A DNA stretch of 64,000 bases from Candidatus Aminicenantales bacterium (GTDB lineage: Bacteria; Acidobacteriota; Aminicenantia; Aminicenantales; UBA4085): contig JBEKTZ010000003.1 of the NCBI GenBank assembly GCA_049515535.1, positions 186,001 to 250,000 of the forward strand, given 5' to 3'. Below, piece after piece: positions 1 to 64,000 of this stretch (positions within the stretch are counted from its first letter, which is position 1; each line of letters starts with the position of its first letter). The translations under genes were made by a program, and so were the position numbers. The notes below the pieces were generated by a model, which ran no database searches, was not told the origin of the DNA, and was given only the letters and a program-made list of their open reading frames with translations.

Positions 1-33
1 GAAACCAATAACGTGCAGTCGCCACATACTACA

Positions 34-1719
34 TCATATAGGCCAAGCTTTAAGAGCCAACTTGGCGAGGTCAGCTTGCCTGCTACAAATGGCTTTCACG
101 TTCCACTCAGATAAAGAAGCGACCTGTGCCGTTAATACATATCCATGAGTTCGGAAGATCGGCTGTTTTGTTGACCAGGATGCGCTCTTCAAATCGGAAT
201 TGGGTTTATGTCCCAGCAGAACAAGGTTACCTATACGTTTGCTGTAAGTGTCGACTTCATCAGAAGTGAATTGAGGCCAATCTTTTTCCGGTTTCTTCGG
301 CAAAATGTGCTCCAAAGTAACTATTTCCTTGTCATCGTTAACAATGAACAAAGGATCGGGGTCCTTCTTAGCAACCTTTTCTAACGCCCGTAGATAATAC
401 CGCGCGAGGGGTCCGTCAGAGACCGTGGCAATCGCGAATGCTTGCCGAAATCTCTCATTAGTGGGGATAATATCATTCAGTTCCTTCTTTAACTCCAACG
501 TAGTTGTAATTTTGCCGATAAAAATCTTGTTTGCGGCCTTCGCCAACGTCTCTTCAATAGTACCACTTCGAGTACTCGAAGCAATCAGCAACCTGACACC
601 GAGTGAGATAAGCAGGCCAAACGCCTTAATCGTCTCTCGTGGCGAGAACTTGGCCGCAATTGAAAGCAACACCGGTCGAAAAGGATGGACGTTAAAGAAA
701 TTCAGCGTCGCAATCGCTGGTCGCACTGCGTCCGGATAGAGAGCCCATTTCTCGTGGTCGCGGTAGAACGTGGAGACGTAGGCGACAGATAGACTCTCGG
801 TCTTCTTAAGAAACCCAACAGCAGCCTGTGGCCCCTTCCCATTTCGCTGAACTGCATCGTAGACTTCGCCCTTCCTTAGGAATCCCTGAATGGCCATAAG
901 TTCGTGGCGTAGGAAAGCCACGGTGATATCCTCTTTCTCTTCTTCCTGAAGAGCTTCCAGAGCTCCGCGCATCAATGCCCATGAGCTTTCAGCTTCTTGC
1001 AACCGGTCACCGGCCTGACTAAAGAGGTAGTTCTTAACAAGATCGGCCTGCGTGGTTTTAAGTCCTCGATCGTTTAACGTCTCAAACATTCTATATGCGT
1101 TTCCGCCTGATGGAACCTGAAGGAGGATGACGTCGGCCCGAGACTCTATAAAGTTTATCCACTTGTTCAATTCGTCGCCGTGTGCCTTCTTATCAAATCC
1201 GGCTACGATCTTGTTGATGTAATGGGACGCTTCTTTGAAAGCTGCCGCGATCAGTTTGTGCGACTTGAGCGCAGTTGGCATGGGGGAACTCTGATCGTCG
1301 CAAAGCATTGCCCTGAAGAACTCGTTGTCGGAATGGTTCAACGTCAGCCGCGGGACAATAGCCCGAAGGTTTCGATCGGTATAAAACAGGAAAGACTTTA
1401 AGTCGTCTGCGATTAAGGTGTCCTTGTCTACAAGATAACGGCGGATCTGACAAAGCAGAATTGAAATCGTGGCGAGACGCTGCTGGCCATCTATGACTTC
1501 GAACTTTCCGGATGGGCCGGGGATTGTAACAATTGTGCCAAGAAAATACCCCGGCTCATTATCGGAAATGGCCTTTGCCAAGTCTTGGAGAAGCGTTGTA
1601 ACTTCTAGGTCCGTCCAAGAGTAGTCTCTCTGGTGCGATGGTACCTGGAGGGTAAAGTCCTTGAGGATTTTGCCGATTCCGATTTGATCGACTTTAATCT
1701 GTGATTTTTGATTACTCAT
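34..1719 (-). CDS. DUF262 + DUF1524 (HNH) protein, GmrSD/SspE-like modification-dependent restriction nuclease
   Basis: DUF262 motifs QRDYSW, IDGQQR and FETLNDRG; C-terminal HNH-type EHILP...GNLVLL...NS. Confidence 0.85.
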   Translation of the reverse strand: MSNQKSQIKVDQIGIGKILKDFTLQVPSHQRDYSWTDLEVTTLLQDLAKAISDNEPGYFLGTIVTIPGPSGKFEVIDGQQRLATISILLCQIRRYLVDKDTLIADDLKSFLFYTDRNLRAIVPRLTLNHSDNEFFRAMLCDDQSSPMPTALKSHKLIAAAFKEASHYINKIVAGFDKKAHGDELNKWINFIESRADVILLQVPSGGNAYRMFETLNDRGLKTTQADLVKNYLFSQAGDRLQEAESSWALMRGALEALQEEEKEDITVAFLRHELMAIQGFLRKGEVYDAVQRNGKGPQAAVGFLKKTESLSVAYVSTFYRDHEKWALYPDAVRPAIATLNFFNVHPFRPVLLSIAAKFSPRETIKAFGLLISLGVRLLIASSTRSGTIEETLAKAANKIFIGKITTTLELKKELNDIIPTNERFRQAFAIATVSDGPLARYYLRALEKVAKKDPDPLFIVNDDKEIVTLEHILPKKPEKDWPQFTSDEVDTYSKRIGNLVLLGHKPNSDLKSASWSTKQPIFRTHGYVLTAQVASLSEWNVKAICSRQADLAKLALKAWPI

Positions 1720-1933
1720 TTGGTCCTTTGGGTATTGAATAAAACTGTTCGTCTAATGGATGGAGGAGCCATCGTAGACTTTTTTCGATCGTTAGGCCAA
1801 TTGAGAGGAGGATTTTCATAAAATAGTTCCTTCTTCACTTCAATTCAGACATACTTAAATGTTGGCTTAATATCATATGCTCACTTAGTTTATTCAATAA
1901 TATATTTAGGAACACCTTATAAACCCATACGGA

Positions 1934-2983
1934 TCATTCATTAGGAAAACGATTTGTCGTTAATTTCTTCAAACGCGTTGAATCAACAAGTCTATTTAGC
2001 GTTTGGGGAGTAAATACTTTTCCTTTTGTTTCTCGAATGAGTCTACGCATATCCTCACGTCGCTGGGCAAAACCTCGACCTGAAAGGCAAGCAATAACTT
2101 CAAACCCGGATGCTTTTCCCTCTTGCTTTGTATTTGAAAGTGTTACAAGCCTGAGAATCCTCGTTACTTTGTCTCTGGCTGTCCCGTCATCTTCGCAAAC
2201 TTTCGCTTCAATGACAACCTGAGGGGCAAATTGATCGGGAATAACGAAATCGGGCGTTTGATCCAGAGCCGCAAGCCTCTCGGCTCTCTTGGTTTTTTGA
2301 AAACTGATGCCCGATTTAGATAGGACCTCTTCAATCGCTACTTCAAAACTGCCGCCAACGAGATCGCTGATAGAATCACGATGCCCCGCAAAAGGACGCC
2401 CCAAAAATCGCTCATAAAGAAGCATCGCATAGGGAATCCCAATCTGCGCAGCGGAACGCACGCTCGCGAGGCCGGCTTTCGTATCCGCCTTATCAAGTCG
2501 ATGGAGATAATCCGGGGGAACGGATGAGACGCCTTCGCCGATCAATTCGCAGGCCACTTTAATTAGTGCTCGAATTCTTTCCGCAGTGAGACCTCTGACC
2601 TTAAGAGGAATCTCGGGTTTCAGTCGAATATTCCGATCAAGAGAACGGACGGCCCCTTGTGGAATTTCTATTCCGGATCGTTGAGATGCAACATACGCCC
2701 ATTCCGGCGGCGAGAAGCCAAGAATCGTTCTTAATACGATAATCGTAATCGGTTTTTCTTTAGCAACTTTTTCAACTAGATCAGGATCGAGCTTCTTGAA
2801 TCCATCGGTCTCCCGTTTGATAGCTTCATAGCCTTGTTCAAAAATATCATATTCAACAAAACCATCCCCCTTGGGCATGACAAGAAATTCAGACTCGAGC
2901 GAAGAAAATATCGCATCAACAAAATCATCAAGATTCGCATCGATTTCGGAAATTGGAGCTTCAAAAGGAAATCTCATTTTCAC
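1934..2983 (-). CDS. Putative PD-(D/E)XK restriction endonuclease
   Basis: E...PDFVIP...VIEAK catalytic pattern; start overlaps the 3' end of the upstream methyltransferase. Confidence 0.7.
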   Translation of the reverse strand: MKMRFPFEAPISEIDANLDDFVDAIFSSLESEFLVMPKGDGFVEYDIFEQGYEAIKRETDGFKKLDPDLVEKVAKEKPITIIVLRTILGFSPPEWAYVASQRSGIEIPQGAVRSLDRNIRLKPEIPLKVRGLTAERIRALIKVACELIGEGVSSVPPDYLHRLDKADTKAGLASVRSAAQIGIPYAMLLYERFLGRPFAGHRDSISDLVGGSFEVAIEEVLSKSGISFQKTKRAERLAALDQTPDFVIPDQFAPQVVIEAKVCEDDGTARDKVTRILRLVTLSNTKQEGKASGFEVIACLSGRGFAQRREDMRRLIRETKGKVFTPQTLNRLVDSTRLKKLTTNRFPNE

Positions 2984-5171
2984 CTACCAAATATTTCGTT
3001 GTCTCATCGAAAATCAGCGGGGCATGGACAATAGGGGCCGTTAAGATCTCGGGACCGAGAGCTTTCATAATCAGATCAAGCCCGCTTGTTTCGTCAATTT
3101 TGCTTCTAACGATAGCCAGCTTTTCGCTTACTAAAAGATTGGAATCCCAACATGATCGTAGCCCCCAAATAGCAAGGCGGAGTAAATGGCCATAAATGAC
3201 GCACTTCATATCGCCTTGTGTGGGTTTAAGACCGGCCATACGAAGAGAAACCATATCATTCTTAACCAGCTCGCTAATGCCCTCCGGAGAATCAACGATC
3301 CAGCGTCTGGGAATACGTCCCGTGGAACGATTTACGAAGATGGTATCCACAATTGAAGATCCTGTGCCGCTGATATGAATTGACGCGCTCATTTCGGCCG
3401 GACAGGGCAGAGTGGCCGAACACACAAGCCCAGCATCGAGAATCGCGACGGCTAAAGGAAAGTAAGCGTCTACTCGATTATGGTGATAGGTAAAAGCAAA
3501 AGGCGCCCCCGGCTTTAACGCTTGGGCCATTTTAATGAATACTTTAGAAAGTCCCGAAGTGAAATGTTCAAGGCCCCTAGCTAGTGTTTCGTTTCCGGTC
3601 AACTCGTTGATGTTGCGAGTCGATTTCGCAGAAAAAGCGGGTTGATCGGTTTTCGCGATACGGCGTAGCCAAACATAACAAAAATCCATTAGCTCGGCGT
3701 ATTGGACGTTACCAAAATAAGGAGGATCCGTCAGGACCGCATCCAAAATGGCTTTTGGGAGATCGGCCTCGGTCGACGATGCCGCCTGAAGCACGACCAA
3801 GCGGTCATCCGGGGAGGAATCCCCGTTTCGCTTATCTCCGATCCATTCATCAGGAATGACGATCTGGATTTTTCCACGTCCATTTTGGTCAATTTCGAAA
3901 GGTCGATCGCAATACGCCTTGGCTCGAGAATATTTTTCTATAATGTTCGACCAGCCCCCGCTGCCGATATTCGTTCCATCGTTTTTCGGAATTCCAAGAA
4001 AATTCGACTCACAGGCGATGAGTCCGACTGGGAATCCATGCACGGAAAAGATATCGAGTGATTTTAAAGCCATTGTATCATAGCGGCAAAGCATATTCTG
4101 ATAGCGCAATAGGTCCGACAGATTCGTCGCCAAAGCGTTTCGAATTCTCGCGTCAGAGATGCCGACGATAAAGCGACTGCTCAATTCTAGGCCAAGGAGT
4201 TGGCGATAATTGAACATTTCCAGATATCGCTTATAACCCCAGCGATGAAGACGGTCCGTCTCATCGCCTTTGGGGATTGCTTCATCCGGCACAAATTGCG
4301 GATTCAATTTCTGCCTTTTTGTTTCCGCTAACTTAGTTCTTTCATGATCTTTTTCATCAGGCTTTTTAAAGAACCGACCCCTATGATGAGGGTAGCAAGC
4401 TCGACAATGGTATTCGATAGCAAACAGACGATGATCCGGGGGACCGGATGAAGGATTTGGGTATATATTCTTAAATCCGCAATTCGGGCAAAGGCAAGAT
4501 TTTTTTGCGGCTGGCCCTGCACCGCGAAGTTCGTTTCCGCAATAATGACAATTGCCGGGATCAGCTCGCGATTCTGCTTCAACGAGTTCGCCGCAGCTTC
4601 TGCATACAAATACATTATTTGGATGACGGCGATTTTCTGCGATTAGATAGCCCGGAAATAAATCGATTGAAGTCGCACATTGTCTGCACGGCAACGTCTT
4701 AACCCATAAAAAATACTTGACGAGAGCATCTTCAGATCCGCAAAACGAACAAGTCGTTTTATATAAGAATCCTATTTCGTGTTCTAGTTCTTCAATCAGT
4801 AGTTGCGCTGTTTTGCGGTATTTCGCCAAGTCGAGATGTTCAATTTCCTCTCGGACAATCCACCAAGACATCGGATTGATATCCCATCCGTATGTATCGC
4901 ATCCTACGCGATTCGCTTCGATAAGCGGAGTTCCTCCGCCCATAAATGGATCGCAAACGGTTTTACCCTTAAAGTTATTAGTTCGGTAAAACAACTCGCG
5001 GATGGGGGATGTTCCGAATTCCGAAAGAAGGAGCCCTCTAAACAATGTTCCCGGCCGACGGGCAAACCATTTATGGATAGCAATAATCGGTCTATAGTTC
5101 TGTTGGATTTGTTTTTCGCGCAAAGCCAATCCGGCGATGAAAGGAACATCAAAATCCTTTTCGATGGTCAA
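2961..5171 (-). CDS. Adenine-specific DNA methyltransferase with Zn-ribbon insert (DUF1156/COG1743-like)
   Basis: HKWFARRP, motif I DPFMGGG, motif IV TDPPY, multiple CxxC pairs. Start moved to TTG 5171 (SD AGAGGGA upstream) from the ORF-track 5360. Confidence 0.85.
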   Translation of the reverse strand: MTIEKDFDVPFIAGLALREKQIQQNYRPIIAIHKWFARRPGTLFRGLLLSEFGTSPIRELFYRTNNFKGKTVCDPFMGGGTPLIEANRVGCDTYGWDINPMSWWIVREEIEHLDLAKYRKTAQLLIEELEHEIGFLYKTTCSFCGSEDALVKYFLWVKTLPCRQCATSIDLFPGYLIAENRRHPNNVFVCRSCGELVEAESRADPGNCHYCGNELRGAGPAAKKSCLCPNCGFKNIYPNPSSGPPDHRLFAIEYHCRACYPHHRGRFFKKPDEKDHERTKLAETKRQKLNPQFVPDEAIPKGDETDRLHRWGYKRYLEMFNYRQLLGLELSSRFIVGISDARIRNALATNLSDLLRYQNMLCRYDTMALKSLDIFSVHGFPVGLIACESNFLGIPKNDGTNIGSGGWSNIIEKYSRAKAYCDRPFEIDQNGRGKIQIVIPDEWIGDKRNGDSSPDDRLVVLQAASSTEADLPKAILDAVLTDPPYFGNVQYAELMDFCYVWLRRIAKTDQPAFSAKSTRNINELTGNETLARGLEHFTSGLSKVFIKMAQALKPGAPFAFTYHHNRVDAYFPLAVAILDAGLVCSATLPCPAEMSASIHISGTGSSIVDTIFVNRSTGRIPRRWIVDSPEGISELVKNDMVSLRMAGLKPTQGDMKCVIYGHLLRLAIWGLRSCWDSNLLVSEKLAIVRSKIDETSGLDLIMKALGPEILTAPIVHAPLIFDETTKYLVGENEISF

Positions 5172-5503
5172 GTAATTATCCCTCTTTGAACGATAGGATT
5201 TTCCTTTTTGTGCGACATCGAAGACGGCCCTCCGGACGCTGAATTCCTTCTCTTCACCACGCCGAAAGTATATCGTCGGCCGCTCGGCGTTGTCAATCTC
5301 CCGCGAAACCGCGAAAATCGATGCCCGAAGAGCGTGTCGCGACGAGAAACCCCGCCGCACCGGCTAAAAGACGATAGGCTTCCGCTCCTCGTGATCACGA
5401 ATAATCAAAAATAGTCCACGCTCTCCTCGGCCGCCATTAAGACGACCTGCTCGATGACGCACGACGGCGGCGGCTTCTCCGCGACAAAGACAAGCTTGAG
5501 GTG

Positions 5504-5566
5504 GTTAAGGGACGAGCCTTCGCGGCGGAAGTGGACCCCCGGGTAAAGCCCGGGGCCCCGGCCGCC
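5504..5566 (-). repeat. Dispersed palindromic element, short form (63 bp), copy A
   Basis: Near-identical to 17413-17475 and 35927-35989; GC hairpin cccggg-cttta-cccggg. Confidence 0.95.
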
Positions 5567-5579
5567 GTCGAGCGGCGAT

Positions 5580-6713
5580 TCAGCCGGCCAAAGCGAATCT
5601 CGCGATCAAACCGCCTTTCCCGACCGCCCATCCGGCTTTTCCCGACTTGGAAAAACTGACGCTGTGGAAACCGGCCGGCCCCGCGATCGGATTCCACGTT
5701 CTTCCCATATCCAGGGAATAATCCGATCCCGAAGGGCCGACCGCGACGGCGAGCGGGGGCGTGGTTTTGGGGACGAACGCGACGCATTCCCGGAAGCCCG
5801 CCGGCGGCTTGGACGAGGTCAATTCCCATGTTCGGCCGCCGTCGGTCGAGAGGGCCGCGTTTTTCTCCCGCGCCGCTTCATCTTTATAATCGCCCCCGGC
5901 GATGATGCCGTTTTTTCGATCGAGAAAAGCGACGGAAAACGCCCCGAACGACGCTTGGCCGCTGAGCAGGGGAGACGGAGCAGCCTGCCAGGTTTTTCCT
6001 TTATCCGCGGAATGCATGACGCGCGCGACCGGGCCTCCGGTGCAAAACCAGGCCTCGCTCGGACGCATGACGAACAGACATGTGCCGCCGGCGGCGAACG
6101 CCCCTTCTCCTTGCCGCGCCTCGGGACGGTTTTCAAAGGGAACCGGCTCCCACGTCGTTCCGCCGTTGGCGGTATAAATGAGAAAGAACCGTCCGTCCAT
6201 CGGATCGCCGACGGCCAGCCCGTTCTTCTCGTCGAAAAAGGCGATGGCGTCGAGAAAGATCCCCGGGGCGTCGTTGTGATAGCGCTCCGTCCATGTCGTT
6301 CCGCCGTCCGTCGTCTTGAAGATTTTCGCCGGACGACCCACGCCCATGACGCAGGCCGTCTCCGCGCTGAAGGCCTCGACGTCGCGGAAGTCCGTCGTTT
6401 CCGCGCCGGGAACCGCGCGGCTCGTCCACGTCTCGCCGCCGTCCGTCGTCCGCAGGATCGTTCCCTTGCCGCCGCCGGCCCAAGCGGTTTTATCGTCGAC
6501 CGCGGAAACGCCCCGCAGGCTCGCTTCCGTTCCGCTCCTTTGGACCCGCCAGGAGATCGGCGCGCGCTGATCGGCCGCTCTTTGGCCTAAGAAAGAATAG
6601 CCGGGCCAGGAGATGCCGATGAGGCAGGCAATACCCGCCATCATCGGGAGGCCGGAGCGAAGCCGTCGGGCCAGGGCTTGAGTCACCGAAACGTTCATGG
6701 CGCAGTTTTTCAT
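5580..6713 (-). CDS. Secreted YCF48/BNR (Asp-box) beta-propeller protein
   Basis: Repeated TxDGGxTW Asp-boxes; N-terminal hydrophobic segment; start codon uncertain. Confidence 0.8.
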   Translation of the reverse strand: MKNCAMNVSVTQALARRLRSGLPMMAGIACLIGISWPGYSFLGQRAADQRAPISWRVQRSGTEASLRGVSAVDDKTAWAGGGKGTILRTTDGGETWTSRAVPGAETTDFRDVEAFSAETACVMGVGRPAKIFKTTDGGTTWTERYHNDAPGIFLDAIAFFDEKNGLAVGDPMDGRFFLIYTANGGTTWEPVPFENRPEARQGEGAFAAGGTCLFVMRPSEAWFCTGGPVARVMHSADKGKTWQAAPSPLLSGQASFGAFSVAFLDRKNGIIAGGDYKDEAAREKNAALSTDGGRTWELTSSKPPAGFRECVAFVPKTTPPLAVAVGPSGSDYSLDMGRTWNPIAGPAGFHSVSFSKSGKAGWAVGKGGLIARFALAG

Positions 6714-6826
6714 GGTGGGAATTGTACATGACTCCGCGCCGGAGCGAAAGCCGGCGTCGATGGCCTCTCCACAGACTCGCGAATTTGTGTTAAATTTAGG
6801 AAACGACAGGTCATGGGTAAGGAGAG

Positions 6827-9772
6827 ATGCGCATGAAGAAATCGAACGCCGGGATCGCCGTTTGTCTTTTAGGGATTTTTATCGGGCCGTGTTTCGGGGC
6901 CGTCAGTCAGGCCGCGCCGGCCGACAAGCTGAAATTCGAGGTCCGGCCGACGATCTTCTTCATCGAAGAAAAAGGGGCGCTCAAGCAGAAGCTGGATATC
7001 GCCGTCGACAACCCCGGCCCCGCGATATCCGCCCAATTGGAGATCAAGCTTCCCAAAAAAACGCTGACGTTTACGCTCGAGAAGATCGCGGCGGGCAAAT
7101 CCGTCATCCTCGTCTTCATTCCGGAAGTCCAGCAGGCGTCGAAAACCGGCTTCGTCCTGAAAGCCGGGAAGACCACCCTTAAGGCCGATGTCGCGCTTTC
7201 ACCCCAACGGAAATGGACCCTTTATCTCCTGCCCCATTCCCACAACGACATCGGCTACACGGATCTCCAGACGCGCGTGACGAAAAACCACCTCGAGTAC
7301 CTCGACGCGGTCATCGATTTCTGCCGCGCCACGAACGATTATCCCGACGAGGCCAAGTTCCGCTGGAATATCGAAGTTTCCTGGGCCCTTCAGGCTTACC
7401 TCAAAAATAGGCCCCCCGACAAGGTCGCGGAGCTCGTGGCCCTTCTCAAGTCCGGGCGCGTCGAGCTTTCGGGCTGGTATGTCAATCAATCGGACCTTTT
7501 CTCTCACGAGGAGCTCATCCGCGCGGCGCTCGTCGCCAAAACGCTCAGCCGGACCTACGGCTTTCCTTTGCAGTGCGCGATGAACAACGACGTCACGGGC
7601 TTCAGCTGGGCGGCGCCTCAAGTCCTCAGCCAGATCGGCGTCCGGTATTTCACGACCGGCATCAACGAGACGCGCTCGCGGGCGCCGCTCCGCCGCCCCA
7701 ACCCGTTCTATTGGCAGGCGCAGGACGGGAGCAAGATCCTCCACTGGAACGGCGAGCATTACCTGTTCGCCAACTACGACCTGCTTCTCCACGAAAGCAT
7801 TGACAAGAGCCAGCCCCAGGTCGCGGACTATTTGACCAAGCTGCAGAAGCGCGGCGATTTTCCCTATGACCTGATCGCCTTTCACATCAGCGGCTACGTC
7901 ACCGACAACTGCCCGCCGAAGAAAGAGCTGGCCGATCGCGTCCGCGAATGGAACGGCCATTGGGCTTACCCGAAGCTGCGGCTGGCGACCATGAGCGAAT
8001 TCTTCGGCGCGTTCGAAAAGAAATACGCGAAGGCCGTCCCGACCTACAAGCTCGGCTGGCCGGACTACTGGACGGACGGCGTCGCGTCCACGGCTTTCGA
8101 GACGGGACTGGACCGGCTCGCCCACAACGAGCTCCTTTCCGCGGAGAAGATGGCCGTCGCGGCCAGGCTCGCCGACAAAAATTACGCGTTTCCGGCCCGG
8201 GAGATCGACGAGGCGTATTTTCAGACGATGTTCTACGACGAACACACCTGGGGAGGCTGGAATTCGATCGACGACCCCGAATCCGAGTTTGCCCGCGGGC
8301 AGTGGGCCCTCAAATCGGCCTTCGCCTATAACGCCCGCGAGATCGCCCGGACCACTCTCGACCGCGGCTTGCAGGCGCTCGCGAAAAATATCTCGACGCC
8401 GGAGACCTATGCCCTCGCGGTTTTCAACCCGTTGTCCTGGGAACGGACGGACATCGTGAAGGCCGTCCTGCCCCAGGCCGTTCAGGAAAAGAAGGGCGCG
8501 TTCAAGCTCATCGACAAAAGAAAAGGCCTGGAGACCGCGTTTCAGATTGTGGATAAAAGCCAGATCATGTTCCTCGCGGAAGCCGTCCCCTCGATCGGAT
8601 ATGCCGTCTATGCGATCGTTCCGGACGCGGCCCCGACGCCGGTCGCGCCCAAAACGGAGAGAGCCGGGAACGTGATCGAAAACCGTTTTTACAAAGTCAC
8701 CGCGGACCCGGTCACGGGAGGCCTTTCGAGCGTCGTCGATAAGGAAACCGGCCGGGAGCTCGTCGATGCCAAAGCGCGGCAGATGCTGAATCAATACGTA
8801 TATGAAAATCCCGAGGGAGGCCGCAAAGCGGTGGACAACATGGACCGGCGCGCCCAATTCACCCGCGTCAGCCCGGTGACGGCGGCGCCCGCGGCCGGGA
8901 TGACCGGTCCCGTGGCCTCGAGCCTCATCCTCCGGTCGAAGGCGAAACCCTGCCCGGAGATCCAGCAGGAGGTCGTCCTTTACGAGAACGTCAAGCGCAT
9001 CGATATCGTCAACCGGCTCAAGAAGGACGAAACCTACGAGCCCGAGGCCCTCTATTTCGCTTTTCCCTTCCATGTGGAAGGGGGAAAATTCCGGTTCGAG
9101 ATCGCGGACGGCACGATGAGCCCGGAAACGGAACAGCTTCCGGGAACGACAAGGGACTGGCAGGCGATCCAGCATTGGGTCGAGATCGCCGGCCCGAAGC
9201 AGAGCGTCGTCTGGTCGCCCATCGAGGCGCCGCTCGTGGAGTTCGGCGACATCAACACCGGGAAATGGCTGAAGAAGCTCGACCTCACGAACACCTCGCT
9301 CTATTCCTACGCGATGAACAATTACTGGATGACGAATTTCAAGGCCGGCCAGGGCGGCGCGTTCGTCTTCCGTTACGCGATCACGAGCCGGAGCGGCGGG
9401 GCCGACCTTCTCCAGTCGTCGCGGTTCGGCTGGGAAGTCCATACGCCGTTCGCGGCCGCCTGGCTGCCCGAAAAAAACAAGGGCTCGCTGCCCGAGCCGG
9501 CCGCGAGCTTTTTCAGCGTGGACAAGCCCAACGTCATCATCCAGGCCGTCAAACAGGCCGAGGACGGCGACGGGATCGTGGTCAGGCTTAGGGAGATCGC
9601 GGGGATTGAAGCGCAGGTGAAGATCGCGAGCCCGCTTTTTAAATCTGACACGGTCACCTACACGGCCACGGATATCGGCGAGGGGCCGGCGAACGCCAAT
9701 ACCGTCATTCCCCGGTCCATTTATGTGACGGTCAAGCCGTTCGCCATCCAGACGGTCAGGATCAAGGAATAA
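6827..9772 (+). CDS. Glycoside hydrolase family 38 (alpha-mannosidase-like), secreted
   Basis: HSHNDIGY Zn motif, NNDVTG nucleophile region, DEHTWG, C-terminal VKQAEDGDGIVVRLRE; signal peptide. Confidence 0.85.
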   Translation: MRMKKSNAGIAVCLLGIFIGPCFGAVSQAAPADKLKFEVRPTIFFIEEKGALKQKLDIAVDNPGPAISAQLEIKLPKKTLTFTLEKIAAGKSVILVFIPEVQQASKTGFVLKAGKTTLKADVALSPQRKWTLYLLPHSHNDIGYTDLQTRVTKNHLEYLDAVIDFCRATNDYPDEAKFRWNIEVSWALQAYLKNRPPDKVAELVALLKSGRVELSGWYVNQSDLFSHEELIRAALVAKTLSRTYGFPLQCAMNNDVTGFSWAAPQVLSQIGVRYFTTGINETRSRAPLRRPNPFYWQAQDGSKILHWNGEHYLFANYDLLLHESIDKSQPQVADYLTKLQKRGDFPYDLIAFHISGYVTDNCPPKKELADRVREWNGHWAYPKLRLATMSEFFGAFEKKYAKAVPTYKLGWPDYWTDGVASTAFETGLDRLAHNELLSAEKMAVAARLADKNYAFPAREIDEAYFQTMFYDEHTWGGWNSIDDPESEFARGQWALKSAFAYNAREIARTTLDRGLQALAKNISTPETYALAVFNPLSWERTDIVKAVLPQAVQEKKGAFKLIDKRKGLETAFQIVDKSQIMFLAEAVPSIGYAVYAIVPDAAPTPVAPKTERAGNVIENRFYKVTADPVTGGLSSVVDKETGRELVDAKARQMLNQYVYENPEGGRKAVDNMDRRAQFTRVSPVTAAPAAGMTGPVASSLILRSKAKPCPEIQQEVVLYENVKRIDIVNRLKKDETYEPEALYFAFPFHVEGGKFRFEIADGTMSPETEQLPGTTRDWQAIQHWVEIAGPKQSVVWSPIEAPLVEFGDINTGKWLKKLDLTNTSLYSYAMNNYWMTNFKAGQGGAFVFRYAITSRSGGADLLQSSRFGWEVHTPFAAAWLPEKNKGSLPEPAASFFSVDKPNVIIQAVKQAEDGDGIVVRLREIAGIEAQVKIASPLFKSDTVTYTATDIGEGPANANTVIPRSIYVTVKPFAIQTVRIKE

Positions 9773-9819
9773 AAAAAATCCCCCCGTCCTCCCTTATCAA
9801 GAGGAAGGCGCGGGGGGAT
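9771..9819. terminator. Hairpin between convergent genes, probable intrinsic terminator (U-tract on minus strand)
   Basis: atccccccg...cggggggat with adjacent A8. Confidence 0.55.
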
Positions 9820-9836
9820 GTGACGTTCGGTCGACC

Positions 9837-10769
9837 TTACTTCCCTTTTCTGAGATAAATGTCCCCGTTCATGTTCTTGAACTGGAACTCGGGCCCGCCG
9901 CCGTTGATCGCGCCGAGCACCGTTCGATCGAAACTGATCCTGAATTTTCCGCCTTCTTTGGTCTTATTTTGCTCGACTTTTTGAGGGGCCTGTTTCAAGG
10001 TGATGTCGAAATCGCTGAAAACCTCTCCCATGTCCGATTTGATCTTCAGGTTCGCCTTGATGTCGGCCGGGAACGTGACGTCGATGTCGCCGTTCAATGT
10101 ATTGAACGACATCGGCTTGTCCGGGGTCACCTTGGCCATGGTCACCGTCACGTCGCCGTTGAGCGCGGAGACCACCACGGTCCCGGAAACGTCTTTCAGG
10201 GTCACGTCGCCGTTGAGGCATTCCACTTCGATCTCGCCGTTCACGCCGCCGACCCAGATATCGCCGTTGTTGTTGGAATTAAGCTTGAGCGAAGAGGCGA
10301 ACGGGACCTTGATGTTCAGGTCCACCGTTTTTCTGAAGGATTCGACCTGGATGTCCACCTTGTTGTTGTCCTCTTCCACGGACAGGCCGGAGTTGTCGAT
10401 GGGGATTTGCTTCATTCCCGTGGTCTTGTCCTTCTTGTCCTTCTCCTTGTCTTTATCCTTGTCCGGCCCGAGCCAGGCGATTTTAGGAGCGGTAGGCCTT
10501 GCAGGACGGGGTATCCTTAGGTCGCCTTCTTTTTCTTCTCTTTCTTCTCCGATCTGTTTCTCCCGGGCCTTGGCTTCGATCTGGATGTCCTTGCCCTCGT
10601 AGCCCGTGATTTTGATCCCGCCCATAATGACGTGGACGTTGACGATCGCCGGCTTGGCCGGATTGCTCAAGGGGACGACGATCTGGTCCGGTTTCGCGTC
10701 CTGGGCGGCGGCGAAAACGGCCGCGGCCATCAGGATCGCCATTCCGAGGTAAAGGTGTTTGTTGTTCAT
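9837..10769 (-). CDS. DUF4097 (adhesin-like beta-helix) protein
   Basis: Repeated NGDI/NGDV turns; signal peptide. Confidence 0.8.
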   Translation of the reverse strand: MNNKHLYLGMAILMAAAVFAAAQDAKPDQIVVPLSNPAKPAIVNVHVIMGGIKITGYEGKDIQIEAKAREKQIGEEREEKEGDLRIPRPARPTAPKIAWLGPDKDKDKEKDKKDKTTGMKQIPIDNSGLSVEEDNNKVDIQVESFRKTVDLNIKVPFASSLKLNSNNNGDIWVGGVNGEIEVECLNGDVTLKDVSGTVVVSALNGDVTVTMAKVTPDKPMSFNTLNGDIDVTFPADIKANLKIKSDMGEVFSDFDITLKQAPQKVEQNKTKEGGKFRISFDRTVLGAINGGGPEFQFKNMNGDIYLRKGK

Positions 10770-10779
10770 GGTTTTCTCC

Positions 10780-11655
10780 TTAATTGAATTTTTTGATGAG
10801 GATGTCGCCGTTCAGCGTGTCGCAGGTGATCTGTGGTCCGCCCTTCCCGACGCGGACCTGGCTGAACTGATCGCGCTTATAGATGAATTTCCCTTTTTGG
10901 CTTTCTTTGACGGCGGGCGGCGGCGGGAGCGTTTTGACTTCGAAATCCGAATAGGCCTTGCCGTTGAACGTCTTCATTTTGAAATCGGCGGACAGCCCGT
11001 CGTGAAAGGAAAGGACCACATCTCCGTTGACCGTCCGGAACGAGCAGTTCGCGCCGGGGTTTTTCAGGAAGCCGACGTTCACTTTTCCGTTGACCGTGTG
11101 AGCCCCGCCCGCTCCCGCGATGTCCTCCAGCGTGACCTTGCCGTTGACGTTGGACACGTCGAAATCGCCCTCGACGCCTTTCACCGTAATGTCGCCCTCG
11201 TTGACGGTTTTGAGCGTCAGGCCCGTTTTGCGCGGAACCTTCAGGGTGAAGTCGAAGACGACTTCGTATCCCAGGTCGCGTCCGTTGAATCCCTTGCCGT
11301 TCTCGCACCGGCAGCGGAACGGCCCGTCGATGTAGATATCGATGCCGCCGCTTTCCATGGTGATATCGAGCTTGACGTCCTGCCTGGCCTTCTGGATCTT
11401 GTCCTCCGTTTTCGCCCGGATGAGCTTATGGGCGACGAGCTCGACATCGTTTCCGTCGGTCCCTTGGACGTCGATCGAGCCGAAGATGTTGTCGATCTGG
11501 AGCGTTTTCGGCTTGGCGGGATCCTGGAACTTCAGGGTCTTCCGCATGTCCTCTTTTTCCTCGAACTTGTATTTGTCATTGGAGGGCGATGGGCCGGCCA
11601 GGGCCGGACCTAAAAGCGCGGCGCCGAGCACGGCGACAAGAACGGTTCTCTTCAT
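10780..11655 (-). CDS. DUF4097 beta-helix protein
   Basis: Repeated TVNG turns; signal peptide. Confidence 0.8.
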   Translation of the reverse strand: MKRTVLVAVLGAALLGPALAGPSPSNDKYKFEEKEDMRKTLKFQDPAKPKTLQIDNIFGSIDVQGTDGNDVELVAHKLIRAKTEDKIQKARQDVKLDITMESGGIDIYIDGPFRCRCENGKGFNGRDLGYEVVFDFTLKVPRKTGLTLKTVNEGDITVKGVEGDFDVSNVNGKVTLEDIAGAGGAHTVNGKVNVGFLKNPGANCSFRTVNGDVVLSFHDGLSADFKMKTFNGKAYSDFEVKTLPPPPAVKESQKGKFIYKRDQFSQVRVGKGGPQITCDTLNGDILIKKFN

Positions 11656-11664
11656 GGGATTCTC

Positions 11665-12474
11665 CTAAAAACCGAGCTGCTGGATCCCGAGCTCGGCCTT
11701 TTTCTTGATCTCGGGCCTCAGCTTTTCGCTCCCGATGAGGGCTTTGAGCGCGTCCACCGCCCGGCGTTCCCGGATATCGACGAGAAGATCGATGAGCGCG
11801 GACTGGACAATCGGCGATTCCTGGCGGGAGAGCGAGCGGAGGACGCCATCCTTGACTTCGGGCTTGGACGAGAAGAGATAGAGCGCGTCCACGGCGGCCA
11901 GCCTGACGTTGATGTTCGGGTCGCCGTCCAGGGTTTGGAGGAGCGCATCGAGAGTAGTTTTACCGGGTTCTTTGAGCAGGGACGTGTAACTCAGGCCGCG
12001 GAGCCGCTCCGACGGCGAGGGCTGTTGGAGCAGGGAAACGGCGGTGATCCTGTGCATATCATCGACATCTTTTTGGAGCTTCGCGAAGCGGGCTCCCGAG
12101 CCGCTCAGAACGAACCCGCCAGCGAGGCCAACGATGATCAAGACGGCGGCCGCGGCGATGGGGAAGGCGGGCCGCAGCCTCCATATCCGACCCAGGGAAA
12201 AAGGGAATCCCGGTTTAGACGGAACCTTTCCTTTTTTCGCTTCGAGGCCGTCTTTGTAAGCTTCGAGCATCGTGTAGAACTTATCACGCACGGCGATCGA
12301 GGGCTGCTCCTGGGGGAGCACGCCGAGTTTCGTCCAAATCTCGCCCAGGCCGCGCAATTCCTCGCCGCAGGCGGCGCAGGAGGCGATGTGGGCGTCGAAT
12401 TCGCCCCTCGTTTCAGACTTCAAATCGCCGCTCAAAAAATCCGGAAATTTTCCCCTGGCATTTTCACACTTCAT
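11665..12474 (-). CDS. Anti-sigma factor (zf-HC2, TM helix, HEAT repeats)
   Basis: HIASCAAC; one TM segment; HEAT-like DPNINVRLAAVDAL. Confidence 0.85.
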   Translation of the reverse strand: MKCENARGKFPDFLSGDLKSETRGEFDAHIASCAACGEELRGLGEIWTKLGVLPQEQPSIAVRDKFYTMLEAYKDGLEAKKGKVPSKPGFPFSLGRIWRLRPAFPIAAAAVLIIVGLAGGFVLSGSGARFAKLQKDVDDMHRITAVSLLQQPSPSERLRGLSYTSLLKEPGKTTLDALLQTLDGDPNINVRLAAVDALYLFSSKPEVKDGVLRSLSRQESPIVQSALIDLLVDIRERRAVDALKALIGSEKLRPEIKKKAELGIQQLGF

Positions 12475-13021
12475 GGCGGCAAGCCTCCCCGGTCAATTGA
12501 TGATAAATGTCGCCCAGCTCTTGGACGGCCCTGTGGACGAGGCCCTTGACCGTCCCGACGGGACAGTCGAGGAGCTCGGCGATCTCCCGGTATTTCAGGT
12601 TCTGGAAGCGGCTGAGGACGAGGATTTCCTGCTTCTTTGGAGAGAGCCTCGCCAGCGCCTTCGCGAGCAGGGCGGCTTCCTGCGCCCGGGCGGCCTTTTC
12701 GTCAGGGAGGGGTTCGAGGCTGTGGACCTCGTCGAACTGCTCCTCGAGGGGGACCGTCTCCTTCCGTTTTCTCAGAAAATCGATATGGGCGTTCCTGGCG
12801 ATCTTGTACAACCAGACGGCGAACCGGTCTTCACCCAGGTAGGTCGCTCGATATTTGAGGATCCGGATGAAGACGTCCTGGACCAAATCCTCGCTGATGG
12901 GGCGATTTCCCGTCAGGCGGAGGAAGAAATTGAATAGGGCGACGTGATGGCGCTCGAACAGGATGGCGAGCTTCTCGACCCGGCCGTCCCGAACGTCTTC
13001 CATGAGCTGGTTGTCGTTCAT
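12464..13021 (-). CDS. ECF sigma-70 factor
   Basis: EDLVQDVF, WLYKIARN, region 4 YREIAELLDCPVGTVK. Confidence 0.95.
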   Translation of the reverse strand: MNDNQLMEDVRDGRVEKLAILFERHHVALFNFFLRLTGNRPISEDLVQDVFIRILKYRATYLGEDRFAVWLYKIARNAHIDFLRKRKETVPLEEQFDEVHSLEPLPDEKAARAQEAALLAKALARLSPKKQEILVLSRFQNLKYREIAELLDCPVGTVKGLVHRAVQELGDIYHQLTGEACRHEV

Positions 13022-13029
13022 CGCAGATA

Positions 13030-13057
13030 TAGACTCGAATTTCTTAAAAAGGTTACA
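13030..13057 (-). promoter_or_regulatory. Putative ECF-type autoregulatory promoter
   Basis: Minus strand TGTAACC-16 nt-GTCTA, 8 nt before the sigma ATG. Confidence 0.55.
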
Positions 13058-13121
13058 AGAACTTTTATCACGAAATCAGGGCCGGTTTCTACTTTTTTGG
13101 ACGGACAGGGGCTTCCACAAG

Positions 13122-13150
13122 TTGACTTGATTTTCCGCGGGTGATATAAA
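13122..13150 (+). promoter_or_regulatory. sigma70 promoter of purM
   Basis: TTGACT-17 nt-TATAAA, followed by SD AAGGAG. Confidence 0.6.
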
Positions 13151-13176
13151 AACCGTGAAATTCAAGGAGATGAGCA

Positions 13177-14178
13177 ATGAGCCCCCTGACCTATAGAAAA
13201 ACCGGCGTCAATATCGACGAGGCCGACGAATTCATCAAGAAAATCAAGCCCCTGGCTCGATCGACGTCGCGGCCCGAGGTTTTGGGCGGGATCGGCGGGT
13301 TCAGCGCCCTCTTCCAGCCGCGGCTCAAAGGAATGAAAAATCCCGTTCTCGTCTCCTCGACGGACGGCGTCGGGACGAAGCTGATGATCGCCGACCTCCA
13401 GGGAAAATATGACACGGTGGGCATCGATCTTGTGGCCATGAGCGTGGACGACATCGTCGTCACGGGCGCCGAGCCGCTTTTTTTCCTGGACTACATCGCT
13501 TGCGGCAGGCTGGATAAGGACATGCTGGCGGAGGTCATGAAAGGCATCGCCAAAGGCTGCCGCGAGGCGAATTGCGCCCTGGTCGGCGGGGAGACGGCCG
13601 AGCTTCCGGGCCTCTATGGGAAGAACCAGTGGGATCTGGCGGGTTTCTGCGTGGGGCTGGTCGACAAGAGCGCGATTATCGACGGCCGTTCGTGCCGAAA
13701 AGGAGACAAGATCATCGGCCTGGCGTCGAGCGGCCTCCATAGCAACGGCTTTTCGCTCGTCCGCGGCGCATTCACGGAAAAGGAGATGAGAGGAAGACTG
13801 GGGGTCGAGCTGCTCAAACCAACCCGGATTTATACGCGGGCGATTTTGGCCGTCATGAAAAAGATCAGGATCAAGGCCCTGGCCCATATCACCGGCGGCG
13901 GCTTTTACGACAACATTCCCCGCGTCATCCCGAAGGGCCTGACCGTGAGGATCCAGGAGGGCTTGTGGCCGATCCCGCCGATCTTCCGCCTGATCCAGGA
14001 GCGCGGAGAGATCGGCGAGCCCGAGATGTTTCGGACGCTCAACATGGGGATCGGCATGGTCGCGGTCGTCGGGGCGAAGGACGCCCGGAAAACGATCGCG
14101 CTCTTTCAGAAGCTCGGGCACAAAGCGTGGGTCATCGGCGAGCTTTTTCCCGGCCCGCACGGCGTGATCATTTCATAA
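13177..14178 (+). CDS. purM: Phosphoribosylformylglycinamidine cyclo-ligase (AIR synthetase)
   Basis: STDGVGTK, GAEPLFFLDY, GGETAELP, SSGLHSNGFS, AHITGGG, TLNMGIG. Confidence 0.97.
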   Translation: MSPLTYRKTGVNIDEADEFIKKIKPLARSTSRPEVLGGIGGFSALFQPRLKGMKNPVLVSSTDGVGTKLMIADLQGKYDTVGIDLVAMSVDDIVVTGAEPLFFLDYIACGRLDKDMLAEVMKGIAKGCREANCALVGGETAELPGLYGKNQWDLAGFCVGLVDKSAIIDGRSCRKGDKIIGLASSGLHSNGFSLVRGAFTEKEMRGRLGVELLKPTRIYTRAILAVMKKIRIKALAHITGGGFYDNIPRVIPKGLTVRIQEGLWPIPPIFRLIQERGEIGEPEMFRTLNMGIGMVAVVGAKDARKTIALFQKLGHKAWVIGELFPGPHGVIIS

Positions 14179-14188
14179 GCTTCTTCCA

Positions 14189-14290
14189 GTCAGGGGACGA
14201 GCCTTCGACTTGCTACTCGCCCGTGGCTTATATCAACGGGCGAGTACGGCGGAAATGGACCCCCGGGCAAAGCCCGGGGCCCCGTCCGCC
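14189..14290 (-). mobile_element. Dispersed palindromic element, long form (102 bp), copy B, inserted in the 3' end of the racemase gene
   Basis: Matches 42467-42568; removal restores ...PDLFDWKKLMK*. Confidence 0.85.
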
Positions 14291-15301
14291 GTCGAAGAGG
14301 TCCGGTTTCCATTCATAGCGGGCCAGCGCGTCCGCCGTTTCCGGCGATATCTTCCGCAGCCATGGGCCGAGCGCGTCGATTTTTTGGCGGCCGATCTCGA
14401 CCATCGAGACGGCCTTTGCCCGGACCATGGAAGCCGCGAATCGATTCGCGTATTTCGAAGAGATCAAAACGTCCGTCATTTTCGAGTTCGGGTTCAGGAA
14501 GGTGATTGACGGACTCCGCCGGCCCTCGAACGCTTTTTTCCAACCATCGAGGGAATACCCGAAATGCGTGCAGTTCAAACTGACATAGAGGGGGGCTTTC
14601 GGGTCCTTGACGCGCGCCAGCGCTTCCTCGACGTAGGATTCGATGAGCAGCCCCGTGTCCTCGCCGGCGGGATCTTTCTCGATATAGCTCGCCAGCTCCG
14701 GGCAGGCCTGGACGACGATCCGTTCTTCCTTGACGCCTCGCTCCAAAAGCCTTTTTTTATGCTCCCCTTCGGCGATGGTCGTCTCCGTGCCGAGAATAAT
14801 GACGGTCGCGCCGGGCTCCTTTTTGAACCCCAGAGCGATGAGATCAACGCCCGGCTCGACGATACCCAACAAGGGAATCTTCGCCGTTTTGAAAAAAGGC
14901 GTTTCCTCCAAGAGGACGGAGAGGGTGTTGCAGCCGACGAGGACGATATCCGGGCGGCAGGTTCGGTCGAGGGCGCGAAGGGCGCTGTCGAAAACGGCGA
15001 TCTTTTCTTCTCGGCTTTTCAGGCTGTTGTAGCCGCTGTCGTTCGAGAAGAGCGCGTTGAAAAAGACGAGGTTCACGCTTTCGAAGATCTTCGCCTCTTT
15101 CAGGCGTGCCGCGGCTTCGGCAATGATCGACAGGCCGCCGAGCCCCGAATCCGTGACCGCGATCGTCACCTCCCGTTTGGCGAAGAACGCCTCGAGAGCG
15201 GCGGCTTTTTGCGCCCCGGCGAGGGACCCCGCCGGAGGCGGAAAAAGTCCCAGGAAAATCCCCGTGATCGAAAGAACAATCGCCGGCTTGATTTGCCTCA
15301 C
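14228..15301 (-). CDS. Asp/Glu racemase family protein with signal peptide; last ~20 aa derive from the repeat
   Basis: DSGLGGL, VGCNT and NCTHF two-Cys racemase motifs. Confidence 0.8.
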   Translation of the reverse strand: MRQIKPAIVLSITGIFLGLFPPPAGSLAGAQKAAALEAFFAKREVTIAVTDSGLGGLSIIAEAAARLKEAKIFESVNLVFFNALFSNDSGYNSLKSREEKIAVFDSALRALDRTCRPDIVLVGCNTLSVLLEETPFFKTAKIPLLGIVEPGVDLIALGFKKEPGATVIILGTETTIAEGEHKKRLLERGVKEERIVVQACPELASYIEKDPAGEDTGLLIESYVEEALARVKDPKAPLYVSLNCTHFGYSLDGWKKAFEGRRSPSITFLNPNSKMTDVLISSKYANRFAASMVRAKAVSMVEIGRQKIDALGPWLRKISPETADALARYEWKPDLFDGGRGPGLCPGVHFRRTRPLI

Positions 15302-15393
15302 CGTTTCTCTCCGTTCGGCGGCCTTATTTTACCGCGTGTTGCTATTATAAAACATAACATATTATACTTGAGCGCCAAAACGGAGGCGGTGTC

Positions 15394-15588
15394 ATGAAAA
15401 AGCCGATCGTCATCCTGCGCCTGGCTCCGGTTTATGATCCCGCCGCCATAGAGAAGATGATCCGAGAAGGGCTCGACGAGATGGGCCTGGCGTCCCGGGT
15501 GAAAGGCCGCGTGACGATCAAGCCCAACGCGGTCTCAGAATCGATCTCATATACGATTCTTATATCTGCCTCTTCTTTTCCTGGATGA
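15394..15588 (+). pseudogene. Truncated DUF362-family N-terminal fragment
   Basis: Good SD; YDPAAIEKMIREGL...VTIKPN motif, then abrupt loss of coding character near 15535. Confidence 0.65.
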
Positions 15589-15618
15589 GAAGGCTGGTCA
15601 AAGGAAGGCTTTAAGACC

Positions 15619-17262
15619 ATGGACGGACGACTGATCATCGGCAGCGAACGGAGAGAAACGAAAGAGAAGCTCGTCTCGAAGAGCCCGGCGACACTCGAGC
15701 CGGTCGGCGAGGTTTCGCTGGCGACGGCGGAAGACTGCCGCGATGCGGTTTCGGCGGCGCGGCGGGCCTTCCCGCTATGGCGGGACTTGCCGTCCGCCGC
15801 AAAGAAAAAGATCCTCCGGCGGGCCAAGGCGATCCTCCTCAAACGGAGCGACGAGGCGGCCCGGCTCATATCCATGGAAAAAGGATCGCCCGTCATGGAA
15901 TCGCTGTCCGTCGAAGTCCTGAGTAGCCTGGAGATCCTCGATTATTACGGCCATAATCTCGACAAGGCCGTGGCCCCGAAAAAAATGAAGCCCCATGTGG
16001 CCCTGTTTTCTCACAAGAAATGCGCTTTCCGCTTCCAGCCCCTGGGGCCGACGCTCGTCATCTCGCCCTGGAACTTTCCGTTCCTGATCCCGTTTTGCGA
16101 TATTGTCAGCGCTTTGTCGGCGGGGAACACGGTGGTCCTCAGGCCGTCCACGTCCGCGCCGCTCATCGCCCTGCTCATCGGGGAAATCTTCGTCGAGGCG
16201 GGGATTCCGGCCGGGGTCGTCAACGTCGTCAATTGCCGGACGGCCCAGGCCGAAGAGATGATCACGAACCCGGAGATCCCGACCGTCATGTTCACCGGGA
16301 GCGTGGACATCGGCAAGCGGGTCATGGAACTGGCCAGCCGCAATCTGACGAACGTCGTTCTGGAACTGGGCGGAAAAGACCCGATGATCGTCTGCGCGGA
16401 TGCCGACCTGGAGCGGGCGGCGCGCGGCGCGGTCTGGGCGGCTTTCATGAACTGCGGGCAGAGCTGCGCCTCGGTGGAACGGGTCTATGTCGCTAGGGAG
16501 ATCGAGAAAGAGTTCACGGACAGGGTCGTTTCGCTGGCACGCGGGATCAGAACCGGAAATCCCCTGGAGCCCGGCGTGGACATGGGACCGATGACGACGC
16601 TCGGCCAACTCAAGGTCGTCGAGGACCATCTTCGGGATGCCCGGGAAAAAGGCGCCGCGGTTTTATGCGGCGGAGAAAAAGTCCCCGGGCTTCCCGGATA
16701 TTTCATCACCCCGGCTGTGCTTTCGGGCGTCAACCATGCCATGAAAATCATGACCGAAGAAACGTTCGGGCCGACGCTGCCCATCATGCCTTTTTCGAGT
16801 CTCGACGAGGCCGTCGCGCTGGCCAACGATTGCCGTTACGGCTTGACGGCCTCGCTCTGGACGCGCGACAGGAAAACAGCCCGCCGGCTGGCAGAGAGCC
16901 TCGAAGCCGGCACCGTGACGATCAACGATCACATGTTCTCTTTCACCGAGCCGAAGGCGATCTGGGGCGGCATCAAACTGACCGGCATGGGCCGGTCGCA
17001 CGGGCCTTATGGGCTTCTTCATCTCCAGAACATCAAGTTCGTCGGAGCGGATTTCTCCCGGAAAAAAGGCCTGCTGTGGTGGTATCCCTATCGCGATCCG
17101 AAACCTCAAGTCATTCAAAAGGCGCTGAACCTTCTGCATCAGGACCGGGCCGGGAAAAAGCTCAAGGCCGCCTTCGGCCTTCTTCCGACGTTGCCGATGG
17201 TGCGCGCGGGGGTTACGCTCAAAAGCATGGGAAAGATCGCTGCGCGCTTGTTCCGGAGATAA
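15619..17262 (+). CDS. NAD(P)-dependent aldehyde dehydrogenase
   Basis: ISPWNFP, FTGS, LELGGKDP, NCGQSC, EETFGP. Confidence 0.95.
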   Translation: MDGRLIIGSERRETKEKLVSKSPATLEPVGEVSLATAEDCRDAVSAARRAFPLWRDLPSAAKKKILRRAKAILLKRSDEAARLISMEKGSPVMESLSVEVLSSLEILDYYGHNLDKAVAPKKMKPHVALFSHKKCAFRFQPLGPTLVISPWNFPFLIPFCDIVSALSAGNTVVLRPSTSAPLIALLIGEIFVEAGIPAGVVNVVNCRTAQAEEMITNPEIPTVMFTGSVDIGKRVMELASRNLTNVVLELGGKDPMIVCADADLERAARGAVWAAFMNCGQSCASVERVYVAREIEKEFTDRVVSLARGIRTGNPLEPGVDMGPMTTLGQLKVVEDHLRDAREKGAAVLCGGEKVPGLPGYFITPAVLSGVNHAMKIMTEETFGPTLPIMPFSSLDEAVALANDCRYGLTASLWTRDRKTARRLAESLEAGTVTINDHMFSFTEPKAIWGGIKLTGMGRSHGPYGLLHLQNIKFVGADFSRKKGLLWWYPYRDPKPQVIQKALNLLHQDRAGKKLKAAFGLLPTLPMVRAGVTLKSMGKIAARLFRR

Positions 17263-17412
17263 AACGGAAATATAGGTTGACAAGCTTTTTCGGCCGGAGA
17301 TAAACTCATCATCTGGATCAAGGACATGGGCCTCGACGGCCGGATGGGCAAGAACGGAATTTCCAAAACGGGCGTTCTTCTCTTTTTTTCCGGCCAACGT
17401 CCGATTTTCCAC

Positions 17413-17475
17413 GGCGGACGGGGCTCCGGGCTTTGCTCGGGGGTCCACTTCCGCCGCGAAGGCTCGTCCCTTGAC
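17413..17475 (+). repeat. Dispersed palindromic element, short form, copy C, abutting the kinase RBS
   Basis: Same sequence family; followed directly by AGGAGG-ACA-ATG. Confidence 0.95.
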
Positions 17476-17484
17476 AGGAGGACA

Positions 17485-20400
17485 ATGATGTCGAATAACG
17501 AGTTTTCCCCCCGCCCGTCAAAACGCGCCCGGCTTTTCAGCCTATATCGTTTGGCCGCGGCCTTCGTCCCGGCTGTCATGCTCGGCTTCGTCGCGCTCGC
17601 CGCGCAGACCGAGCCCGCGGCGCAGGAGATCCCGAACAATTTTGCCCATCTGTCGATCAAGGACGGCATGTCGCAGGGCTCGGCCTATACTATTCTCCAA
17701 GACCGCCGGGGGTTCATCTGGATCGGAACGGAAGACGGTTTGGACAGGTACGACGGCTACAACTTCAAGATCTATCGGCCTTCGGACGACATCCACAGTC
17801 TGACCGATAACACGACATATGTTCTTTTCCAGGATTCCCAGGGAGCCATTTGGGTTGGGACCAAGAACGGTCTGAACCGCTACGATCGCGATCTGGATAG
17901 ATTCACCCGCTTTTTTTCCGATCCTAACAACCTCGAGAGCCTGGGCCACAATACCATCCGGGCCGTGTGCGAAAGCCGCGACGGGACGCTTTGGATCGGG
18001 ACCGATGGCGGGTTGAACTCTTTCGACCGCAAAACGGGAAAATTTACCCGCTATAAAGGCAGACCCGCGGCCCGGGACAACGCGGGCCAAGGCGAGATTT
18101 ATTCCATCGTCGAAGATTCGGCCGGCATCCTCTGGCTGGCGACCAACGGCGGACTGCACTCCTTCGAGCCGAAGACGGGCAAGGTCACGCGCTTCAGCCA
18201 TGATCCCCGAGACCCGTGGAGCCTGAGCAGCAACCAGACGCGCGTTGTCTTCGAGGACCGCGACGGAACCCTCTGGGTAGGGACGGAGGGGGGCGGGCTG
18301 AACGCCCTCGACCGAAAAACCGGGAAATTCACCCACTACCTCAACGTCTTCGGCCGGCCGAGAAGCCTCAGCCACAACAATGTCTATGCCATATTTCAGG
18401 ACCGGTCGGGGAGCCTGTACGTCGGGACATACGCCGGTCTCAATATCTTCGACTTCAGAACGAAGGATTTCACCGTCATCCGCAACAATCCGGCCGATTC
18501 GAACAGCCTAAGCTACGACTACATCATCTCTTTTCTCGAAGATAAAGCCGGCGTTCTCTGGATCGGAAACCGGGGCACGGGCGTCGACAAGTTCGATCCC
18601 TATCAAAATAAGTTCAGGCTTTATCAGCGGGTGGGCAACGATCCCCGGGGTCTCGTCTCCAATTCGATCCGCGGGTTCTTAGAGGATGCCTCGGGAAACC
18701 TCTGGATCGCCACGGAAGACCTGGGGTTGGACTACTGGGACCGGAAAACGAACACCCATACCCATATTCAACACGATCCCGGAAATCCCGCCGGCCTGAG
18801 CAGCAACGCGACCTACACTCTTCGCTGGGACAACGCCGGGAAGCTGTGGATCGCGACCCTCGGCGGAGGGTTGGACAAATACGATCCGAAGACCAAAAAA
18901 TTCATCCCCTATCGACACAACCCCGACGATCCGGCCAGCCTCAGCCATGACTCCGTCCGCGGCTTGTGCGTCGACCATTCCGGCACGGTCTGGGCTGGGA
19001 CCGAAGGCGGGGGGTTGAATAAACTCGTCCCGGGGACGCAAACGTTTGTCCATTACCAGAACGATCCCGCACAGCCCGACAGCCTCAGCCACAACATCGC
19101 CCGGGTCGTCTATGAAGACCGGTCCGGGACGCTCTGGGTCGGAACGTTCGGCGGAGGATTGAACAAGCTCGACCGCGAGAAAGGAACGTTCGTCCGCTAC
19201 CGGCACAGCCGGACCGACTCCAACAGCCTGTGCGACGATTTCATTATGGTCATCACCGAGGACGCTCATGGAAATCTGTGGATCGGAACGTTGAACGGCC
19301 TGAGCAAGTTCGACCCCAAAACCGGGACGTTCGTCTGCTTCACCGATAAAGACGGCTTGCCCAACAATTCGGCCTACGGCGTCCTCATCGAAGATGCGGA
19401 CAACATCTGGGTCTCCACAAACCGGGGCCTGGCCCGTTTCGATCCGAACGCCAAGTCAGCCAAGGGTTTCAATGTTTCGGACGGACTGCAGAGCAACGAA
19501 TTCAACGGGGGCACCTGCTTGAAGACGCGGGCCGGAGAAATGTTCTTCGGCGGGCCGAACGGCTTCAATGGCTTCACCCCGGCGAGGATCAAAGACAATC
19601 CCTATCCGCCGGACGTGGTCATCACGGATCTCCAGATCTTCAACGAATCCGTCTATCCCCAGCAAAAAATATTCGGCCGAACCGTCCTGGAAAAAGTCAT
19701 CACCGAGACGACCGACCTCGTCTTGAGCTACCGGGCCCGTCTGATATCCTTTGAGTTCGCCGCGCTCCATTTCTCCGCTCCCGAGGATAATCAATTCGCC
19801 TACAGACTCGAGGGCTTGGAAAAGAACTGGATCAATTCCAAAAACCGGCGGTTCGTCAGCTATACGAACCTGGCGCCCGGCCGATACACCTTCCGGGTCA
19901 AGGCGGCCAATGACGACGGCGTTTGGAACGAGCAAGGCGTCGCGGTCCGCCTCCGGATCGTTCCGCCTTTCTGGAAGACATGGTGGTTCCTCGGCCTGGC
20001 CTTCCTGGCGGCCGTCTTCAGCACTTACAGCATCGTCAGCACGCGCGTCCGAAACGTCCGTAACCGGACCGCCCTTCTGGAGAATAAAGTCCGAGAGCGG
20101 ACTTCGGAACTTCAGGAACAGATCGCCGTCCGGAAAAACGCCGAGACGGAGATCGAGCGGCGCCAGAAGTACCTGGAAGGCATCCTCTTCAATTCGCCCA
20201 ATGCCGTCGTCACGACGGACAGGAACTCGCTCATCACCGAATGGAGCCCGGGCGCCGAAAAGATCTTCGACTGGCGCCGGGAGGAAGTCCTCGGACGGAA
20301 CATCGACGACATCGTCATCCGTCCGGAATTCAAGGAGGAAGCCGTGCGCTATCAAAGGGCTGTCCTCGCCGGAGAAACGACCAGCACGTTCAAGGGCGTC

Positions 20401-22515
20401 CGCCACCGCAAGGACGGCACGCCGATCAACGTCATTCTGGCCGGCTCGCCCTTGGTCATCGGCGGCGAAGTCGTGGGATCGATCGCCGTCTACACCGACG
20501 TCACCGAGCTCAAGCGAACGGAGGCCGAGCTCGAGCGGCGCCAGAAGTATCTAGAAAGCGTCCTGTTCAATTCCTCCAACGCCATCGTCGCCATCGACGC
20601 CGAGGCCAAAATCCTGGAGTGGAGCCCCGGCGCCGAGAAGATTTTCGGCTGGACGAAGGACGAAGTCCTGGGCAAAGATATCGACGACTTCGTCGTCAAA
20701 CGCGAGTTCAGGGAAGAGGCCCGTCGACGCACGGAAGCGACGCTTTCCGGCCAGCGCGCCGAATCCGTGGAATCCGTCCGCCACCGCAAGGACGGCACGC
20801 CGATCAACGTCTTCATCTCCAGCTCGCCGATCTATATCGGCAAGGAATTCGCCGGGGCCATCTTCGTCTACACCGACATCACCGAGCTGAAGAAGGCCGA
20901 GGCAGCGGCCAACGAAGCTAGCCGGGCGAAGAGCGAATTCCTGGCGAACATGAGCCACGAGATCCGGACGCCGATGAACGGCATCTTCGGGATGACCGAA
21001 TTGGCCCTCGAGACCAACCTGACCCATGACCAGCGGGAATACCTCGAGGCGGTCAAGGCCTCGGCCGAATCGCTGATGAACATCATCAACGACATCCTGG
21101 ACTTCTCCAAGATCGAAGCCAAGAAAGTCGAGCTCGAAACCATCCCCTTCCGCCTCCGCGACACGGTCCACGCCATGATCTCGAGCGTCGCCCTCCTGGC
21201 GGAAAAGAAAGGGCTGGAGTTGGCCTACAATATCCCGCCCGACGTTCCGGACCGCGTCCTGGGCGACCCGGGCCGGCTGCGCCAGATCCTGACAAACCTC
21301 TTGAGCAACTCCATCAAATTCACCCAGAAAGGCGAAGTCGTCTTCACGATCGAGGCGGAAGAACAAACGGAAACGTCCGTCCGTCTGCACTGCCGGGTGC
21401 GCGACACGGGTGTCGGCATCGCTCCGGACAAGATCCAAATGATCTTCGATCCGTTCACTCAGGCGGACACCTCCACGACGCGGATGTTCGGAGGGACGGG
21501 CCTCGGCCTGGCGATCACCTCCCAGCTCGTCGAACTTATGGACGGGCACATTTGGGTCGAAAGCGAATTGGACAAAGGGAGCACCTTCCATTTCATCATG
21601 ACCCTCGCGCTCCAAACGCAAACCGAGGAGGAGTCCGTTCCCGTCCGGTACGAAGACCTCAAGGACATTCCGGTCCTGGTCGTGGACGACAACGCCACGA
21701 ACCGCCATATCCTCCGGGATATGCTGTCTCACTGGGGTTTGAAGCCGACGTTGGCCGACAGCACGACGGCCGCCCTGGCCTGCCTGAATCAGGCCTATGA
21801 CTCGGGCGGTCCGTTCCGAGTAATCGTCACCGACTTGAACATGCCCGGCATGGACGGTTTCGAGCTGGCCGCCGAAATCAAGAAGCGGCCGGAGTACGGA
21901 AATCTCATGATCATAATGCTGAGTTCCGCCGGATTCCGCGGAGACTCGGCCCGCTGTCGAGAACTGGGATTGTCGGCGTACTTGACTAAACCGGTCAAGC
22001 AATCGCTGCTGCTCAATGCCATCATGCTCGCCCTCGGCCCCGCGATCGAAAAAAAGGGAGGCGCCGCCCTGATCACGCGGCATACCTTGATTCAGTCCCG
22101 GGCCCGCTATTCGGTCCTCCTCGCCGAAGATAACGTTATCAACCAGAAGCTGGCCGTCCGGATCCTCGAGAACCGCGGGCACCGGGTGTCGGTCGCCGCG
22201 AACGGCCGGGAAGCCCTCGACGCCTTGGCCAAGGACCGGTTCGACGTCGTCCTGATGGACGTCCAGATGCCGGTCATGGATGGTTTTCAGACCACGACCG
22301 AGATCCGGCGCCGGGAGAGGGATACGGCCACCCATCTGCCCATCGTGGCCATGACCGCCCACGCCATGAAGGGCGACCGGGAAAAATGCCTCCTGGCCGG
22401 CATGGACGACTATGTCTCCAAGCCGCTCAAACCCCTCGACTTGTTGAAAACGATCGAGTTGGCCGTCGAACGGACCGCCAAGGATCGCCACGCCACCGAA
22501 GCCGATGTGAAATAA
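17485..22515 (+). CDS. Hybrid sensor histidine kinase (periplasmic beta-propeller/Y_Y_Y, TM, 2x PAS, HisKA, HATPase, 2x REC)
   Basis: LWIGT repeats, YTNLAPGRYTFRVKAAN, FLANMSHEIRTPMN, GGTGLGL, two receiver domains. Start ATG 17485 or 17488 after AGGAGG. Confidence 0.93.
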   Translation: MMSNNEFSPRPSKRARLFSLYRLAAAFVPAVMLGFVALAAQTEPAAQEIPNNFAHLSIKDGMSQGSAYTILQDRRGFIWIGTEDGLDRYDGYNFKIYRPSDDIHSLTDNTTYVLFQDSQGAIWVGTKNGLNRYDRDLDRFTRFFSDPNNLESLGHNTIRAVCESRDGTLWIGTDGGLNSFDRKTGKFTRYKGRPAARDNAGQGEIYSIVEDSAGILWLATNGGLHSFEPKTGKVTRFSHDPRDPWSLSSNQTRVVFEDRDGTLWVGTEGGGLNALDRKTGKFTHYLNVFGRPRSLSHNNVYAIFQDRSGSLYVGTYAGLNIFDFRTKDFTVIRNNPADSNSLSYDYIISFLEDKAGVLWIGNRGTGVDKFDPYQNKFRLYQRVGNDPRGLVSNSIRGFLEDASGNLWIATEDLGLDYWDRKTNTHTHIQHDPGNPAGLSSNATYTLRWDNAGKLWIATLGGGLDKYDPKTKKFIPYRHNPDDPASLSHDSVRGLCVDHSGTVWAGTEGGGLNKLVPGTQTFVHYQNDPAQPDSLSHNIARVVYEDRSGTLWVGTFGGGLNKLDREKGTFVRYRHSRTDSNSLCDDFIMVITEDAHGNLWIGTLNGLSKFDPKTGTFVCFTDKDGLPNNSAYGVLIEDADNIWVSTNRGLARFDPNAKSAKGFNVSDGLQSNEFNGGTCLKTRAGEMFFGGPNGFNGFTPARIKDNPYPPDVVITDLQIFNESVYPQQKIFGRTVLEKVITETTDLVLSYRARLISFEFAALHFSAPEDNQFAYRLEGLEKNWINSKNRRFVSYTNLAPGRYTFRVKAANDDGVWNEQGVAVRLRIVPPFWKTWWFLGLAFLAAVFSTYSIVSTRVRNVRNRTALLENKVRERTSELQEQIAVRKNAETEIERRQKYLEGILFNSPNAVVTTDRNSLITEWSPGAEKIFDWRREEVLGRNIDDIVIRPEFKEEAVRYQRAVLAGETTSTFKGVRHRKDGTPINVILAGSPLVIGGEVVGSIAVYTDVTELKRTEAELERRQKYLESVLFNSSNAIVAIDAEAKILEWSPGAEKIFGWTKDEVLGKDIDDFVVKREFREEARRRTEATLSGQRAESVESVRHRKDGTPINVFISSSPIYIGKEFAGAIFVYTDITELKKAEAAANEASRAKSEFLANMSHEIRTPMNGIFGMTELALETNLTHDQREYLEAVKASAESLMNIINDILDFSKIEAKKVELETIPFRLRDTVHAMISSVALLAEKKGLELAYNIPPDVPDRVLGDPGRLRQILTNLLSNSIKFTQKGEVVFTIEAEEQTETSVRLHCRVRDTGVGIAPDKIQMIFDPFTQADTSTTRMFGGTGLGLAITSQLVELMDGHIWVESELDKGSTFHFIMTLALQTQTEEESVPVRYEDLKDIPVLVVDDNATNRHILRDMLSHWGLKPTLADSTTAALACLNQAYDSGGPFRVIVTDLNMPGMDGFELAAEIKKRPEYGNLMIIMLSSAGFRGDSARCRELGLSAYLTKPVKQSLLLNAIMLALGPAIEKKGGAALITRHTLIQSRARYSVLLAEDNVINQKLAVRILENRGHRVSVAANGREALDALAKDRFDVVLMDVQMPVMDGFQTTTEIRRRERDTATHLPIVAMTAHAMKGDREKCLLAGMDDYVSKPLKPLDLLKTIELAVERTAKDRHATEADVK

Positions 22516-22573
22516 CGAGCGGCGATCATCGTCCGGCGTCTCGTCCGCCTCCGCGGAGATAGAACGGACTTGC

Positions 22574-22759
22574 ATCGTGAATCCGAATGAAACGTTCGAC
22601 GTGATCGGGAACAAGGACGTCATCGTCTATGACCCGACTTCGGTCAAGGTCTTGGCCACGCCGGGGACGATCATCGGCGTGACGGGCCTGGTCATGCATG
22701 TCCTGCGGCCGGAGGAGAAGTTCAACCTCAGGACGAGAACGATCCTGATTCCCGGATGA
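22574..22759 (+). pseudogene. C-terminal remnant of a cyanophycinase (S51) paralog
   Basis: FDVIGNKDVIVYD...HVLRP aligns with FEVIGDKDVIVYD...HVLLP at the end of 33792-34658. Confidence 0.75.
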
Positions 22760-22773
22760 CGAAGGAGGATCTT

Positions 22774-23886
22774 ATGCGTATCGACCGGATCGAGATCCGC
22801 CATACGAAAATGGAGCTGGTGACCTCGTTCGAGACGTCCATGGGCGTCGAGACCCATGAGGAACACGTCTTGGTCCGGGTCGACGGCGAGGGGGTGACGG
22901 GCTGGGGAGAGTGCGTTGTCGAAGACACGCCGCTCTATTCTTCCGAAACGGTCCAGACCGCCTGGCATGTCCTGAGGGACTGCCTGATCCCGGCCGTCCT
23001 GGGCCGGAAGATCGCCTGGGTCGAAGAGGCCATCGCCCTGTGGACGAAGTACCGGGGCCATCGCATGGCCAAGGCGGGGCTGGAATCGGCCCTCTGGGAC
23101 GCGCTGGCCAAGACGAAGGGCGTCTCGCTGGCCAAGATACTGGGCGGCAAGCGAAACCAGGTGGCCGTCGGAGTCAGCGTCGGCCTTCAGGCGACCCTAG
23201 AGGCGTTGGTCAAAAAGGTTGGAACGCATCTGGACGAAGGATACCGCCGGATCAAGATCAAGATCGCGCCGGGACGCGACGTCGAACTGGTCAAGGCTCT
23301 CCGCAAGGCGTATCCGAAGGTCCTGCTTCAAGTGGATGCCAATTCCGCTTACGAGCTGAGCGACATCGATGTTTTTCGGGCGATGGACGATGCCGGTCTG
23401 CTTTTGATCGAACAACCTTTGAGCTATGAGGACATCTACGACCATTCCAAATTGCAGCGTGAGCTCAAGACTCCTCTTTGTCTCGACGAGAGCATTCATA
23501 GCCTGGCCGACGCGCGAGCGGCCCTGGAATTGAACAGCTGCCGGGTGATCAATATCAAACCCGGCCGCGTCGGGGGTTTTATGGAATCGGTGGCCATCCA
23601 TGATTACTGCGCTTCGAAGAATATCCCCGTTTGGCACGGCGGGATGCTGGAGTCGGGGATCGGGCGCGCCGGGAACGTCGCCCTGGCTTCGCTGCCGAAC
23701 TTCACCTTGCCCGGCGATATCTCGGCCAGCAAGCGCTATTACCGGGAAGACATCGTCGAACCCGAATTCATCCTCAATCCCGATTCGACGATGACCGTGC
23801 CAACCGGGCCGGGCATCGGGGTCAGGGTCTTGATCGACAGATTGGACCGCGTCACGGTCCGCCGCGAGGAGTTCAGGCCGCGCTGA
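22774..23886 (+). CDS. menC: o-succinylbenzoate synthase / N-acylamino acid racemase (enolase superfamily)
   Basis: KIK, VDAN, IEQP, LDES, INIKPGRVGG, GGMLESG, PGDIS; SD AAGGAGG. Physiological role may be racemase. Confidence 0.8.
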   Translation: MRIDRIEIRHTKMELVTSFETSMGVETHEEHVLVRVDGEGVTGWGECVVEDTPLYSSETVQTAWHVLRDCLIPAVLGRKIAWVEEAIALWTKYRGHRMAKAGLESALWDALAKTKGVSLAKILGGKRNQVAVGVSVGLQATLEALVKKVGTHLDEGYRRIKIKIAPGRDVELVKALRKAYPKVLLQVDANSAYELSDIDVFRAMDDAGLLLIEQPLSYEDIYDHSKLQRELKTPLCLDESIHSLADARAALELNSCRVINIKPGRVGGFMESVAIHDYCASKNIPVWHGGMLESGIGRAGNVALASLPNFTLPGDISASKRYYREDIVEPEFILNPDSTMTVPTGPGIGVRVLIDRLDRVTVRREEFRPR

Positions 23887-23898
23887 GGCCCGGGCGCG

Positions 23899-25971
23899 TC
23901 ATTTCTTCCGTCTGATCTCGTCGACCAACTTTTGGATGGAATCCTGCCCCGGATTGAGCGTCAAGGATCGTTCCCAGACGATCAGGGCCTCTTTCAAATT
24001 CCCCTGCCGGTAATAACAGTCGCCGAGCGCATTGAGGATCGGGACACTCGTCCCGGCCTGGGCCAGAAATTTCCGGTAGACTGAGATCGCCTCTTCGTAC
24101 TCGCCCAAGGCTTGGCAGGCCGCGCCCATGAGAGAAAGAATCCGGTCCCCGGCCTCCGGCCTTTCCATGAATGGACGCAGGCTCTCTTTGGCCTTCTGAT
24201 AATCCTTCATTCTCATAAGGACCTCGGCATGGGCCAAGGCATACTTCTGGGAAGCGGAATTGCCGCGGGCGGCATTCGCCAGCCGGCGCTCCGCTTCTTC
24301 CAAACGGTTGATGTTCATCCCCTGCGTTCCGAGAATGTACTGGTACTCGATGTCGTTCGAAGAAGGCATGACCTTGGAAACGATCCACGGTCTGGGCAAG
24401 GCTATCAGCGGCGAAACACCGAAATCCTCCTGCGCCGCGAGAAGCTCTTTCCGCTCCCCGTCAACCACCGTCACCTTGAGCCGGTAATTTCCCGGTGGAA
24501 TGTCGGCCAAAGTCAGATCTTCCATAATGTTGAGCCGGTCGGCGTCTTTGAGATCTTTGGCCTTCACGACGATCTCCCGCCCTTCTTTGAGGACGGCGTA
24601 GCGCACCTGGGCCGTTCGAGCCAGGTCCGGCTTCAGGCCGAAGAGCTGGAAAGCGACGGTCAGAGTCTCGTTGGGATGAAAGATGTTTTCCGGTTGGCAG
24701 GCGATCTGATCGCGGCCGAGCGTGAACGGCTTGTTGTAAGCGAAGGTCGAGGCGACGGGCTTTCTCTGATATCCGAGAAGAAGGGGACCCATCCGCAAAG
24801 CGGCCTCCACGTCGGGCGGGATCGAGATCCGAGCTTCGAACGAGGTGAACTCTTTCGAGACCGTGTTCTTCATGAGCAGGTTGAACCGGAAGTCGCCCTC
24901 GATGAGAGGAACCATGTCCTGGACAACGAGCGAATTCTTGCCGATGGCCTCGATTTGGTTTTTATCGAAATCCAGAGGGATGTTCTTTTCGTATTGAAAA
25001 ACGGTTCGGTTCTGCGGATCGGTGATGATCCCGTTGAGGATGAGATTCAGGCCGTATGAGTTTTCCCCGGTCAGGACAGAGAGTCGTTTGGGCTCGATGG
25101 CGTAGTGGAGGAAGAACAGACCTGATTCGTCCTGGAAGACTTTCAACATCGCCTCACTGGCGATATAGTTGGCGCTATATTCGACATCGACCATGTCCTT
25201 GAACTTGAGCAAGGCCTGAGCATAGGTCGAGTCGACCATCTTTTCCGGAAGGGCGTTGATCCTGGAGAGGAGCTGTTCGGAGGCCAGAGAAACCTGGCCG
25301 GTGAACGTCGAGTCATCGGGGACCATGGACAGGGAGACTTCGGCCAGCCTGGAATCGTATTTTTGAAGCCGCAGATAGGCATCCTCCCGGTTGGTCATGT
25401 CCCCTTGGTAGTTCACGAGAAGCCGGGAGGGCCCGTCCTGGGCGGGGCTGTATAAGATGTACTCGCCAAGCCCGTCCTTTTTATAAAAAAGCAGGTTGAA
25501 ATGGGCGGGGAGCCCGAACTGGCCCTTGCTTTCATAGGACCAGATCAGGGACGGATAGACCGTCCCTTCGCCCTGGATGCTGACAGTATCGAGCGGAGGA
25601 CCGAGAAGGATGTACATCCGTCCCCGGTCGGTCTGCCAGCCGGGCCGCGTCGTCTCCCGGCCCAGATATTCGTTGGCATAAGCGATCCTCCGGTAATGCT
25701 CCTGCTTGAATCCGCCGAGGGGAGTCCCGGGAATTTGGTCCCTCTGTTTCCAGAAAGCCTCGATGAAAATATCCCGCTCCTTGTCTGTTTGGAGGCGGAG
25801 AAAAACGTCGCGTTCGACCGGAGTGATGATATACGCCACGTCCTTGTTCAGCCAATCCTGATACCTCTGGGAGAGGCCGGGCGCGGTCTTTTGCATCCCG
25901 GCGAGCATCCCGCTCAGAAAGCAGGTCAGGGCGAACATGGCGAGCCGCATAAACCGTTTCCGAGCCTTCAT
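23899..25971 (-). CDS. GWxTD domain protein with C-terminal TPRs
   Basis: FWKQRD...EHYRRIAYAN...GWQTDRGRMYILLGPP; TPR tail. Confidence 0.9.
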   Translation of the reverse strand: MKARKRFMRLAMFALTCFLSGMLAGMQKTAPGLSQRYQDWLNKDVAYIITPVERDVFLRLQTDKERDIFIEAFWKQRDQIPGTPLGGFKQEHYRRIAYANEYLGRETTRPGWQTDRGRMYILLGPPLDTVSIQGEGTVYPSLIWSYESKGQFGLPAHFNLLFYKKDGLGEYILYSPAQDGPSRLLVNYQGDMTNREDAYLRLQKYDSRLAEVSLSMVPDDSTFTGQVSLASEQLLSRINALPEKMVDSTYAQALLKFKDMVDVEYSANYIASEAMLKVFQDESGLFFLHYAIEPKRLSVLTGENSYGLNLILNGIITDPQNRTVFQYEKNIPLDFDKNQIEAIGKNSLVVQDMVPLIEGDFRFNLLMKNTVSKEFTSFEARISIPPDVEAALRMGPLLLGYQRKPVASTFAYNKPFTLGRDQIACQPENIFHPNETLTVAFQLFGLKPDLARTAQVRYAVLKEGREIVVKAKDLKDADRLNIMEDLTLADIPPGNYRLKVTVVDGERKELLAAQEDFGVSPLIALPRPWIVSKVMPSSNDIEYQYILGTQGMNINRLEEAERRLANAARGNSASQKYALAHAEVLMRMKDYQKAKESLRPFMERPEAGDRILSLMGAACQALGEYEEAISVYRKFLAQAGTSVPILNALGDCYYRQGNLKEALIVWERSLTLNPGQDSIQKLVDEIRRKK

Positions 25972-28121
25972 GAATCCGCCTTTCCGCCGATCTCTTTTTT
26001 AAGCCTGTCGATGACTCCCCGGACCTCGTCCAGGTCCTTTTGGTATTTTTGGGGAGGGGCCGTCTTGACAAAGAGTTCGAAATATCGGAGCGCTTCTTTC
26101 TTATGTCCCAGGCGGAGATGAACCCGCCCCAGGTTATAGGAAGTGTCCGGCTGTCGAGGGTCCAGCTCAAGCGATTTTTCCCAGTGGCGAAGGGCTTCGT
26201 CGGTGAGACCTTTCCGATAGCAAGTGGCCCCCCATCCGTTATACGCCCCAGCCAAGTTCGGATCAATGCCGATGGCCTTTTTATAAGTCTCTTCGGCGGC
26301 CTCATAGTCATGCGCGGCCAGATACCCGTTGCCCAGATTATTCATCGCCATGGCGTAATCGGGATCCAGGGCCAAGGCCTTTTTGAACATTTCGACGGCA
26401 TCCGCCGTTCGACCGATCTTGAAGTAGCTCACGCCGAGATAATTGTAGGCTTCGGCATAGTTCGGATCCTGCCGGACGGCTTTTTCCAGGATCGCGATGG
26501 ATTCCTCCAGGCGTCCTGTCTCCTGATCGTATAGGCCAAGCCGGGAAATCAGCGAGGTTGTGGTCAGGTTTAGCGAGGTGGCTTTGTTCAGAAGGGCGAT
26601 GGCCTCCTCCAGCTTTCCCATCTTGTACAAATTGTAGGCCGCGTACTCGTATCCGACGACGAACGTCGGCTGCTTCTCGAGGACATCCCGATAGATCCGG
26701 TCCGCCGCCTCCAGATCCCCCGTCTCGGAAGCGTTGATCGCCTCGTTGAAGAGATTGTCCAGAGCGATCATGGTCTTGGGATCCGGGCGGCTCTTTTCGT
26801 CCCCGGCGCTCCCTCCCGAGATATAGCCGAGAGAGGCCAATTTCTCCAGCGTCTCCTTGTCCCTTGGAGAGAAGACGTTCTTTGCGGCGGGCGCCGATGA
26901 TTTGCCGATGAGGCTCTGCAGTGCTTCGCGCATGCGCCGGGCCTGGTCGGCATTTTGGGCCAGGACATTCCTCATTTCCCGCGGATCGGTTTTCAGGTCG
27001 TAGAGCTCGGGCTGCGGGGCTTCGATATATTTCCATTCCTCGGTCCTGATCCCTTGGAGCGGAGCCCAGTTGCGATCCAGCATGGCCCCGATGGATTCTA
27101 TATATTGCGGGGGGCCAGACTCGGCTTTTCCCCTTTTCATAGCGGGGATTAGCGACGTTCCCTGCATCGAGGATGCGAGAGGCAAACCCAGCAGCTCCAG
27201 GATCGTCGGCGCGACGTCGATCAGGCCAACCTGGGAGGAGATCAGACTATGGGCCGGCCAGAGTTTCGGATTGAACAAGATCAAGGGAACATGGAGGGTC
27301 GCGTCATAAATAAAGATCCCATGCGTCGCTTCCTGATGTTCCCCCAGGGATTCGCCATGGTCGGCGGTCAGGACGATGATCGTCCGTTCGGTCAATCGCC
27401 ATTCATCGATCCTTGCCAGGAGTTTTCCGATCACGGAATCGGTGTAGGCGATCTCGCCGTCGTATTCGCGGCCTCGGTAATCCTCTTTGAATGGGGACGG
27501 GGGCTCGTAGGGAGCGTGCGGATCGAAGAAGTGAACCCAGGCAAAAAATCGTTCGTTGCGATGCTCCTCCATCCAGGCGATGGCCTTTCCCGCGACGTCC
27601 TCCGCTCTTCGTTCGACGAAGGACAGATCCCGGACCGCGTTCTTGCTGCCGTAAAGATCGTCATAGACGTCAAAACCCCGGTCGAGACCGAAACGCGAAT
27701 CCAGAGGAAACGCCCCGACGAAGGCTCCCGTCTTGTATCCGGTTTTTTTCAGGATCTCGGCCAGGGTCGGAGGGATCGGGGGGAGCCGGTAGCCGTTGTC
27801 CCGGACGCCGTGAAACAGAGGAAGCGTTCCGGTCATGAGCGAACAATGGGAAGCAAGGGTGAGAGGGACATGGGAATAGGCGCGGGAAAAAAGCAAGCCG
27901 TTCCGTCCAAGCCGATCGATGTTCGGTGTCCTGATCCCGGCGTTGCCGTAGATACCCAGATGATCCGCCCGAAGCGTATCGACGGTGATGAGAAGAAGGT
28001 TATAAGACTCGGGCGCCGCGGGGAACGCCGGTTTTCCACTCGAAAGGGAAAAAAAGAAAAGAGCGAACAGGGGAAGCCATCCGGAAAAACAATATCCTCC
28101 TGGACTGCGAGATGCTTTCAT
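25968..28121 (-). CDS. Sulfatase-like (alkaline phosphatase superfamily) hydrolase with TPR repeats
   Basis: ITVDTLRADHL, PLTLASH, FDPHAPY, ADHGE; TPRs; start uncertain. Confidence 0.85.
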   Translation of the reverse strand: MKASRSPGGYCFSGWLPLFALFFFSLSSGKPAFPAAPESYNLLLITVDTLRADHLGIYGNAGIRTPNIDRLGRNGLLFSRAYSHVPLTLASHCSLMTGTLPLFHGVRDNGYRLPPIPPTLAEILKKTGYKTGAFVGAFPLDSRFGLDRGFDVYDDLYGSKNAVRDLSFVERRAEDVAGKAIAWMEEHRNERFFAWVHFFDPHAPYEPPSPFKEDYRGREYDGEIAYTDSVIGKLLARIDEWRLTERTIIVLTADHGESLGEHQEATHGIFIYDATLHVPLILFNPKLWPAHSLISSQVGLIDVAPTILELLGLPLASSMQGTSLIPAMKRGKAESGPPQYIESIGAMLDRNWAPLQGIRTEEWKYIEAPQPELYDLKTDPREMRNVLAQNADQARRMREALQSLIGKSSAPAAKNVFSPRDKETLEKLASLGYISGGSAGDEKSRPDPKTMIALDNLFNEAINASETGDLEAADRIYRDVLEKQPTFVVGYEYAAYNLYKMGKLEEAIALLNKATSLNLTTTSLISRLGLYDQETGRLEESIAILEKAVRQDPNYAEAYNYLGVSYFKIGRTADAVEMFKKALALDPDYAMAMNNLGNGYLAAHDYEAAEETYKKAIGIDPNLAGAYNGWGATCYRKGLTDEALRHWEKSLELDPRQPDTSYNLGRVHLRLGHKKEALRYFELFVKTAPPQKYQKDLDEVRGVIDRLKKEIGGKADS

Positions 28122-28172
28122 GTCGTTCAGTGAAAATATGATAGCGGAAAAGCCCATCTTTTAAAAGTCGGC

Positions 28173-28208
28173 AAAAAAAAGGGGGGAACCCGCCTCGGGT
28201 TCCCCCCT
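28173..28208 (-). terminator. Intrinsic terminator after the TonB-dependent receptor gene
   Basis: ggggggaacccg-cct-cgggttcccccc followed by U8 on the minus strand. Confidence 0.85.
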
Positions 28209-28236
28209 GAGCTTTGGGCGTTCTATCCGCGGAGGA

Positions 28237-31116
28237 TCAAAAGTTCCATTTGATGCCGAGCCGGATGATCCGCGGGGACAGGACTTGGGTGATGTAGTGG
28301 AAGGTGCTGCTGGACTGGGCGTTCCAGCTGAGGGTGGTCACCGCATTGAAGATATTAAAGGCGTCGATCATCAATTCCAGCTTCCCGACGCTGCCGAAGC
28401 TGAAGACTTTGCTCAGCCTCACGTCGAGATTCGTCAGGCTGGGATATCGGCTGGCGCCGTACTTCTCCGTGTACACTGCGATCCGGCCCTGGTTGAGGAG
28501 GCTCGTGCTGGTGTTGAAATAGCGCTGGGTTGGATAACCGCTGCGGTAATCTAAGTATGCGCCGATGTAGAGGCCCCAGGGCAGATCATAGCTGCCGCTG
28601 GCTTTGATGATCACGGGCACGTCGGTCGTATCGACGACATTATCGTTCATCGTCAGGTTATTGGGGTCGTCGACGGATTCGATCGGCTGCTTGACGTTGG
28701 TCTTACCCAAGGTGGCCGAAGCCATGAACTGCCACCGGTTGGCGTATCTTTTGTTGAATACGAATTCGAAGCCTGAATACGAAGTTTCATAGCCCGGTCT
28801 CTGGGTGATATATGGCTGGGAAACGCCCACCTTGGCCGAAGCCAGATTATAAGCTGTCAGTGTTTGGCCGTCATCTGAAGTGCCCACGACCCCGTCGGGA
28901 CCGGGATCGACGACGCTGACGGCCGTGTAGTCCGTTTGGGGATTCACGGCCTTGTTGTCCGTCCACCAGAATCTCTGCGATTTGCGGTAGATGAAGTTCA
29001 GGCTGACGCCGATGTCCCGGGCGAGTTTCTTTTCGAATCCGGCCACGATTTCGTCGGTGTAGGGCGATTTCAGATTGGGATCGATACTGAGGGCCGTCCC
29101 GATATTGGTGTATTTTATGCTGCCGAACTCGTTTGTTTGGGGCAGCTTGTCACCATTGGCGTCGTTCCAGCTATAGTCGACCTCCCAATAGCCCGTGGTG
29201 ATGGCCTGATCCACCGGGCCGTAGCTGACCTGGTAGGAGTAGTGGGCGTAATGGGCCTTGAAGATGTTCTTTCCGTCGTCGAACAGGTCGTAGGTCAGGC
29301 CGATGCGCGGGGAGAGCATGGTGAACGCTGCTACGTTTTTGATGGCGGCCTGATGATAAACGGGCGTGGCCGTCGTCCGGTTCGCGTAATAGTAATCCGT
29401 CCAGGGGGACGAGGCGATGTCCGTTGGGTCGATGTTCATATGGGTGCTGTCGAGACGAAGGCCGAGGTTGATCGTCAGGTGCTTTTTCAGGCTGAAGACA
29501 TCGTGGAAATAGGCGGAGTAGACGATATCGCTTTGTTTCCATTTTTCTTCCCGGAAGGTCCAGACCTGATAGGGGCTGGTGTGATCGGGATAGTCGAAAT
29601 AGAGAAGGATATTGCCGGGGTGTTTCCGGGTCGTGTGGAACGGCGAGTTTTGGTATTCGAAACCGACCTTGATCTCGTGGTTGCCGCCGAGAAAGTCGTC
29701 CTTGAAATAATCGGCGAAAGCGTTGAACTGGTAGCGATTGGAATAGTACCAGGTGTAGTTGTAATAGGCGTTTTCGTATCCGCCGGTGACCGGAGTGGTG
29801 TAGTAGATCCGTATCGCCGGCTGGTTCATATCGACCCCGGGCTGATTGCCGGTCTGATACCACATGTTGTTGATGCCGAACTTGAGATTCAGGATGAGGT
29901 TCGAGCCCAACGTCCAGGTGTCCTCCAGGTGGTAGAAATAGGAGGGAGAATCCTGGAGGGCGGTCGTTATCGGCGGCCGGGTGATCGAGGCCGAGCGATT
30001 GGGCTGGTATTTGTTGTCGTAGTTGACCCAGCCCATGAGCTTGTTATTGTCGGAGAGCTGGAAGCTCAGTTTGAACGTGCCGTGGGTCAGCGCGGCGTAA
30101 TTTGTCTGGGGAACGCCGTTCAGGTTGTAGCCGATGATGAAGCTGCTGATGTCTGTCTTGCGGAAGGAGCCGTAGAACCAGAGCTTGTCCTTGATGATCG
30201 GACCGCCGAGGTCTCCTCCCCATTCATTATAATAGTCCATCGGATTGCCGCTGCCGACGCCGGCATATTGGGGATTCGTTGTCAGATCCGGGATGTTGTT
30301 CGACTGGAGTTGTATGCCAAGGACTTTTTTGCTCGTCTCGCCGTAAAGGCTGATCCCGCCGCTGAACTTGTTGCCGCCGGATTTGGTGATCATGTTGAGG
30401 ACCAGGCCTCCGACCTGGACGTCGGCGGTATGGGCGGCCGTCTCGACCTGGATCTCCTCGAAGGAGTCGAAGTCATAATACATGGCCGAAGCGCCGTTGG
30501 CGGCGGCGTCCGTCATGTTCACCCCGTCGATCGTATAGTTGGTCTGGTTGCGCATGGTCCCGTGGGCATAGGCGCTGCTCTGGTTGCCGGCCGTGCTTCC
30601 CCCCACGTTCTCCCGGTCCATGACGACCCCGGGGGTCATCGCCATGATGACCCAGGGATCGCGCGCGCTGGGCAGTTTCTGAAGCATGACTTGGGTGAAG
30701 TTCGTCTGGATGGTGCTGGTCTTGAGGTCGACAACCGGCGCTTCGCCGATGACCGTCACCGTCTCCTGGATGGCCGACACGTCCATCGTGACTCTGAACG
30801 AGGTCGTCCTACGCAGGGAGACCTCGACCCCCTTTCGGACAGCCGTTTTGAACCCTTGCAGGGTGAACGTCACTTCGTAAGAGCCGATCGGGAGGAAGTT
30901 GAACCGAAACCCCCCGTCGGCCGACGTCAACACCGTGGCCGTCCGCTTGATCAGAACCGGACTGGCGATCGTCACCGTGACGCCCGGAAGCCCATTGCCC
31001 TCCGGATCGAGCGCCGTCCCGGCGATCGTGCCGGTCTGGGTCATGTCCTGGGCTGCGACGATTCCGCTGAGGAGAACGATTAAGCAAAAAATCAAACACA
31101 ATTTGGCTCTTGCCAC
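28237..31116 (-). CDS. TonB-dependent receptor, Oar-like with carboxypeptidase-regulatory N-domain
   Basis: LPGVTVTI, plug YTIDG, TKSGGN, C-terminal PRIIRLGIKWNF; GTG start after AAGGAGG. Confidence 0.88.
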   Translation of the reverse strand: MARAKLCLIFCLIVLLSGIVAAQDMTQTGTIAGTALDPEGNGLPGVTVTIASPVLIKRTATVLTSADGGFRFNFLPIGSYEVTFTLQGFKTAVRKGVEVSLRRTTSFRVTMDVSAIQETVTVIGEAPVVDLKTSTIQTNFTQVMLQKLPSARDPWVIMAMTPGVVMDRENVGGSTAGNQSSAYAHGTMRNQTNYTIDGVNMTDAAANGASAMYYDFDSFEEIQVETAAHTADVQVGGLVLNMITKSGGNKFSGGISLYGETSKKVLGIQLQSNNIPDLTTNPQYAGVGSGNPMDYYNEWGGDLGGPIIKDKLWFYGSFRKTDISSFIIGYNLNGVPQTNYAALTHGTFKLSFQLSDNNKLMGWVNYDNKYQPNRSASITRPPITTALQDSPSYFYHLEDTWTLGSNLILNLKFGINNMWYQTGNQPGVDMNQPAIRIYYTTPVTGGYENAYYNYTWYYSNRYQFNAFADYFKDDFLGGNHEIKVGFEYQNSPFHTTRKHPGNILLYFDYPDHTSPYQVWTFREEKWKQSDIVYSAYFHDVFSLKKHLTINLGLRLDSTHMNIDPTDIASSPWTDYYYANRTTATPVYHQAAIKNVAAFTMLSPRIGLTYDLFDDGKNIFKAHYAHYSYQVSYGPVDQAITTGYWEVDYSWNDANGDKLPQTNEFGSIKYTNIGTALSIDPNLKSPYTDEIVAGFEKKLARDIGVSLNFIYRKSQRFWWTDNKAVNPQTDYTAVSVVDPGPDGVVGTSDDGQTLTAYNLASAKVGVSQPYITQRPGYETSYSGFEFVFNKRYANRWQFMASATLGKTNVKQPIESVDDPNNLTMNDNVVDTTDVPVIIKASGSYDLPWGLYIGAYLDYRSGYPTQRYFNTSTSLLNQGRIAVYTEKYGASRYPSLTNLDVRLSKVFSFGSVGKLELMIDAFNIFNAVTTLSWNAQSSSTFHYITQVLSPRIIRLGIKWNF

Positions 31117-31139
31117 GTTATCCCTCCTTATTGAATTTG

Positions 31140-31189
31140 ATGATGAAATAAAACTTTCATCATAAATTTGTATGTAACCATAATTACAT
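31140..31189. promoter_or_regulatory. Two tandem inverted repeats, candidate RpiR-family operators
   Basis: atgatgaaa-N6-tttcatcat (31140-31163) and atgtaa-N6-ttacat (31172-31189). Confidence 0.6.
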
Positions 31190-31235
31190 TTATAAAAACA
31201 CAATTCCGAAACTTTGTCAAGTTTTTTGAACCCCT

Positions 31236-32102
31236 TCACGAAAGAAATTCTTGGGAGAGCAATTCATTCATCAGATCGATCTCGGCGACGACCCGTTTCT
31301 TGTTGAGAAGGGCGATTTCCGTGGCGACGGCGTTGATCAGCATAGCGGCTGCGGAGACCGAGTTTGTGAACATCAAGTTCCGGGTCTTGACCAGAAGAGT
31401 CTCCTGGGAAAAGCGGACGATCGGCGCCGTCGTCCTGTCCGTGACGGCCAGGCACTGGATCCCCCGCTCCCGGCAGAATTGCACGGCCCGTACCGTTTCC
31501 TTGGAATAGGGCGGGAAGGAGAACGCCAGGAGGACGTCTTTAGGCGTCAAATGGATCAGTTTTTCCAGGAACGAGTGTTCGTCCTTGGCGCAGAAGTGGG
31601 TCTTCAGGCCGGCCTGGTTCAATTGATACGCGGACAGCCGGGCCAGCAAAGAGCTGATCCCGATGCCAAGAGAGTAAACGCAGCGGCCCTTGTTCAAACC
31701 GGCGATGAACCTCTTGAAGACGGCCCGGTCGAGTTGTTGGAGCGTGTCATTGATGCTCTTCACTTCGAGCTCGGCGATCTTCAGGACCGTCGAGATTTGA
31801 TTCTCCTTCGGAGAGAGAAGCTTGAAGCGGTCCTCGGGCATCATCTCTTCTTTTGCTTCGTTCAGCATGTGTAATCGGAATTGCTGGAAGCCCGTAAAAC
31901 CGAGATGCTGGGCGAATCGTACGATCGTGGCCGAGCTCGTTCCCGTCTTGTTGGCCAGATGGGCGGCCGAAAGGGCGAAGGCGGCCGGAAAATTCTGGAG
32001 AATGAAATCGGCGATTTTCTTTTCCTTGCGCGACAGCGAAGGATACTTTTCGGAGATTTGTTGGTTCAGGGAAACGATTTTTTCTTTGTCGTTGCTGTTC
32101 AT
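31236..32102 (-). CDS. RpiR/MurR-family transcriptional regulator (HTH + SIS)
   Basis: SSATIVRFAQHLGFTGF; SIS region GIGISS, SFPPYS. Confidence 0.93.
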   Translation of the reverse strand: MNSNDKEKIVSLNQQISEKYPSLSRKEKKIADFILQNFPAAFALSAAHLANKTGTSSATIVRFAQHLGFTGFQQFRLHMLNEAKEEMMPEDRFKLLSPKENQISTVLKIAELEVKSINDTLQQLDRAVFKRFIAGLNKGRCVYSLGIGISSLLARLSAYQLNQAGLKTHFCAKDEHSFLEKLIHLTPKDVLLAFSFPPYSKETVRAVQFCRERGIQCLAVTDRTTAPIVRFSQETLLVKTRNLMFTNSVSAAAMLINAVATEIALLNKKRVVAEIDLMNELLSQEFLS

Positions 32103-32159
32103 GAGTCTGTTGTTTAATTATCCATTGCCGGCCTCAGGACGTCAAGCTTATTCGCCGAC

Positions 32160-32173
32160 GCTCGTCCCTTGAC
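32160..32173 (+). repeat. Isolated right-end fragment of the dispersed element
   Basis: GCTCGTCCCTTGAC is identical to the last 14 nt of copies C and E; intergenic. Confidence 0.6.
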
Positions 32174-32189
32174 TCCCTATTAAGAGTCC

Positions 32190-33605
32190 TCAGAACGGAC
32201 CCCAATGACTGAGGACGGGGGGGATGAGCGCGATCAGGCTGAACAGAATAAGGACGATCATCAGCGGGACGAACCACTTGGCCCATTTCTCCCAAGGGAG
32301 CTTGGCTACGCCGAGAACGCCCATGGTGACGGCCGAGGTCGGCAGGATAGGATTGATGACCTCGCAGAGCTGAAAGGCGAGGACCGTCGTCTGCCGGGTG
32401 ATCCCGACGAGATCGCTCAAAGGGGCCATGATCGGCATGGTCAGCGCCGCCTGGGCGGTTCCGGAGTGGATGAAGAAATTGATGATGCCCTGGGTGATAA
32501 ATATCATGTGCGCCGTGACCAGACCCGGAACGGCGGAAATGATCCCGGCCGTGAATTGGAGCACGGTATCAAGAACGACCGCTTCCTTGAGGATGATCAG
32601 GATGGCCCGGCCGCCGGCGATGATAAGCGTCACGTTCATGACGTCTTTGGCCCCGGTGATGAACGTCGAGGCGATCTCCGACGGCCGGAGCCGGGCGATG
32701 AGCCCGGAGATCAAGCCGATGCCGAGAAACAGGGCGGCGATCTCTTCCATATACCAGCCTTTGGCCAGGATCCCGTAGACGAGGAGCCCGATCCCCGAGC
32801 CGAGGACGAGGAGGATGAGCTTCTGCGCGGCGCCCCACGGGAGGCGTTTGTCGGGGTCGAGCGACGGCGCATAGCCGCGGCTTCGATCGATCTCGAAGAC
32901 GGGGCTCTTGGTCGGGTCCTTGGTGATCCTCGCGGCATAAACCATGACGAAGACTATGGCGATGGTCGTCGCGATCACCCACAGGATTAGCCGATAAGGC
33001 AGGCCGGAATAAAGCGGGAGGTCCGACAGTCCCTGGGCGATCCCGACGGTGAAGGGATTGAAGAAAGCCGCCGAAAAGCCGACGGCCGAACCGAGGAAGG
33101 GAATGGCGACGCCGACGATGGAGTCGTACCCGAGCGACAAGGCCAGCGGAATGAAGATCAGGACGAAGGGGATCGATTCCTCGGCCATGCCGTAGATCGC
33201 GCCGGCCAGGGAAAAAACGATCATCAGAATGGGGATCACGAATTTTTTCGATCGAGGATTTCGGGAGAAGAATAGAGCCAATTTTTGAATGCCGCCTTCG
33301 ATGGCCCCCGTCTTCCCCAGGATGGCGAACGCTCCCCCGAAGATGAAGATCAGGAAAATGATGAGCGCGCCGTCTTGAAAACCCCGGATCGGCGCGATCA
33401 GGAGCCAGTGCGGCCCCAAGGGCTTCTTTGTCAAGGCTTGATACGTACCCGGGAGGGTGACCAACCGCGTCTGGCCTTGGACCGTCTTCTCAACGCGCTT
33501 GAATTCTCCTGAGGGAACGACCAGGCTGAGGACGTAGACCGCGATCACGAGCAGATAAATCAGCACAAGGGTGTGCGGGAGCTTGAAGACGCGCCTTTTT
33601 TTCAT
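32190..33605 (-). CDS. YfcC-family (DcuC-like) membrane transporter
   Basis: PHTL, FNPFTVGIAQGL, GTAQAALTMPIMAPLSDLVG, WEKWAKW. Confidence 0.88.
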   Translation of the reverse strand: MKKRRVFKLPHTLVLIYLLVIAVYVLSLVVPSGEFKRVEKTVQGQTRLVTLPGTYQALTKKPLGPHWLLIAPIRGFQDGALIIFLIFIFGGAFAILGKTGAIEGGIQKLALFFSRNPRSKKFVIPILMIVFSLAGAIYGMAEESIPFVLIFIPLALSLGYDSIVGVAIPFLGSAVGFSAAFFNPFTVGIAQGLSDLPLYSGLPYRLILWVIATTIAIVFVMVYAARITKDPTKSPVFEIDRSRGYAPSLDPDKRLPWGAAQKLILLVLGSGIGLLVYGILAKGWYMEEIAALFLGIGLISGLIARLRPSEIASTFITGAKDVMNVTLIIAGGRAILIILKEAVVLDTVLQFTAGIISAVPGLVTAHMIFITQGIINFFIHSGTAQAALTMPIMAPLSDLVGITRQTTVLAFQLCEVINPILPTSAVTMGVLGVAKLPWEKWAKWFVPLMIVLILFSLIALIPPVLSHWGPF

Positions 33606-33791
33606 CCGTGTTATTCCTCCCATAGACGGACATTATTCTATAACAGGTTCGGGATCAACCGGAACAGAATTTATCAAGGACGTCCGCTAAAAAGTGGACT
33701 ACGGTCACCCCCGGAATCCGCCCCGAAACCTCACTTCAGGAGACAATTTCGGATATAATAGACATTCCCGAAAACTGTCAAGGAGAATCGC

Positions 33792-34658
33792 ATGAAAAGA
33801 TCTTTGGCCTTGTTGCTCATCGCCCTGTCGGCTTGGTCGAGTGGCGCCCGCGCCGCGACCGTCGAGGGCCGTCTCTTCATCATCGGCGGAGGAACGCGGT
33901 CCGAAAGCATGATGAAAAGATTCATCGCCCTGGCCGAACAGAGCGGCCGCGGGACCATCCTTGTTTTTCCCATGGCCAGCGCCACGCCCGAGGAAACGGG
34001 AAAAAGTCAGGTCGAGGAATTCGTCAAATACGGAGCCAAGAATGTCGTCTTCCGCAATCTGACGCGGGAAGACGCCCTGAAGCCCGGCTCGGCCGACCTC
34101 CTCGACGGTGTCGGCGGCGTTTATTTCTGTGGAGGCGACCAGGCTCGGATCACGAAAGTGCTGCTCGATACGCCCGTCCACGCGAGACTCCTCGATCTCT
34201 ATGCGGGCGGCGCTGTGATCGGCGGGATCAGCGCCGGGGCGGCCGTGATGAGCCGACTCATGATCACGGGAGACGAAAAGCGTGAGGTGAAATCCGGCGA
34301 CGAGTTTTCGACGCTTCAAGCCGGGAACATCGTCACAACCCGGGGGCTGGGTTTTATCAGCTCGGCCATTATCGACCAGCATTTCGCGACGCGGAAGCGG
34401 CACAACCGGCTGATAAGCCTCGTCGCGGAGAACCCCTCCCTCCTCGGGGTCGGGATCGACGAAACCACGGCCATCATCGTCAGCCGTGGCGAGAGGTTCG
34501 AAGTCATTGGCGACAAGGACGTCATCGTCTATGACGCGACGCGGGCGAAGGTCACGATCACACCGTCAAAGGCGGTCGGGATCGTCGGAATGACGACCCA
34601 TGTCCTTCTCCCCGGCCAAACTTACGACCTCAAGTCGAAAAAGGTTCTCGTCCGCTAA
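33792..34658 (+). CDS. cphB: Cyanophycinase-like S51 peptidase with signal peptide
   Basis: IIGGG, GGDQ, GISAGA, DQHF...RHNRL, GIDE. Confidence 0.85.
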   Translation: MKRSLALLLIALSAWSSGARAATVEGRLFIIGGGTRSESMMKRFIALAEQSGRGTILVFPMASATPEETGKSQVEEFVKYGAKNVVFRNLTREDALKPGSADLLDGVGGVYFCGGDQARITKVLLDTPVHARLLDLYAGGAVIGGISAGAAVMSRLMITGDEKREVKSGDEFSTLQAGNIVTTRGLGFISSAIIDQHFATRKRHNRLISLVAENPSLLGVGIDETTAIIVSRGERFEVIGDKDVIVYDATRAKVTITPSKAVGIVGMTTHVLLPGQTYDLKSKKVLVR

Positions 34659-34760
34659 GCGCCGGGCCAGCGCTCTCGGATCCAGAGTTCTTGTTTGTCC
34701 TCCCGATCGGGACCTTGGAGGCTTTTAACACCGTTGGAAGACGTCAATGCTCGTTGACAC

Positions 34761-35100
34761 TCAGCGCAGCTTGCCGATCTGCAAGCACAGTGTCACGCCG
34801 GCGAATGATCGCTCCGCGTTGATGTCGGCAAAGCCGTAAAGGCCTATTCCCATAAAGCTCAACGGCCTGAAAAACCCTGCATTTCGAGCGGTAATCCAAT
34901 CCGGGGGCCTATCTTCTTTTTCCCATCATTGCCCGTATCCCCGAACAAGTGCAAGCCGCACGTTTCACAACGCCAACCGCCGACGATGGCGATTCCGATG
35001 CCCGCCGAGACATAAAATGACGACGGCTTGAGACTGAAACCGTAAAGCAGGGCCGTATCCCAGACTTCATCGCCGCCGAAGAGCGTCTCGCTATAGAACC
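34761..35100 (-). pseudogene. Frameshifted, 5'-truncated outer-membrane beta-barrel remnant
   Basis: SAGIGIAIVGG...IGLPLEMQGF, then in another frame FRPLSFMGIGLYGFADIN...LQIGKLR*; the shift falls in the A5 run at 34870-34874. Confidence 0.55.
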
Positions 35101-35181
35101 TGACTAGGAGGTGGAAAATAAATCCGAAAAATGTTAAATTTAGGGTCCCCAAAGGCCGACGGCCTTTCCGGGACTTCGCGT

Positions 35182-35257
35182 GGGCGTTTAGCTCAGTTGG
35201 GAGAGCGCAGCGTTCGCAATGCTGAGGCCGGGGGTTCGACTCCCCCAACGTCCACCA
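35182..35257 (+). tRNA. tRNA-Ala(CGC)
   Basis: 76-nt cloverleaf, G3:U70, anticodon loop TTCGCAA, GTTCGA T-loop, encoded CCA. Confidence 0.97.
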
Positions 35258-35339
35258 TTTTTTTTCAGGGGCAAAAAACCGGGTCGGCAGGTCTCCCTTT
35301 TTCCGTCCATTTCGGTTATGATTTTCCCGGCGGGTTCAG

Positions 35340-35798
35340 ATGACGTTCCTTGTCGATTGCATGCTGGGGAAACTGGCCAAATGGCTGAAGATCCTCGGCT
35401 TCGATGTTCTTTATTTTCCCAAGGCGGACGACGATGACCTCCTGGCGCTCGCCCGCCGCGAAGGCCGGACGCTTCTTTCCCGGGATCATGCCTTGCTCGC
35501 GCGAGCCAAGGGCTTAACGGCCCTCCTCATCGAAAGCGAGACTTGGGAAAACCAGGTCAGACAAGTTCTCGGCCGGTTCGATCTGTATCCGGAAGCGCGG
35601 CCGTATTCCCGCTGCGTCGAATGCAACGCCGGGCTCAAGCCGCTGTCGAAATCCCAGGCGGCCAACCTCGTGACGCCCTTCGTTCATGAGCGGGAGGAGA
35701 CCTTCGCCATCTGTCCGTCCTGCGGCCGGGTCTTCTGGCCGGGCACGCATTTCAACGGCATGGAGGAAAAGATCGACGGACTGCTCAGGAAGCCCTAA
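35340..35798 (+). CDS. Mut7-C (PIN-like RNase with Zn ribbon) protein
   Basis: FLVDCMLGKLAKWLKILGFD, RCVECN, CPSCGRVFWPGTH. Confidence 0.92.
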   Translation: MTFLVDCMLGKLAKWLKILGFDVLYFPKADDDDLLALARREGRTLLSRDHALLARAKGLTALLIESETWENQVRQVLGRFDLYPEARPYSRCVECNAGLKPLSKSQAANLVTPFVHEREETFAICPSCGRVFWPGTHFNGMEEKIDGLLRKP

Positions 35799-35926
35799 TA
35801 ATTAAAGTGACGCGCAACGGTGTCCCTTAAGTGCCCTTCAAGGTCTTGATCGATTTTCCTCTATCGCTTCCGTTTGACTTTTAAGCGCGTCTCGTATAGT
35901 AAAAAGTCAGTCATGATAATCTCAAC

Positions 35927-35989
35927 GGCGGACGGGGCCCCGGGCTTTGCCCGGGAGTCCACTTCCGCCGCGAAAGCTCGTCTCTTAAC
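35927..35989 (+). repeat. Dispersed palindromic element, short form, copy D, in the GH116 leader
   Basis: Same family; ends 12 nt before ATG 36002. Confidence 0.95.
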
Positions 35990-36001
35990 TCAGGGGAGGG
36001 A

Positions 36002-38707
36002 ATGCCTATGCCCGCATTAAGATCGTTTTGGAATCATCGCGCGGTCGTGTTGGTTTTATCCGCGGCGCTTGTCATCGTTTCCGTGGGAATGGAGCCCGCG
36101 CAGGCGGCGAACAAAGATTCTTCGAAACTCGTCTATACGTCGCAAGAGCTTTACCGGCTCGGCAGACCGCGCGTCTTCGAAGGCCAGGCCCTCAAGGAAA
36201 TCGCCTTTCCGCTCGGCGGCATCGGCACGGGCACCGTCTCTCTTGGCGGGCGGGGAAATCTCCGCGACTGGGAGATCTTCAACCGGCCGGGCAAAGGCGT
36301 CAACCTGCCGTTCACGTTCTTCGCCCTCCATTTCGAGCAGGAAGGCCGGAAGCCCTTGGTCCGGGTGCTCGAAGGCGCCTTGACGCCGCCGTTCACGGGC
36401 GCGGACGGGTATCGCAAGGGCGACGTGCCCGGGCTGCCGCGAATGGAAAAAGCGCGCTTTCACGGCGAATATCCGTTCGCCTGGATCGACATGGAGGACA
36501 GCGACCTTCCGCTCCATGTCACGATGGAGGCTTTCAACCCCTTCATCCCGCTCAACCCCGAGGAATCCGGGATCCCGGCGTGTGTCATCCGGTTCCGCAT
36601 CAAAAACCTCAGCCGCCTGCCGGCCAAGATCACCGTGGCCGGCTCGATCCTGAATCCGATCGGATTCGAAGGCGGCATCGAGGGCGTCGACCACGAGAAA
36701 TTCGGCCAAAACCTGAACGAGATCCGCAAGGGTCAGGCCCTCTCCGGCCTGTTCATGTCCTCGCGGAAAGTGAAGCCGGACGCGGCCGCGTTCGGGACGA
36801 TGGCCCTGGCCACGCCGTGGAAGAACATCACGTATCTCTCCCATTGGGTGCGCGGGGATTGGTGGGACGATCTCCAGATTTTCTGGGACGATTTCGCCGC
36901 CGACGGCCGATTGAAGAACCTCGAAGACAAGGACCCTTCACCCGACCGGCGGACCGACATCGGGACGCTGGGCCTCGAAGCGACCATCGAGCCGTTCGGC
37001 GAGGTCACGCTCCCGTTCTTCCTGTCCTGGAACTTTCCAAACTTCATGGACTACTTCGACATTGTCCGGGAGCAGCGGGGGCAGATGTTCCGGAACCATT
37101 ACGCGGAACGCTTCGCCGACGCCTGGCAATCAGCGGAATATCTTTTTCAGAACCTCCCCCGGCTCGAAAGAGACAGCCGGCTGTTCCACGAGACATTTTT
37201 CTCTTCGACCCTTCCGCCGTATGTCCTCGACGCCGTCTCCAGCCAGGCCTCGATCACCCGGACCATGACCTGTTTCTGGCTGGCCGGGGGGAAATTTTTC
37301 GCCTTCGAGGGCTGCAACGACAAGAGCGGCTGCTGCCCGCTCAACTGCGGCCATGTCTGGAACTACGAGCAGTCGATGGCCTTCCTCTTCCCGAGTCTCG
37401 AGCGGTTCATGCGGGAGGTGGATTTTCTGAACAACACCAAGGACAACGGCGAAATGGTCTTCCGCACGGCCCTTCCGCTCGGAAGCGGCGTGCTCTGGAA
37501 GTTCCGGCCTGCCGCGGACGGAACGTTGGGGAAAATCATCAATCTCTACCGCGACTGGCAGTTGTCGGGCGATATGGAATTCCTGAAGAAGATATGGCCC
37601 AAGGCCAAGAAAGCCCTGGAATACACGTGGCTCTCCTGGGACGCGGACAAGGACGGCCTGATCGAGGGCGAGCAGCACAATACCTATGACATCGAGTTTT
37701 ACGGGCCGAACAGCATGATCGGAACGTTTTATCTGGGCGCGCTCCTGGCCGGGTCGAAGATGGCCGACGCCGTCGGCGACGCGGAAGCCGCGAACGAGTA
37801 CCGGGACATCTTCGAGAAAGGCAAGGCGAAGTTCAACGGCCTTCTGTGGAACGGCGAGTATTATGTCCAAAAGTACGACCAGGTCATGGAAAAGAAATAT
37901 CAATACGGCGACGGCTGCCTGTCCGACCAGATGCTCGGCCAATGGCTGTCGATGGTCGCCGGGCTGGGCCGGTTCCTTCCGGAGGACCGCCTGAAAACGA
38001 CGCTGGGCTCGATCTTCAAGTACAATTTCATGCCCGATTTCCGGAATTTCTCGAACGCCCAGCGCTCGTATGCCCTGAACGACGAGCGGGGCCTTTTGCT
38101 CTGCACCTGGCCCAAGGGCGGGCGGCCGCCGCTGCCGTTCGTCTACTCGGACGAGGTCTGGACCGGCATCGAATACCACGTCGCTTCGCACCTGATGTAC
38201 GAGGGCCTCGTCGACGAAGGCTTGACCGTCGTTAAAGCCGTCCGCGACCGGTATGACGGCCGGAAGCGCAACCCGTGGGACGAGATCGAATGCGGCCATC
38301 ACTACGCGCGCGCCATGTCGTCGTGGGGCGTCCTTCTCGCTCTCTCCGGCTATTCCTATTCCGGCACGGCCATGAGCCTCGAGTTTGCGCCGAAGATCTA
38401 TCCGGACAATTTCCGGACGTTCTGGAGCGCGGGAAGCGGCTGGGGCGGCTACGCGCAGAAAGAAGAGAAGGGGAAAGCCGAGAAAATCGAGCTGACGGTC
38501 GCGTCGGGAGAACTAGCGCTTCGGGAATTCTGTTTCATGCCGACGCCCACGCTCCAGGCGAAAAAGCTCGTCGCGCTGGCGGGAGAGGCCGGGGGCAAAC
38601 CCTTCAAGCCCTCGTTCAAACAGGAGGGGAGCAAGATCAAGGTGACCTGGGCCAAGCCGCTCGTTCTCAGGGCCGGCGAGAAGCTCGTCTTCGAAGCGGG
38701 GTTCTGA
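36002..38707 (+). CDS. Glycoside hydrolase family 116
   Basis: PLGGIGTG, WEIFN, FEGC, HNTYD, YSDEVWTG, ECGHHYARAM. Confidence 0.92.
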   Translation: MPMPALRSFWNHRAVVLVLSAALVIVSVGMEPAQAANKDSSKLVYTSQELYRLGRPRVFEGQALKEIAFPLGGIGTGTVSLGGRGNLRDWEIFNRPGKGVNLPFTFFALHFEQEGRKPLVRVLEGALTPPFTGADGYRKGDVPGLPRMEKARFHGEYPFAWIDMEDSDLPLHVTMEAFNPFIPLNPEESGIPACVIRFRIKNLSRLPAKITVAGSILNPIGFEGGIEGVDHEKFGQNLNEIRKGQALSGLFMSSRKVKPDAAAFGTMALATPWKNITYLSHWVRGDWWDDLQIFWDDFAADGRLKNLEDKDPSPDRRTDIGTLGLEATIEPFGEVTLPFFLSWNFPNFMDYFDIVREQRGQMFRNHYAERFADAWQSAEYLFQNLPRLERDSRLFHETFFSSTLPPYVLDAVSSQASITRTMTCFWLAGGKFFAFEGCNDKSGCCPLNCGHVWNYEQSMAFLFPSLERFMREVDFLNNTKDNGEMVFRTALPLGSGVLWKFRPAADGTLGKIINLYRDWQLSGDMEFLKKIWPKAKKALEYTWLSWDADKDGLIEGEQHNTYDIEFYGPNSMIGTFYLGALLAGSKMADAVGDAEAANEYRDIFEKGKAKFNGLLWNGEYYVQKYDQVMEKKYQYGDGCLSDQMLGQWLSMVAGLGRFLPEDRLKTTLGSIFKYNFMPDFRNFSNAQRSYALNDERGLLLCTWPKGGRPPLPFVYSDEVWTGIEYHVASHLMYEGLVDEGLTVVKAVRDRYDGRKRNPWDEIECGHHYARAMSSWGVLLALSGYSYSGTAMSLEFAPKIYPDNFRTFWSAGSGWGGYAQKEEKGKAEKIELTVASGELALREFCFMPTPTLQAKKLVALAGEAGGKPFKPSFKQEGSKIKVTWAKPLVLRAGEKLVFEAGF

Positions 38708-38816
38708 GGCCGGTTGCTTCGATGCGAAAGGATGCCTTCTGATGCCGTGATATCCGGTGACAGACACGCCTATGGCGGTGTGAGTCGCCGGCGCGGGGCC
38801 GGGCGAACGAGAAATC

Positions 38817-39533
38817 TCAGAAGTTGACGGACAGCCCGAAGGTGAACATCGTCGTGTATTTCGTGCTTTGGGTGGCGCTGCCGTAGTAGTTCCAAGTGTC
38901 GTCGCTGTACAGGTAATTGCTGTACTCGGTGACCAGGTCGCCGGCGATGAGCCGCAGCTCGCCGAACAATGAAACGTAGCGGATCGGAGTCAGGCGGACC
39001 CCTCCGCCGAAGCTGTAATCGAACTTCGAAATGGATTTGGCCCCGTTCCATTGGGGGAAGTCCGATCCCGAAAGCGTGTAGGACTCCGTTCCCGATCCCA
39101 ATCCCAGGTAGCCGTAAACCCCGAAAAGTCCGGACTCCACCGGATACCAGCTCAACATAAGGTCGAGGAAGATGAAGCTCAACTTCGGGTCGGTATATTT
39201 CACATTCGGGCCGAAGGTCATACCGGGCATTTCAGGTGCGGAGAAGTTCGGGAACGCGCCTCCGGCATAGATCAGCCGAGCTCCCGCGCCGAAAGACGCC
39301 CAGGCGAAATCATAGCCGGCGAAAAACCCCATGCTTCCGGCGGTCGCGGAGATGGACAATTCCTCGCCTTCCCCGGGATAATGAAAGAGCGGACCTCCCA
39401 TCGAATGATAAAATCCACCGAGATAAAAACCCCGATGAGGGCCGTTCGCGGACGCCTTTTCTTCCGCCCCGAATACGGGCGAGGCGGCGACACACAAAAT
39501 CCCGATCCCAATGAATATTATGATTTTTTTCAT
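38817..39533 (-). CDS. Outer-membrane beta-barrel protein
   Basis: Signal peptide, alternating beta strands, terminal GLSVNF. Confidence 0.75.
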   Translation of the reverse strand: MKKIIIFIGIGILCVAASPVFGAEEKASANGPHRGFYLGGFYHSMGGPLFHYPGEGEELSISATAGSMGFFAGYDFAWASFGAGARLIYAGGAFPNFSAPEMPGMTFGPNVKYTDPKLSFIFLDLMLSWYPVESGLFGVYGYLGLGSGTESYTLSGSDFPQWNGAKSISKFDYSFGGGVRLTPIRYVSLFGELRLIAGDLVTEYSNYLYSDDTWNYYGSATQSTKYTTMFTFGLSVNF

Positions 39534-39611
39534 CTTGATCTCACTATATTCAACAGCAAAATGAAAAGCAAACCCATTTTCGAAGGACGATCGACGCGGT
39601 CGGGAGCCCGC

Positions 39612-40346
39612 TCATAACTTAATAAATTCGCCGATCCTCTTGTCCTGGCGGATGGCCTCGAATTCCTTGTCGTTGAGAATTCTCCCCCAGTCCTTGAATC
39701 CGAACGTTCGCGCCCTGGACAAATAAGAGGCTGCCTGATCGACATTCCCGGCAGCGGCGAAGGCTTTGGCATAATCGAACATCATTTCGCCCGGCATTTT
39801 CGAGGAGAGATTGGCGATCATGGCCCCGTTTCGCTCCAAATACGAAGGGTCCAATTCCACGGCTTGAATCAAATGCTGCACCCCTTCCTCCTCCTGACCC
39901 TGCAGGAGAAGAACGTTGCCCAGGCCGAAATGGGCGGACACGTTTTTCGGGTCCAAGGCCAGAGCCTTGGAATACATGGCGGCCGCTTCATCAAACTTTT
40001 GGAGGAATAAGCAAGCGCCGCCGAGATTATTGTAGGCGCTGGCAAAGGATCCGTCGAGTTCGATCGCTTTGTTGAACTGTTCGGCCGCTTTGGCGAAATC
40101 ATTTTGCTTGAAATACGCCATGCCCAGGTAATTGCGCGGCTTGGCCGAAGCGGGCTCTGCGGCGCAGGCTTTGGTGAATTCGTCGATGGCTTTGCCGGTT
40201 TCGCCGTTTTCTAGAAACATCATGCCCCGGCCCATCAGAGCTTTGAATGCTCCGGGCCCCATCGGAATCGTGCCCACCGACTGCGTCGCGCAGGAAATAG
40301 CCAGCCAACAAAAGGCGATGACGATAACCGAAGAATAGGTTTTCAT
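39612..40346 (-). CDS. TPR-repeat lipoprotein
   Basis: Lipobox-like LAISC; TPR motifs AYNNLG and AHFGLG. Confidence 0.8.
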   Translation of the reverse strand: MKTYSSVIVIAFCWLAISCATQSVGTIPMGPGAFKALMGRGMMFLENGETGKAIDEFTKACAAEPASAKPRNYLGMAYFKQNDFAKAAEQFNKAIELDGSFASAYNNLGGACLFLQKFDEAAAMYSKALALDPKNVSAHFGLGNVLLLQGQEEEGVQHLIQAVELDPSYLERNGAMIANLSSKMPGEMMFDYAKAFAAAGNVDQAASYLSRARTFGFKDWGRILNDKEFEAIRQDKRIGEFIKL

Positions 40347-40388
40347 TCCTTGACCTCCTTATGCCGAGACAATCGGCCGCGTGCCGCC

Positions 40389-40420
40389 TCAACGGCGGCC
40401 CGCTCCTCGGCCGCCGTGGA
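40389..40420. repeat. Intergenic palindrome whose arms match the target and left end of the dispersed element
   Basis: tcaacggcggcc-cgctcctc-ggccgccgtgga. Confidence 0.55.
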
Positions 40421-40446
40421 AAGTGTAGACGCGACTCCAATCTTTA

Positions 40447-41397
40447 CTAATGCCAATCCGGAAAGACGTCGTGGGCGCCGCTCGAGAAAAGCGGCTTGAT
40501 TTTTTTTGAGGCGACGTCCACGAGAGAAAGCGACCATTGTCCCTGGTAGGGATAATGCTCGGTGCCCGAGGCGAACACAATAGTCCGGCCGTCGGCCGAC
40601 CAGGAAGGGTAGTAATCGAAGGTGTCGGGCAGGTCGGTCAGCCTGTCCTGGCCGCTCCCGTCCGGATTCATAATCCAAATATCCCCTTTCCCGTCGGCCT
40701 GCGACGAGACAAAGGTGATTTTTCGACCATCGGGCGAAAAGTGGGGCCGGCAGGCGTTCCCGCCCCGGGTGACTTGCGTTATGGTCTTGGACTTGAGGTC
40801 ATAGACAAACACGTCCCAACCGAGAAGCTTCTTCCCGGTGAAGGCCAGGAGCGGCGCCGCGGGAGAAAACTCCGGGAGCCCGCTGGAATCCGAAAATTCC
40901 GGAATAAGCCGTTCGAGCATCTGCGTCTCCAGGTCGATGCTCCACAGGGTATAGCTCCTGTCCAAGCCCGTGCGGCGCTGCTCGGTGAAGGCGATGCGCT
41001 TCCCGTCGGGAAACCAGGCCTGCTCGATGGCGTCGTGCTCGGCGCGCGTAACCTGCCGGACATCGGAGCCGTCAGCGTTCATAACAAAAATCTGATACCG
41101 CCCGCCCGGGTTGGCGGAGAAGGCGATGCGTTTCCCGTCGGGGGACCATTTCGGAAATTCGCTGCTCCAGGACGCGTCCGTGAGTTTTCGCAGCCGGTCC
41201 GAGGTGAGGACGTAGATTTCGTTGTTGCCGTCCATGTCGGATTGAAAAACGATTTCCCCGCGGAACTCGCTCGCGGCCCGAAGGGCAGCGAGGTCGATGT
41301 TTCGAGGCGTTTCCGTCTGTGAGGCGGATTTCCGGCCGCAGGCCAGGCTGAGGATGACAACCGCGCCCGCCAGGCAAATCAGCGCGTTTTTTCTCAT
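40447..41397 (-). CDS. TolB-like WD40/PD40 beta-propeller lipoprotein
   Basis: LSLAC lipobox; repeated WSPDGKRIAF-type motifs. Confidence 0.85.
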   Translation of the reverse strand: MRKNALICLAGAVVILSLACGRKSASQTETPRNIDLAALRAASEFRGEIVFQSDMDGNNEIYVLTSDRLRKLTDASWSSEFPKWSPDGKRIAFSANPGGRYQIFVMNADGSDVRQVTRAEHDAIEQAWFPDGKRIAFTEQRRTGLDRSYTLWSIDLETQMLERLIPEFSDSSGLPEFSPAAPLLAFTGKKLLGWDVFVYDLKSKTITQVTRGGNACRPHFSPDGRKITFVSSQADGKGDIWIMNPDGSGQDRLTDLPDTFDYYPSWSADGRTIVFASGTEHYPYQGQWSLSLVDVASKKIKPLFSSGAHDVFPDWH

Positions 41398-41425
41398 GTT
41401 ATTATTATGAGCGTTCATCCGCGCC

Positions 41426-41454
41426 TTGACAAGCGGTCAATGGTCACATATAGA
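41426..41454 (+). promoter_or_regulatory. sigma70 promoter
   Basis: TTGACA-17 nt-TATAGA; small inverted repeat ttgac-N5-gtcaa over the -35. Confidence 0.55.
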
Positions 41455-41475
41455 ACAAAGTGTGGCTCGTCCGCG

Positions 41476-42444
41476 ATGAACAAACGGATCATCCGAATCG
41501 CGCTGGCCCTGCTCGTGACGGGGGCAATCCTTTTTGTATTCTTTCGAAAAACCGGCTGGGGAGAAATCCGGGAGGCGTTCGCCTCTATCCCCTTGGGGGC
41601 GGTCGGCCTGTACATGGCCATTTCTCTCCTGGGGGCGGCCGTGCGGTCCGTCCGCTACCGCGTTCTGCTTTCCGGCCGCATCGGCCGGGGCGAGCTTTTT
41701 TTAGTTACTTTAGTCCAGAATTTTTCGGTCGACCTTCTGCCGGCCCGCTCGGCCTCCCTGGTTTTCTACACTTATCTCACCCGCCGGCGGGGCATCCTTC
41801 TCGAAGAGGGGGCCTCGAGCTTCGTGATCGCCGTCTTTTACGACGCCCTGGCCTTAGGCCTGATGCTGGGAGCCGCCGCTTTCGTTCTCATCAAATCGCT
41901 GGGCGCGGATGTCCCCGCGGCGTCGATCGCCTGGGGGTTGGTCGTGATCGTGGCCGTTTCTTTACTGGTCATCATCCTGGCCAAGCCCTTGGCGGGCTGG
42001 GCCAGGAAAATTTCCCGGAGGATGCAGCTTGTTAAAATCGCGGCCGCTTTCGCGACCGTCGAGGATTATTTTTCAAGGCACGGGGCGGCCGGCGAAAAGG
42101 TCAAGCTGCTCGGCCTGAGTTTTATAATCAAGCTGGTCAAATACGTTTCGTTGTATGTCCTCTTCGTCGGCATATCGGGCGCGATCGTCTCCCCGCGGTC
42201 TCTGTCCTTGTTCAGTTTCGGCGTCGCCGGAGCCGAGCTCTCGTCCTTCCTTCCGATCCAGGGATTGGCTGGCCTGGGAACTTGGGAGGCGGCCTTCGCC
42301 CTGGTCGCGGGAAAAATCGGCCTAGCGCTCAAAAGCCCGTTCCTGACGGCACTGGTTATACACCTGGTCACCCAGGTGTGGGAGTACGGGCTGGGCCTCG
42401 GCGCCCTGTGGATCCTGTCCGTCCGGGCCCGCGGCCAGGAATAG
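41476..42444 (+). CDS. Lysylphosphatidylglycerol synthase TM-domain (YbhN/AglD2 flippase-like) protein
   Basis: RSVRYRVLL, LLPAR, LPIQGLAGLGTWEA; multiple TM segments. Confidence 0.8.
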   Translation: MNKRIIRIALALLVTGAILFVFFRKTGWGEIREAFASIPLGAVGLYMAISLLGAAVRSVRYRVLLSGRIGRGELFLVTLVQNFSVDLLPARSASLVFYTYLTRRRGILLEEGASSFVIAVFYDALALGLMLGAAAFVLIKSLGADVPAASIAWGLVVIVAVSLLVIILAKPLAGWARKISRRMQLVKIAAAFATVEDYFSRHGAAGEKVKLLGLSFIIKLVKYVSLYVLFVGISGAIVSPRSLSLFSFGVAGAELSSFLPIQGLAGLGTWEAAFALVAGKIGLALKSPFLTALVIHLVTQVWEYGLGLGALWILSVRARGQE

Positions 42445-42466
42445 CCGGCGGAGCACTTATTTCAAC

Positions 42467-42568
42467 GGCGGCCGGGGCCCCGGGCTTTACCCGGGGGTCC
42501 ACTTCCGCCGTACTCGCCCGTGGATATAAGCCACGGGCGAGCGGCGAGCCGAAGGCTCGTCCCTTGAC
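42467..42568 (+). mobile_element. Dispersed palindromic element, long form (102 bp), copy E
   Basis: Three hairpins; removal restores ...AMLATVVLK* on the minus strand. Confidence 0.85.
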
Positions 42569-42681
42569 ACAACGGTCGCCAGCATCGCCTTGATTTCGGG
42601 GTTGTCCTTGGCGCCGACGCCTTCGATCGTTATCGTGATCTTGGTGCCGTTGCGGAAGGCCACGTGCATGGTCTGCTGCAT
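42569..42681 (-). pseudogene. C-terminal remnant of an unknown gene between hgcB and copy E
   Basis: Host-like codon usage, TKITITIEGVGAKDNPEIKAMLATVV; upstream replaced by an AT-rich junction. Confidence 0.55.
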
Positions 42682-42765
42682 GTTTAATAGATTAGAGCTT
42701 TCTGAATTTCGGGATTGCGTTGTCTGTCACCAAAATATTGAAGCTCGAGATTCCGATTCGATAAT

Positions 42766-43044
42766 TCAGCCGCAGCTCGGGGCGCTCTTGCCCCGGAGCG
42801 TGCTCATCATGATCGCCCAGGCGCAGCCCACGCCGGGGCGGACTCGGATGGCGTCGAACGGGCAGTTGCGCATACAGGCTCCGCATTCCATGCACAGATC
42901 GCGATCGATGAGCCGGGCCTTTTCGCTCCCTTCTTCCATGGCGAACACGGCGTGCGGGCAGACGTCCACGCATATCCCGCAGCCGCGGCATTTATCCGGA
43001 TCGTATTCGAGCGTGACGACGTTGGGAAGATAACGCAGGGACAT
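42766..43044 (-). CDS. hgcB: Mercury methylation ferredoxin HgcB
   Basis: Two CxxCxxCxxxCP motifs including CMECGAC; GVGCA; directly downstream of hgcA. Confidence 0.93.
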   Translation of the reverse strand: MSLRYLPNVVTLEYDPDKCRGCGICVDVCPHAVFAMEEGSEKARLIDRDLCMECGACMRNCPFDAIRVRPGVGCAWAIMMSTLRGKSAPSCG

Positions 43045-43057
43045 TGGTGGACTCCTT

Positions 43058-44224
43058 TCAACCTTTGAGGACGGCGGAGACGATCAGGGCGGCGGCGCCG
43101 AGAACGGACGAGACCAGGATAAGCGGGACCGCTTTCCTCATTTCCTTGACGACGCCCGAAAGCGAGGTGATGGGGCTCGACCCCGTGAAATTCATGGCCA
43201 GGAAGGCCGAGAGCGCGGGCAGGATGAGAATATAAGAGAGCGAGCCGGCCCAGCCCGCCGGCGATACGGGCAGGCCGTGGATCGCGAGGATGGCAGCCGT
43301 CCAAACGAGGCCGAGGAGCCAGCCTTTCCAGGCGAAAGCGCGGCCGGGGATCCAGGGGAGAAGCACGGGAACGGCCACAGCCCCGACGATGACGGATCCG
43401 AGGATCGCCGGAAAATCGACGGAAAACAACCGCAGGCCGAATAAGCCCGGGATCCAAAGAGCGAAGACGGCGAGAAACGCCCAGTGTTTGAAAACGGTGA
43501 CGAGCTCGACGGGCGTCAGAACGAGCCGGTCCTTGAATCCGAATCGCGCCAGTCTCATGGCTGGCGTCGTTTTCATTCCGGCGCGCATGAAGGCCGGAAT
43601 ATCCTCGGCCCGGTTCGGTCCGTAGGCGATGTGGAATTTGGCGCGCTTGGTGACTTCGTGGGCGGCGACGCCGGGCGCGCCGAGCTGGGGGAGGATGAGC
43701 CGGCGGTGAGAGACGACCTTGTCGAGGCCGGAGCTCTCGATCCGGCGAACGAGTTCGTCCGTGCCGAAGGTCCCTTTGCCGGCGGCGCACCAGACGTTGA
43801 TCCCGCGCGTGTCGAGGACGAGGATCCAGCCGTCGCTGCCGTCCAACGCCCGCCGGACGCGATCGAAGCTCATCTTGAAATTGGCCGTGACGAAAACGGG
43901 GGATGCGGCGTCAGGACGGCCGACCCCGTAGAGCCCCGGCGGAACGGTGTACGTCATGCGGCCGAGGCCCAGCCGGACCCGCCACGTTCCGGCGCGATCG
44001 GCGAAGCTCAATCGCCCGGATACGAGAGGAACGTCGCCGGCGGGAGTGCTCGTCCGCCCCGTCATCCAAGGAAAGTTCGCGCTGCGGTCCGTTGAACCGT
44101 CGTCGCAGGTTAAGGGCTGCTGCGATCCGCAGCATGTTTCGTCGCAGGCGCACGAAACGCTCTCGGGGTCCTTGAGAAACCGATCGAATATTTTGGTTAC
44201 GGCTTCTCTCCTTCCCCGCAGCAA
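43058..44224 (-). CDS. hgcA: Mercury methylation corrinoid protein HgcA (start uncertain)
   Basis: Cap-helix GINVWCAAGKG, VTANFKMSFD, LPQLGAPGV, C-terminal TM helices with MNFTGSS...EM. Confidence 0.95.
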   Translation of the reverse strand: MLRGRREAVTKIFDRFLKDPESVSCACDETCCGSQQPLTCDDGSTDRSANFPWMTGRTSTPAGDVPLVSGRLSFADRAGTWRVRLGLGRMTYTVPPGLYGVGRPDAASPVFVTANFKMSFDRVRRALDGSDGWILVLDTRGINVWCAAGKGTFGTDELVRRIESSGLDKVVSHRRLILPQLGAPGVAAHEVTKRAKFHIAYGPNRAEDIPAFMRAGMKTTPAMRLARFGFKDRLVLTPVELVTVFKHWAFLAVFALWIPGLFGLRLFSVDFPAILGSVIVGAVAVPVLLPWIPGRAFAWKGWLLGLVWTAAILAIHGLPVSPAGWAGSLSYILILPALSAFLAMNFTGSSPITSLSGVVKEMRKAVPLILVSSVLGAAALIVSAVLKG

Positions 44225-44679
44225 CCTCCAGTTTCTTTGAGCTTCAGGACCGCGTCGGCGAACGCGCCGATACTCTCCCGAATGGTTTCTTGTTTTTCGG
44301 CCGGCAAAAGATCGAGGACGCGGGCGATGTAGCTATTGTATCGGCTTTCGATCTCGACGAAGACCTTGCGGCCTTGTTCAGTGAGCGAGATGTCGATATA
44401 GCGACGGTCCTTTTCGTTCGGCTGCCGGTTCACCAGACCGAGAATGACGAGTCCTTGGATCGTCCGACTCAGCGTGCTCGTGTCCAGGCCGAGGGCCGCT
44501 GCCAGGTCCACGAGCGCAACACTTCCCCTGCTGCCGATCTCCAGCAATGTATGGCACTGGGCGGTTGTCAGGCCGCAACAGTCCTCGCGCTCCTCGAATA
44601 CGCCGCCCGATTCACGCTCGATAACCCTTAATTTTTCCCGGATAAATTTGATTTTTTCGATGTTCATTGTAATTTCCAT
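44197..44679 (-). CDS. MarR-family regulator with vicinal Cys pairs
   Basis: wHTH LDTSTLSRTIQGL...DRR...LTEQG; CCGLTTAQCH and C-terminal GGCCG. Confidence 0.9.
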   Translation of the reverse strand: MEITMNIEKIKFIREKLRVIERESGGVFEEREDCCGLTTAQCHTLLEIGSRGSVALVDLAAALGLDTSTLSRTIQGLVILGLVNRQPNEKDRRYIDISLTEQGRKVFVEIESRYNSYIARVLDLLPAEKQETIRESIGAFADAVLKLKETGGCCGEGEKP

Positions 44680-44695
44680 TAATGTTAGATAATAA

Positions 44696-44726
44696 TAATT
44701 GTAAATAGCAACAATTACATTGTCAA
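44696..44726 (-). promoter_or_regulatory. sigma70 promoter of marR-hgcAB with overlapping palindromic operator
   Basis: TTGACA-17 nt-TACAAT on the minus strand; taattgt-N8-acaatta at 44696-44717. Confidence 0.8.
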
Positions 44727-44763
44727 GCTTTTTTTGCGGTAAACCTTTTTTCCCCGCTTTCCG

Positions 44764-45879
44764 CTATTCCAAATTCTTTCGGAAGCGAAGCGAGCTGAGG
44801 ACAATCGTCGTCACGCCGAAGACCAGCAGGAACAGGAGCTCCGGCCAGAGGATCGCCGGACCGTTTCCCTTGAGCAGGATCTCCCGGACGATCTTTCCGA
44901 AGTAACGGAGAGGATTAAGATAGGTCACATAACGGATAAGCCTCGGCATGTTTTCGATCGGCGAGAAAATCCCCGATAAAAGCATCGCCGGCATGACGAA
45001 GAACATGGTGGACATCATCGCCTGGCCCTGGGTGCGCGAAATCGTCGAGATGAAAAGGCCCATGCCGAGCGTCGTCAGGATGAAGAGGAAAGACGAGCCC
45101 AGCAGAAACGGGACGCTCCCGCGGATCGGGACGTCGAAGACGACCTTCCCGGCCGTCAGGACGAGAAGAATGTCGAAAAAGCCGATGGCGGCGAACGGGA
45201 TGGTCTTGCCCAGGATCAGCTCGCGCGGTTTGATCGGCGAGACGATGAGCTGCTCGAGCGTGCCGAGCTCGCGTTCCCGGGTGATGGCCATGGACGTCAG
45301 CATCATCGTCGTGATTAAAAGGATCATGCAGATGACGCCCGGAACCATCCAGAACGAGCTTTTCAGTTCCGGGTTGAACCAGATCCTCGGCTCGAAACGG
45401 GGAAGCCCTCCGGATCGGCCGGCCATGGCCTCCCGGATAACGCTTTCCGAGAACCGGGCCGAAATCAGATCGATGTAATTCATGATAATGGTCGCCGTAT
45501 TGGCGTCGGCCCCGTCGATGATCACTTGAACGGGGCTGCTTTCGCCGCCCTGGAGCCGCTTGGCGAACCTTTCTGGAATGACGATGCCCGCCTGGACTTT
45601 GCCCGCCTGGAGGAGGTCGTCCAAGCCGGAGGTCGAAGCCGGCGCGGCGGCCAATTCGAAATAGCCGGAGCGCGTGAATGTGGTCAGGAAGGCGCGGCTC
45701 TCCTGGGAATGGTCGTCATCGACGGCGGCCAGCGTGATGTTCTTGATGTCCACCGTCGCCGCGTAGCCGAATAAAATGAGCTGGATCACCGGCGCCAAGA
45801 ACAGGGGCGCGATCATCCGCTTATCCCGGAAGACCTGGATGAATTCCTTGCGGATGATGTGACGTATCACTTTAAACAT
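44764..45879 (-). CDS. ABC-2 permease (YbhR-like)
   Basis: WFNPEL, REREIGT-like RERELGTLEQL, LLSGIFSPIENMP. Confidence 0.9.
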   Translation of the reverse strand: MFKVIRHIIRKEFIQVFRDKRMIAPLFLAPVIQLILFGYAATVDIKNITLAAVDDDHSQESRAFLTTFTRSGYFELAAAPASTSGLDDLLQAGKVQAGIVIPERFAKRLQGGESSPVQVIIDGADANTATIIMNYIDLISARFSESVIREAMAGRSGGLPRFEPRIWFNPELKSSFWMVPGVICMILLITTMMLTSMAITRERELGTLEQLIVSPIKPRELILGKTIPFAAIGFFDILLVLTAGKVVFDVPIRGSVPFLLGSSFLFILTTLGMGLFISTISRTQGQAMMSTMFFVMPAMLLSGIFSPIENMPRLIRYVTYLNPLRYFGKIVREILLKGNGPAILWPELLFLLVFGVTTIVLSSLRFRKNLE

Positions 45880-45888
45880 ATCGGTGTT

Positions 45889-47025
45889 CTATTCCAAGCG
45901 GAGCTTGAGGCGCCTAAGGCAGGCGGCGAAAACCAAAAAGCCGAAGGCCGACAGGGCGATGATTTCCGGCCAGAGCGAGCCGAAACCGTATCCTTTCAGG
46001 AAGATGCCGCGCAGGGCCGTCAAGAAATATCGCGCCGGAACCAGGTGCGTGACGAGCCGGATGACCCCCGGCATGCTGGCGATGGGCGAGATGAATCCGG
46101 ACAGGAGGAACGAAGGAAGCATCGAGGTTAGAATGGCGACGGTGTAGGCGAGCTGCTGGCTTTTCGTGATGATGGAGACGAACAATCCGATCCCCAACCC
46201 GCAAAAGAGAAAGATGGCCGAGACGGTGAACAGGCAAAAGATATTTCCGCGGAGAGGGACGCCGAAGATCAAAATCCCTGCTAGAACGATGAGCAGCACC
46301 TGGACCATTCCCAGCCCGAAATAGGGGATGAGCTTGCCGATGATGATTTCATAGCCGCGGACGGGCGAGGCGATGAGCTGCTCCATGGTCCCGTTCTCCC
46401 ACTCCCGGGCGACGGTGAGCGACGTCAGCATGGCCGTCATGACCATCATCACGACGGCGATGAGGCCTGGGACGATGAAATTGGCGCTCTTGAGCTCCGG
46501 GTTGTACCAGATCCGCGTGCGCGTCTCCACCGAGGGAAGACCCGAGGACCGGAGCCCGCCTTGGCGGGCCATGCTTTCGGCGAGGATGTCCGTCGTGAAT
46601 TTCTGGACGAGCCGGGAAATATAGCCGAGCGCGATCAGGGCCGTGTTGTTGTTGGTCCCGTCCACTAAAAGCTGGATCGCGGTGTCGGCGCCCCGGGCCG
46701 CGTCCTTGGCGAAATCGTTCGGAATGACGATGATGAGTTGCGCCTGGCCTGTCTTCAAGAACTGCTCCGCTTGGGCGTAATTATCCAAGAGAGGGCGCAG
46801 GGCGAAATATTCGCTGGACCGGGTCCGGGCGATGAGGTCGCGGCTCAAAGACGACTGGTCCTGATCGAGGACGCCAATCGGAACGTGCCGGATATCGAAG
46901 GTGATAGCGAAGCCGAAGAGCACGACAAGGATGATGGGCAGGCCGATGGCCAGGAACAAGCTTCGCGGGTCGCGCCGGATGTGGAGGGCTTCTTTTCGGG
47001 CGAGAGGGACGATGCGCCGGATCAT
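45889..47025 (-). CDS. ABC-2 permease (YbhS-like)
   Basis: WYNPEL, REWENGTMEQL. Confidence 0.9.
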   Translation of the reverse strand: MIRRIVPLARKEALHIRRDPRSLFLAIGLPIILVVLFGFAITFDIRHVPIGVLDQDQSSLSRDLIARTRSSEYFALRPLLDNYAQAEQFLKTGQAQLIIVIPNDFAKDAARGADTAIQLLVDGTNNNTALIALGYISRLVQKFTTDILAESMARQGGLRSSGLPSVETRTRIWYNPELKSANFIVPGLIAVVMMVMTAMLTSLTVAREWENGTMEQLIASPVRGYEIIIGKLIPYFGLGMVQVLLIVLAGILIFGVPLRGNIFCLFTVSAIFLFCGLGIGLFVSIITKSQQLAYTVAILTSMLPSFLLSGFISPIASMPGVIRLVTHLVPARYFLTALRGIFLKGYGFGSLWPEIIALSAFGFLVFAACLRRLKLRLE

Positions 47026-47768
47026 GCGGTTCGGGCTCCTCTGATGGCCGCGACGAAGACCTCTTCGAGCGTGGCGGTTTCCCGGCCCGCGATGCGGGCC
47101 TTGAGATCCCGGGGCGGCCCGATGGCGATGATCTTGCCGTTATAAATGATCGCGATCCGATGGCAGCGCTCGACCTCGTCCATATAATGCGACGTGACGA
47201 ATGTTGTGGTCCCCTGGACGGACAGCTCGTAGATCAATCTCCAGAAATCCCGCCGCGAGGCCGGGTCGACGCTCGCCGTCGGCTCGTCCAGGAAAAGAAT
47301 CTCAGGCTTGTGAAGGATGGCGCAGCCGAGCGCCAGCCGTTGTTTCCACCCGCCGCTCAAGTCCCGGGTCAGGGCGTTTTCGCGTCCCTCGAGGCCGGCC
47401 ATGCTCAACACCCATGCCTTGCGCTCCTTCAAGAGCGACGGCGCCAGACGGTGGATGCCTCCGTGAAAATTGATGTTCTCGGAAACCGTCAGATCGCCGT
47501 ACAGGGTGAATTTCTGGGACATATAGCCGATGATCTTTTTGATTTCCTCCGGCTGGGCGGAGATGCTGAATCCGCCGACCGTTCCCTGTCCGGAGGTCGG
47601 CTGCAGGATCCCGCACAGCATCCGGATCGTGGTGGATTTGCCGGCGCCGTTCGGGCCGAGGAAGCCGAAGATTTCGCCTCTTTGGACGTCGAAAGAGACG
47701 CGATCGACGGCCGTGAACGAGCCGAATCTTTTGGTCAGGTCCCGGACGTCGATGCTGAGGGGGTTCAT
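47022..47768 (-). CDS. ABC transporter ATP-binding protein
   Basis: GPNGAGKS, LSGG, LDEPT. Confidence 0.95.
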   Translation of the reverse strand: MNPLSIDVRDLTKRFGSFTAVDRVSFDVQRGEIFGFLGPNGAGKSTTIRMLCGILQPTSGQGTVGGFSISAQPEEIKKIIGYMSQKFTLYGDLTVSENINFHGGIHRLAPSLLKERKAWVLSMAGLEGRENALTRDLSGGWKQRLALGCAILHKPEILFLDEPTASVDPASRRDFWRLIYELSVQGTTTFVTSHYMDEVERCHRIAIIYNGKIIAIGPPRDLKARIAGRETATLEEVFVAAIRGARTA

Positions 47769-48685
47769 GGATTCTGCCTCTGGGCCAGCGCTAAAAAGAC
47801 ATCCTCGAAGGACGGGGGAATCTTCTTGAGGCTCTTCACCGGGATGTTTTCTTCCTCGAGCTTCCCCCTTATTTTTTCGAGGCCTTGGCTGCCCGTTTCA
47901 AAAACGATGTGAACCGTCTCGCCGAAGGGATGGACGCTCTTGAGCCCGGGGACGCTCTTCAGGGCTTTCATCGACGGCTCCAAGGGAGCGATGAGCTCGG
48001 CGATCTCGTCCTTCATGCCGGCGGTAAGATTCCGCGGCGAGTCATAAGCCAGGATGCGGCCTTCATCGATGAACCCGACTTGACGGCACCGGGCGGCCTC
48101 GTCCATGTAGGGAGTGGTCATGAGGATGGTGACTCCCTGGTCATGAAGTTCCGTCAGAAGCCGCCAGAGCTCCTGGCGGGAGACCGGGTCCACGCCCGTC
48201 GTCGGCTCGTCCAGGAGCAGGATTTCCGGCGTGTGAAAAAGATTGCAGGCGAGGGCCAGTTTTTTCTGCATGCCGCCGGACAGATTCCTGGCGAGCCTGT
48301 CTCCGAACGGGCCGAGGGCGCTGAATCCGAGCAGCTCGCTCTTGCGCTCGAGAAACCGGTTTTCCTGAACGCCGTAGAGGTCGGCGAAAAATTTCATGTT
48401 CTCCGCCACGGTCAAGTCGCCGTAGAGGCTGAAATGCTGGGGCATGTAGCCGATGCGCTCTTTGACCTGGAAAGGCTTCTTGGCCACGTCGAAGCCGGCG
48501 ATCTCGATCCGGCCCCGCGTCGGACGGAGCAGTCCGATCAAGAGACGCAGCAATGTGGATTTGCCGGCACCGTCGGGACCGATCAGGCCCGCGAGCGTCC
48601 CTTTCTCGATCTCCAGGTCGAGATCATGGATGGCGGATGTCCGGTCGAATTTCTTGACGAGGCCTTCGGCTTTAATCGCGATCAT
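47765..48685 (-). CDS. ABC transporter ATP-binding protein
   Basis: GPDGAGKS, LSGG, LLDEPT. Confidence 0.95.
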   Translation of the reverse strand: MIAIKAEGLVKKFDRTSAIHDLDLEIEKGTLAGLIGPDGAGKSTLLRLLIGLLRPTRGRIEIAGFDVAKKPFQVKERIGYMPQHFSLYGDLTVAENMKFFADLYGVQENRFLERKSELLGFSALGPFGDRLARNLSGGMQKKLALACNLFHTPEILLLDEPTTGVDPVSRQELWRLLTELHDQGVTILMTTPYMDEAARCRQVGFIDEGRILAYDSPRNLTAGMKDEIAELIAPLEPSMKALKSVPGLKSVHPFGETVHIVFETGSQGLEKIRGKLEEENIPVKSLKKIPPSFEDVFLALAQRQNP

Positions 48686-49672
48686 CTATGGCTTGAGCGA
48701 TATTTTGACGTCCACCGGCATGCCGGGTTTGAGCTCGCCGTCCGCGTTATCGAGATAGGATTTGACCATATAGACGAGTTTGAGGCGTTCTTCTTTCGTC
48801 TGAATGTTCCTGGGCGCGAATTCGGCCTCTTCGGAAATGAAATCCGCTTTTCCCTTGAAGGTTTTTCCGGGAAAAGAATCGCACGTCACGGCGACTTCGC
48901 TTCCCACTTTCACCCGGCCCACGTATTGTTCCGGGATATAGGCCTTGACGTAGGTTTGTCCGAGGTCGATGATGCTGAAAAGAACGGCGCCGGGCACGGC
49001 CAGCTCGCCGAGCTCGATGTTCTTGACCTCGATGTATCCCTTAACTGGAGACTTGACCTCGGTGTCCCGCAGGACCCGCTCGAGGTACTGCCGCTGCGCG
49101 TCGAGGCCCCGGACGTCGGCGGCGGCCATCTCGAGCTCCTCCTTTTCACTGCCGCGGAGCGCCATCTGGTAATTTTCCTGGGCGCCTATGTGTTGCTCCT
49201 GCGCCGCCTTGAGGGCGAGATCGGCCTTTTCTTTTTGTGTCTGCGACACGGCGCCTTCACCCAGGAGCTTGGCCAGCCGCTGCTGGTCTTTTTCCGCGAT
49301 CTCGAGCTGTTTGGATGTGATTTCTACCTGGGTTTTGGCCACGGCGATCATCTCTTTCTTGGTCCCGATTTTTGCCAACCTCAACCGGGCTTCGGCCGCG
49401 TCGATTCCCGCTATCACCTGCTCGATCTGGATCCGGATCTTCTCGGCGTCGATGACACACAGCAAATCGCCTTTATTGACCTTTTGTCCTTCCTTGACAA
49501 GGATCTGAAGCACTTGCCCCTGGGCCTCGGCCCTGACCTCGGTCTTGACGGCTTCAATGGTTCCCGATATCTCGACCTGGCCTCCGTTCGCGGCGTCTTT
49601 CCGGCAGCCCGCCAGGCCGGCCAGCAGGACGATAAGGGAGATCAGAACCGGGTTTTTGATGATCTTTCTCAT
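48686..49672 (-). CDS. HlyD-family membrane fusion lipoprotein (YbhG-like)
   Basis: LAGC lipobox, coiled coil, AEFAPRNIQT, LKPGMP. Confidence 0.9.
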   Translation of the reverse strand: MRKIIKNPVLISLIVLLAGLAGCRKDAANGGQVEISGTIEAVKTEVRAEAQGQVLQILVKEGQKVNKGDLLCVIDAEKIRIQIEQVIAGIDAAEARLRLAKIGTKKEMIAVAKTQVEITSKQLEIAEKDQQRLAKLLGEGAVSQTQKEKADLALKAAQEQHIGAQENYQMALRGSEKEELEMAAADVRGLDAQRQYLERVLRDTEVKSPVKGYIEVKNIELGELAVPGAVLFSIIDLGQTYVKAYIPEQYVGRVKVGSEVAVTCDSFPGKTFKGKADFISEEAEFAPRNIQTKEERLKLVYMVKSYLDNADGELKPGMPVDVKISLKP

Positions 49673-49786
49673 GGCCGCTCCTTGTTCTCTCACTATTATT
49701 TATAAGCGTTTTTTTGGTTTTCTTCTAGCAAAAAATGAAAGGACTCTCCGGCGGCCTTTCAAATCGAGGGAAAAAGGCTGGCAAAA

Positions 49787-49814
49787 GCAACCTTTTCGCT
49801 TCTTTTCTTATCTT
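49787..49814 (+). promoter_or_regulatory. Putative ECF-type promoter
   Basis: GCAACC-16 nt-TATCTT upstream of the second ECF gene. Confidence 0.45.
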
Positions 49815-49837
49815 ATAGAGTTGAGGAGATACTAAGC

Positions 49838-50488
49838 GTGGCCATCCAGGATTATGCGCTGGCAAGCAAGCTCGAAATATCGGATAATCCAGCTATGAGC
49901 CGGCTCAAGGAAAAGAGCTTCGAGTTCCCTCTTGCCGCTCCCGAGGAAGAATCCTTGGACGACCTCATCGTCCGAAGCGTGGGGGGCGATGCCCTGGCCA
50001 TGGAGAAAATCTATGGCCGCTATAAAACCGCTCTCTTCAATCTGGCTTATCGCTACACCTTCAACCGGGCGACGGCCGAAGATCTTCTCCAAGAAATCTT
50101 CATCAAGATATTCACTCATCTCGGGGATGTCCGGAAAAGCGCGACATTCACGGGCTGGGTCTATCGCATCGCCCTGAACACCTGTTTCAGCTACCTCCGG
50201 GAAAAAAGGGTGGAACTCGAGAAAAACGTACCCCTGGCCGATGTCGAGGGCACCCTTCACGTCGCGGGGGAAGACGAGCTTTCGAGCGATGTCCGCAAGC
50301 CTCTCGACGACGCCATCGCGGGCCTGCCGAAAAAGCTCAAGGAGATCTTCCTCCTCCACGACGTCCAGGGCTTCAAGCACGAGGAGATCTCCAGGATGCT
50401 CGGGCTTTCGGTCGGGACTTCCAAATCCCAGCTCTTTAAAGCCCGGCTGAGGCTCAGGAAATATTTGGAAAACAAGAGAGCGTGCTAA
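49838..50488 (+). CDS. ECF sigma-70 factor
   Basis: AEDLLQEIF, WVYRIALN, HEEISRMLGLSVGTSKSQLFKAR. Confidence 0.95.
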   Translation: MAIQDYALASKLEISDNPAMSRLKEKSFEFPLAAPEEESLDDLIVRSVGGDALAMEKIYGRYKTALFNLAYRYTFNRATAEDLLQEIFIKIFTHLGDVRKSATFTGWVYRIALNTCFSYLREKRVELEKNVPLADVEGTLHVAGEDELSSDVRKPLDDAIAGLPKKLKEIFLLHDVQGFKHEEISRMLGLSVGTSKSQLFKARLRLRKYLENKRAC

Positions 50489-50499
50489 GGAGGTTGACC

Positions 50500-51201
50500 A
50501 TGAAATGCTCACAAGCGCATAAATTCATCGGCGATCGACTGGACGGAGGGCTCGGTCCGGAAGACAACGAGCGGCTCCGCGAACATCTTGCGAGCTGCCC
50601 GGACTGCCGGGACCTGCTTAAAGACTTTCAAAAGATCGTCGAGCAGGCCAAGGATCTGCCGAAGCACGAGCCGTCGAACAGAGCCTGGACGGCGATCCTG
50701 AGCGGAGTCCGCGCGGCCGGCCGCGAGCCGTCCGCCATGCGGATGCCTAAGCCGAAGTGGCGCGAGATTTATATTTTTACGGGCCGGGCCAGATATGTCT
50801 GGGCGGCGGCGCTTTTCCTCGTCGTGGTCGGCGGGATCGCGGTCGGGCTCTTTCGCCCCGGAAAAGATCTTTCCGGACTGTCTGAGCAGGACCGCTACAC
50901 GCTGGCCAAGTTGGAAGAAGCGGAGAAGCATTATAAGCTGGCCATCCGCGCCCTGAACGACGCGGTCGGATCTCAGAAGAACGGGCTCGATCCGCAGGTG
51001 GCCGCCGTCTTCAGCCGGAACCTCAGGGAAATCGACACGGCCATCCAAGCCTGCCAGAACGCGGTGTCGAAGGAGCCGAACAGCCTCGATGCGAGGGAAT
51101 ATCTGCTCGGAGCATACAAGGATAAGGTCGCGTTCCTTGATAACATCATCGACGTCAAGAAAATATTCCCGTCCGGGAAGACGGCGGGGAGCATCCTATA
51201 A
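50500..51201 (+). CDS. Anti-sigma factor (zf-HC2 + TM)
   Basis: HLASCPDC; one TM segment. Confidence 0.88.
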   Translation: MKCSQAHKFIGDRLDGGLGPEDNERLREHLASCPDCRDLLKDFQKIVEQAKDLPKHEPSNRAWTAILSGVRAAGREPSAMRMPKPKWREIYIFTGRARYVWAAALFLVVVGGIAVGLFRPGKDLSGLSEQDRYTLAKLEEAEKHYKLAIRALNDAVGSQKNGLDPQVAAVFSRNLREIDTAIQACQNAVSKEPNSLDAREYLLGAYKDKVAFLDNIIDVKKIFPSGKTAGSIL

Positions 51202-51226
51202 TTCCGCGTGAACAAGGAGGACGAAC

Positions 51227-52177
51227 ATGAATAACAGAAAAATAGCCAAGACGGTGGTCGTTCTGGCCGTCGCGTGTCTCGCCTTCGGACTTTACTCCGG
51301 CGTCGTCTGGGCCGGCGAGAAATACGAAGAAAAATTCAATAAAACCGAAACCCTGGCCAAGGACGGCAAGGTCATCCTCAGCAACGTTTCCGGCAAGATC
51401 GAGATCCAGAGCTGGGACCAGGCGCAGGTGAAGATCGACGCGACCAAGATCTCGGATTCGAGTTCGCTCGAGAGGGCCAAGGAGAATTGCGCCAGGGTGA
51501 TCATCGAGGTCACGAAATCCGGGAACATCGTCCAAATCGCGACCAAATATCCCGAGCACACCCGCAATGTGAACGTCTCGGTGAACTACGTGGTCTGGGT
51601 TCCGGACAAGGCATCCGTCAAAATCAAATCCGTGAGCGGCAGCGTCGTCGTCACGTCGATCGGCGGGTCGTTGGACGGCAACCTCGTCAGCGGCAGCGTG
51701 ACGCTCAGCAAGATCGCGGGGAGCGTGGACTTCCGGACCGTCAGCGGGAGGATCGAGATCCAGGACGTCGGTGCCGATATCGACGTGCAGACCGTTTCCG
51801 GCTGGATCAGCGCCACGCGCGTCAAGGGCTCCTTGGACGCCGAGACGACCAGCGGCTCGATCGTGCTCAAAGAGATTTCCGAGGCCAAGTCCGTGCGGGC
51901 TAAGGTGCTGAGCGGCAGGATCTCCTATGACGGGCTGCTCGGCGCCGGCAGCAAGGTCAATCTCGAAACGCTGAGCGGAGGCATCGATCTGACCCTGCCC
52001 GCGAATGCGAACTTTGAGCTCGATGCCAAGACCTTCAGCGGCCACGTCAACTCCGAATTTCCCATCACCATGTCCGGCAATATCTCGCCGAAGGAGCTCC
52101 GGGGCGTCGTGAACAACGGCGGCTCCACGCTGCGGCTCAAGACCTTCAGCGGCTCGATCAACATCCGGAAGAAGTGA
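51227..52177 (+). CDS. DUF4097 beta-helix protein
   Basis: Repeated TVSG/VSGS turns; signal peptide. Confidence 0.82.
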   Translation: MNNRKIAKTVVVLAVACLAFGLYSGVVWAGEKYEEKFNKTETLAKDGKVILSNVSGKIEIQSWDQAQVKIDATKISDSSSLERAKENCARVIIEVTKSGNIVQIATKYPEHTRNVNVSVNYVVWVPDKASVKIKSVSGSVVVTSIGGSLDGNLVSGSVTLSKIAGSVDFRTVSGRIEIQDVGADIDVQTVSGWISATRVKGSLDAETTSGSIVLKEISEAKSVRAKVLSGRISYDGLLGAGSKVNLETLSGGIDLTLPANANFELDAKTFSGHVNSEFPITMSGNISPKELRGVVNNGGSTLRLKTFSGSINIRKK

Positions 52178-52278
52178 CGGCGCAAACGCCGGTTCCCCTT
52201 TGGCGCGGCCCCGGAGAGGGGAGAAGGGCAAAAGGGCAGCGGCAGCAACGCCGACTGACATCCTGGGGCTCTTTTAAT

Positions 52279-52391
52279 TTGATACGTTCGACGGCGCCAA
52301 ACCCCGATTTTTAAATCGGGGTAAAAAGCGCCGCTCAGTATTAACCCTGAGCATACCCCGGGCTTCAGCCCGGGGAGTCGAATGGGTTGAT
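52279..52391. repeat. Multi-hairpin palindromic element flanked by TTGAT direct repeats
   Basis: Outer ttcgac/gtcgaa stem enclosing three hairpins; TTGAT at 52279 and 52387. Confidence 0.7.
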
Positions 52392-52440
52392 TTTTTGACA
52401 TTTTTCGGTTAAATTCTTCTCAAGAAGTGCCTCACAAAAA

Positions 52441-53511
52441 ATGAAAAAATACTTTTTTATCCCTTTTTTCCTTTTATCTCTTTCCATTCCATCGCGGATC
52501 GGGCAGGCTCAGACGACCGTCAACCCCGACTTCAGCTTGATCGGAGATATGCGGATGGTGGGCCACCGCCAGGCTCCGGCCGATATCAGCGACAACAAAT
52601 TAAGGTTCGATTTTCACGAGCTGGAAATTGTGGCTGGAGGCTACTTAAATCCCTATGCCCGCGCCGACGTGACGATGGGCCTGACGAAGGGAGGAATCGA
52701 CATCGAGGAGGCGTATGCCACACTCCTCAAGGGGCTGCCGTGGAATCTTCAGATCAAGGCCGGCCAGTACCTGGTCGATGTCGGGTTAATAAACACACAG
52801 CATACCCATCAGTGGTCCTGGATCGAGCGGCCTTTGATGTTCAAGCGATTCTTCGGCGAAGAAGGCCTGAAGGCCGTCGGCCTGAATGTTTCGAGCCTCG
52901 TTCCAGCCGGCCCTAACGCCATCACGATATCCGGCAATGTATTCACGGGAGGGTCTTATTGGGGAGAAAGCGGGGATGCCGCCGATGCCGGTTTGACCGG
53001 GAGCGCCCGGGTCTCTTTTTTTATGTCTTTGACAGATCATGCCTCGTTGGAGTTGGGGTGTTCGGGGCTTAGCCGCCAGGGCGACTCAGAGAAGAAAACC
53101 GGGATGACTTTGGGGGATTTCGATTTCAAATATAAATGGCGGCCGGATATGTATCAATCGCTTGTCATCGTCGCCGAAACCATGATCGGTTCGAGAGAGC
53201 TGAACGAAACTGATCCGGCGAATGGAGCGCCCAAAAAGATAACGCCATCCGGCGCTTTTGCCTCTATCGACTATCAGTTTAAACGGCAATATAATGCCGG
53301 TGGATTTATCGATTATAGCCGGGATCCTTCCCGGGAGGATGGACACCAATTGGGCTTCGGGCTTTTCGGAGGATTTTCTTTAGTTGAAGAAACCTACCGG
53401 ATCGGAGTCATTCTGAGGCAGGATCAGGGGAGCGCTCTCGGCAGGCCGTATCAAACGATCATGGTTCAGCTCCTCTGGTCGTTAGGTCCTCACAAGCCGC
53501 ATCAGTTTTGA
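52441..53511 (+). CDS. Outer-membrane porin associated with metal uptake
   Basis: NPDFSLIGD, IEEAY, NTQHTHQW, C-terminal LGPHKPHQF. Confidence 0.75.
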   Translation: MKKYFFIPFFLLSLSIPSRIGQAQTTVNPDFSLIGDMRMVGHRQAPADISDNKLRFDFHELEIVAGGYLNPYARADVTMGLTKGGIDIEEAYATLLKGLPWNLQIKAGQYLVDVGLINTQHTHQWSWIERPLMFKRFFGEEGLKAVGLNVSSLVPAGPNAITISGNVFTGGSYWGESGDAADAGLTGSARVSFFMSLTDHASLELGCSGLSRQGDSEKKTGMTLGDFDFKYKWRPDMYQSLVIVAETMIGSRELNETDPANGAPKKITPSGAFASIDYQFKRQYNAGGFIDYSRDPSREDGHQLGFGLFGGFSLVEETYRIGVILRQDQGSALGRPYQTIMVQLLWSLGPHKPHQF

Positions 53512-53522
53512 TAGAGGATACG

Positions 53523-54419
53523 ATGAAAAACTTGCTAGCCGTCCTCATGACCCTATTGATGATCGCGGTCGTGTCCGCCGGGGCAAAGATCAATGTCGTC
53601 ACCTCGACTTCGGATTTGAAATCGATCACCGAATATCTCGGGGGCGATCGCGTCGCTGTTAAATCCATTAACAGCGGCAAAGACAACCCTCATTTTGTCG
53701 AGGTCCTTCCCAATTATATGATCCTTGTGGTCAAGGCCGATCTGTACTTGAAGATCGGGCTGGGGCTTGATTTTTGGGCGCAGCCGATTATCGACGGCTC
53801 TCGCAACAGCAGGCTGGTGATCGTGGATTGTTCGGAGGGCGTCGACGTTCTGGAAAAGCCGGCCGGGAAAGTCGATGCCTCCATGGGCGACGTCCACCCT
53901 CAGGGGAATCCCCATTATTGGCTAAACCCCGCGAACGGCCTGATTATAGCGAAAAACATCGCAAGAGGATTGGCCCAGGTCGATCCAGGCAACGCCAATG
54001 ATTATGAGACCGCGCTCAAGAGATTCGAGAGCGAGCTTCAGTCCAGGATTGAAGGCTGGCAAAAAAGAGCGGAAGCACTAAAGGGGATGGAAATCGTCAC
54101 CTATCATAATTCCTGGCCCTATTTCTGCCAGGCGTTCGGGATCAAAGTCGCCGGGTTTGTGGAACCGAAGCCGGGAATCGAGCCGACGGCGTCCCATATC
54201 GCCGAACTGATCAATATCATGAAAACCCGGGGCGTCAAGATTATCGGCAAAGAGCCGTATTTTTCCGATAAAGCACCCAAGGTGATCGCCGCTTCGACGG
54301 GAGCGAGGATTGTCAACCTTCCGCCATCGGTGGGAGGGGCCGAGGGAACCGACAATTATTTCTCTTTATTCGACACATTATTATCTGTCTTAATCGCAGC
54401 GGCAAGGAGCGCTCTTTGA
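53523..54419 (+). CDS. Zn/Mn ABC substrate-binding protein (ZnuA/TroA family)
   Basis: NPHF, GDVHPQGNPHYWLNP, YHNSWPYF, EPKPGIEP. Confidence 0.9.
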   Translation: MKNLLAVLMTLLMIAVVSAGAKINVVTSTSDLKSITEYLGGDRVAVKSINSGKDNPHFVEVLPNYMILVVKADLYLKIGLGLDFWAQPIIDGSRNSRLVIVDCSEGVDVLEKPAGKVDASMGDVHPQGNPHYWLNPANGLIIAKNIARGLAQVDPGNANDYETALKRFESELQSRIEGWQKRAEALKGMEIVTYHNSWPYFCQAFGIKVAGFVEPKPGIEPTASHIAELINIMKTRGVKIIGKEPYFSDKAPKVIAASTGARIVNLPPSVGGAEGTDNYFSLFDTLLSVLIAAARSAL

Positions 54420-55252
54420 TCCATCTGTTTTCTTATCCCTTTGTCCAAATGGCCCTCCTGGCGGCGCTGGTGCTGGCAGGCATCCATTCCTACTTGGGCT
54501 TTCACGTCGTCAGCCGCGGAGTGATCTTTGTCGATATCTCGATGGCCCAGGCGGCAGCCTTCGGAGCGGTTGTGGCGATGATCCTGGGATATGAGCAGCA
54601 CTCCTGGGCCGCCTATTTTGTGAGCCTCTTTTTCACGCTGAGCGGGGCGGCGATCATATCCGTCTCTCGAACCCGCGACAATCGCATCCCGCAGGAAGCG
54701 TTTATCGGAATCGTTTATGCGGGATTCTCCGCAGGGGTTATACTTCTTCTGGCGGGGCATGCCGGCGGGACCGAAGAGCTGGAGGAGGTCCTGGCCGGGT
54801 CGCTCTTGACGGTGCAGATCCATGACTTGATCTCAACGGCCATTCTCTACGCTGCGATCGGGGCGTTTCATTGGCTTCTCCGAGGACATTTTTTCCGTTT
54901 ATCACAGGACCGGGCCGGAGCAATCAAGGACGGCTGGAATGTCGGGTGGTGGGATTTTCTGTTTTATGCTTCCTTTGGGCTCGTCGTGACCTCCTCTGTG
55001 CATGTCGCCGGAGTCCTGCTCGTGTTTTCATTTTTGGTCATTCCGCCGGTGATCGCTCTCCTCTTCACGAAGAAAAAAGGATTGCGGTTGGCCGTGGGCT
55101 GGTTGGTGGCTTTTGGTGGAAGTGTGCTCGGAATCGCGATTTCCTTCTCGCTAAACCTCCCGGCGGGCCCTTCCATCGTCGGCTCGCTCGTTCTGATCTT
55201 GGTCTTATCAGTGTTGATCCGACGACTCGTCCTTATTTTTAAACCCTTTTGA
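54416..55252 (+). CDS. Zn/Mn ABC permease (ZnuB/ABC-3 family)
   Basis: RGVIFVDISMAQ, EAFIGIVY, GVLLVFSFLVIP. Confidence 0.9.
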   Translation: MIHLFSYPFVQMALLAALVLAGIHSYLGFHVVSRGVIFVDISMAQAAAFGAVVAMILGYEQHSWAAYFVSLFFTLSGAAIISVSRTRDNRIPQEAFIGIVYAGFSAGVILLLAGHAGGTEELEEVLAGSLLTVQIHDLISTAILYAAIGAFHWLLRGHFFRLSQDRAGAIKDGWNVGWWDFLFYASFGLVVTSSVHVAGVLLVFSFLVIPPVIALLFTKKKGLRLAVGWLVAFGGSVLGIAISFSLNLPAGPSIVGSLVLILVLSVLIRRLVLIFKPF

Positions 55253-55392
55253 ATCTCCGCTCCAACTGGAGCAGCAAAAACAATTTTAACAATACGGCAC
55301 AAAAATAGCGGCCGGAATGGGCGAGGTCAGCGCGAGGAAGAGAGAGACGAGGATAGCGGTTTATTTCTCATATTTCTCATGGATGGCCTCCT

Positions 55393-57633
55393 CTATTTCA
55401 GCGCGGATTGGAGGATAGCCGTCGCTTGACGGATTTCCCGGGAATAAGCCTCCAGCGTTTTCGCGACCACGATCAGCTGCTGATCAGCTTCGTCCCACTG
55501 TCTCTGTTCGATCGCCTCCCGGACGCTCGGAAGTGTCTTCACGCCGTAGCCCGTGTATAGACCCGGCGCGTAGATTTCGTGGATAAACCAGGGACGTCCT
55601 TTCAATCCCTCAGGCTTTGTGAGCGCCCGCTCGGTCCTAAAGATGATCTCGTTCAGACGCAACAGCTTGTCGCCGGCCAGTTTCCTCCCGCTTTCCTCCA
55701 GATCATACCTCGCTTTCTGATATTCCTCTGCGCTTTTTCGGAGGGTGCTGACGGCATTCTCGAGCGGCGCGAAATTCAAGTACGGAACCGGGTCCTGGGC
55801 TTTGGGCGCCCGATAGGTTTTGGCCGGATCGGCAACCTCGGCGAACACATTGTCCTGGAGCTCCCGGTCCAATTCGAGCGTCTCTTCCCTCATGTTCTGA
55901 GTCAGGGCCTTGATCTGGCTTAAATACCTGGACACGGTTTCCGCAAAATCCGAGAAGTTGAAGGGAAGAATATCGGCATCCGCCAGACGCATGACCGCAT
56001 GGCCGCCCGTCTGGGCGAGAGCCACCTCGTAGGCGAACGTCGGATCTCCGAAGCGGATAAAATGATCGAAAGAATCGTAAATGGAATGGTAGACGCCTCC
56101 TTCACTTTCACCGCCATAGCCGATATTCAGGGACGCAATGCCAATGTGTTGAAGGAAAGCAGTGTAATCGGAACCGGATCCCAGGGCGCCGATTTTCAAA
56201 TCTTTCTCCGATCGGATATCGTGTTTCTCCCCGGGAGGGCTGGCCAGAAGTCTAGCGGCCCTCGCCCTCTGCCAGACGCTGATATTCTTTTCGGGATCGA
56301 GGACGTCCCGGGCGACGTCGTTGATGAAATGCTGGAGCGTATGCGATCCTTCTATGCCGATAAACCCTCGCCCGTTGGAATCGGAATTAATGTAGGCGAC
56401 CGCTTTTTGCCGCAATTCGTCGGCGTGAGTTTCCACCCATTCCGTGGAGCCGATCAATCCCGGTTCTTCTCCGTCCCAGGCGCAATAGATGATGGTTCGT
56501 TTCGGCTTCCAGCCGCTTTTGGCCAGCTCGCCAAGCGCCTTGCCCTCCTCCATCGTCGCCACCTGTCCGCTGAGAGGATCTTCCGCCCCGTTCACCCACC
56601 CGTCATGGTGATTTCCCCTGATGATCCATTGATCCGGGTAAACGCTCCCCTTGATCATGGCGATGACATCGTAGATCGGCTTGATATCCCAGTTGAACTC
56701 CAGTTTCAGATGAACCTTGGCTGGTCCCGGCCCGACATGATAGGTCACGGGCAGAGCCCCTTTCCAATGGTCCGGCGCAACCGGCCCGGTCAAGGATTGG
56801 AGCAGGGGAAGAGCGTCATGATAGGAAATCGGAAGAACCGGTATTTTCGTCAGGACCTTGATCTCTTTGACGGGGAGATGCTTCACGCCCGGCGTCGCCC
56901 CGACAAAAGGCGTCGAGGGATCGCCGGGGTAGACGGGCATATCCACGACCGATCCTCTCTGGACGCCGAATTCGTTCCTCCAGGCGCCTTTGGGATAGAC
57001 ATCGCCGACGTAGAAACCGTCGTCTTTCGGATCGGAATAGATCAGACAACCGATCGCCCCGTGCTCTGCGGCCACTTTCGGCTTGATCCCTCTCCAGGAT
57101 CCGCCGTAACGGGTGATGACGATTTTGCCCCGAACATCGATCCCCATCCTCTCCAGCTCATCGTAGTCGGAGAGGACTCCGTAATTCACGTAGATGAGGT
57201 CACCGGTCACATCGCCGTCAATGGAGTAGGCGTTGTAGGTCGCCAGCTGCTCGGCAACCTCGCCCGAGGTTCTGTCTTCCTTCAGCGGCGGTTCTTTCAA
57301 GACCGCTGTGTACTTGAAGGGAGAAATCATCTCCAGCAGGCGCGTCTTGGGAGTCGGAAACAAGGTGCTGAACTCTTCTATGCGGGCATCGAATCCCCAC
57401 GTTTTGTACTGGGAAAGAATGAACTCGGCGTTTTCCTTATCATAAGGAGAACCCACATGATGAGGACGCGCGCTGAGTCGCTCCAGTCTGGCTTTGATAT
57501 CCTCCGAAGAAAGATGGGAATCAAACTGCTTTTCCAGGGAACGATCCAGTGGGGCATTTTGAGCATGCGCCGCGCTGCAAAGAAACCAGGGAATAAGGGC
57601 CATCATCAAAATCCATCTTGAAAGATCCTTCAT
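55393..57633 (-). CDS. Glutamate carboxypeptidase II-like M28 peptidase (PA and TfR dimerisation domains)
   Basis: GNHHDGW, AEDPLSG, WDGEEPGLIGSTEW, GSGSDY, YHSIYD. Confidence 0.92.
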   Translation of the reverse strand: MKDLSRWILMMALIPWFLCSAAHAQNAPLDRSLEKQFDSHLSSEDIKARLERLSARPHHVGSPYDKENAEFILSQYKTWGFDARIEEFSTLFPTPKTRLLEMISPFKYTAVLKEPPLKEDRTSGEVAEQLATYNAYSIDGDVTGDLIYVNYGVLSDYDELERMGIDVRGKIVITRYGGSWRGIKPKVAAEHGAIGCLIYSDPKDDGFYVGDVYPKGAWRNEFGVQRGSVVDMPVYPGDPSTPFVGATPGVKHLPVKEIKVLTKIPVLPISYHDALPLLQSLTGPVAPDHWKGALPVTYHVGPGPAKVHLKLEFNWDIKPIYDVIAMIKGSVYPDQWIIRGNHHDGWVNGAEDPLSGQVATMEEGKALGELAKSGWKPKRTIIYCAWDGEEPGLIGSTEWVETHADELRQKAVAYINSDSNGRGFIGIEGSHTLQHFINDVARDVLDPEKNISVWQRARAARLLASPPGEKHDIRSEKDLKIGALGSGSDYTAFLQHIGIASLNIGYGGESEGGVYHSIYDSFDHFIRFGDPTFAYEVALAQTGGHAVMRLADADILPFNFSDFAETVSRYLSQIKALTQNMREETLELDRELQDNVFAEVADPAKTYRAPKAQDPVPYLNFAPLENAVSTLRKSAEEYQKARYDLEESGRKLAGDKLLRLNEIIFRTERALTKPEGLKGRPWFIHEIYAPGLYTGYGVKTLPSVREAIEQRQWDEADQQLIVVAKTLEAYSREIRQATAILQSALK

Positions 57634-58053
57634 GGGGCGTCTTCCTTTCAACGGACAAAGCCGACGGGATTTAACCGATCGGCCGATCTCGTTCAATTAA
57701 AGGATTTTCCTTTTTCCGCGGCGTGGCGAATTCCCACTCCGGCCGTTGAATCCTTCCTCTTGATCACGCCAAGATTGTATCGTCGACTCATGCGATCGTC
57801 AAGGATAAGGGGAAAGCGACTTCAGCAGCTATGATCTCGATTTAAACCAGCAGAACAAGGTCTTCCACGACGCTGTCATTGCCACAGCCATCCTCTCACT
57901 CTCTTTGACGACGATCACCATCCCGGGCAAGTCGTCGAGGGAAGATGAGCGGCGCCGGCGGCTGAATATCGATTTCTGGACGAGGTTTGAGAACATATCG
58001 GGCAAGTCAGAGAGGCGAAGGGGAAGAGGGGAGAACAATTCACCTCATGGAAA

Positions 58054-61000
58054 CTACTTCTTGATCGGAAACGCCGGTATCGGCGGCAGCGTGACTTCCT
58101 TTGTCTTGAGCTCGTCGAGGATGACCTCGATAGCTTTATTCAATTGCTCGTCGATGCCCGCGTATTCCCTGGCCGGGTCATTGTCTACGTAGATGTCCGG
58201 CTCCACGCCGATGCCCTCGATGATCCATTTATCTTCCAGGCTGTAGGGCGCGAACTCCGGCTTGTTCAGAAAGCCGCCGTCGAGGAGCGGGAGGGACCCT
58301 CGGATACCGACCACTCCGCCCCAGGTCCTCTTGCCGATAAGCTTGCCCAGACCCAATTTCTTGAATCGGTAGGGGAAAATATCCCCGTCCGAGGCTGAGA
58401 ATTCGTTCATCAGGCAGACTTTGGGCCCAACCAGGACTTCGTTGGGGTCGGGACGGCCTATCGCGTCGCGGGCCATTTCCACCATGATGATCTCCCGCCG
58501 CAGCCGTTCGATGATCATGGGCGAGACGAAACCTCCGCCGTTGCCGCGCTCGTCGATGATCAGGGCCTTTTTGCGGAGCTGAGGATAGTAGTATTTGACG
58601 AATTCGTTCAGGCCCTTGAGGCTCATGTCCGGAATATGGATGTAGCCCACTTTGCCGTTGGTGGCTTTGTCGACCTTGGAGATATTCTCCTGGACCCAGG
58701 TGTAATAGACGAGCTGCTGCTCATCCTGGATCGGGACGACCACGACCTCCCGGCTTCCCTTGTCCTCCGGCTTGGCGTTGACTCTGAGGGTCACCTGCTT
58801 GCCCACGGTGTTCAGCAAGGACTCGTAGATATCCTTTAGGCCGCTGGTCGGCTGGCCGTTGACGGCCAGGATATAATCGCCGTCATGAACATCCACCCCG
58901 ATTTCGGTCAGGGGCGAGCGGAGAGTGCGGTCCCAGTTTTGGCCGCGAAGAATTTTGGCGACCTTGAAGTAACCCGAGGAATCCTTGACGACGATCGCCC
59001 CCAGCTGTCCGACCTTGACCTTGGGAATGACCGGCAGGTCACCGCCGCCGACATAGGTGTGGCCGGAGCTGAGTTCACCGATGAGCTCGCCGATGATATA
59101 GGTCAGGTCCGCGCGGGTGTTGACGGCTTTGGCCAAGGGCAGGTACTTTTGCTTCATGGCCTCCCAATCGACGCCGTGCATGTTGGGGGCGTAGAAAAAA
59201 TACTTCATCTGGCGCCAGCACTCGAGAAAAATGTGTTCCCATTCCTGCTTGAGGTCGAGGGTCATTTCCATGCCGGATAGGTCGAGCTTGGTCTCGATCT
59301 TGACCGGGCCTTGGGGCAAATCGATGATGCCGTAGGCGCCCTCCTTGAAAACCAGCATCTTCTTCTGGTCGGCCGAGATCTCATAGCCGTTGATCGGTCC
59401 GAGGTCGGTCTCCTTCTGATCCGACAGGCTGTAGGATTTCAGAATGCTGCTTCCCGGGCCGTCACCGACCTTGAGGTAATAGACCTTGTCTCCGACCGAG
59501 GCCAGGGAGGCATAGTTGGCAACTCCAACGGGCAGCCCGACGACCCTGGCCATGAGGCCATCCGGGTCCACCTTGACCGTCACCGCTGCCGGGGACTTCT
59601 CTTCCTTCTTGGGCTCGGAGGGCTTGGCCTTTTCTCCCGGCTTGGTCGGGGCGGCCTCGGCGGCTTTCTTGATCTCCACTTCATCGCTTTTGGGAGCGAA
59701 GGGAGATTTGGTCTCGGCGGCCAGCGTTACGAAATAGATCCGGGACATCGACGTGTAGGCGAAGTTCGTTTCGACCTGACTCATGATGGGGTTGAAATCC
59801 CGGTCCGACACAAAGAACAGGTACTTCCCATCCCCGCTGAATACGGGTTCGTAGCTGGCATACCATCCGTCCGTCACATCGTATGTTTTTTTGGCCGCGA
59901 GGTCGTAGAGCCGGATCTTGGGCATGACCTCGGCCTCGGGCTTGGTGTAGGCGATCCAGCGGCTGTCCGGAGACCAGGAAAACAGGCCCATCTCTCCGAC
60001 CTTGGCCTGGTCCACAACGACGACCTGCTTGGTATCCACGTCTACGTAAAGAAGACGGAACAGCTTGTCGGACCACAGGATCTTCTTGCCGTCCGGCGAC
60101 CAGCGAAGGGCATATTTATAAGTATCGGCCTTGGTGGTCAATTGGACAGGCTTGCCGTTTCCGTCCTGGGGCATCACGTAGATCTCATCCTCGCCCGTTG
60201 CGTCCGAGACGTAGGCGATCCACTTGCCGTCTGGCGACCATTTGGAATCGCGTTCATGGACGCCCGGCGTATTGGTCAGGTTCCGGACGTTGCCGAATTG
60301 GGCGGGAACCGTGAACATCTCGCCCCGGGCGCCGAATAAGGCCCGCTTGCCGTCGGGCGAAATCTCGCTGTTGGTGACACGAGAGGAAACGTTGGCGATC
60401 TTCGTCCGGCCCGAAACCTGGTCGTCCACGATGAGGATCGGGACCTTGACCGCCTTCTCCGCGGCCAGGTCGAAGCGATAGATGAAACCGCCGTTCTCGA
60501 AAACGATGGCCTTGGGCCCGAGCGAGGGGAACTTGATGTCGAAATCGGCGAATTGGGTCAGCTGCCGGGTTTGCTTGGTCTTCAGGTCGTAGGCGTAGAG
60601 GTTCATCCGCTTATTGGCGTCGCGGTCGGACAGGAAGTAGATCGTGTCCCCGCTCCACATGGGGATGATATCGCCGGCGGGGTTGTTGGTGATGTTTTCA
60701 ATCTTCTTGGTCTCGAAATCGTAGACCCAGATATCGTCCGTCATTCCGCCCCGGTAGCGCTTCCAGGTGCGGAATTCGCGAAAGATGCGGTTGTAGGCCA
60801 GCTTCTTATCGTCCGGGGAGAAGGAACAAAAACCCCCGCGCGGCAGCGGGAGCTCGATGGGCGTGCTGCCGTCGGCCGACGCCAGGTAAAGCTGGCCGAG
60901 GAAATCATTCCATTCCCTCATCCGGGAGCGGAAGACAATGTGCTTGTTATCGTGCTGCCAGCCCAGGACGATGTTGTTGGGACCCATGCGGTCCGAAACG

Positions 61001-61344
61001 TCGTCGCGGTTGAGCGAGGAGGTGAAAGTCACGCGCCGCGGCACTCCGCCCTCGGCGGGCATGACATAGACTTCGCGGGAGCCGTCGTATTCGCCGGTGA
61101 AGGCCAGAGTCTTTCCGTCCGGAGAAAAGCGGGCGAACATCTCATAGCCGGGATGGCTGGTGAGCTTGCGGGCCACGCCGCCGGCGGCCGGGACGCTGTA
61201 CAGGTCGCCGGCGCAACTGAAGACGATGGTGTCCTCGGAGACGGCCGGAAAACGCAAGACTCGCGCCTCAGGCGACTGGGCTAACAAGAATGAACTGGCC
61301 AAGACACAGAGCAATACCGAAAAAAAGAATGCTTTTTTGCTCAT
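58054..61344 (-). CDS. Tricorn-like S41 protease (beta-propellers, PDZ)
   Basis: PD40 repeats, SSGHTY, DERGNGGG, SASDGD, RTWGG, EGIGVEPD. Confidence 0.93.
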   Translation of the reverse strand: MSKKAFFFSVLLCVLASSFLLAQSPEARVLRFPAVSEDTIVFSCAGDLYSVPAAGGVARKLTSHPGYEMFARFSPDGKTLAFTGEYDGSREVYVMPAEGGVPRRVTFTSSLNRDDVSDRMGPNNIVLGWQHDNKHIVFRSRMREWNDFLGQLYLASADGSTPIELPLPRGGFCSFSPDDKKLAYNRIFREFRTWKRYRGGMTDDIWVYDFETKKIENITNNPAGDIIPMWSGDTIYFLSDRDANKRMNLYAYDLKTKQTRQLTQFADFDIKFPSLGPKAIVFENGGFIYRFDLAAEKAVKVPILIVDDQVSGRTKIANVSSRVTNSEISPDGKRALFGARGEMFTVPAQFGNVRNLTNTPGVHERDSKWSPDGKWIAYVSDATGEDEIYVMPQDGNGKPVQLTTKADTYKYALRWSPDGKKILWSDKLFRLLYVDVDTKQVVVVDQAKVGEMGLFSWSPDSRWIAYTKPEAEVMPKIRLYDLAAKKTYDVTDGWYASYEPVFSGDGKYLFFVSDRDFNPIMSQVETNFAYTSMSRIYFVTLAAETKSPFAPKSDEVEIKKAAEAAPTKPGEKAKPSEPKKEEKSPAAVTVKVDPDGLMARVVGLPVGVANYASLASVGDKVYYLKVGDGPGSSILKSYSLSDQKETDLGPINGYEISADQKKMLVFKEGAYGIIDLPQGPVKIETKLDLSGMEMTLDLKQEWEHIFLECWRQMKYFFYAPNMHGVDWEAMKQKYLPLAKAVNTRADLTYIIGELIGELSSGHTYVGGGDLPVIPKVKVGQLGAIVVKDSSGYFKVAKILRGQNWDRTLRSPLTEIGVDVHDGDYILAVNGQPTSGLKDIYESLLNTVGKQVTLRVNAKPEDKGSREVVVVPIQDEQQLVYYTWVQENISKVDKATNGKVGYIHIPDMSLKGLNEFVKYYYPQLRKKALIIDERGNGGGFVSPMIIERLRREIIMVEMARDAIGRPDPNEVLVGPKVCLMNEFSASDGDIFPYRFKKLGLGKLIGKRTWGGVVGIRGSLPLLDGGFLNKPEFAPYSLEDKWIIEGIGVEPDIYVDNDPAREYAGIDEQLNKAIEVILDELKTKEVTLPPIPAFPIKK

Positions 61345-61464
61345 GGTTTCTCCTTGCTTCATTTTTGTTAGAAAAAAACTATAGCATAGCGAATTCTCTT
61401 AAACAATATTATCTTTGTGTTTTCCGGCATATATGCTCTATAAAATAATAAAAGGAGGAGTTGG

Positions 61465-61635
61465 ATGAAAGACTATCGCTTTAAAAACGTACCCTCCCGC
61501 TAAGCTCGGAATCGAAGCAGCCCATTGCGAATTGAATATATTGCCGGCCACGGATTGTTGTCAAGCACGTGGCCAGCCTCTTGTTTTTATAAAACGATCA
61601 ACATCAAGAACAAGTCGGAGACGGAGAATAGGTAA
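61465..61635 (+). pseudogene. Degraded gene remnant, or 12-aa small ORF (MKDYRFKNVPSR), behind a strong RBS
   Basis: AAAGGAGGAG SD; early TAA; protein-like continuation in shifted frames. Confidence 0.35.
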
Positions 61636-61757
61636 GCGGCGCCGGCGGCTGAATCTCGATTGAACATCCCGGACAAGTTGGAGAGGGCGAGGGGGGATTT
61701 TTTTTATATTTTCTTCGAAAACGATATAATGAGATCCTTTAAAAGAGCGAGAAGCCG

Positions 61758-62891
61758 ATGACTTTGCACGCCAATATCCATTACATCAATTTTTCGCGCA
61801 AGCTCACGGTCACGTCCATCCTCTTCCTCATGCCTCTTTATTTCCTGAAGATCGGCTTCAACGGCTGGCAGATCGGGGCCATCATCTCTCTCTGGGCTCT
61901 GGCCCCGCTGCTCGTCTCCTTTCCCACGGGCTGGATCAACGACCGGGTCTCCATCGCCGGAGTCATCCGCGGCGGGCTGATCGTCGAATGCCTTCTTTTC
62001 GTGCTCCTCGCTTACGCCAAGGATTTTTATCTCATGGCGGCCGCTTTCCTCCTCCTCGGGATGGCCAACAACGCGCTCGACGTCTCGTTCAACAGCCTTT
62101 ACTACAAAGACGCCAAGGCGATGGACCAGAACCGGAAATACGGAATCTACGGGTTCTGGATCAGCCTGGGCCCGGCTGTAGGCGTTGTCGGCGGCGGGCT
62201 GCTGACGCGATTCGCCGATTTCCGCGTCCTGCAGCTCGTTTTCGCCGCGATCACGCTTCTGGTTTTGTTGACCGCCGGGCGATTCGACCACGAGAAATTT
62301 CACCTGGTCTCGTTCGGGGACTACCGGCGGAACCTGTTTCAGGCCAAAACGCTTCTCTTCATCGTCTTCGTTTTCGTCCTGGCCATGCACTGGAGCGTCG
62401 AAGGGACCGTCTACAGCCCGTTCCTCGAAAAAGCGTTCGGCTTGAACAGCCTCCAGGTTTCCTATTACATATCCACGGGATTGTTCTTCCTGTCCTTCGC
62501 CTCCCTGCTGGTCGGATTCCTGAAATTCAACCTCCGGACCAACAAGCGCCTCCTCGTCCTGGCCATGTTCGCCTCGGGCGCGGGCCTGGTCCTGATGGTC
62601 AATGCCAACGTTTATGTGTCTCTGGCCTTCCGGGTCGTTCATGAGATCGGCGACGGCGCCATGGCCGCGCTCCTCACGCTGTTCACTTCGCGGCTCTTCG
62701 AAAAGAGGACGATCGGAGGGAGCGCAGGGCTCATCTCGGCGATTTCGATCCTGGGCCAGATGGCCGGCGCCCTGATCTTCTCGCCGCTCGGCTATCGCTA
62801 CGGGCTCCAATATCCGTTTCTCATCTCCGGGGGGCTCCTCGTTCTCAACGCGGGATACGGGGCGCTGATTTTCCGGCGCCTCGAATATTGA
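61758..62891 (+). CDS. MFS transporter
   Basis: About 12 hydrophobic segments; motif-A-like GWINDR. Confidence 0.85.
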   Translation: MTLHANIHYINFSRKLTVTSILFLMPLYFLKIGFNGWQIGAIISLWALAPLLVSFPTGWINDRVSIAGVIRGGLIVECLLFVLLAYAKDFYLMAAAFLLLGMANNALDVSFNSLYYKDAKAMDQNRKYGIYGFWISLGPAVGVVGGGLLTRFADFRVLQLVFAAITLLVLLTAGRFDHEKFHLVSFGDYRRNLFQAKTLLFIVFVFVLAMHWSVEGTVYSPFLEKAFGLNSLQVSYYISTGLFFLSFASLLVGFLKFNLRTNKRLLVLAMFASGAGLVLMVNANVYVSLAFRVVHEIGDGAMAALLTLFTSRLFEKRTIGGSAGLISAISILGQMAGALIFSPLGYRYGLQYPFLISGGLLVLNAGYGALIFRRLEY

Positions 62892-62897
62892 TTTAGG

Positions 62898-64000
62898 ATG
62901 ATCGCTTTAAAAGGCTCGGGTTTTGACATCATTCTCGTCAGCGGCGAGCCTTATGCCGACCACCCGCTCTCGGGAGCGGGCGTCATCGCCCGCGTGCTTG
63001 ACGCCGAGGGATACAAAGTCGGCGTCATCGAACGGCCCGATTGGAAAGGGAACGCGGATTTCAAGAAGCTCGGCGCGCCGCGCCTTTTCTTCGGCCTCAC
63101 GGCCGGCTCCATCGACAGCATGCTCGTCAACTACACGCCGCTCAAACGGGCTCGGGCCAAGGATGAGCACGAGCCGTACCGGTCCGGCATGCCCGACCGG
63201 GCCGTCCTGGTTTATGCCAACAGGATCAGGCCTTTGTTCCCCGGCGTCCCCCTCGTCCTCGGCGGGATCGAGGCTTCGCTGCGTCGCTTCGCCCATTACG
63301 ATTACTGGGAGAACAAGATCCGGCGCGGCCTGTTGCTCGATTCGCGCGCCGATATTCTCGTTTACGGCCCGGGCGAGCTCCAGGCCGTCGAGATCGCCAA
63401 GCGGCTGGAGAACGGCGAGGATTTGGCCGGGATCCGCGGAACGTGCGTCGTGCGGCCGGAAGTGCCGCCGGGCTTCCGTGAAATCCCTTCGTTCGAGGAC
63501 GTGAGCGCGAGCCCTGACGCGTTCTGCCGCGCCCAAAATCTCTTTTCCAACCGCCGGGCGCTCGCCCAGCGCCATGCCGCCCGCTATGCCCTGCAGTATC
63601 CGATGCCGGATTACACTGCCGCGGATTTGGATCGGATTTACGGCCTTCCGTTTTCGCGCAAGGTCCCCGCCCATTTTCCCGAGTTCAAGATGGCCCAGTT
63701 CTCCGTGGTCACGCACCGCGGCTGTTTCGGACGCTGCTCGTTCTGCGCGCTGGCCCTCCACCAGGGCGACCGGATCGTTTCGCGGAGCGAGAAATCCATC
63801 CTCGACGAGATCTTCCGCCTGACCCGGCATCCGGATTTCAAGGGCTATATCGACGACATGGGAGGTCCGACGGCGAACATGTACGGCATGGACTGCGCCG
63901 CGGGCGAGCGGTGCGAAAAAGAGTGCCTGAGCTGCGCGAGGCTCGACCGGAGCCACCGCCGCTTGATCGCGCTCATGCGGAAAGCACGGCGGGTCCCCGG
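62898..64000 (+). CDS. ygiQ: YgiQ/UPF0313-family radical SAM protein (runs off the window; absent from the ORF track)
   Basis: Manual translation: DIILVSGEPYADHP, GGIEASLRRFAHYDYW, HRGCFGRCSFC, DMGGPTANMYG. Confidence 0.9.
   Translation, partial: MIALKGSGFDIILVSGEPYADHPLSGAGVIARVLDAEGYKVGVIERPDWKGNADFKKLGAPRLFFGLTAGSIDSMLVNYTPLKRARAKDEHEPYRSGMPDRAVLVYANRIRPLFPGVPLVLGGIEASLRRFAHYDYWENKIRRGLLLDSRADILVYGPGELQAVEIAKRLENGEDLAGIRGTCVVRPEVPPGFREIPSFEDVSASPDAFCRAQNLFSNRRALAQRHAARYALQYPMPDYTAADLDRIYGLPFSRKVPAHFPEFKMAQFSVVTHRGCFGRCSFCALALHQGDRIVSRSEKSILDEIFRLTRHPDFKGYIDDMGGPTANMYGMDCAAGERCEKECLSCARLDRSHRRLIALMRKARRVP

Follow-up and report, generated by a model that had tools for sequence, protein, structure and literature searches.

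What are the five short, near-palindromic repeats that lie in and beside the genes of this window, a 64,000-nt stretch of DNA from an uncultured Aminicenantes bacterium, and how did they arrive there? The five repeats are members of a gene-less mobile element family with ~120 copies in this bacterium. It is a new family within an already known kind of selfish DNA, and no account of it was found in the literature or in Rfam.

Copies in the window and in the genome

All five copies described by a sequence-only reading of the window were recovered at their coordinates and on their strands, with 0 expected by chance (Table 1). The 44-nt left module matched at 5 sites with ≤2 mismatches, versus 0.00 expected from 100 shuffles, and the 19-nt right module matched at the same five sites with ≤2 mismatches (0.07 expected by chance). 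Three window copies were 63 nt and two were 102 nt long, and the extra 39 nt lay where that reading had placed it; this module (42511-42549) comprised a hairpin of 12 bp and one half of a third. The left-hand hexanucleotides and the AC at the end of each window copy were also as described. Copy 5504-5566 was located 13 nt beyond the stop codon of minus-strand ORF 5580..6713, and copy 17413-17475 carried two C-to-T changes in its inner stem, both of which still pair as G-T wobble.

Table 1. Copies of the element, their left-flank targets and related features in the window
Feature	Position	Strand	Remarks
63-nt copy	5504..5566	-	44-nt left hairpin module and 19-nt right module
Left-flank target CTCGAC	5567..5572	-	Copy 5504-5566
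102-nt copy	14189..14290	-	Within the 3' end of minus-strand ORF 14228..15301
Left-flank target TTCGAC	14291..14296	-	Copy 14189-14290
Left-flank target TTCCAC	17407..17412	+	Copy 17413-17475
63-nt copy	17413..17475	+	Ends 1 nt before AGGAGG and ATG of a large ORF starting near 17487
Possible worn solo right end, CCGACGCTCGTCCCTTGAC	32155..32173	+	3 mismatches, intergenic; uncertain
Left-flank target CTCAAC	35921..35926	+	Copy 35927-35989
63-nt copy	35927..35989	+	Downstream of a conserved promoter-like TTGACT...TATAGT, upstream of the ribosome-binding site of ORF 36002..38707
Left-flank target TTCAAC	42461..42466	+	Copy 42467-42568
102-nt copy	42467..42568	+	Between convergent ORFs
Modules of copy 42467-42568	42467-42510; 42511-42549; 42550-42568	+	Left; extra 39-nt; right

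The window's own genome (G000) is an Aminicenantes MAG of 3.45 Mb in 32 contigs. A pattern scan of the whole genome with ≤3 mismatches found 91 copies (48 forward and 43 reverse), and the reversed control pattern gave 0 matches in the same scan. The number rose to 112 when ≤6 substitutions were allowed, and nhmmer returned 127 clusters at E≤10, including a few weak ones. The copy number overall was 91 to ~120, in line with the high genome-wide number that had been predicted. Of the 85 full copies, 44 had a length of 63 nt, 39 measured 102 nt and two 103-104 nt; none is long enough for a transposase gene. By crude ORF-based gene calls, 67 of the 127 copies fell 'inside' ORFs, which were largely over-extended or spurious in this GC-rich DNA, and an intergenic fraction is therefore not claimed. 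The element was found in 8 of the 61 genomes surveyed, the high-copy carriers being G000, G014, G008 and G010, of which the last two are fragmented MAGs.

At the gathering score, Rfam detected only tRNA in the window. The best sub-threshold match to a copy scored 21.1 versus 67.9 bits, and no Rfam family reached one third of its threshold on the copies.

Insertion, target and ends

The element is mobile and has inserted recently, as shown by empty sites in relatives and by copies nested within one another. The site of copy 14189 was empty in all four relatives compared: these read TTCGAG followed by TGGAAG, and G000 reads TTCGAC, the 102 nt of the element and then TGGAAG. At the site of copy 35927, 63 nt were missing from an otherwise alignable promoter-to-ribosome-binding-site stretch in all five relatives compared. 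An always-present sequence or an Rfam family already described, either of which would have spoken against a new mobile element, was thus not what was found.

The other three window sites were uninformative. The only match to the 5504 site, in G014, was a paralogous IS91-like copy and not an orthologue; synteny with G014 and G008 did not continue downstream of the 17413 site; at the 42467 site, the upstream gene was matched by G018 only and the downstream side was unmatched. Contigs from four public runs were compared with positions 5000-18500 of the window, which hold three copies. Among the contigs listed from these runs none bridged a copy, which has no bearing on empty alleles, and no joint among those listed skipped exactly one copy. 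All contigs listed around the three copies stopped within or beside a copy.

The element inserts 3' of a pentanucleotide, TCVAC, which forms a target on one side only. The left flank of the 85 full copies was TCGAC in 33, TCCAC in 18 and TCAAC in 7, together 58 of 85, and its information content was 0.4 bits at the variable position -3 and 1.3-1.7 bits at the other four of the positions -5 to -1. On the right, no flanking position exceeded 0.1 bit. The fixed left-hand target of the earlier proposal was thus recovered in a target-site logo, and the same left-flank targets occurred at 77 loci from other MAGs. No covariation of a guide-target kind was seen between element position 6 (A/C) and target position -3 (chi-square p = 0.88).

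The sequence-only reading had also proposed a 2-nt duplication of AC. Among the 85 full copies, 23 were informative, with a non-AC dinucleotide on one side or the other, and the two sides agreed in just 1 of these 23; AC was therefore rejected as a duplicated target. Together with the nested copies and the empty sites, this concordance of 1/23 indicated that no target sequence is duplicated. The same data bear on an IS110-type (DEDD, guide-RNA directed) or other site-specific insertion with AC as the shared core. AC does flank both sides of most copies, and the genome has two IS110-family genes. However, the right flank is without information, the dinucleotides at the two sides do not vary together, and neither IS110 gene was seen beside a copy, the closest among the copies listed being ~2.5 kb off on C1. 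Such an insertion is highly improbable.

The top strand of the element begins with GGCGGMC... and finishes with ...CCCTTGAC, the terminal pentanucleotide being TTGAC. These ends are not reverse complements of each other, and the claim that terminal inverted repeats are absent was upheld. The exact ends, GGCGG...TTGAC, were established by three copies nested inside other copies, each directly after the host's internal GTCCAC; immediately beyond the guest's right end, the host copy continues with TTCCGCCG. Four composites were observed, three made of the guest plus the right part of the host and one made of the left part of the host plus the guest. They represent alternative end use in nested copies.

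The top strand folds into a long imperfect hairpin, to which the 102-nt form adds two more hairpins. The left hairpin begins at base 1 of the element (CCCCGGGC/GCCCGGGG), and the right hairpin of the 102-nt form (GCGAGCC/GGCTCGT), which is unlike the left one, stops 5 nt short of the terminal TTGAC; in the 63-nt form, the left hairpin is the only one. Palindromes lie near both termini of the 102-nt form and near the left terminus of the 63-nt form. The 102-nt form folded far better than its shuffles, both as DNA (z = -6.5) and as RNA (z = -6.2), and the 63-nt copy at 17413, the sole short-form copy folded, showed no advantage over its shuffles as DNA (z = -0.75). Among the copies in the genome, covariation of the hairpin was too weak to be counted: 7 cells were compensated, against an average of 2.1 and a highest value of 7 in shuffles, and 80 cells were broken.

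Orientation, known relatives and candidate enzymes

In 96 of 125 copies, the top strand of the element coincided with whichever DNA strand was locally richer in G (Fisher p = 1.4e-9, for copies that are not independent). This bias was present in both gene-orientation strata, and the target words were equally frequent on either strand. By the general GC-skew rule the G-rich strand is the lagging-strand template, a polarity that is assumed in a MAG of many contigs without a mapped origin. Under that assumption, the orientation of the element follows the replication-linked strand, as expected of IS200/IS605 elements, which are reported to act on the lagging-strand template (PMC5027513). The one-sided target, the absence of duplication and the strand bias point to single-strand transposition of the IS200/IS605 type.

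The closest description of such elements is that of the palindrome-associated transposable elements (PATEs) of Haloquadratum walsbyi, which include 52-bp 'terminal-only' forms (Dyall-Smith et al., 2011, PMC3119063). The family shows all four operational features of PATEs given in that paper: no terminal inverted repeats, near-terminal palindromes, no target duplication and a non-coding length. The likeness extends to the many homogeneous copies, the strain- or genome-specific insertions, a targeting sequence of 4-5 nt on the 5' side, and very short single-palindrome versions that are apparently mobile too (PMC3119063). The family differs in its host, a bacterium of Aminicenantia, and in the two end hairpins being unlike each other. 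Furthermore, the Haloquadratum PATEs share their ends with resident IS605-type (IS1341/TnpB) elements, to which they can be traced (PMC3119063), whereas no such parent was found here.

The search for a parent or an enzyme covered the host genome, its relatives and metagenomic loci. Whole-genome searches for Y1, TnpB-type, IS110 and Y2 genes gave no match inside the window, which agreed with the earlier statement that it contains no transposase gene, and a TnpB-type gene was not detected anywhere in G000. No transposase gene lay between left and right ends of the element in this genome, and partnerless left ends had no right end within 0.3-5 kb. The suggested search for a TnpA (Y1) gene with these ends on either side was negative: there was none in G000, no copy of the element within nine Y1 loci of six genomes (G000 and five relatives), and no copy or module in 80 metagenomic IS200 loci.

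The best enzyme candidate would be an IS200-type TnpA like that of the resident IS200, which is similar to the element in its hairpin and its TTGAC terminus. G000 has one IS200 (on C9), a pseudogene with an in-frame TAA, and an intact copy is present in G014. The resident IS200 inserts after TTGAC, and its right end consists of a hairpin, 3 nt and TTGAC; the 80 metagenomic relatives end in a hairpin, 3 nt and TTNAC. The hairpins themselves, CCCCGCGGCTTGCCGCGGGG in the resident IS200 and CCCCGGGCTTTGCCCGGGG in the element, are similar but not identical. The element resembles the IS200 clade in a GC-rich CCCCG..GGC/GCC..CGGGG hairpin and in a right end made up of a hairpin, a short spacer and TTGAC. 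Like IS200/IS605 elements, it inserts without duplication 3' of a pentanucleotide whose last two bases are AC, in an orientation that tracks the replication-linked strand. In contrast to IS200, it has no tnpA; its target is TCVAC instead of TTGAC; the distance from cut site to hairpin is 11 nt versus 18 in the IS200 clade; and its left end is without the CTTTGCAG-N-ATG guide stretch of that clade, the variable base of which forms a pair with target base three. Classical IS200/IS605 ends carry matching hairpins on the left and right, whereas the end hairpins of the element are unlike and the 63-nt form has a single one. The presence of IS200 and that of the element were uncorrelated across genomes: IS200 occurred in 2 of 8 element-bearing genomes and in 12 of 53 element-free ones, and none was found in G008 and G010.

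Another Y1 protein has to be considered. The only intact Y1 gene found in G000 is a RAYT/TIRYT-like ORF of 341 aa (G000:C13:96204-97229), which scored 74.1 against the 80-bit cut-off of the REP-associated tyrosine transposase model, and a Y1 gene of this broad kind was present in all five element-bearing relatives searched. Like REP/BIME/REPIN-RAYT and TIRYT repeats, which are high-copy extragenic hairpins with a single-copy Y1 enzyme as presumed mover (PMC6006769), the element is high-copy, hairpin-forming and apparently mostly extragenic, with modular, mosaic arrangements and occasional insertion within genes; such an enzyme would account for the strand bias as well. However, the gene is flanked by perfect inverted repeats of its own (GGGGTCGCGTCTACACTTTGCAC...), different from the element. 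These repeats form five small inverted doublets elsewhere in G000 and also border the orthologous genes of G004, G014 and G018, so that the gene already comes with a repeat family of its own. This layout agrees with the description of TIRYTs (PMC6006769). No 63- or 102-nt copy lay within ~1.5 kb of this gene or of six relatives' Y1 genes, so that the REPtron arrangement, in which a RAYT is flanked by its repeat, was not matched in the nine Y1 loci. Relatives of the protein occurred in 47 of 61 genomes, without association with the element. The element differs further from REP sequences in its defined 5-nt target and exact ends, and the foot GT[AG]G of the REP hairpin (PMC6006769) is missing, the element starting with GGCGG and having no GTAG or GTGG before the hairpin. 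A REP/REPIN-type repeat moved by this protein is thus unlikely. The sequence-only reading had called the element PATE/REP-like and moved in trans; the PATE half of this held in all four features, the REP/RAYT half was weaker, and the mover would be an enzyme of the kind discussed above.

A miniature IS91-type derivative, moved by rolling circle through a Y2 HUH transposase, would also use a target on a single side and duplicate nothing, and the four composites resemble read-past-the-end products. Six Y2_Tnp matches were found in G000 versus none in 14 control genomes, and the right end of copy 5504-5566 adjoins an IS91-like C-terminal remnant. However, all six matches look like remnants, 78-85% alike where aligned: four were partial over the Pfam model, one had an internal stop, and the two ORFs that were read through, of 161 and 242 aa, begin only at MTEGG..., so that no intact Y2 transposase was seen among the matches of the Pfam model search. 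The element lay within 4 kb of only one of the six, which looks like chance. IS91 targets are GTTC/CTTG, unlike TCVAC. The replication-linked orientation bias, documented for Y1 elements (PMC5027513), also counts against a Y2 enzyme, and this origin is quite improbable.

A structured RNA or regulatory DNA site held by selection would fit the two window copies directly upstream of ribosome-binding sites and the folding of the 102-nt form, but such an immobile sequence is scarcely credible given the empty orthologous sites, the copies on either strand relative to genes, within a gene end and within each other, the Rfam scores and the poor folding of the short copy at 17413.

Proposed mechanism and significance

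We propose that this is a non-autonomous family of the PATE kind which is most likely excised as single-stranded DNA by a Y1 (HUH) transposase acting in trans and pasted 3' of TCVAC; the probability of this reading is put at roughly two in three. The element would be cut from single-stranded DNA at the replication fork, the Y1 (HUH) tyrosine transposase would be supplied in trans, and pasting would occur 3' of the pentanucleotide on the lagging-strand template with nothing duplicated. The Y1/HUH chemistry, the single-stranded intermediate and the IS200-type identity of the enzyme are each suggested by the likenesses described above.

A more tentative possibility, to which we give some but limited weight, is that the 63-nt form is a complete single-strand transposon in which one hairpin serves as both ends, the enzyme's own gene having different ends. 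The enzyme could then be a TTGAC-type IS200 TnpA drawn by a look-alike hairpin, or an HUH enzyme that is so far unrecognised as a transposase. This would explain the missing parent element and the near-identical copies across families of one order.

Whatever its enzyme, the element remodels gene ends. Copy 14189-14290 displaced the final 6 codons (WKKLMK*) of ORF 14228..15301, which were thereby replaced and are still present just downstream of the element. In another gene, the element occupies the 5' leader, from the promoter-like stretch to the ribosome-binding site. Since the contigs listed from the public runs stop within or beside copies, the family is in practice a likely cause of fragmented Aminicenantes MAGs, and it should help to trace the history of strains. 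What is generally known of IS200/IS605-type elements is unchanged by this family. It provides a natural example of a very small element with the behaviour of a single-strand transposon, in a phylum without a cultured model, and, if one 63-nt hairpin suffices for a Y1 enzyme whose own ends are different, it would offer a minimal substrate for studies of end recognition.

Architecture, copy number and empty sites of the element

The element is a gene-less hairpin family of 63 or 102 nt, comprising a 44-nt left module, an optional 39-nt module and a 19-nt right module. The sequence-only reading had claimed five mobile palindromic copies in the window, and all five were borne out at their positions. 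The left module matched five places at ≤2 mismatches, against none expected from 100 shuffles, and the right module matched the same five places at ≤2 mismatches. Their left flanks were ctcgac, ttcgac, ttccac, ctcaac and ttcaac, and AC was the terminal dinucleotide of all five. A sixth right-module match (3 mismatches; 0.07 expected by chance) was located at window 32155-32173, an intergenic position that may represent a worn solo right end. At gathering thresholds, Rfam detected only tRNA in the whole window and nothing on the element; a permissive scan of one copy scored at best ≤21 bits against a threshold of 68 bits.

Locations of the element copies, a diverged variant and a second repeat system in the window's own genome (G000; C, contig)
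Feature	Location	Strand
63-nt copy	window 5504-5566	minus
102-nt copy	window 14189-14290	minus
63-nt copy	window 17413-17475	plus
63-nt copy	window 35927-35989	plus
102-nt copy	window 42467-42568	plus
Diverged 77-nt variant	C1:88876-88981	
Diverged 77-nt variant	C10:21182-21292	
Diverged 77-nt variant	C10:26288-26418	
Diverged 77-nt variant	C10:35061-35137	
RAYT/TIRYT-like gene between perfect ~27-bp inverted repeats (GGGGTCGCGTCTACACTTTGCACTTTT)	C13:96186-97260 (locus L032, ~1362-2430)	
Gene-less repeat doublet	C4:3940	
Gene-less repeat doublet	C7:3722	
Gene-less repeat doublet	C11:18722	
Gene-less repeat doublet	C16:22259	
Gene-less repeat doublet	C18:7539	

The G000 assembly (3.45 Mb, 32 contigs, 94% complete) contained 91 copies of the left module at ≤3 mismatches (48 forward and 43 reverse), and the reversed control pattern gave none. 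At ≤6 substitutions the count rose to 112, and nhmmer gave 127 clusters at E≤10, including a few weak ones. Both ends were recognised in 85 copies, which measured 63 nt (44 copies), 102 nt (39) or 103–104 nt (2). The 44-nt module formed a three-tier imperfect hairpin with an outer GGCGG/CCGCC and an inner CCCCGGGC-TTT-GCCCGGGG pairing; the 39-nt module added a 12-bp hairpin and completed a third one, and the 19-nt module closed the element with CCCTTGAC at its 3′ end. The 102-nt form folded far more stably than shuffles (z = -6.5 as DNA), and the copy at 17413, the sole short copy folded, folded no better than shuffles (z = -0.75). Both lengths were present in every 5′ sequence subfamily, which indicated that the 39-nt module was repeatedly gained or lost. 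Some G000 copies comprised the left module and the middle hairpin and nothing more.

A diverged 77-nt variant combined the left module with a different middle hairpin and ended in ...GGGTGAGTG. It was found solo once, after CCCTTGAC, and three times nested within a 63-nt copy, each time following base 12 of the host. This variant may move independently and have a different target.

Empty orthologous sites, which the sequence-only reading had proposed to look for, were present at the two window sites for which orthologous loci could be compared. For the 14189-14290 site, syntenic coding DNA was located in relatives with a 15-kb query and the convergent gene ends were then aligned. The related genomes G008, G010, G014 and G004 (minus strand) read ...TTCGAG TGGAAG..., corresponding to ...L F E W K..., uninterrupted to the stop, whereas in G000 ...TTCGAC was followed by the 102-nt element and TGGAAGAAGCTTATGAAATGA. 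This indicated that the insertion severed the final six codons from ORF 14228..15301, which now ends in element-encoded residues, with its former tail remaining just past the element. Both neighbours of the 35927-35989 copy, the ORF upstream and the gene downstream, were syntenic in G014, G008, G004, G010 and G018, and the 63 nt were absent from all five. In these relatives a conserved TTGAC.TTT...TATAG.AAAAA... leads into AGGGGAGGG...ATG, and in G000 the element was placed between ATCTCAAC and TCAGGGGAGGG. Since G014 and G008 hold many copies elsewhere, these are true empty sites rather than family-free genomes. As had been described from the sequence, this is a genuine family that is mobile and present at high copy number.

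A promoter-like TTGACT ... TATAGT (window 35874-35902) was observed upstream of ORF 36002..38707. Six genomes from five genera retained most of it, with the TTGAC core invariant, and only in G000 was the element located between it and the ribosome-binding site.

Target, ends and strand bias

The five left-flank bases of the 85 full G000 copies were TCGAC in 33, TCCAC in 18 and TCAAC in 7, and T was absent at position -3. Four of the five positions carried 1.3–1.7 bits and the variable -3 carried 0.4 bits; each of the 14 right-flank bases carried ≤0.1 bit. The element ended in TTGAC in most copies and in CTTGAC in 69 of 85. Across 77 loci of other MAGs the targets and ends agreed with these (TCGAC 24, TCCAC 16); a strict regular expression left 13 of the 77 unclassified, mostly minor variants by eye.

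In three cases (G000 C2:350881-351017, C7:175411-175547 and C14:50731-50867), a 102-nt guest was inserted in a 63-nt host. The host breaks off after an internal ...GGGGGTCCAC, the guest extends from GGCGG to CCCTTGAC, and the host continues at TTCCGCCGCGAAGG..., which fixes both ends of the element and leaves no host base repeated. Four more composites contained the guest and one host part (the right 27 nt in three, the left 36 nt in one), the outcome predicted for a later move that pairs one element's inner end with the other's outer end. The internal TCCAC was struck far above its share of sites, a rough figure: it accounts for ~120 of ~25,700 TCGAC/TCCAC/TCAAC words on both strands of G000, and up to seven composites, some of which may share events, derive from insertions there. 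The AC previously regarded as duplicated proved not to be a target duplication, since the same dinucleotide flanked both sides in only one of the 23 informative G000 copies with non-AC on either side.

Of the 125 copies located on contigs ≥20 kb, 96 had their top strand (reading GGCGG...TTGAC) on the locally G>C strand (±20 kb; Fisher p = 1.4e-9, for copies that are not independent), as did 43 of 51 with abs(skew) >0.02. The bias was kept whether the nearest large ORF was on the plus (20:7 vs. 1:22) or the minus strand (26:10 vs. 11:28). Element orientation had no link to local gene-strand balance (p = 0.59), and target words were equally common on both strands of G000. Because the leading strand is generally G-rich, the top strand would lie on the lagging-strand template, a polarity assumed from this general GC-skew rule. 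IS608, ISDra2 and further members of their family are reported, in an excerpt of the source, to prefer the lagging-strand template (PMC5027513).

Y1 transposases and the search for a parent

Two Y1 genes were found in G000, an IS200 and a 341-aa RAYT/TIRYT-like protein. The latter matched Y1_Tnp with 47 bits, scored 74.1 vs. 80 with the REP-transposase model and had a weak DnaA C-terminal match. The inverted repeat at its gene also borders the orthologues in G004, G014 and G018 and forms five gene-less doublets of 95–125 nt in G000. The TIRYT description, as excerpted, fits this gene (PMC6006769). The gene already has its own repeats, which together with it make up a second Y1-associated repeat system of G000, distinct from the element.

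The IS200 (G000:C9:107983-108345) contained an in-frame TAA, which is TAC in the G014 copy (97% similar). Both copies were directly 3′ of a flanking TTGAC and shared the terminus GCCCCGCGGCTTGCCGCGGGG-TCA-TTGAC. The single G000 copy, with left flank TCAATTGAC, splits another transposase-like ORF (MNKLNREKQAQVV...; C9:107700-108500, minus strand of locus L031, ~1420-2030), which may be IS1595-like. The IS200 hairpin recurred at the ends of most of 80 metagenomic TnpA relatives' loci, even at 64–68% identity, and the right end across them consisted of the hairpin, 3 nt and TTGAC/TTCAC/TTTAC/TTAAC. In a subset with GCAG-N-ATG 5′ of the left hairpin, N was complementary to the third target base (C:TTGAC, A:(T/A)TTAC, T:TTAAC; loci L178-L257), an orderly series of natural variants in which paired guide and target bases covary. 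Other guide variants accompany TTTAG, TTCATG and TACAC targets. The element has the hairpin style and ...NAC cut sites of this clade, but none of its left-end sequence, and no element module was found within any of the 80 loci.

No element copy was detected in nine Y1 loci of six genomes, G000 had no TnpB-type match, and no unpartnered left end in G000 had a right end within 0.3–5 kb. G000 also contained two IS110 genes and six remnant-like IS91-type Y2 matches. A remnant resembling an IS91-type transposase C-terminus (HLKLVFVAEKPPPS...EESVDYF*; window 5380-5503, minus) adjoins the right end of copy 5504-5566. G014:C73 has a longer coding stretch for such a C-terminus to which it aligns, and the six Y2_Tnp fragments in G000 are additional to this remnant.

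Distribution and classification

The left module at ≤3 mismatches was present in 8 of 61 genomes of the order, with 91 copies in G000, 67 in G014, 45 in G008, 15 in G010, 7 in G003, 6 in G048, 5 in G029 and 4 in G024. A 37-nt core at ≤3 mismatches was found in 14 of 339 genomes of the class and in none of the 93 outside the order; only G000, G014, G008 and G010 exceeded 20 core copies. Identical 44-mers occurred in two families of the order. An exact-pattern scan of species-representative genomes yielded the 77 loci, nearly all of which came from MAGs bearing the label Candidatus Aminicenantes or Aminicenantia. MAGs with the labels Spirochaetes, Sedimentisphaerales and Eubacteriales had one locus each (L093, L115, L141), which may reflect transfer or Aminicenantes contigs binned in error; two loci were in one labelled Acidobacteria. 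IS200 was present in 2 of 8 carriers vs. 12 of 53 non-carriers, and relatives of the TIRYT-like protein in 47 of 61 genomes. Neither gene tracks the element across the 61 genomes, although MAGs often lose insertion sequences.

Literature searches retrieved no relevant report on Aminicenantes MITEs or repetitive or transposase-linked DNA, and the work retrieved on IS200 and palindrome-associated transposable elements (PATEs) concerned other organisms only. According to an excerpt of the source, PATEs of Haloquadratum have no terminal inverted repeats, near-terminal palindromes, no target duplication and a length too short to code, and 52-bp single-palindrome forms seem mobile (PMC3119063). All four properties were found in the element. 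Its target, missing duplication and strand bias are IS200/IS605-like, but no cognate tnpA sharing its ends was found, and its left and right hairpins do not match. Given these four properties and two differences, the element is most appropriately classified as a new PATE-like family, for which we infer a mobilising enzyme.
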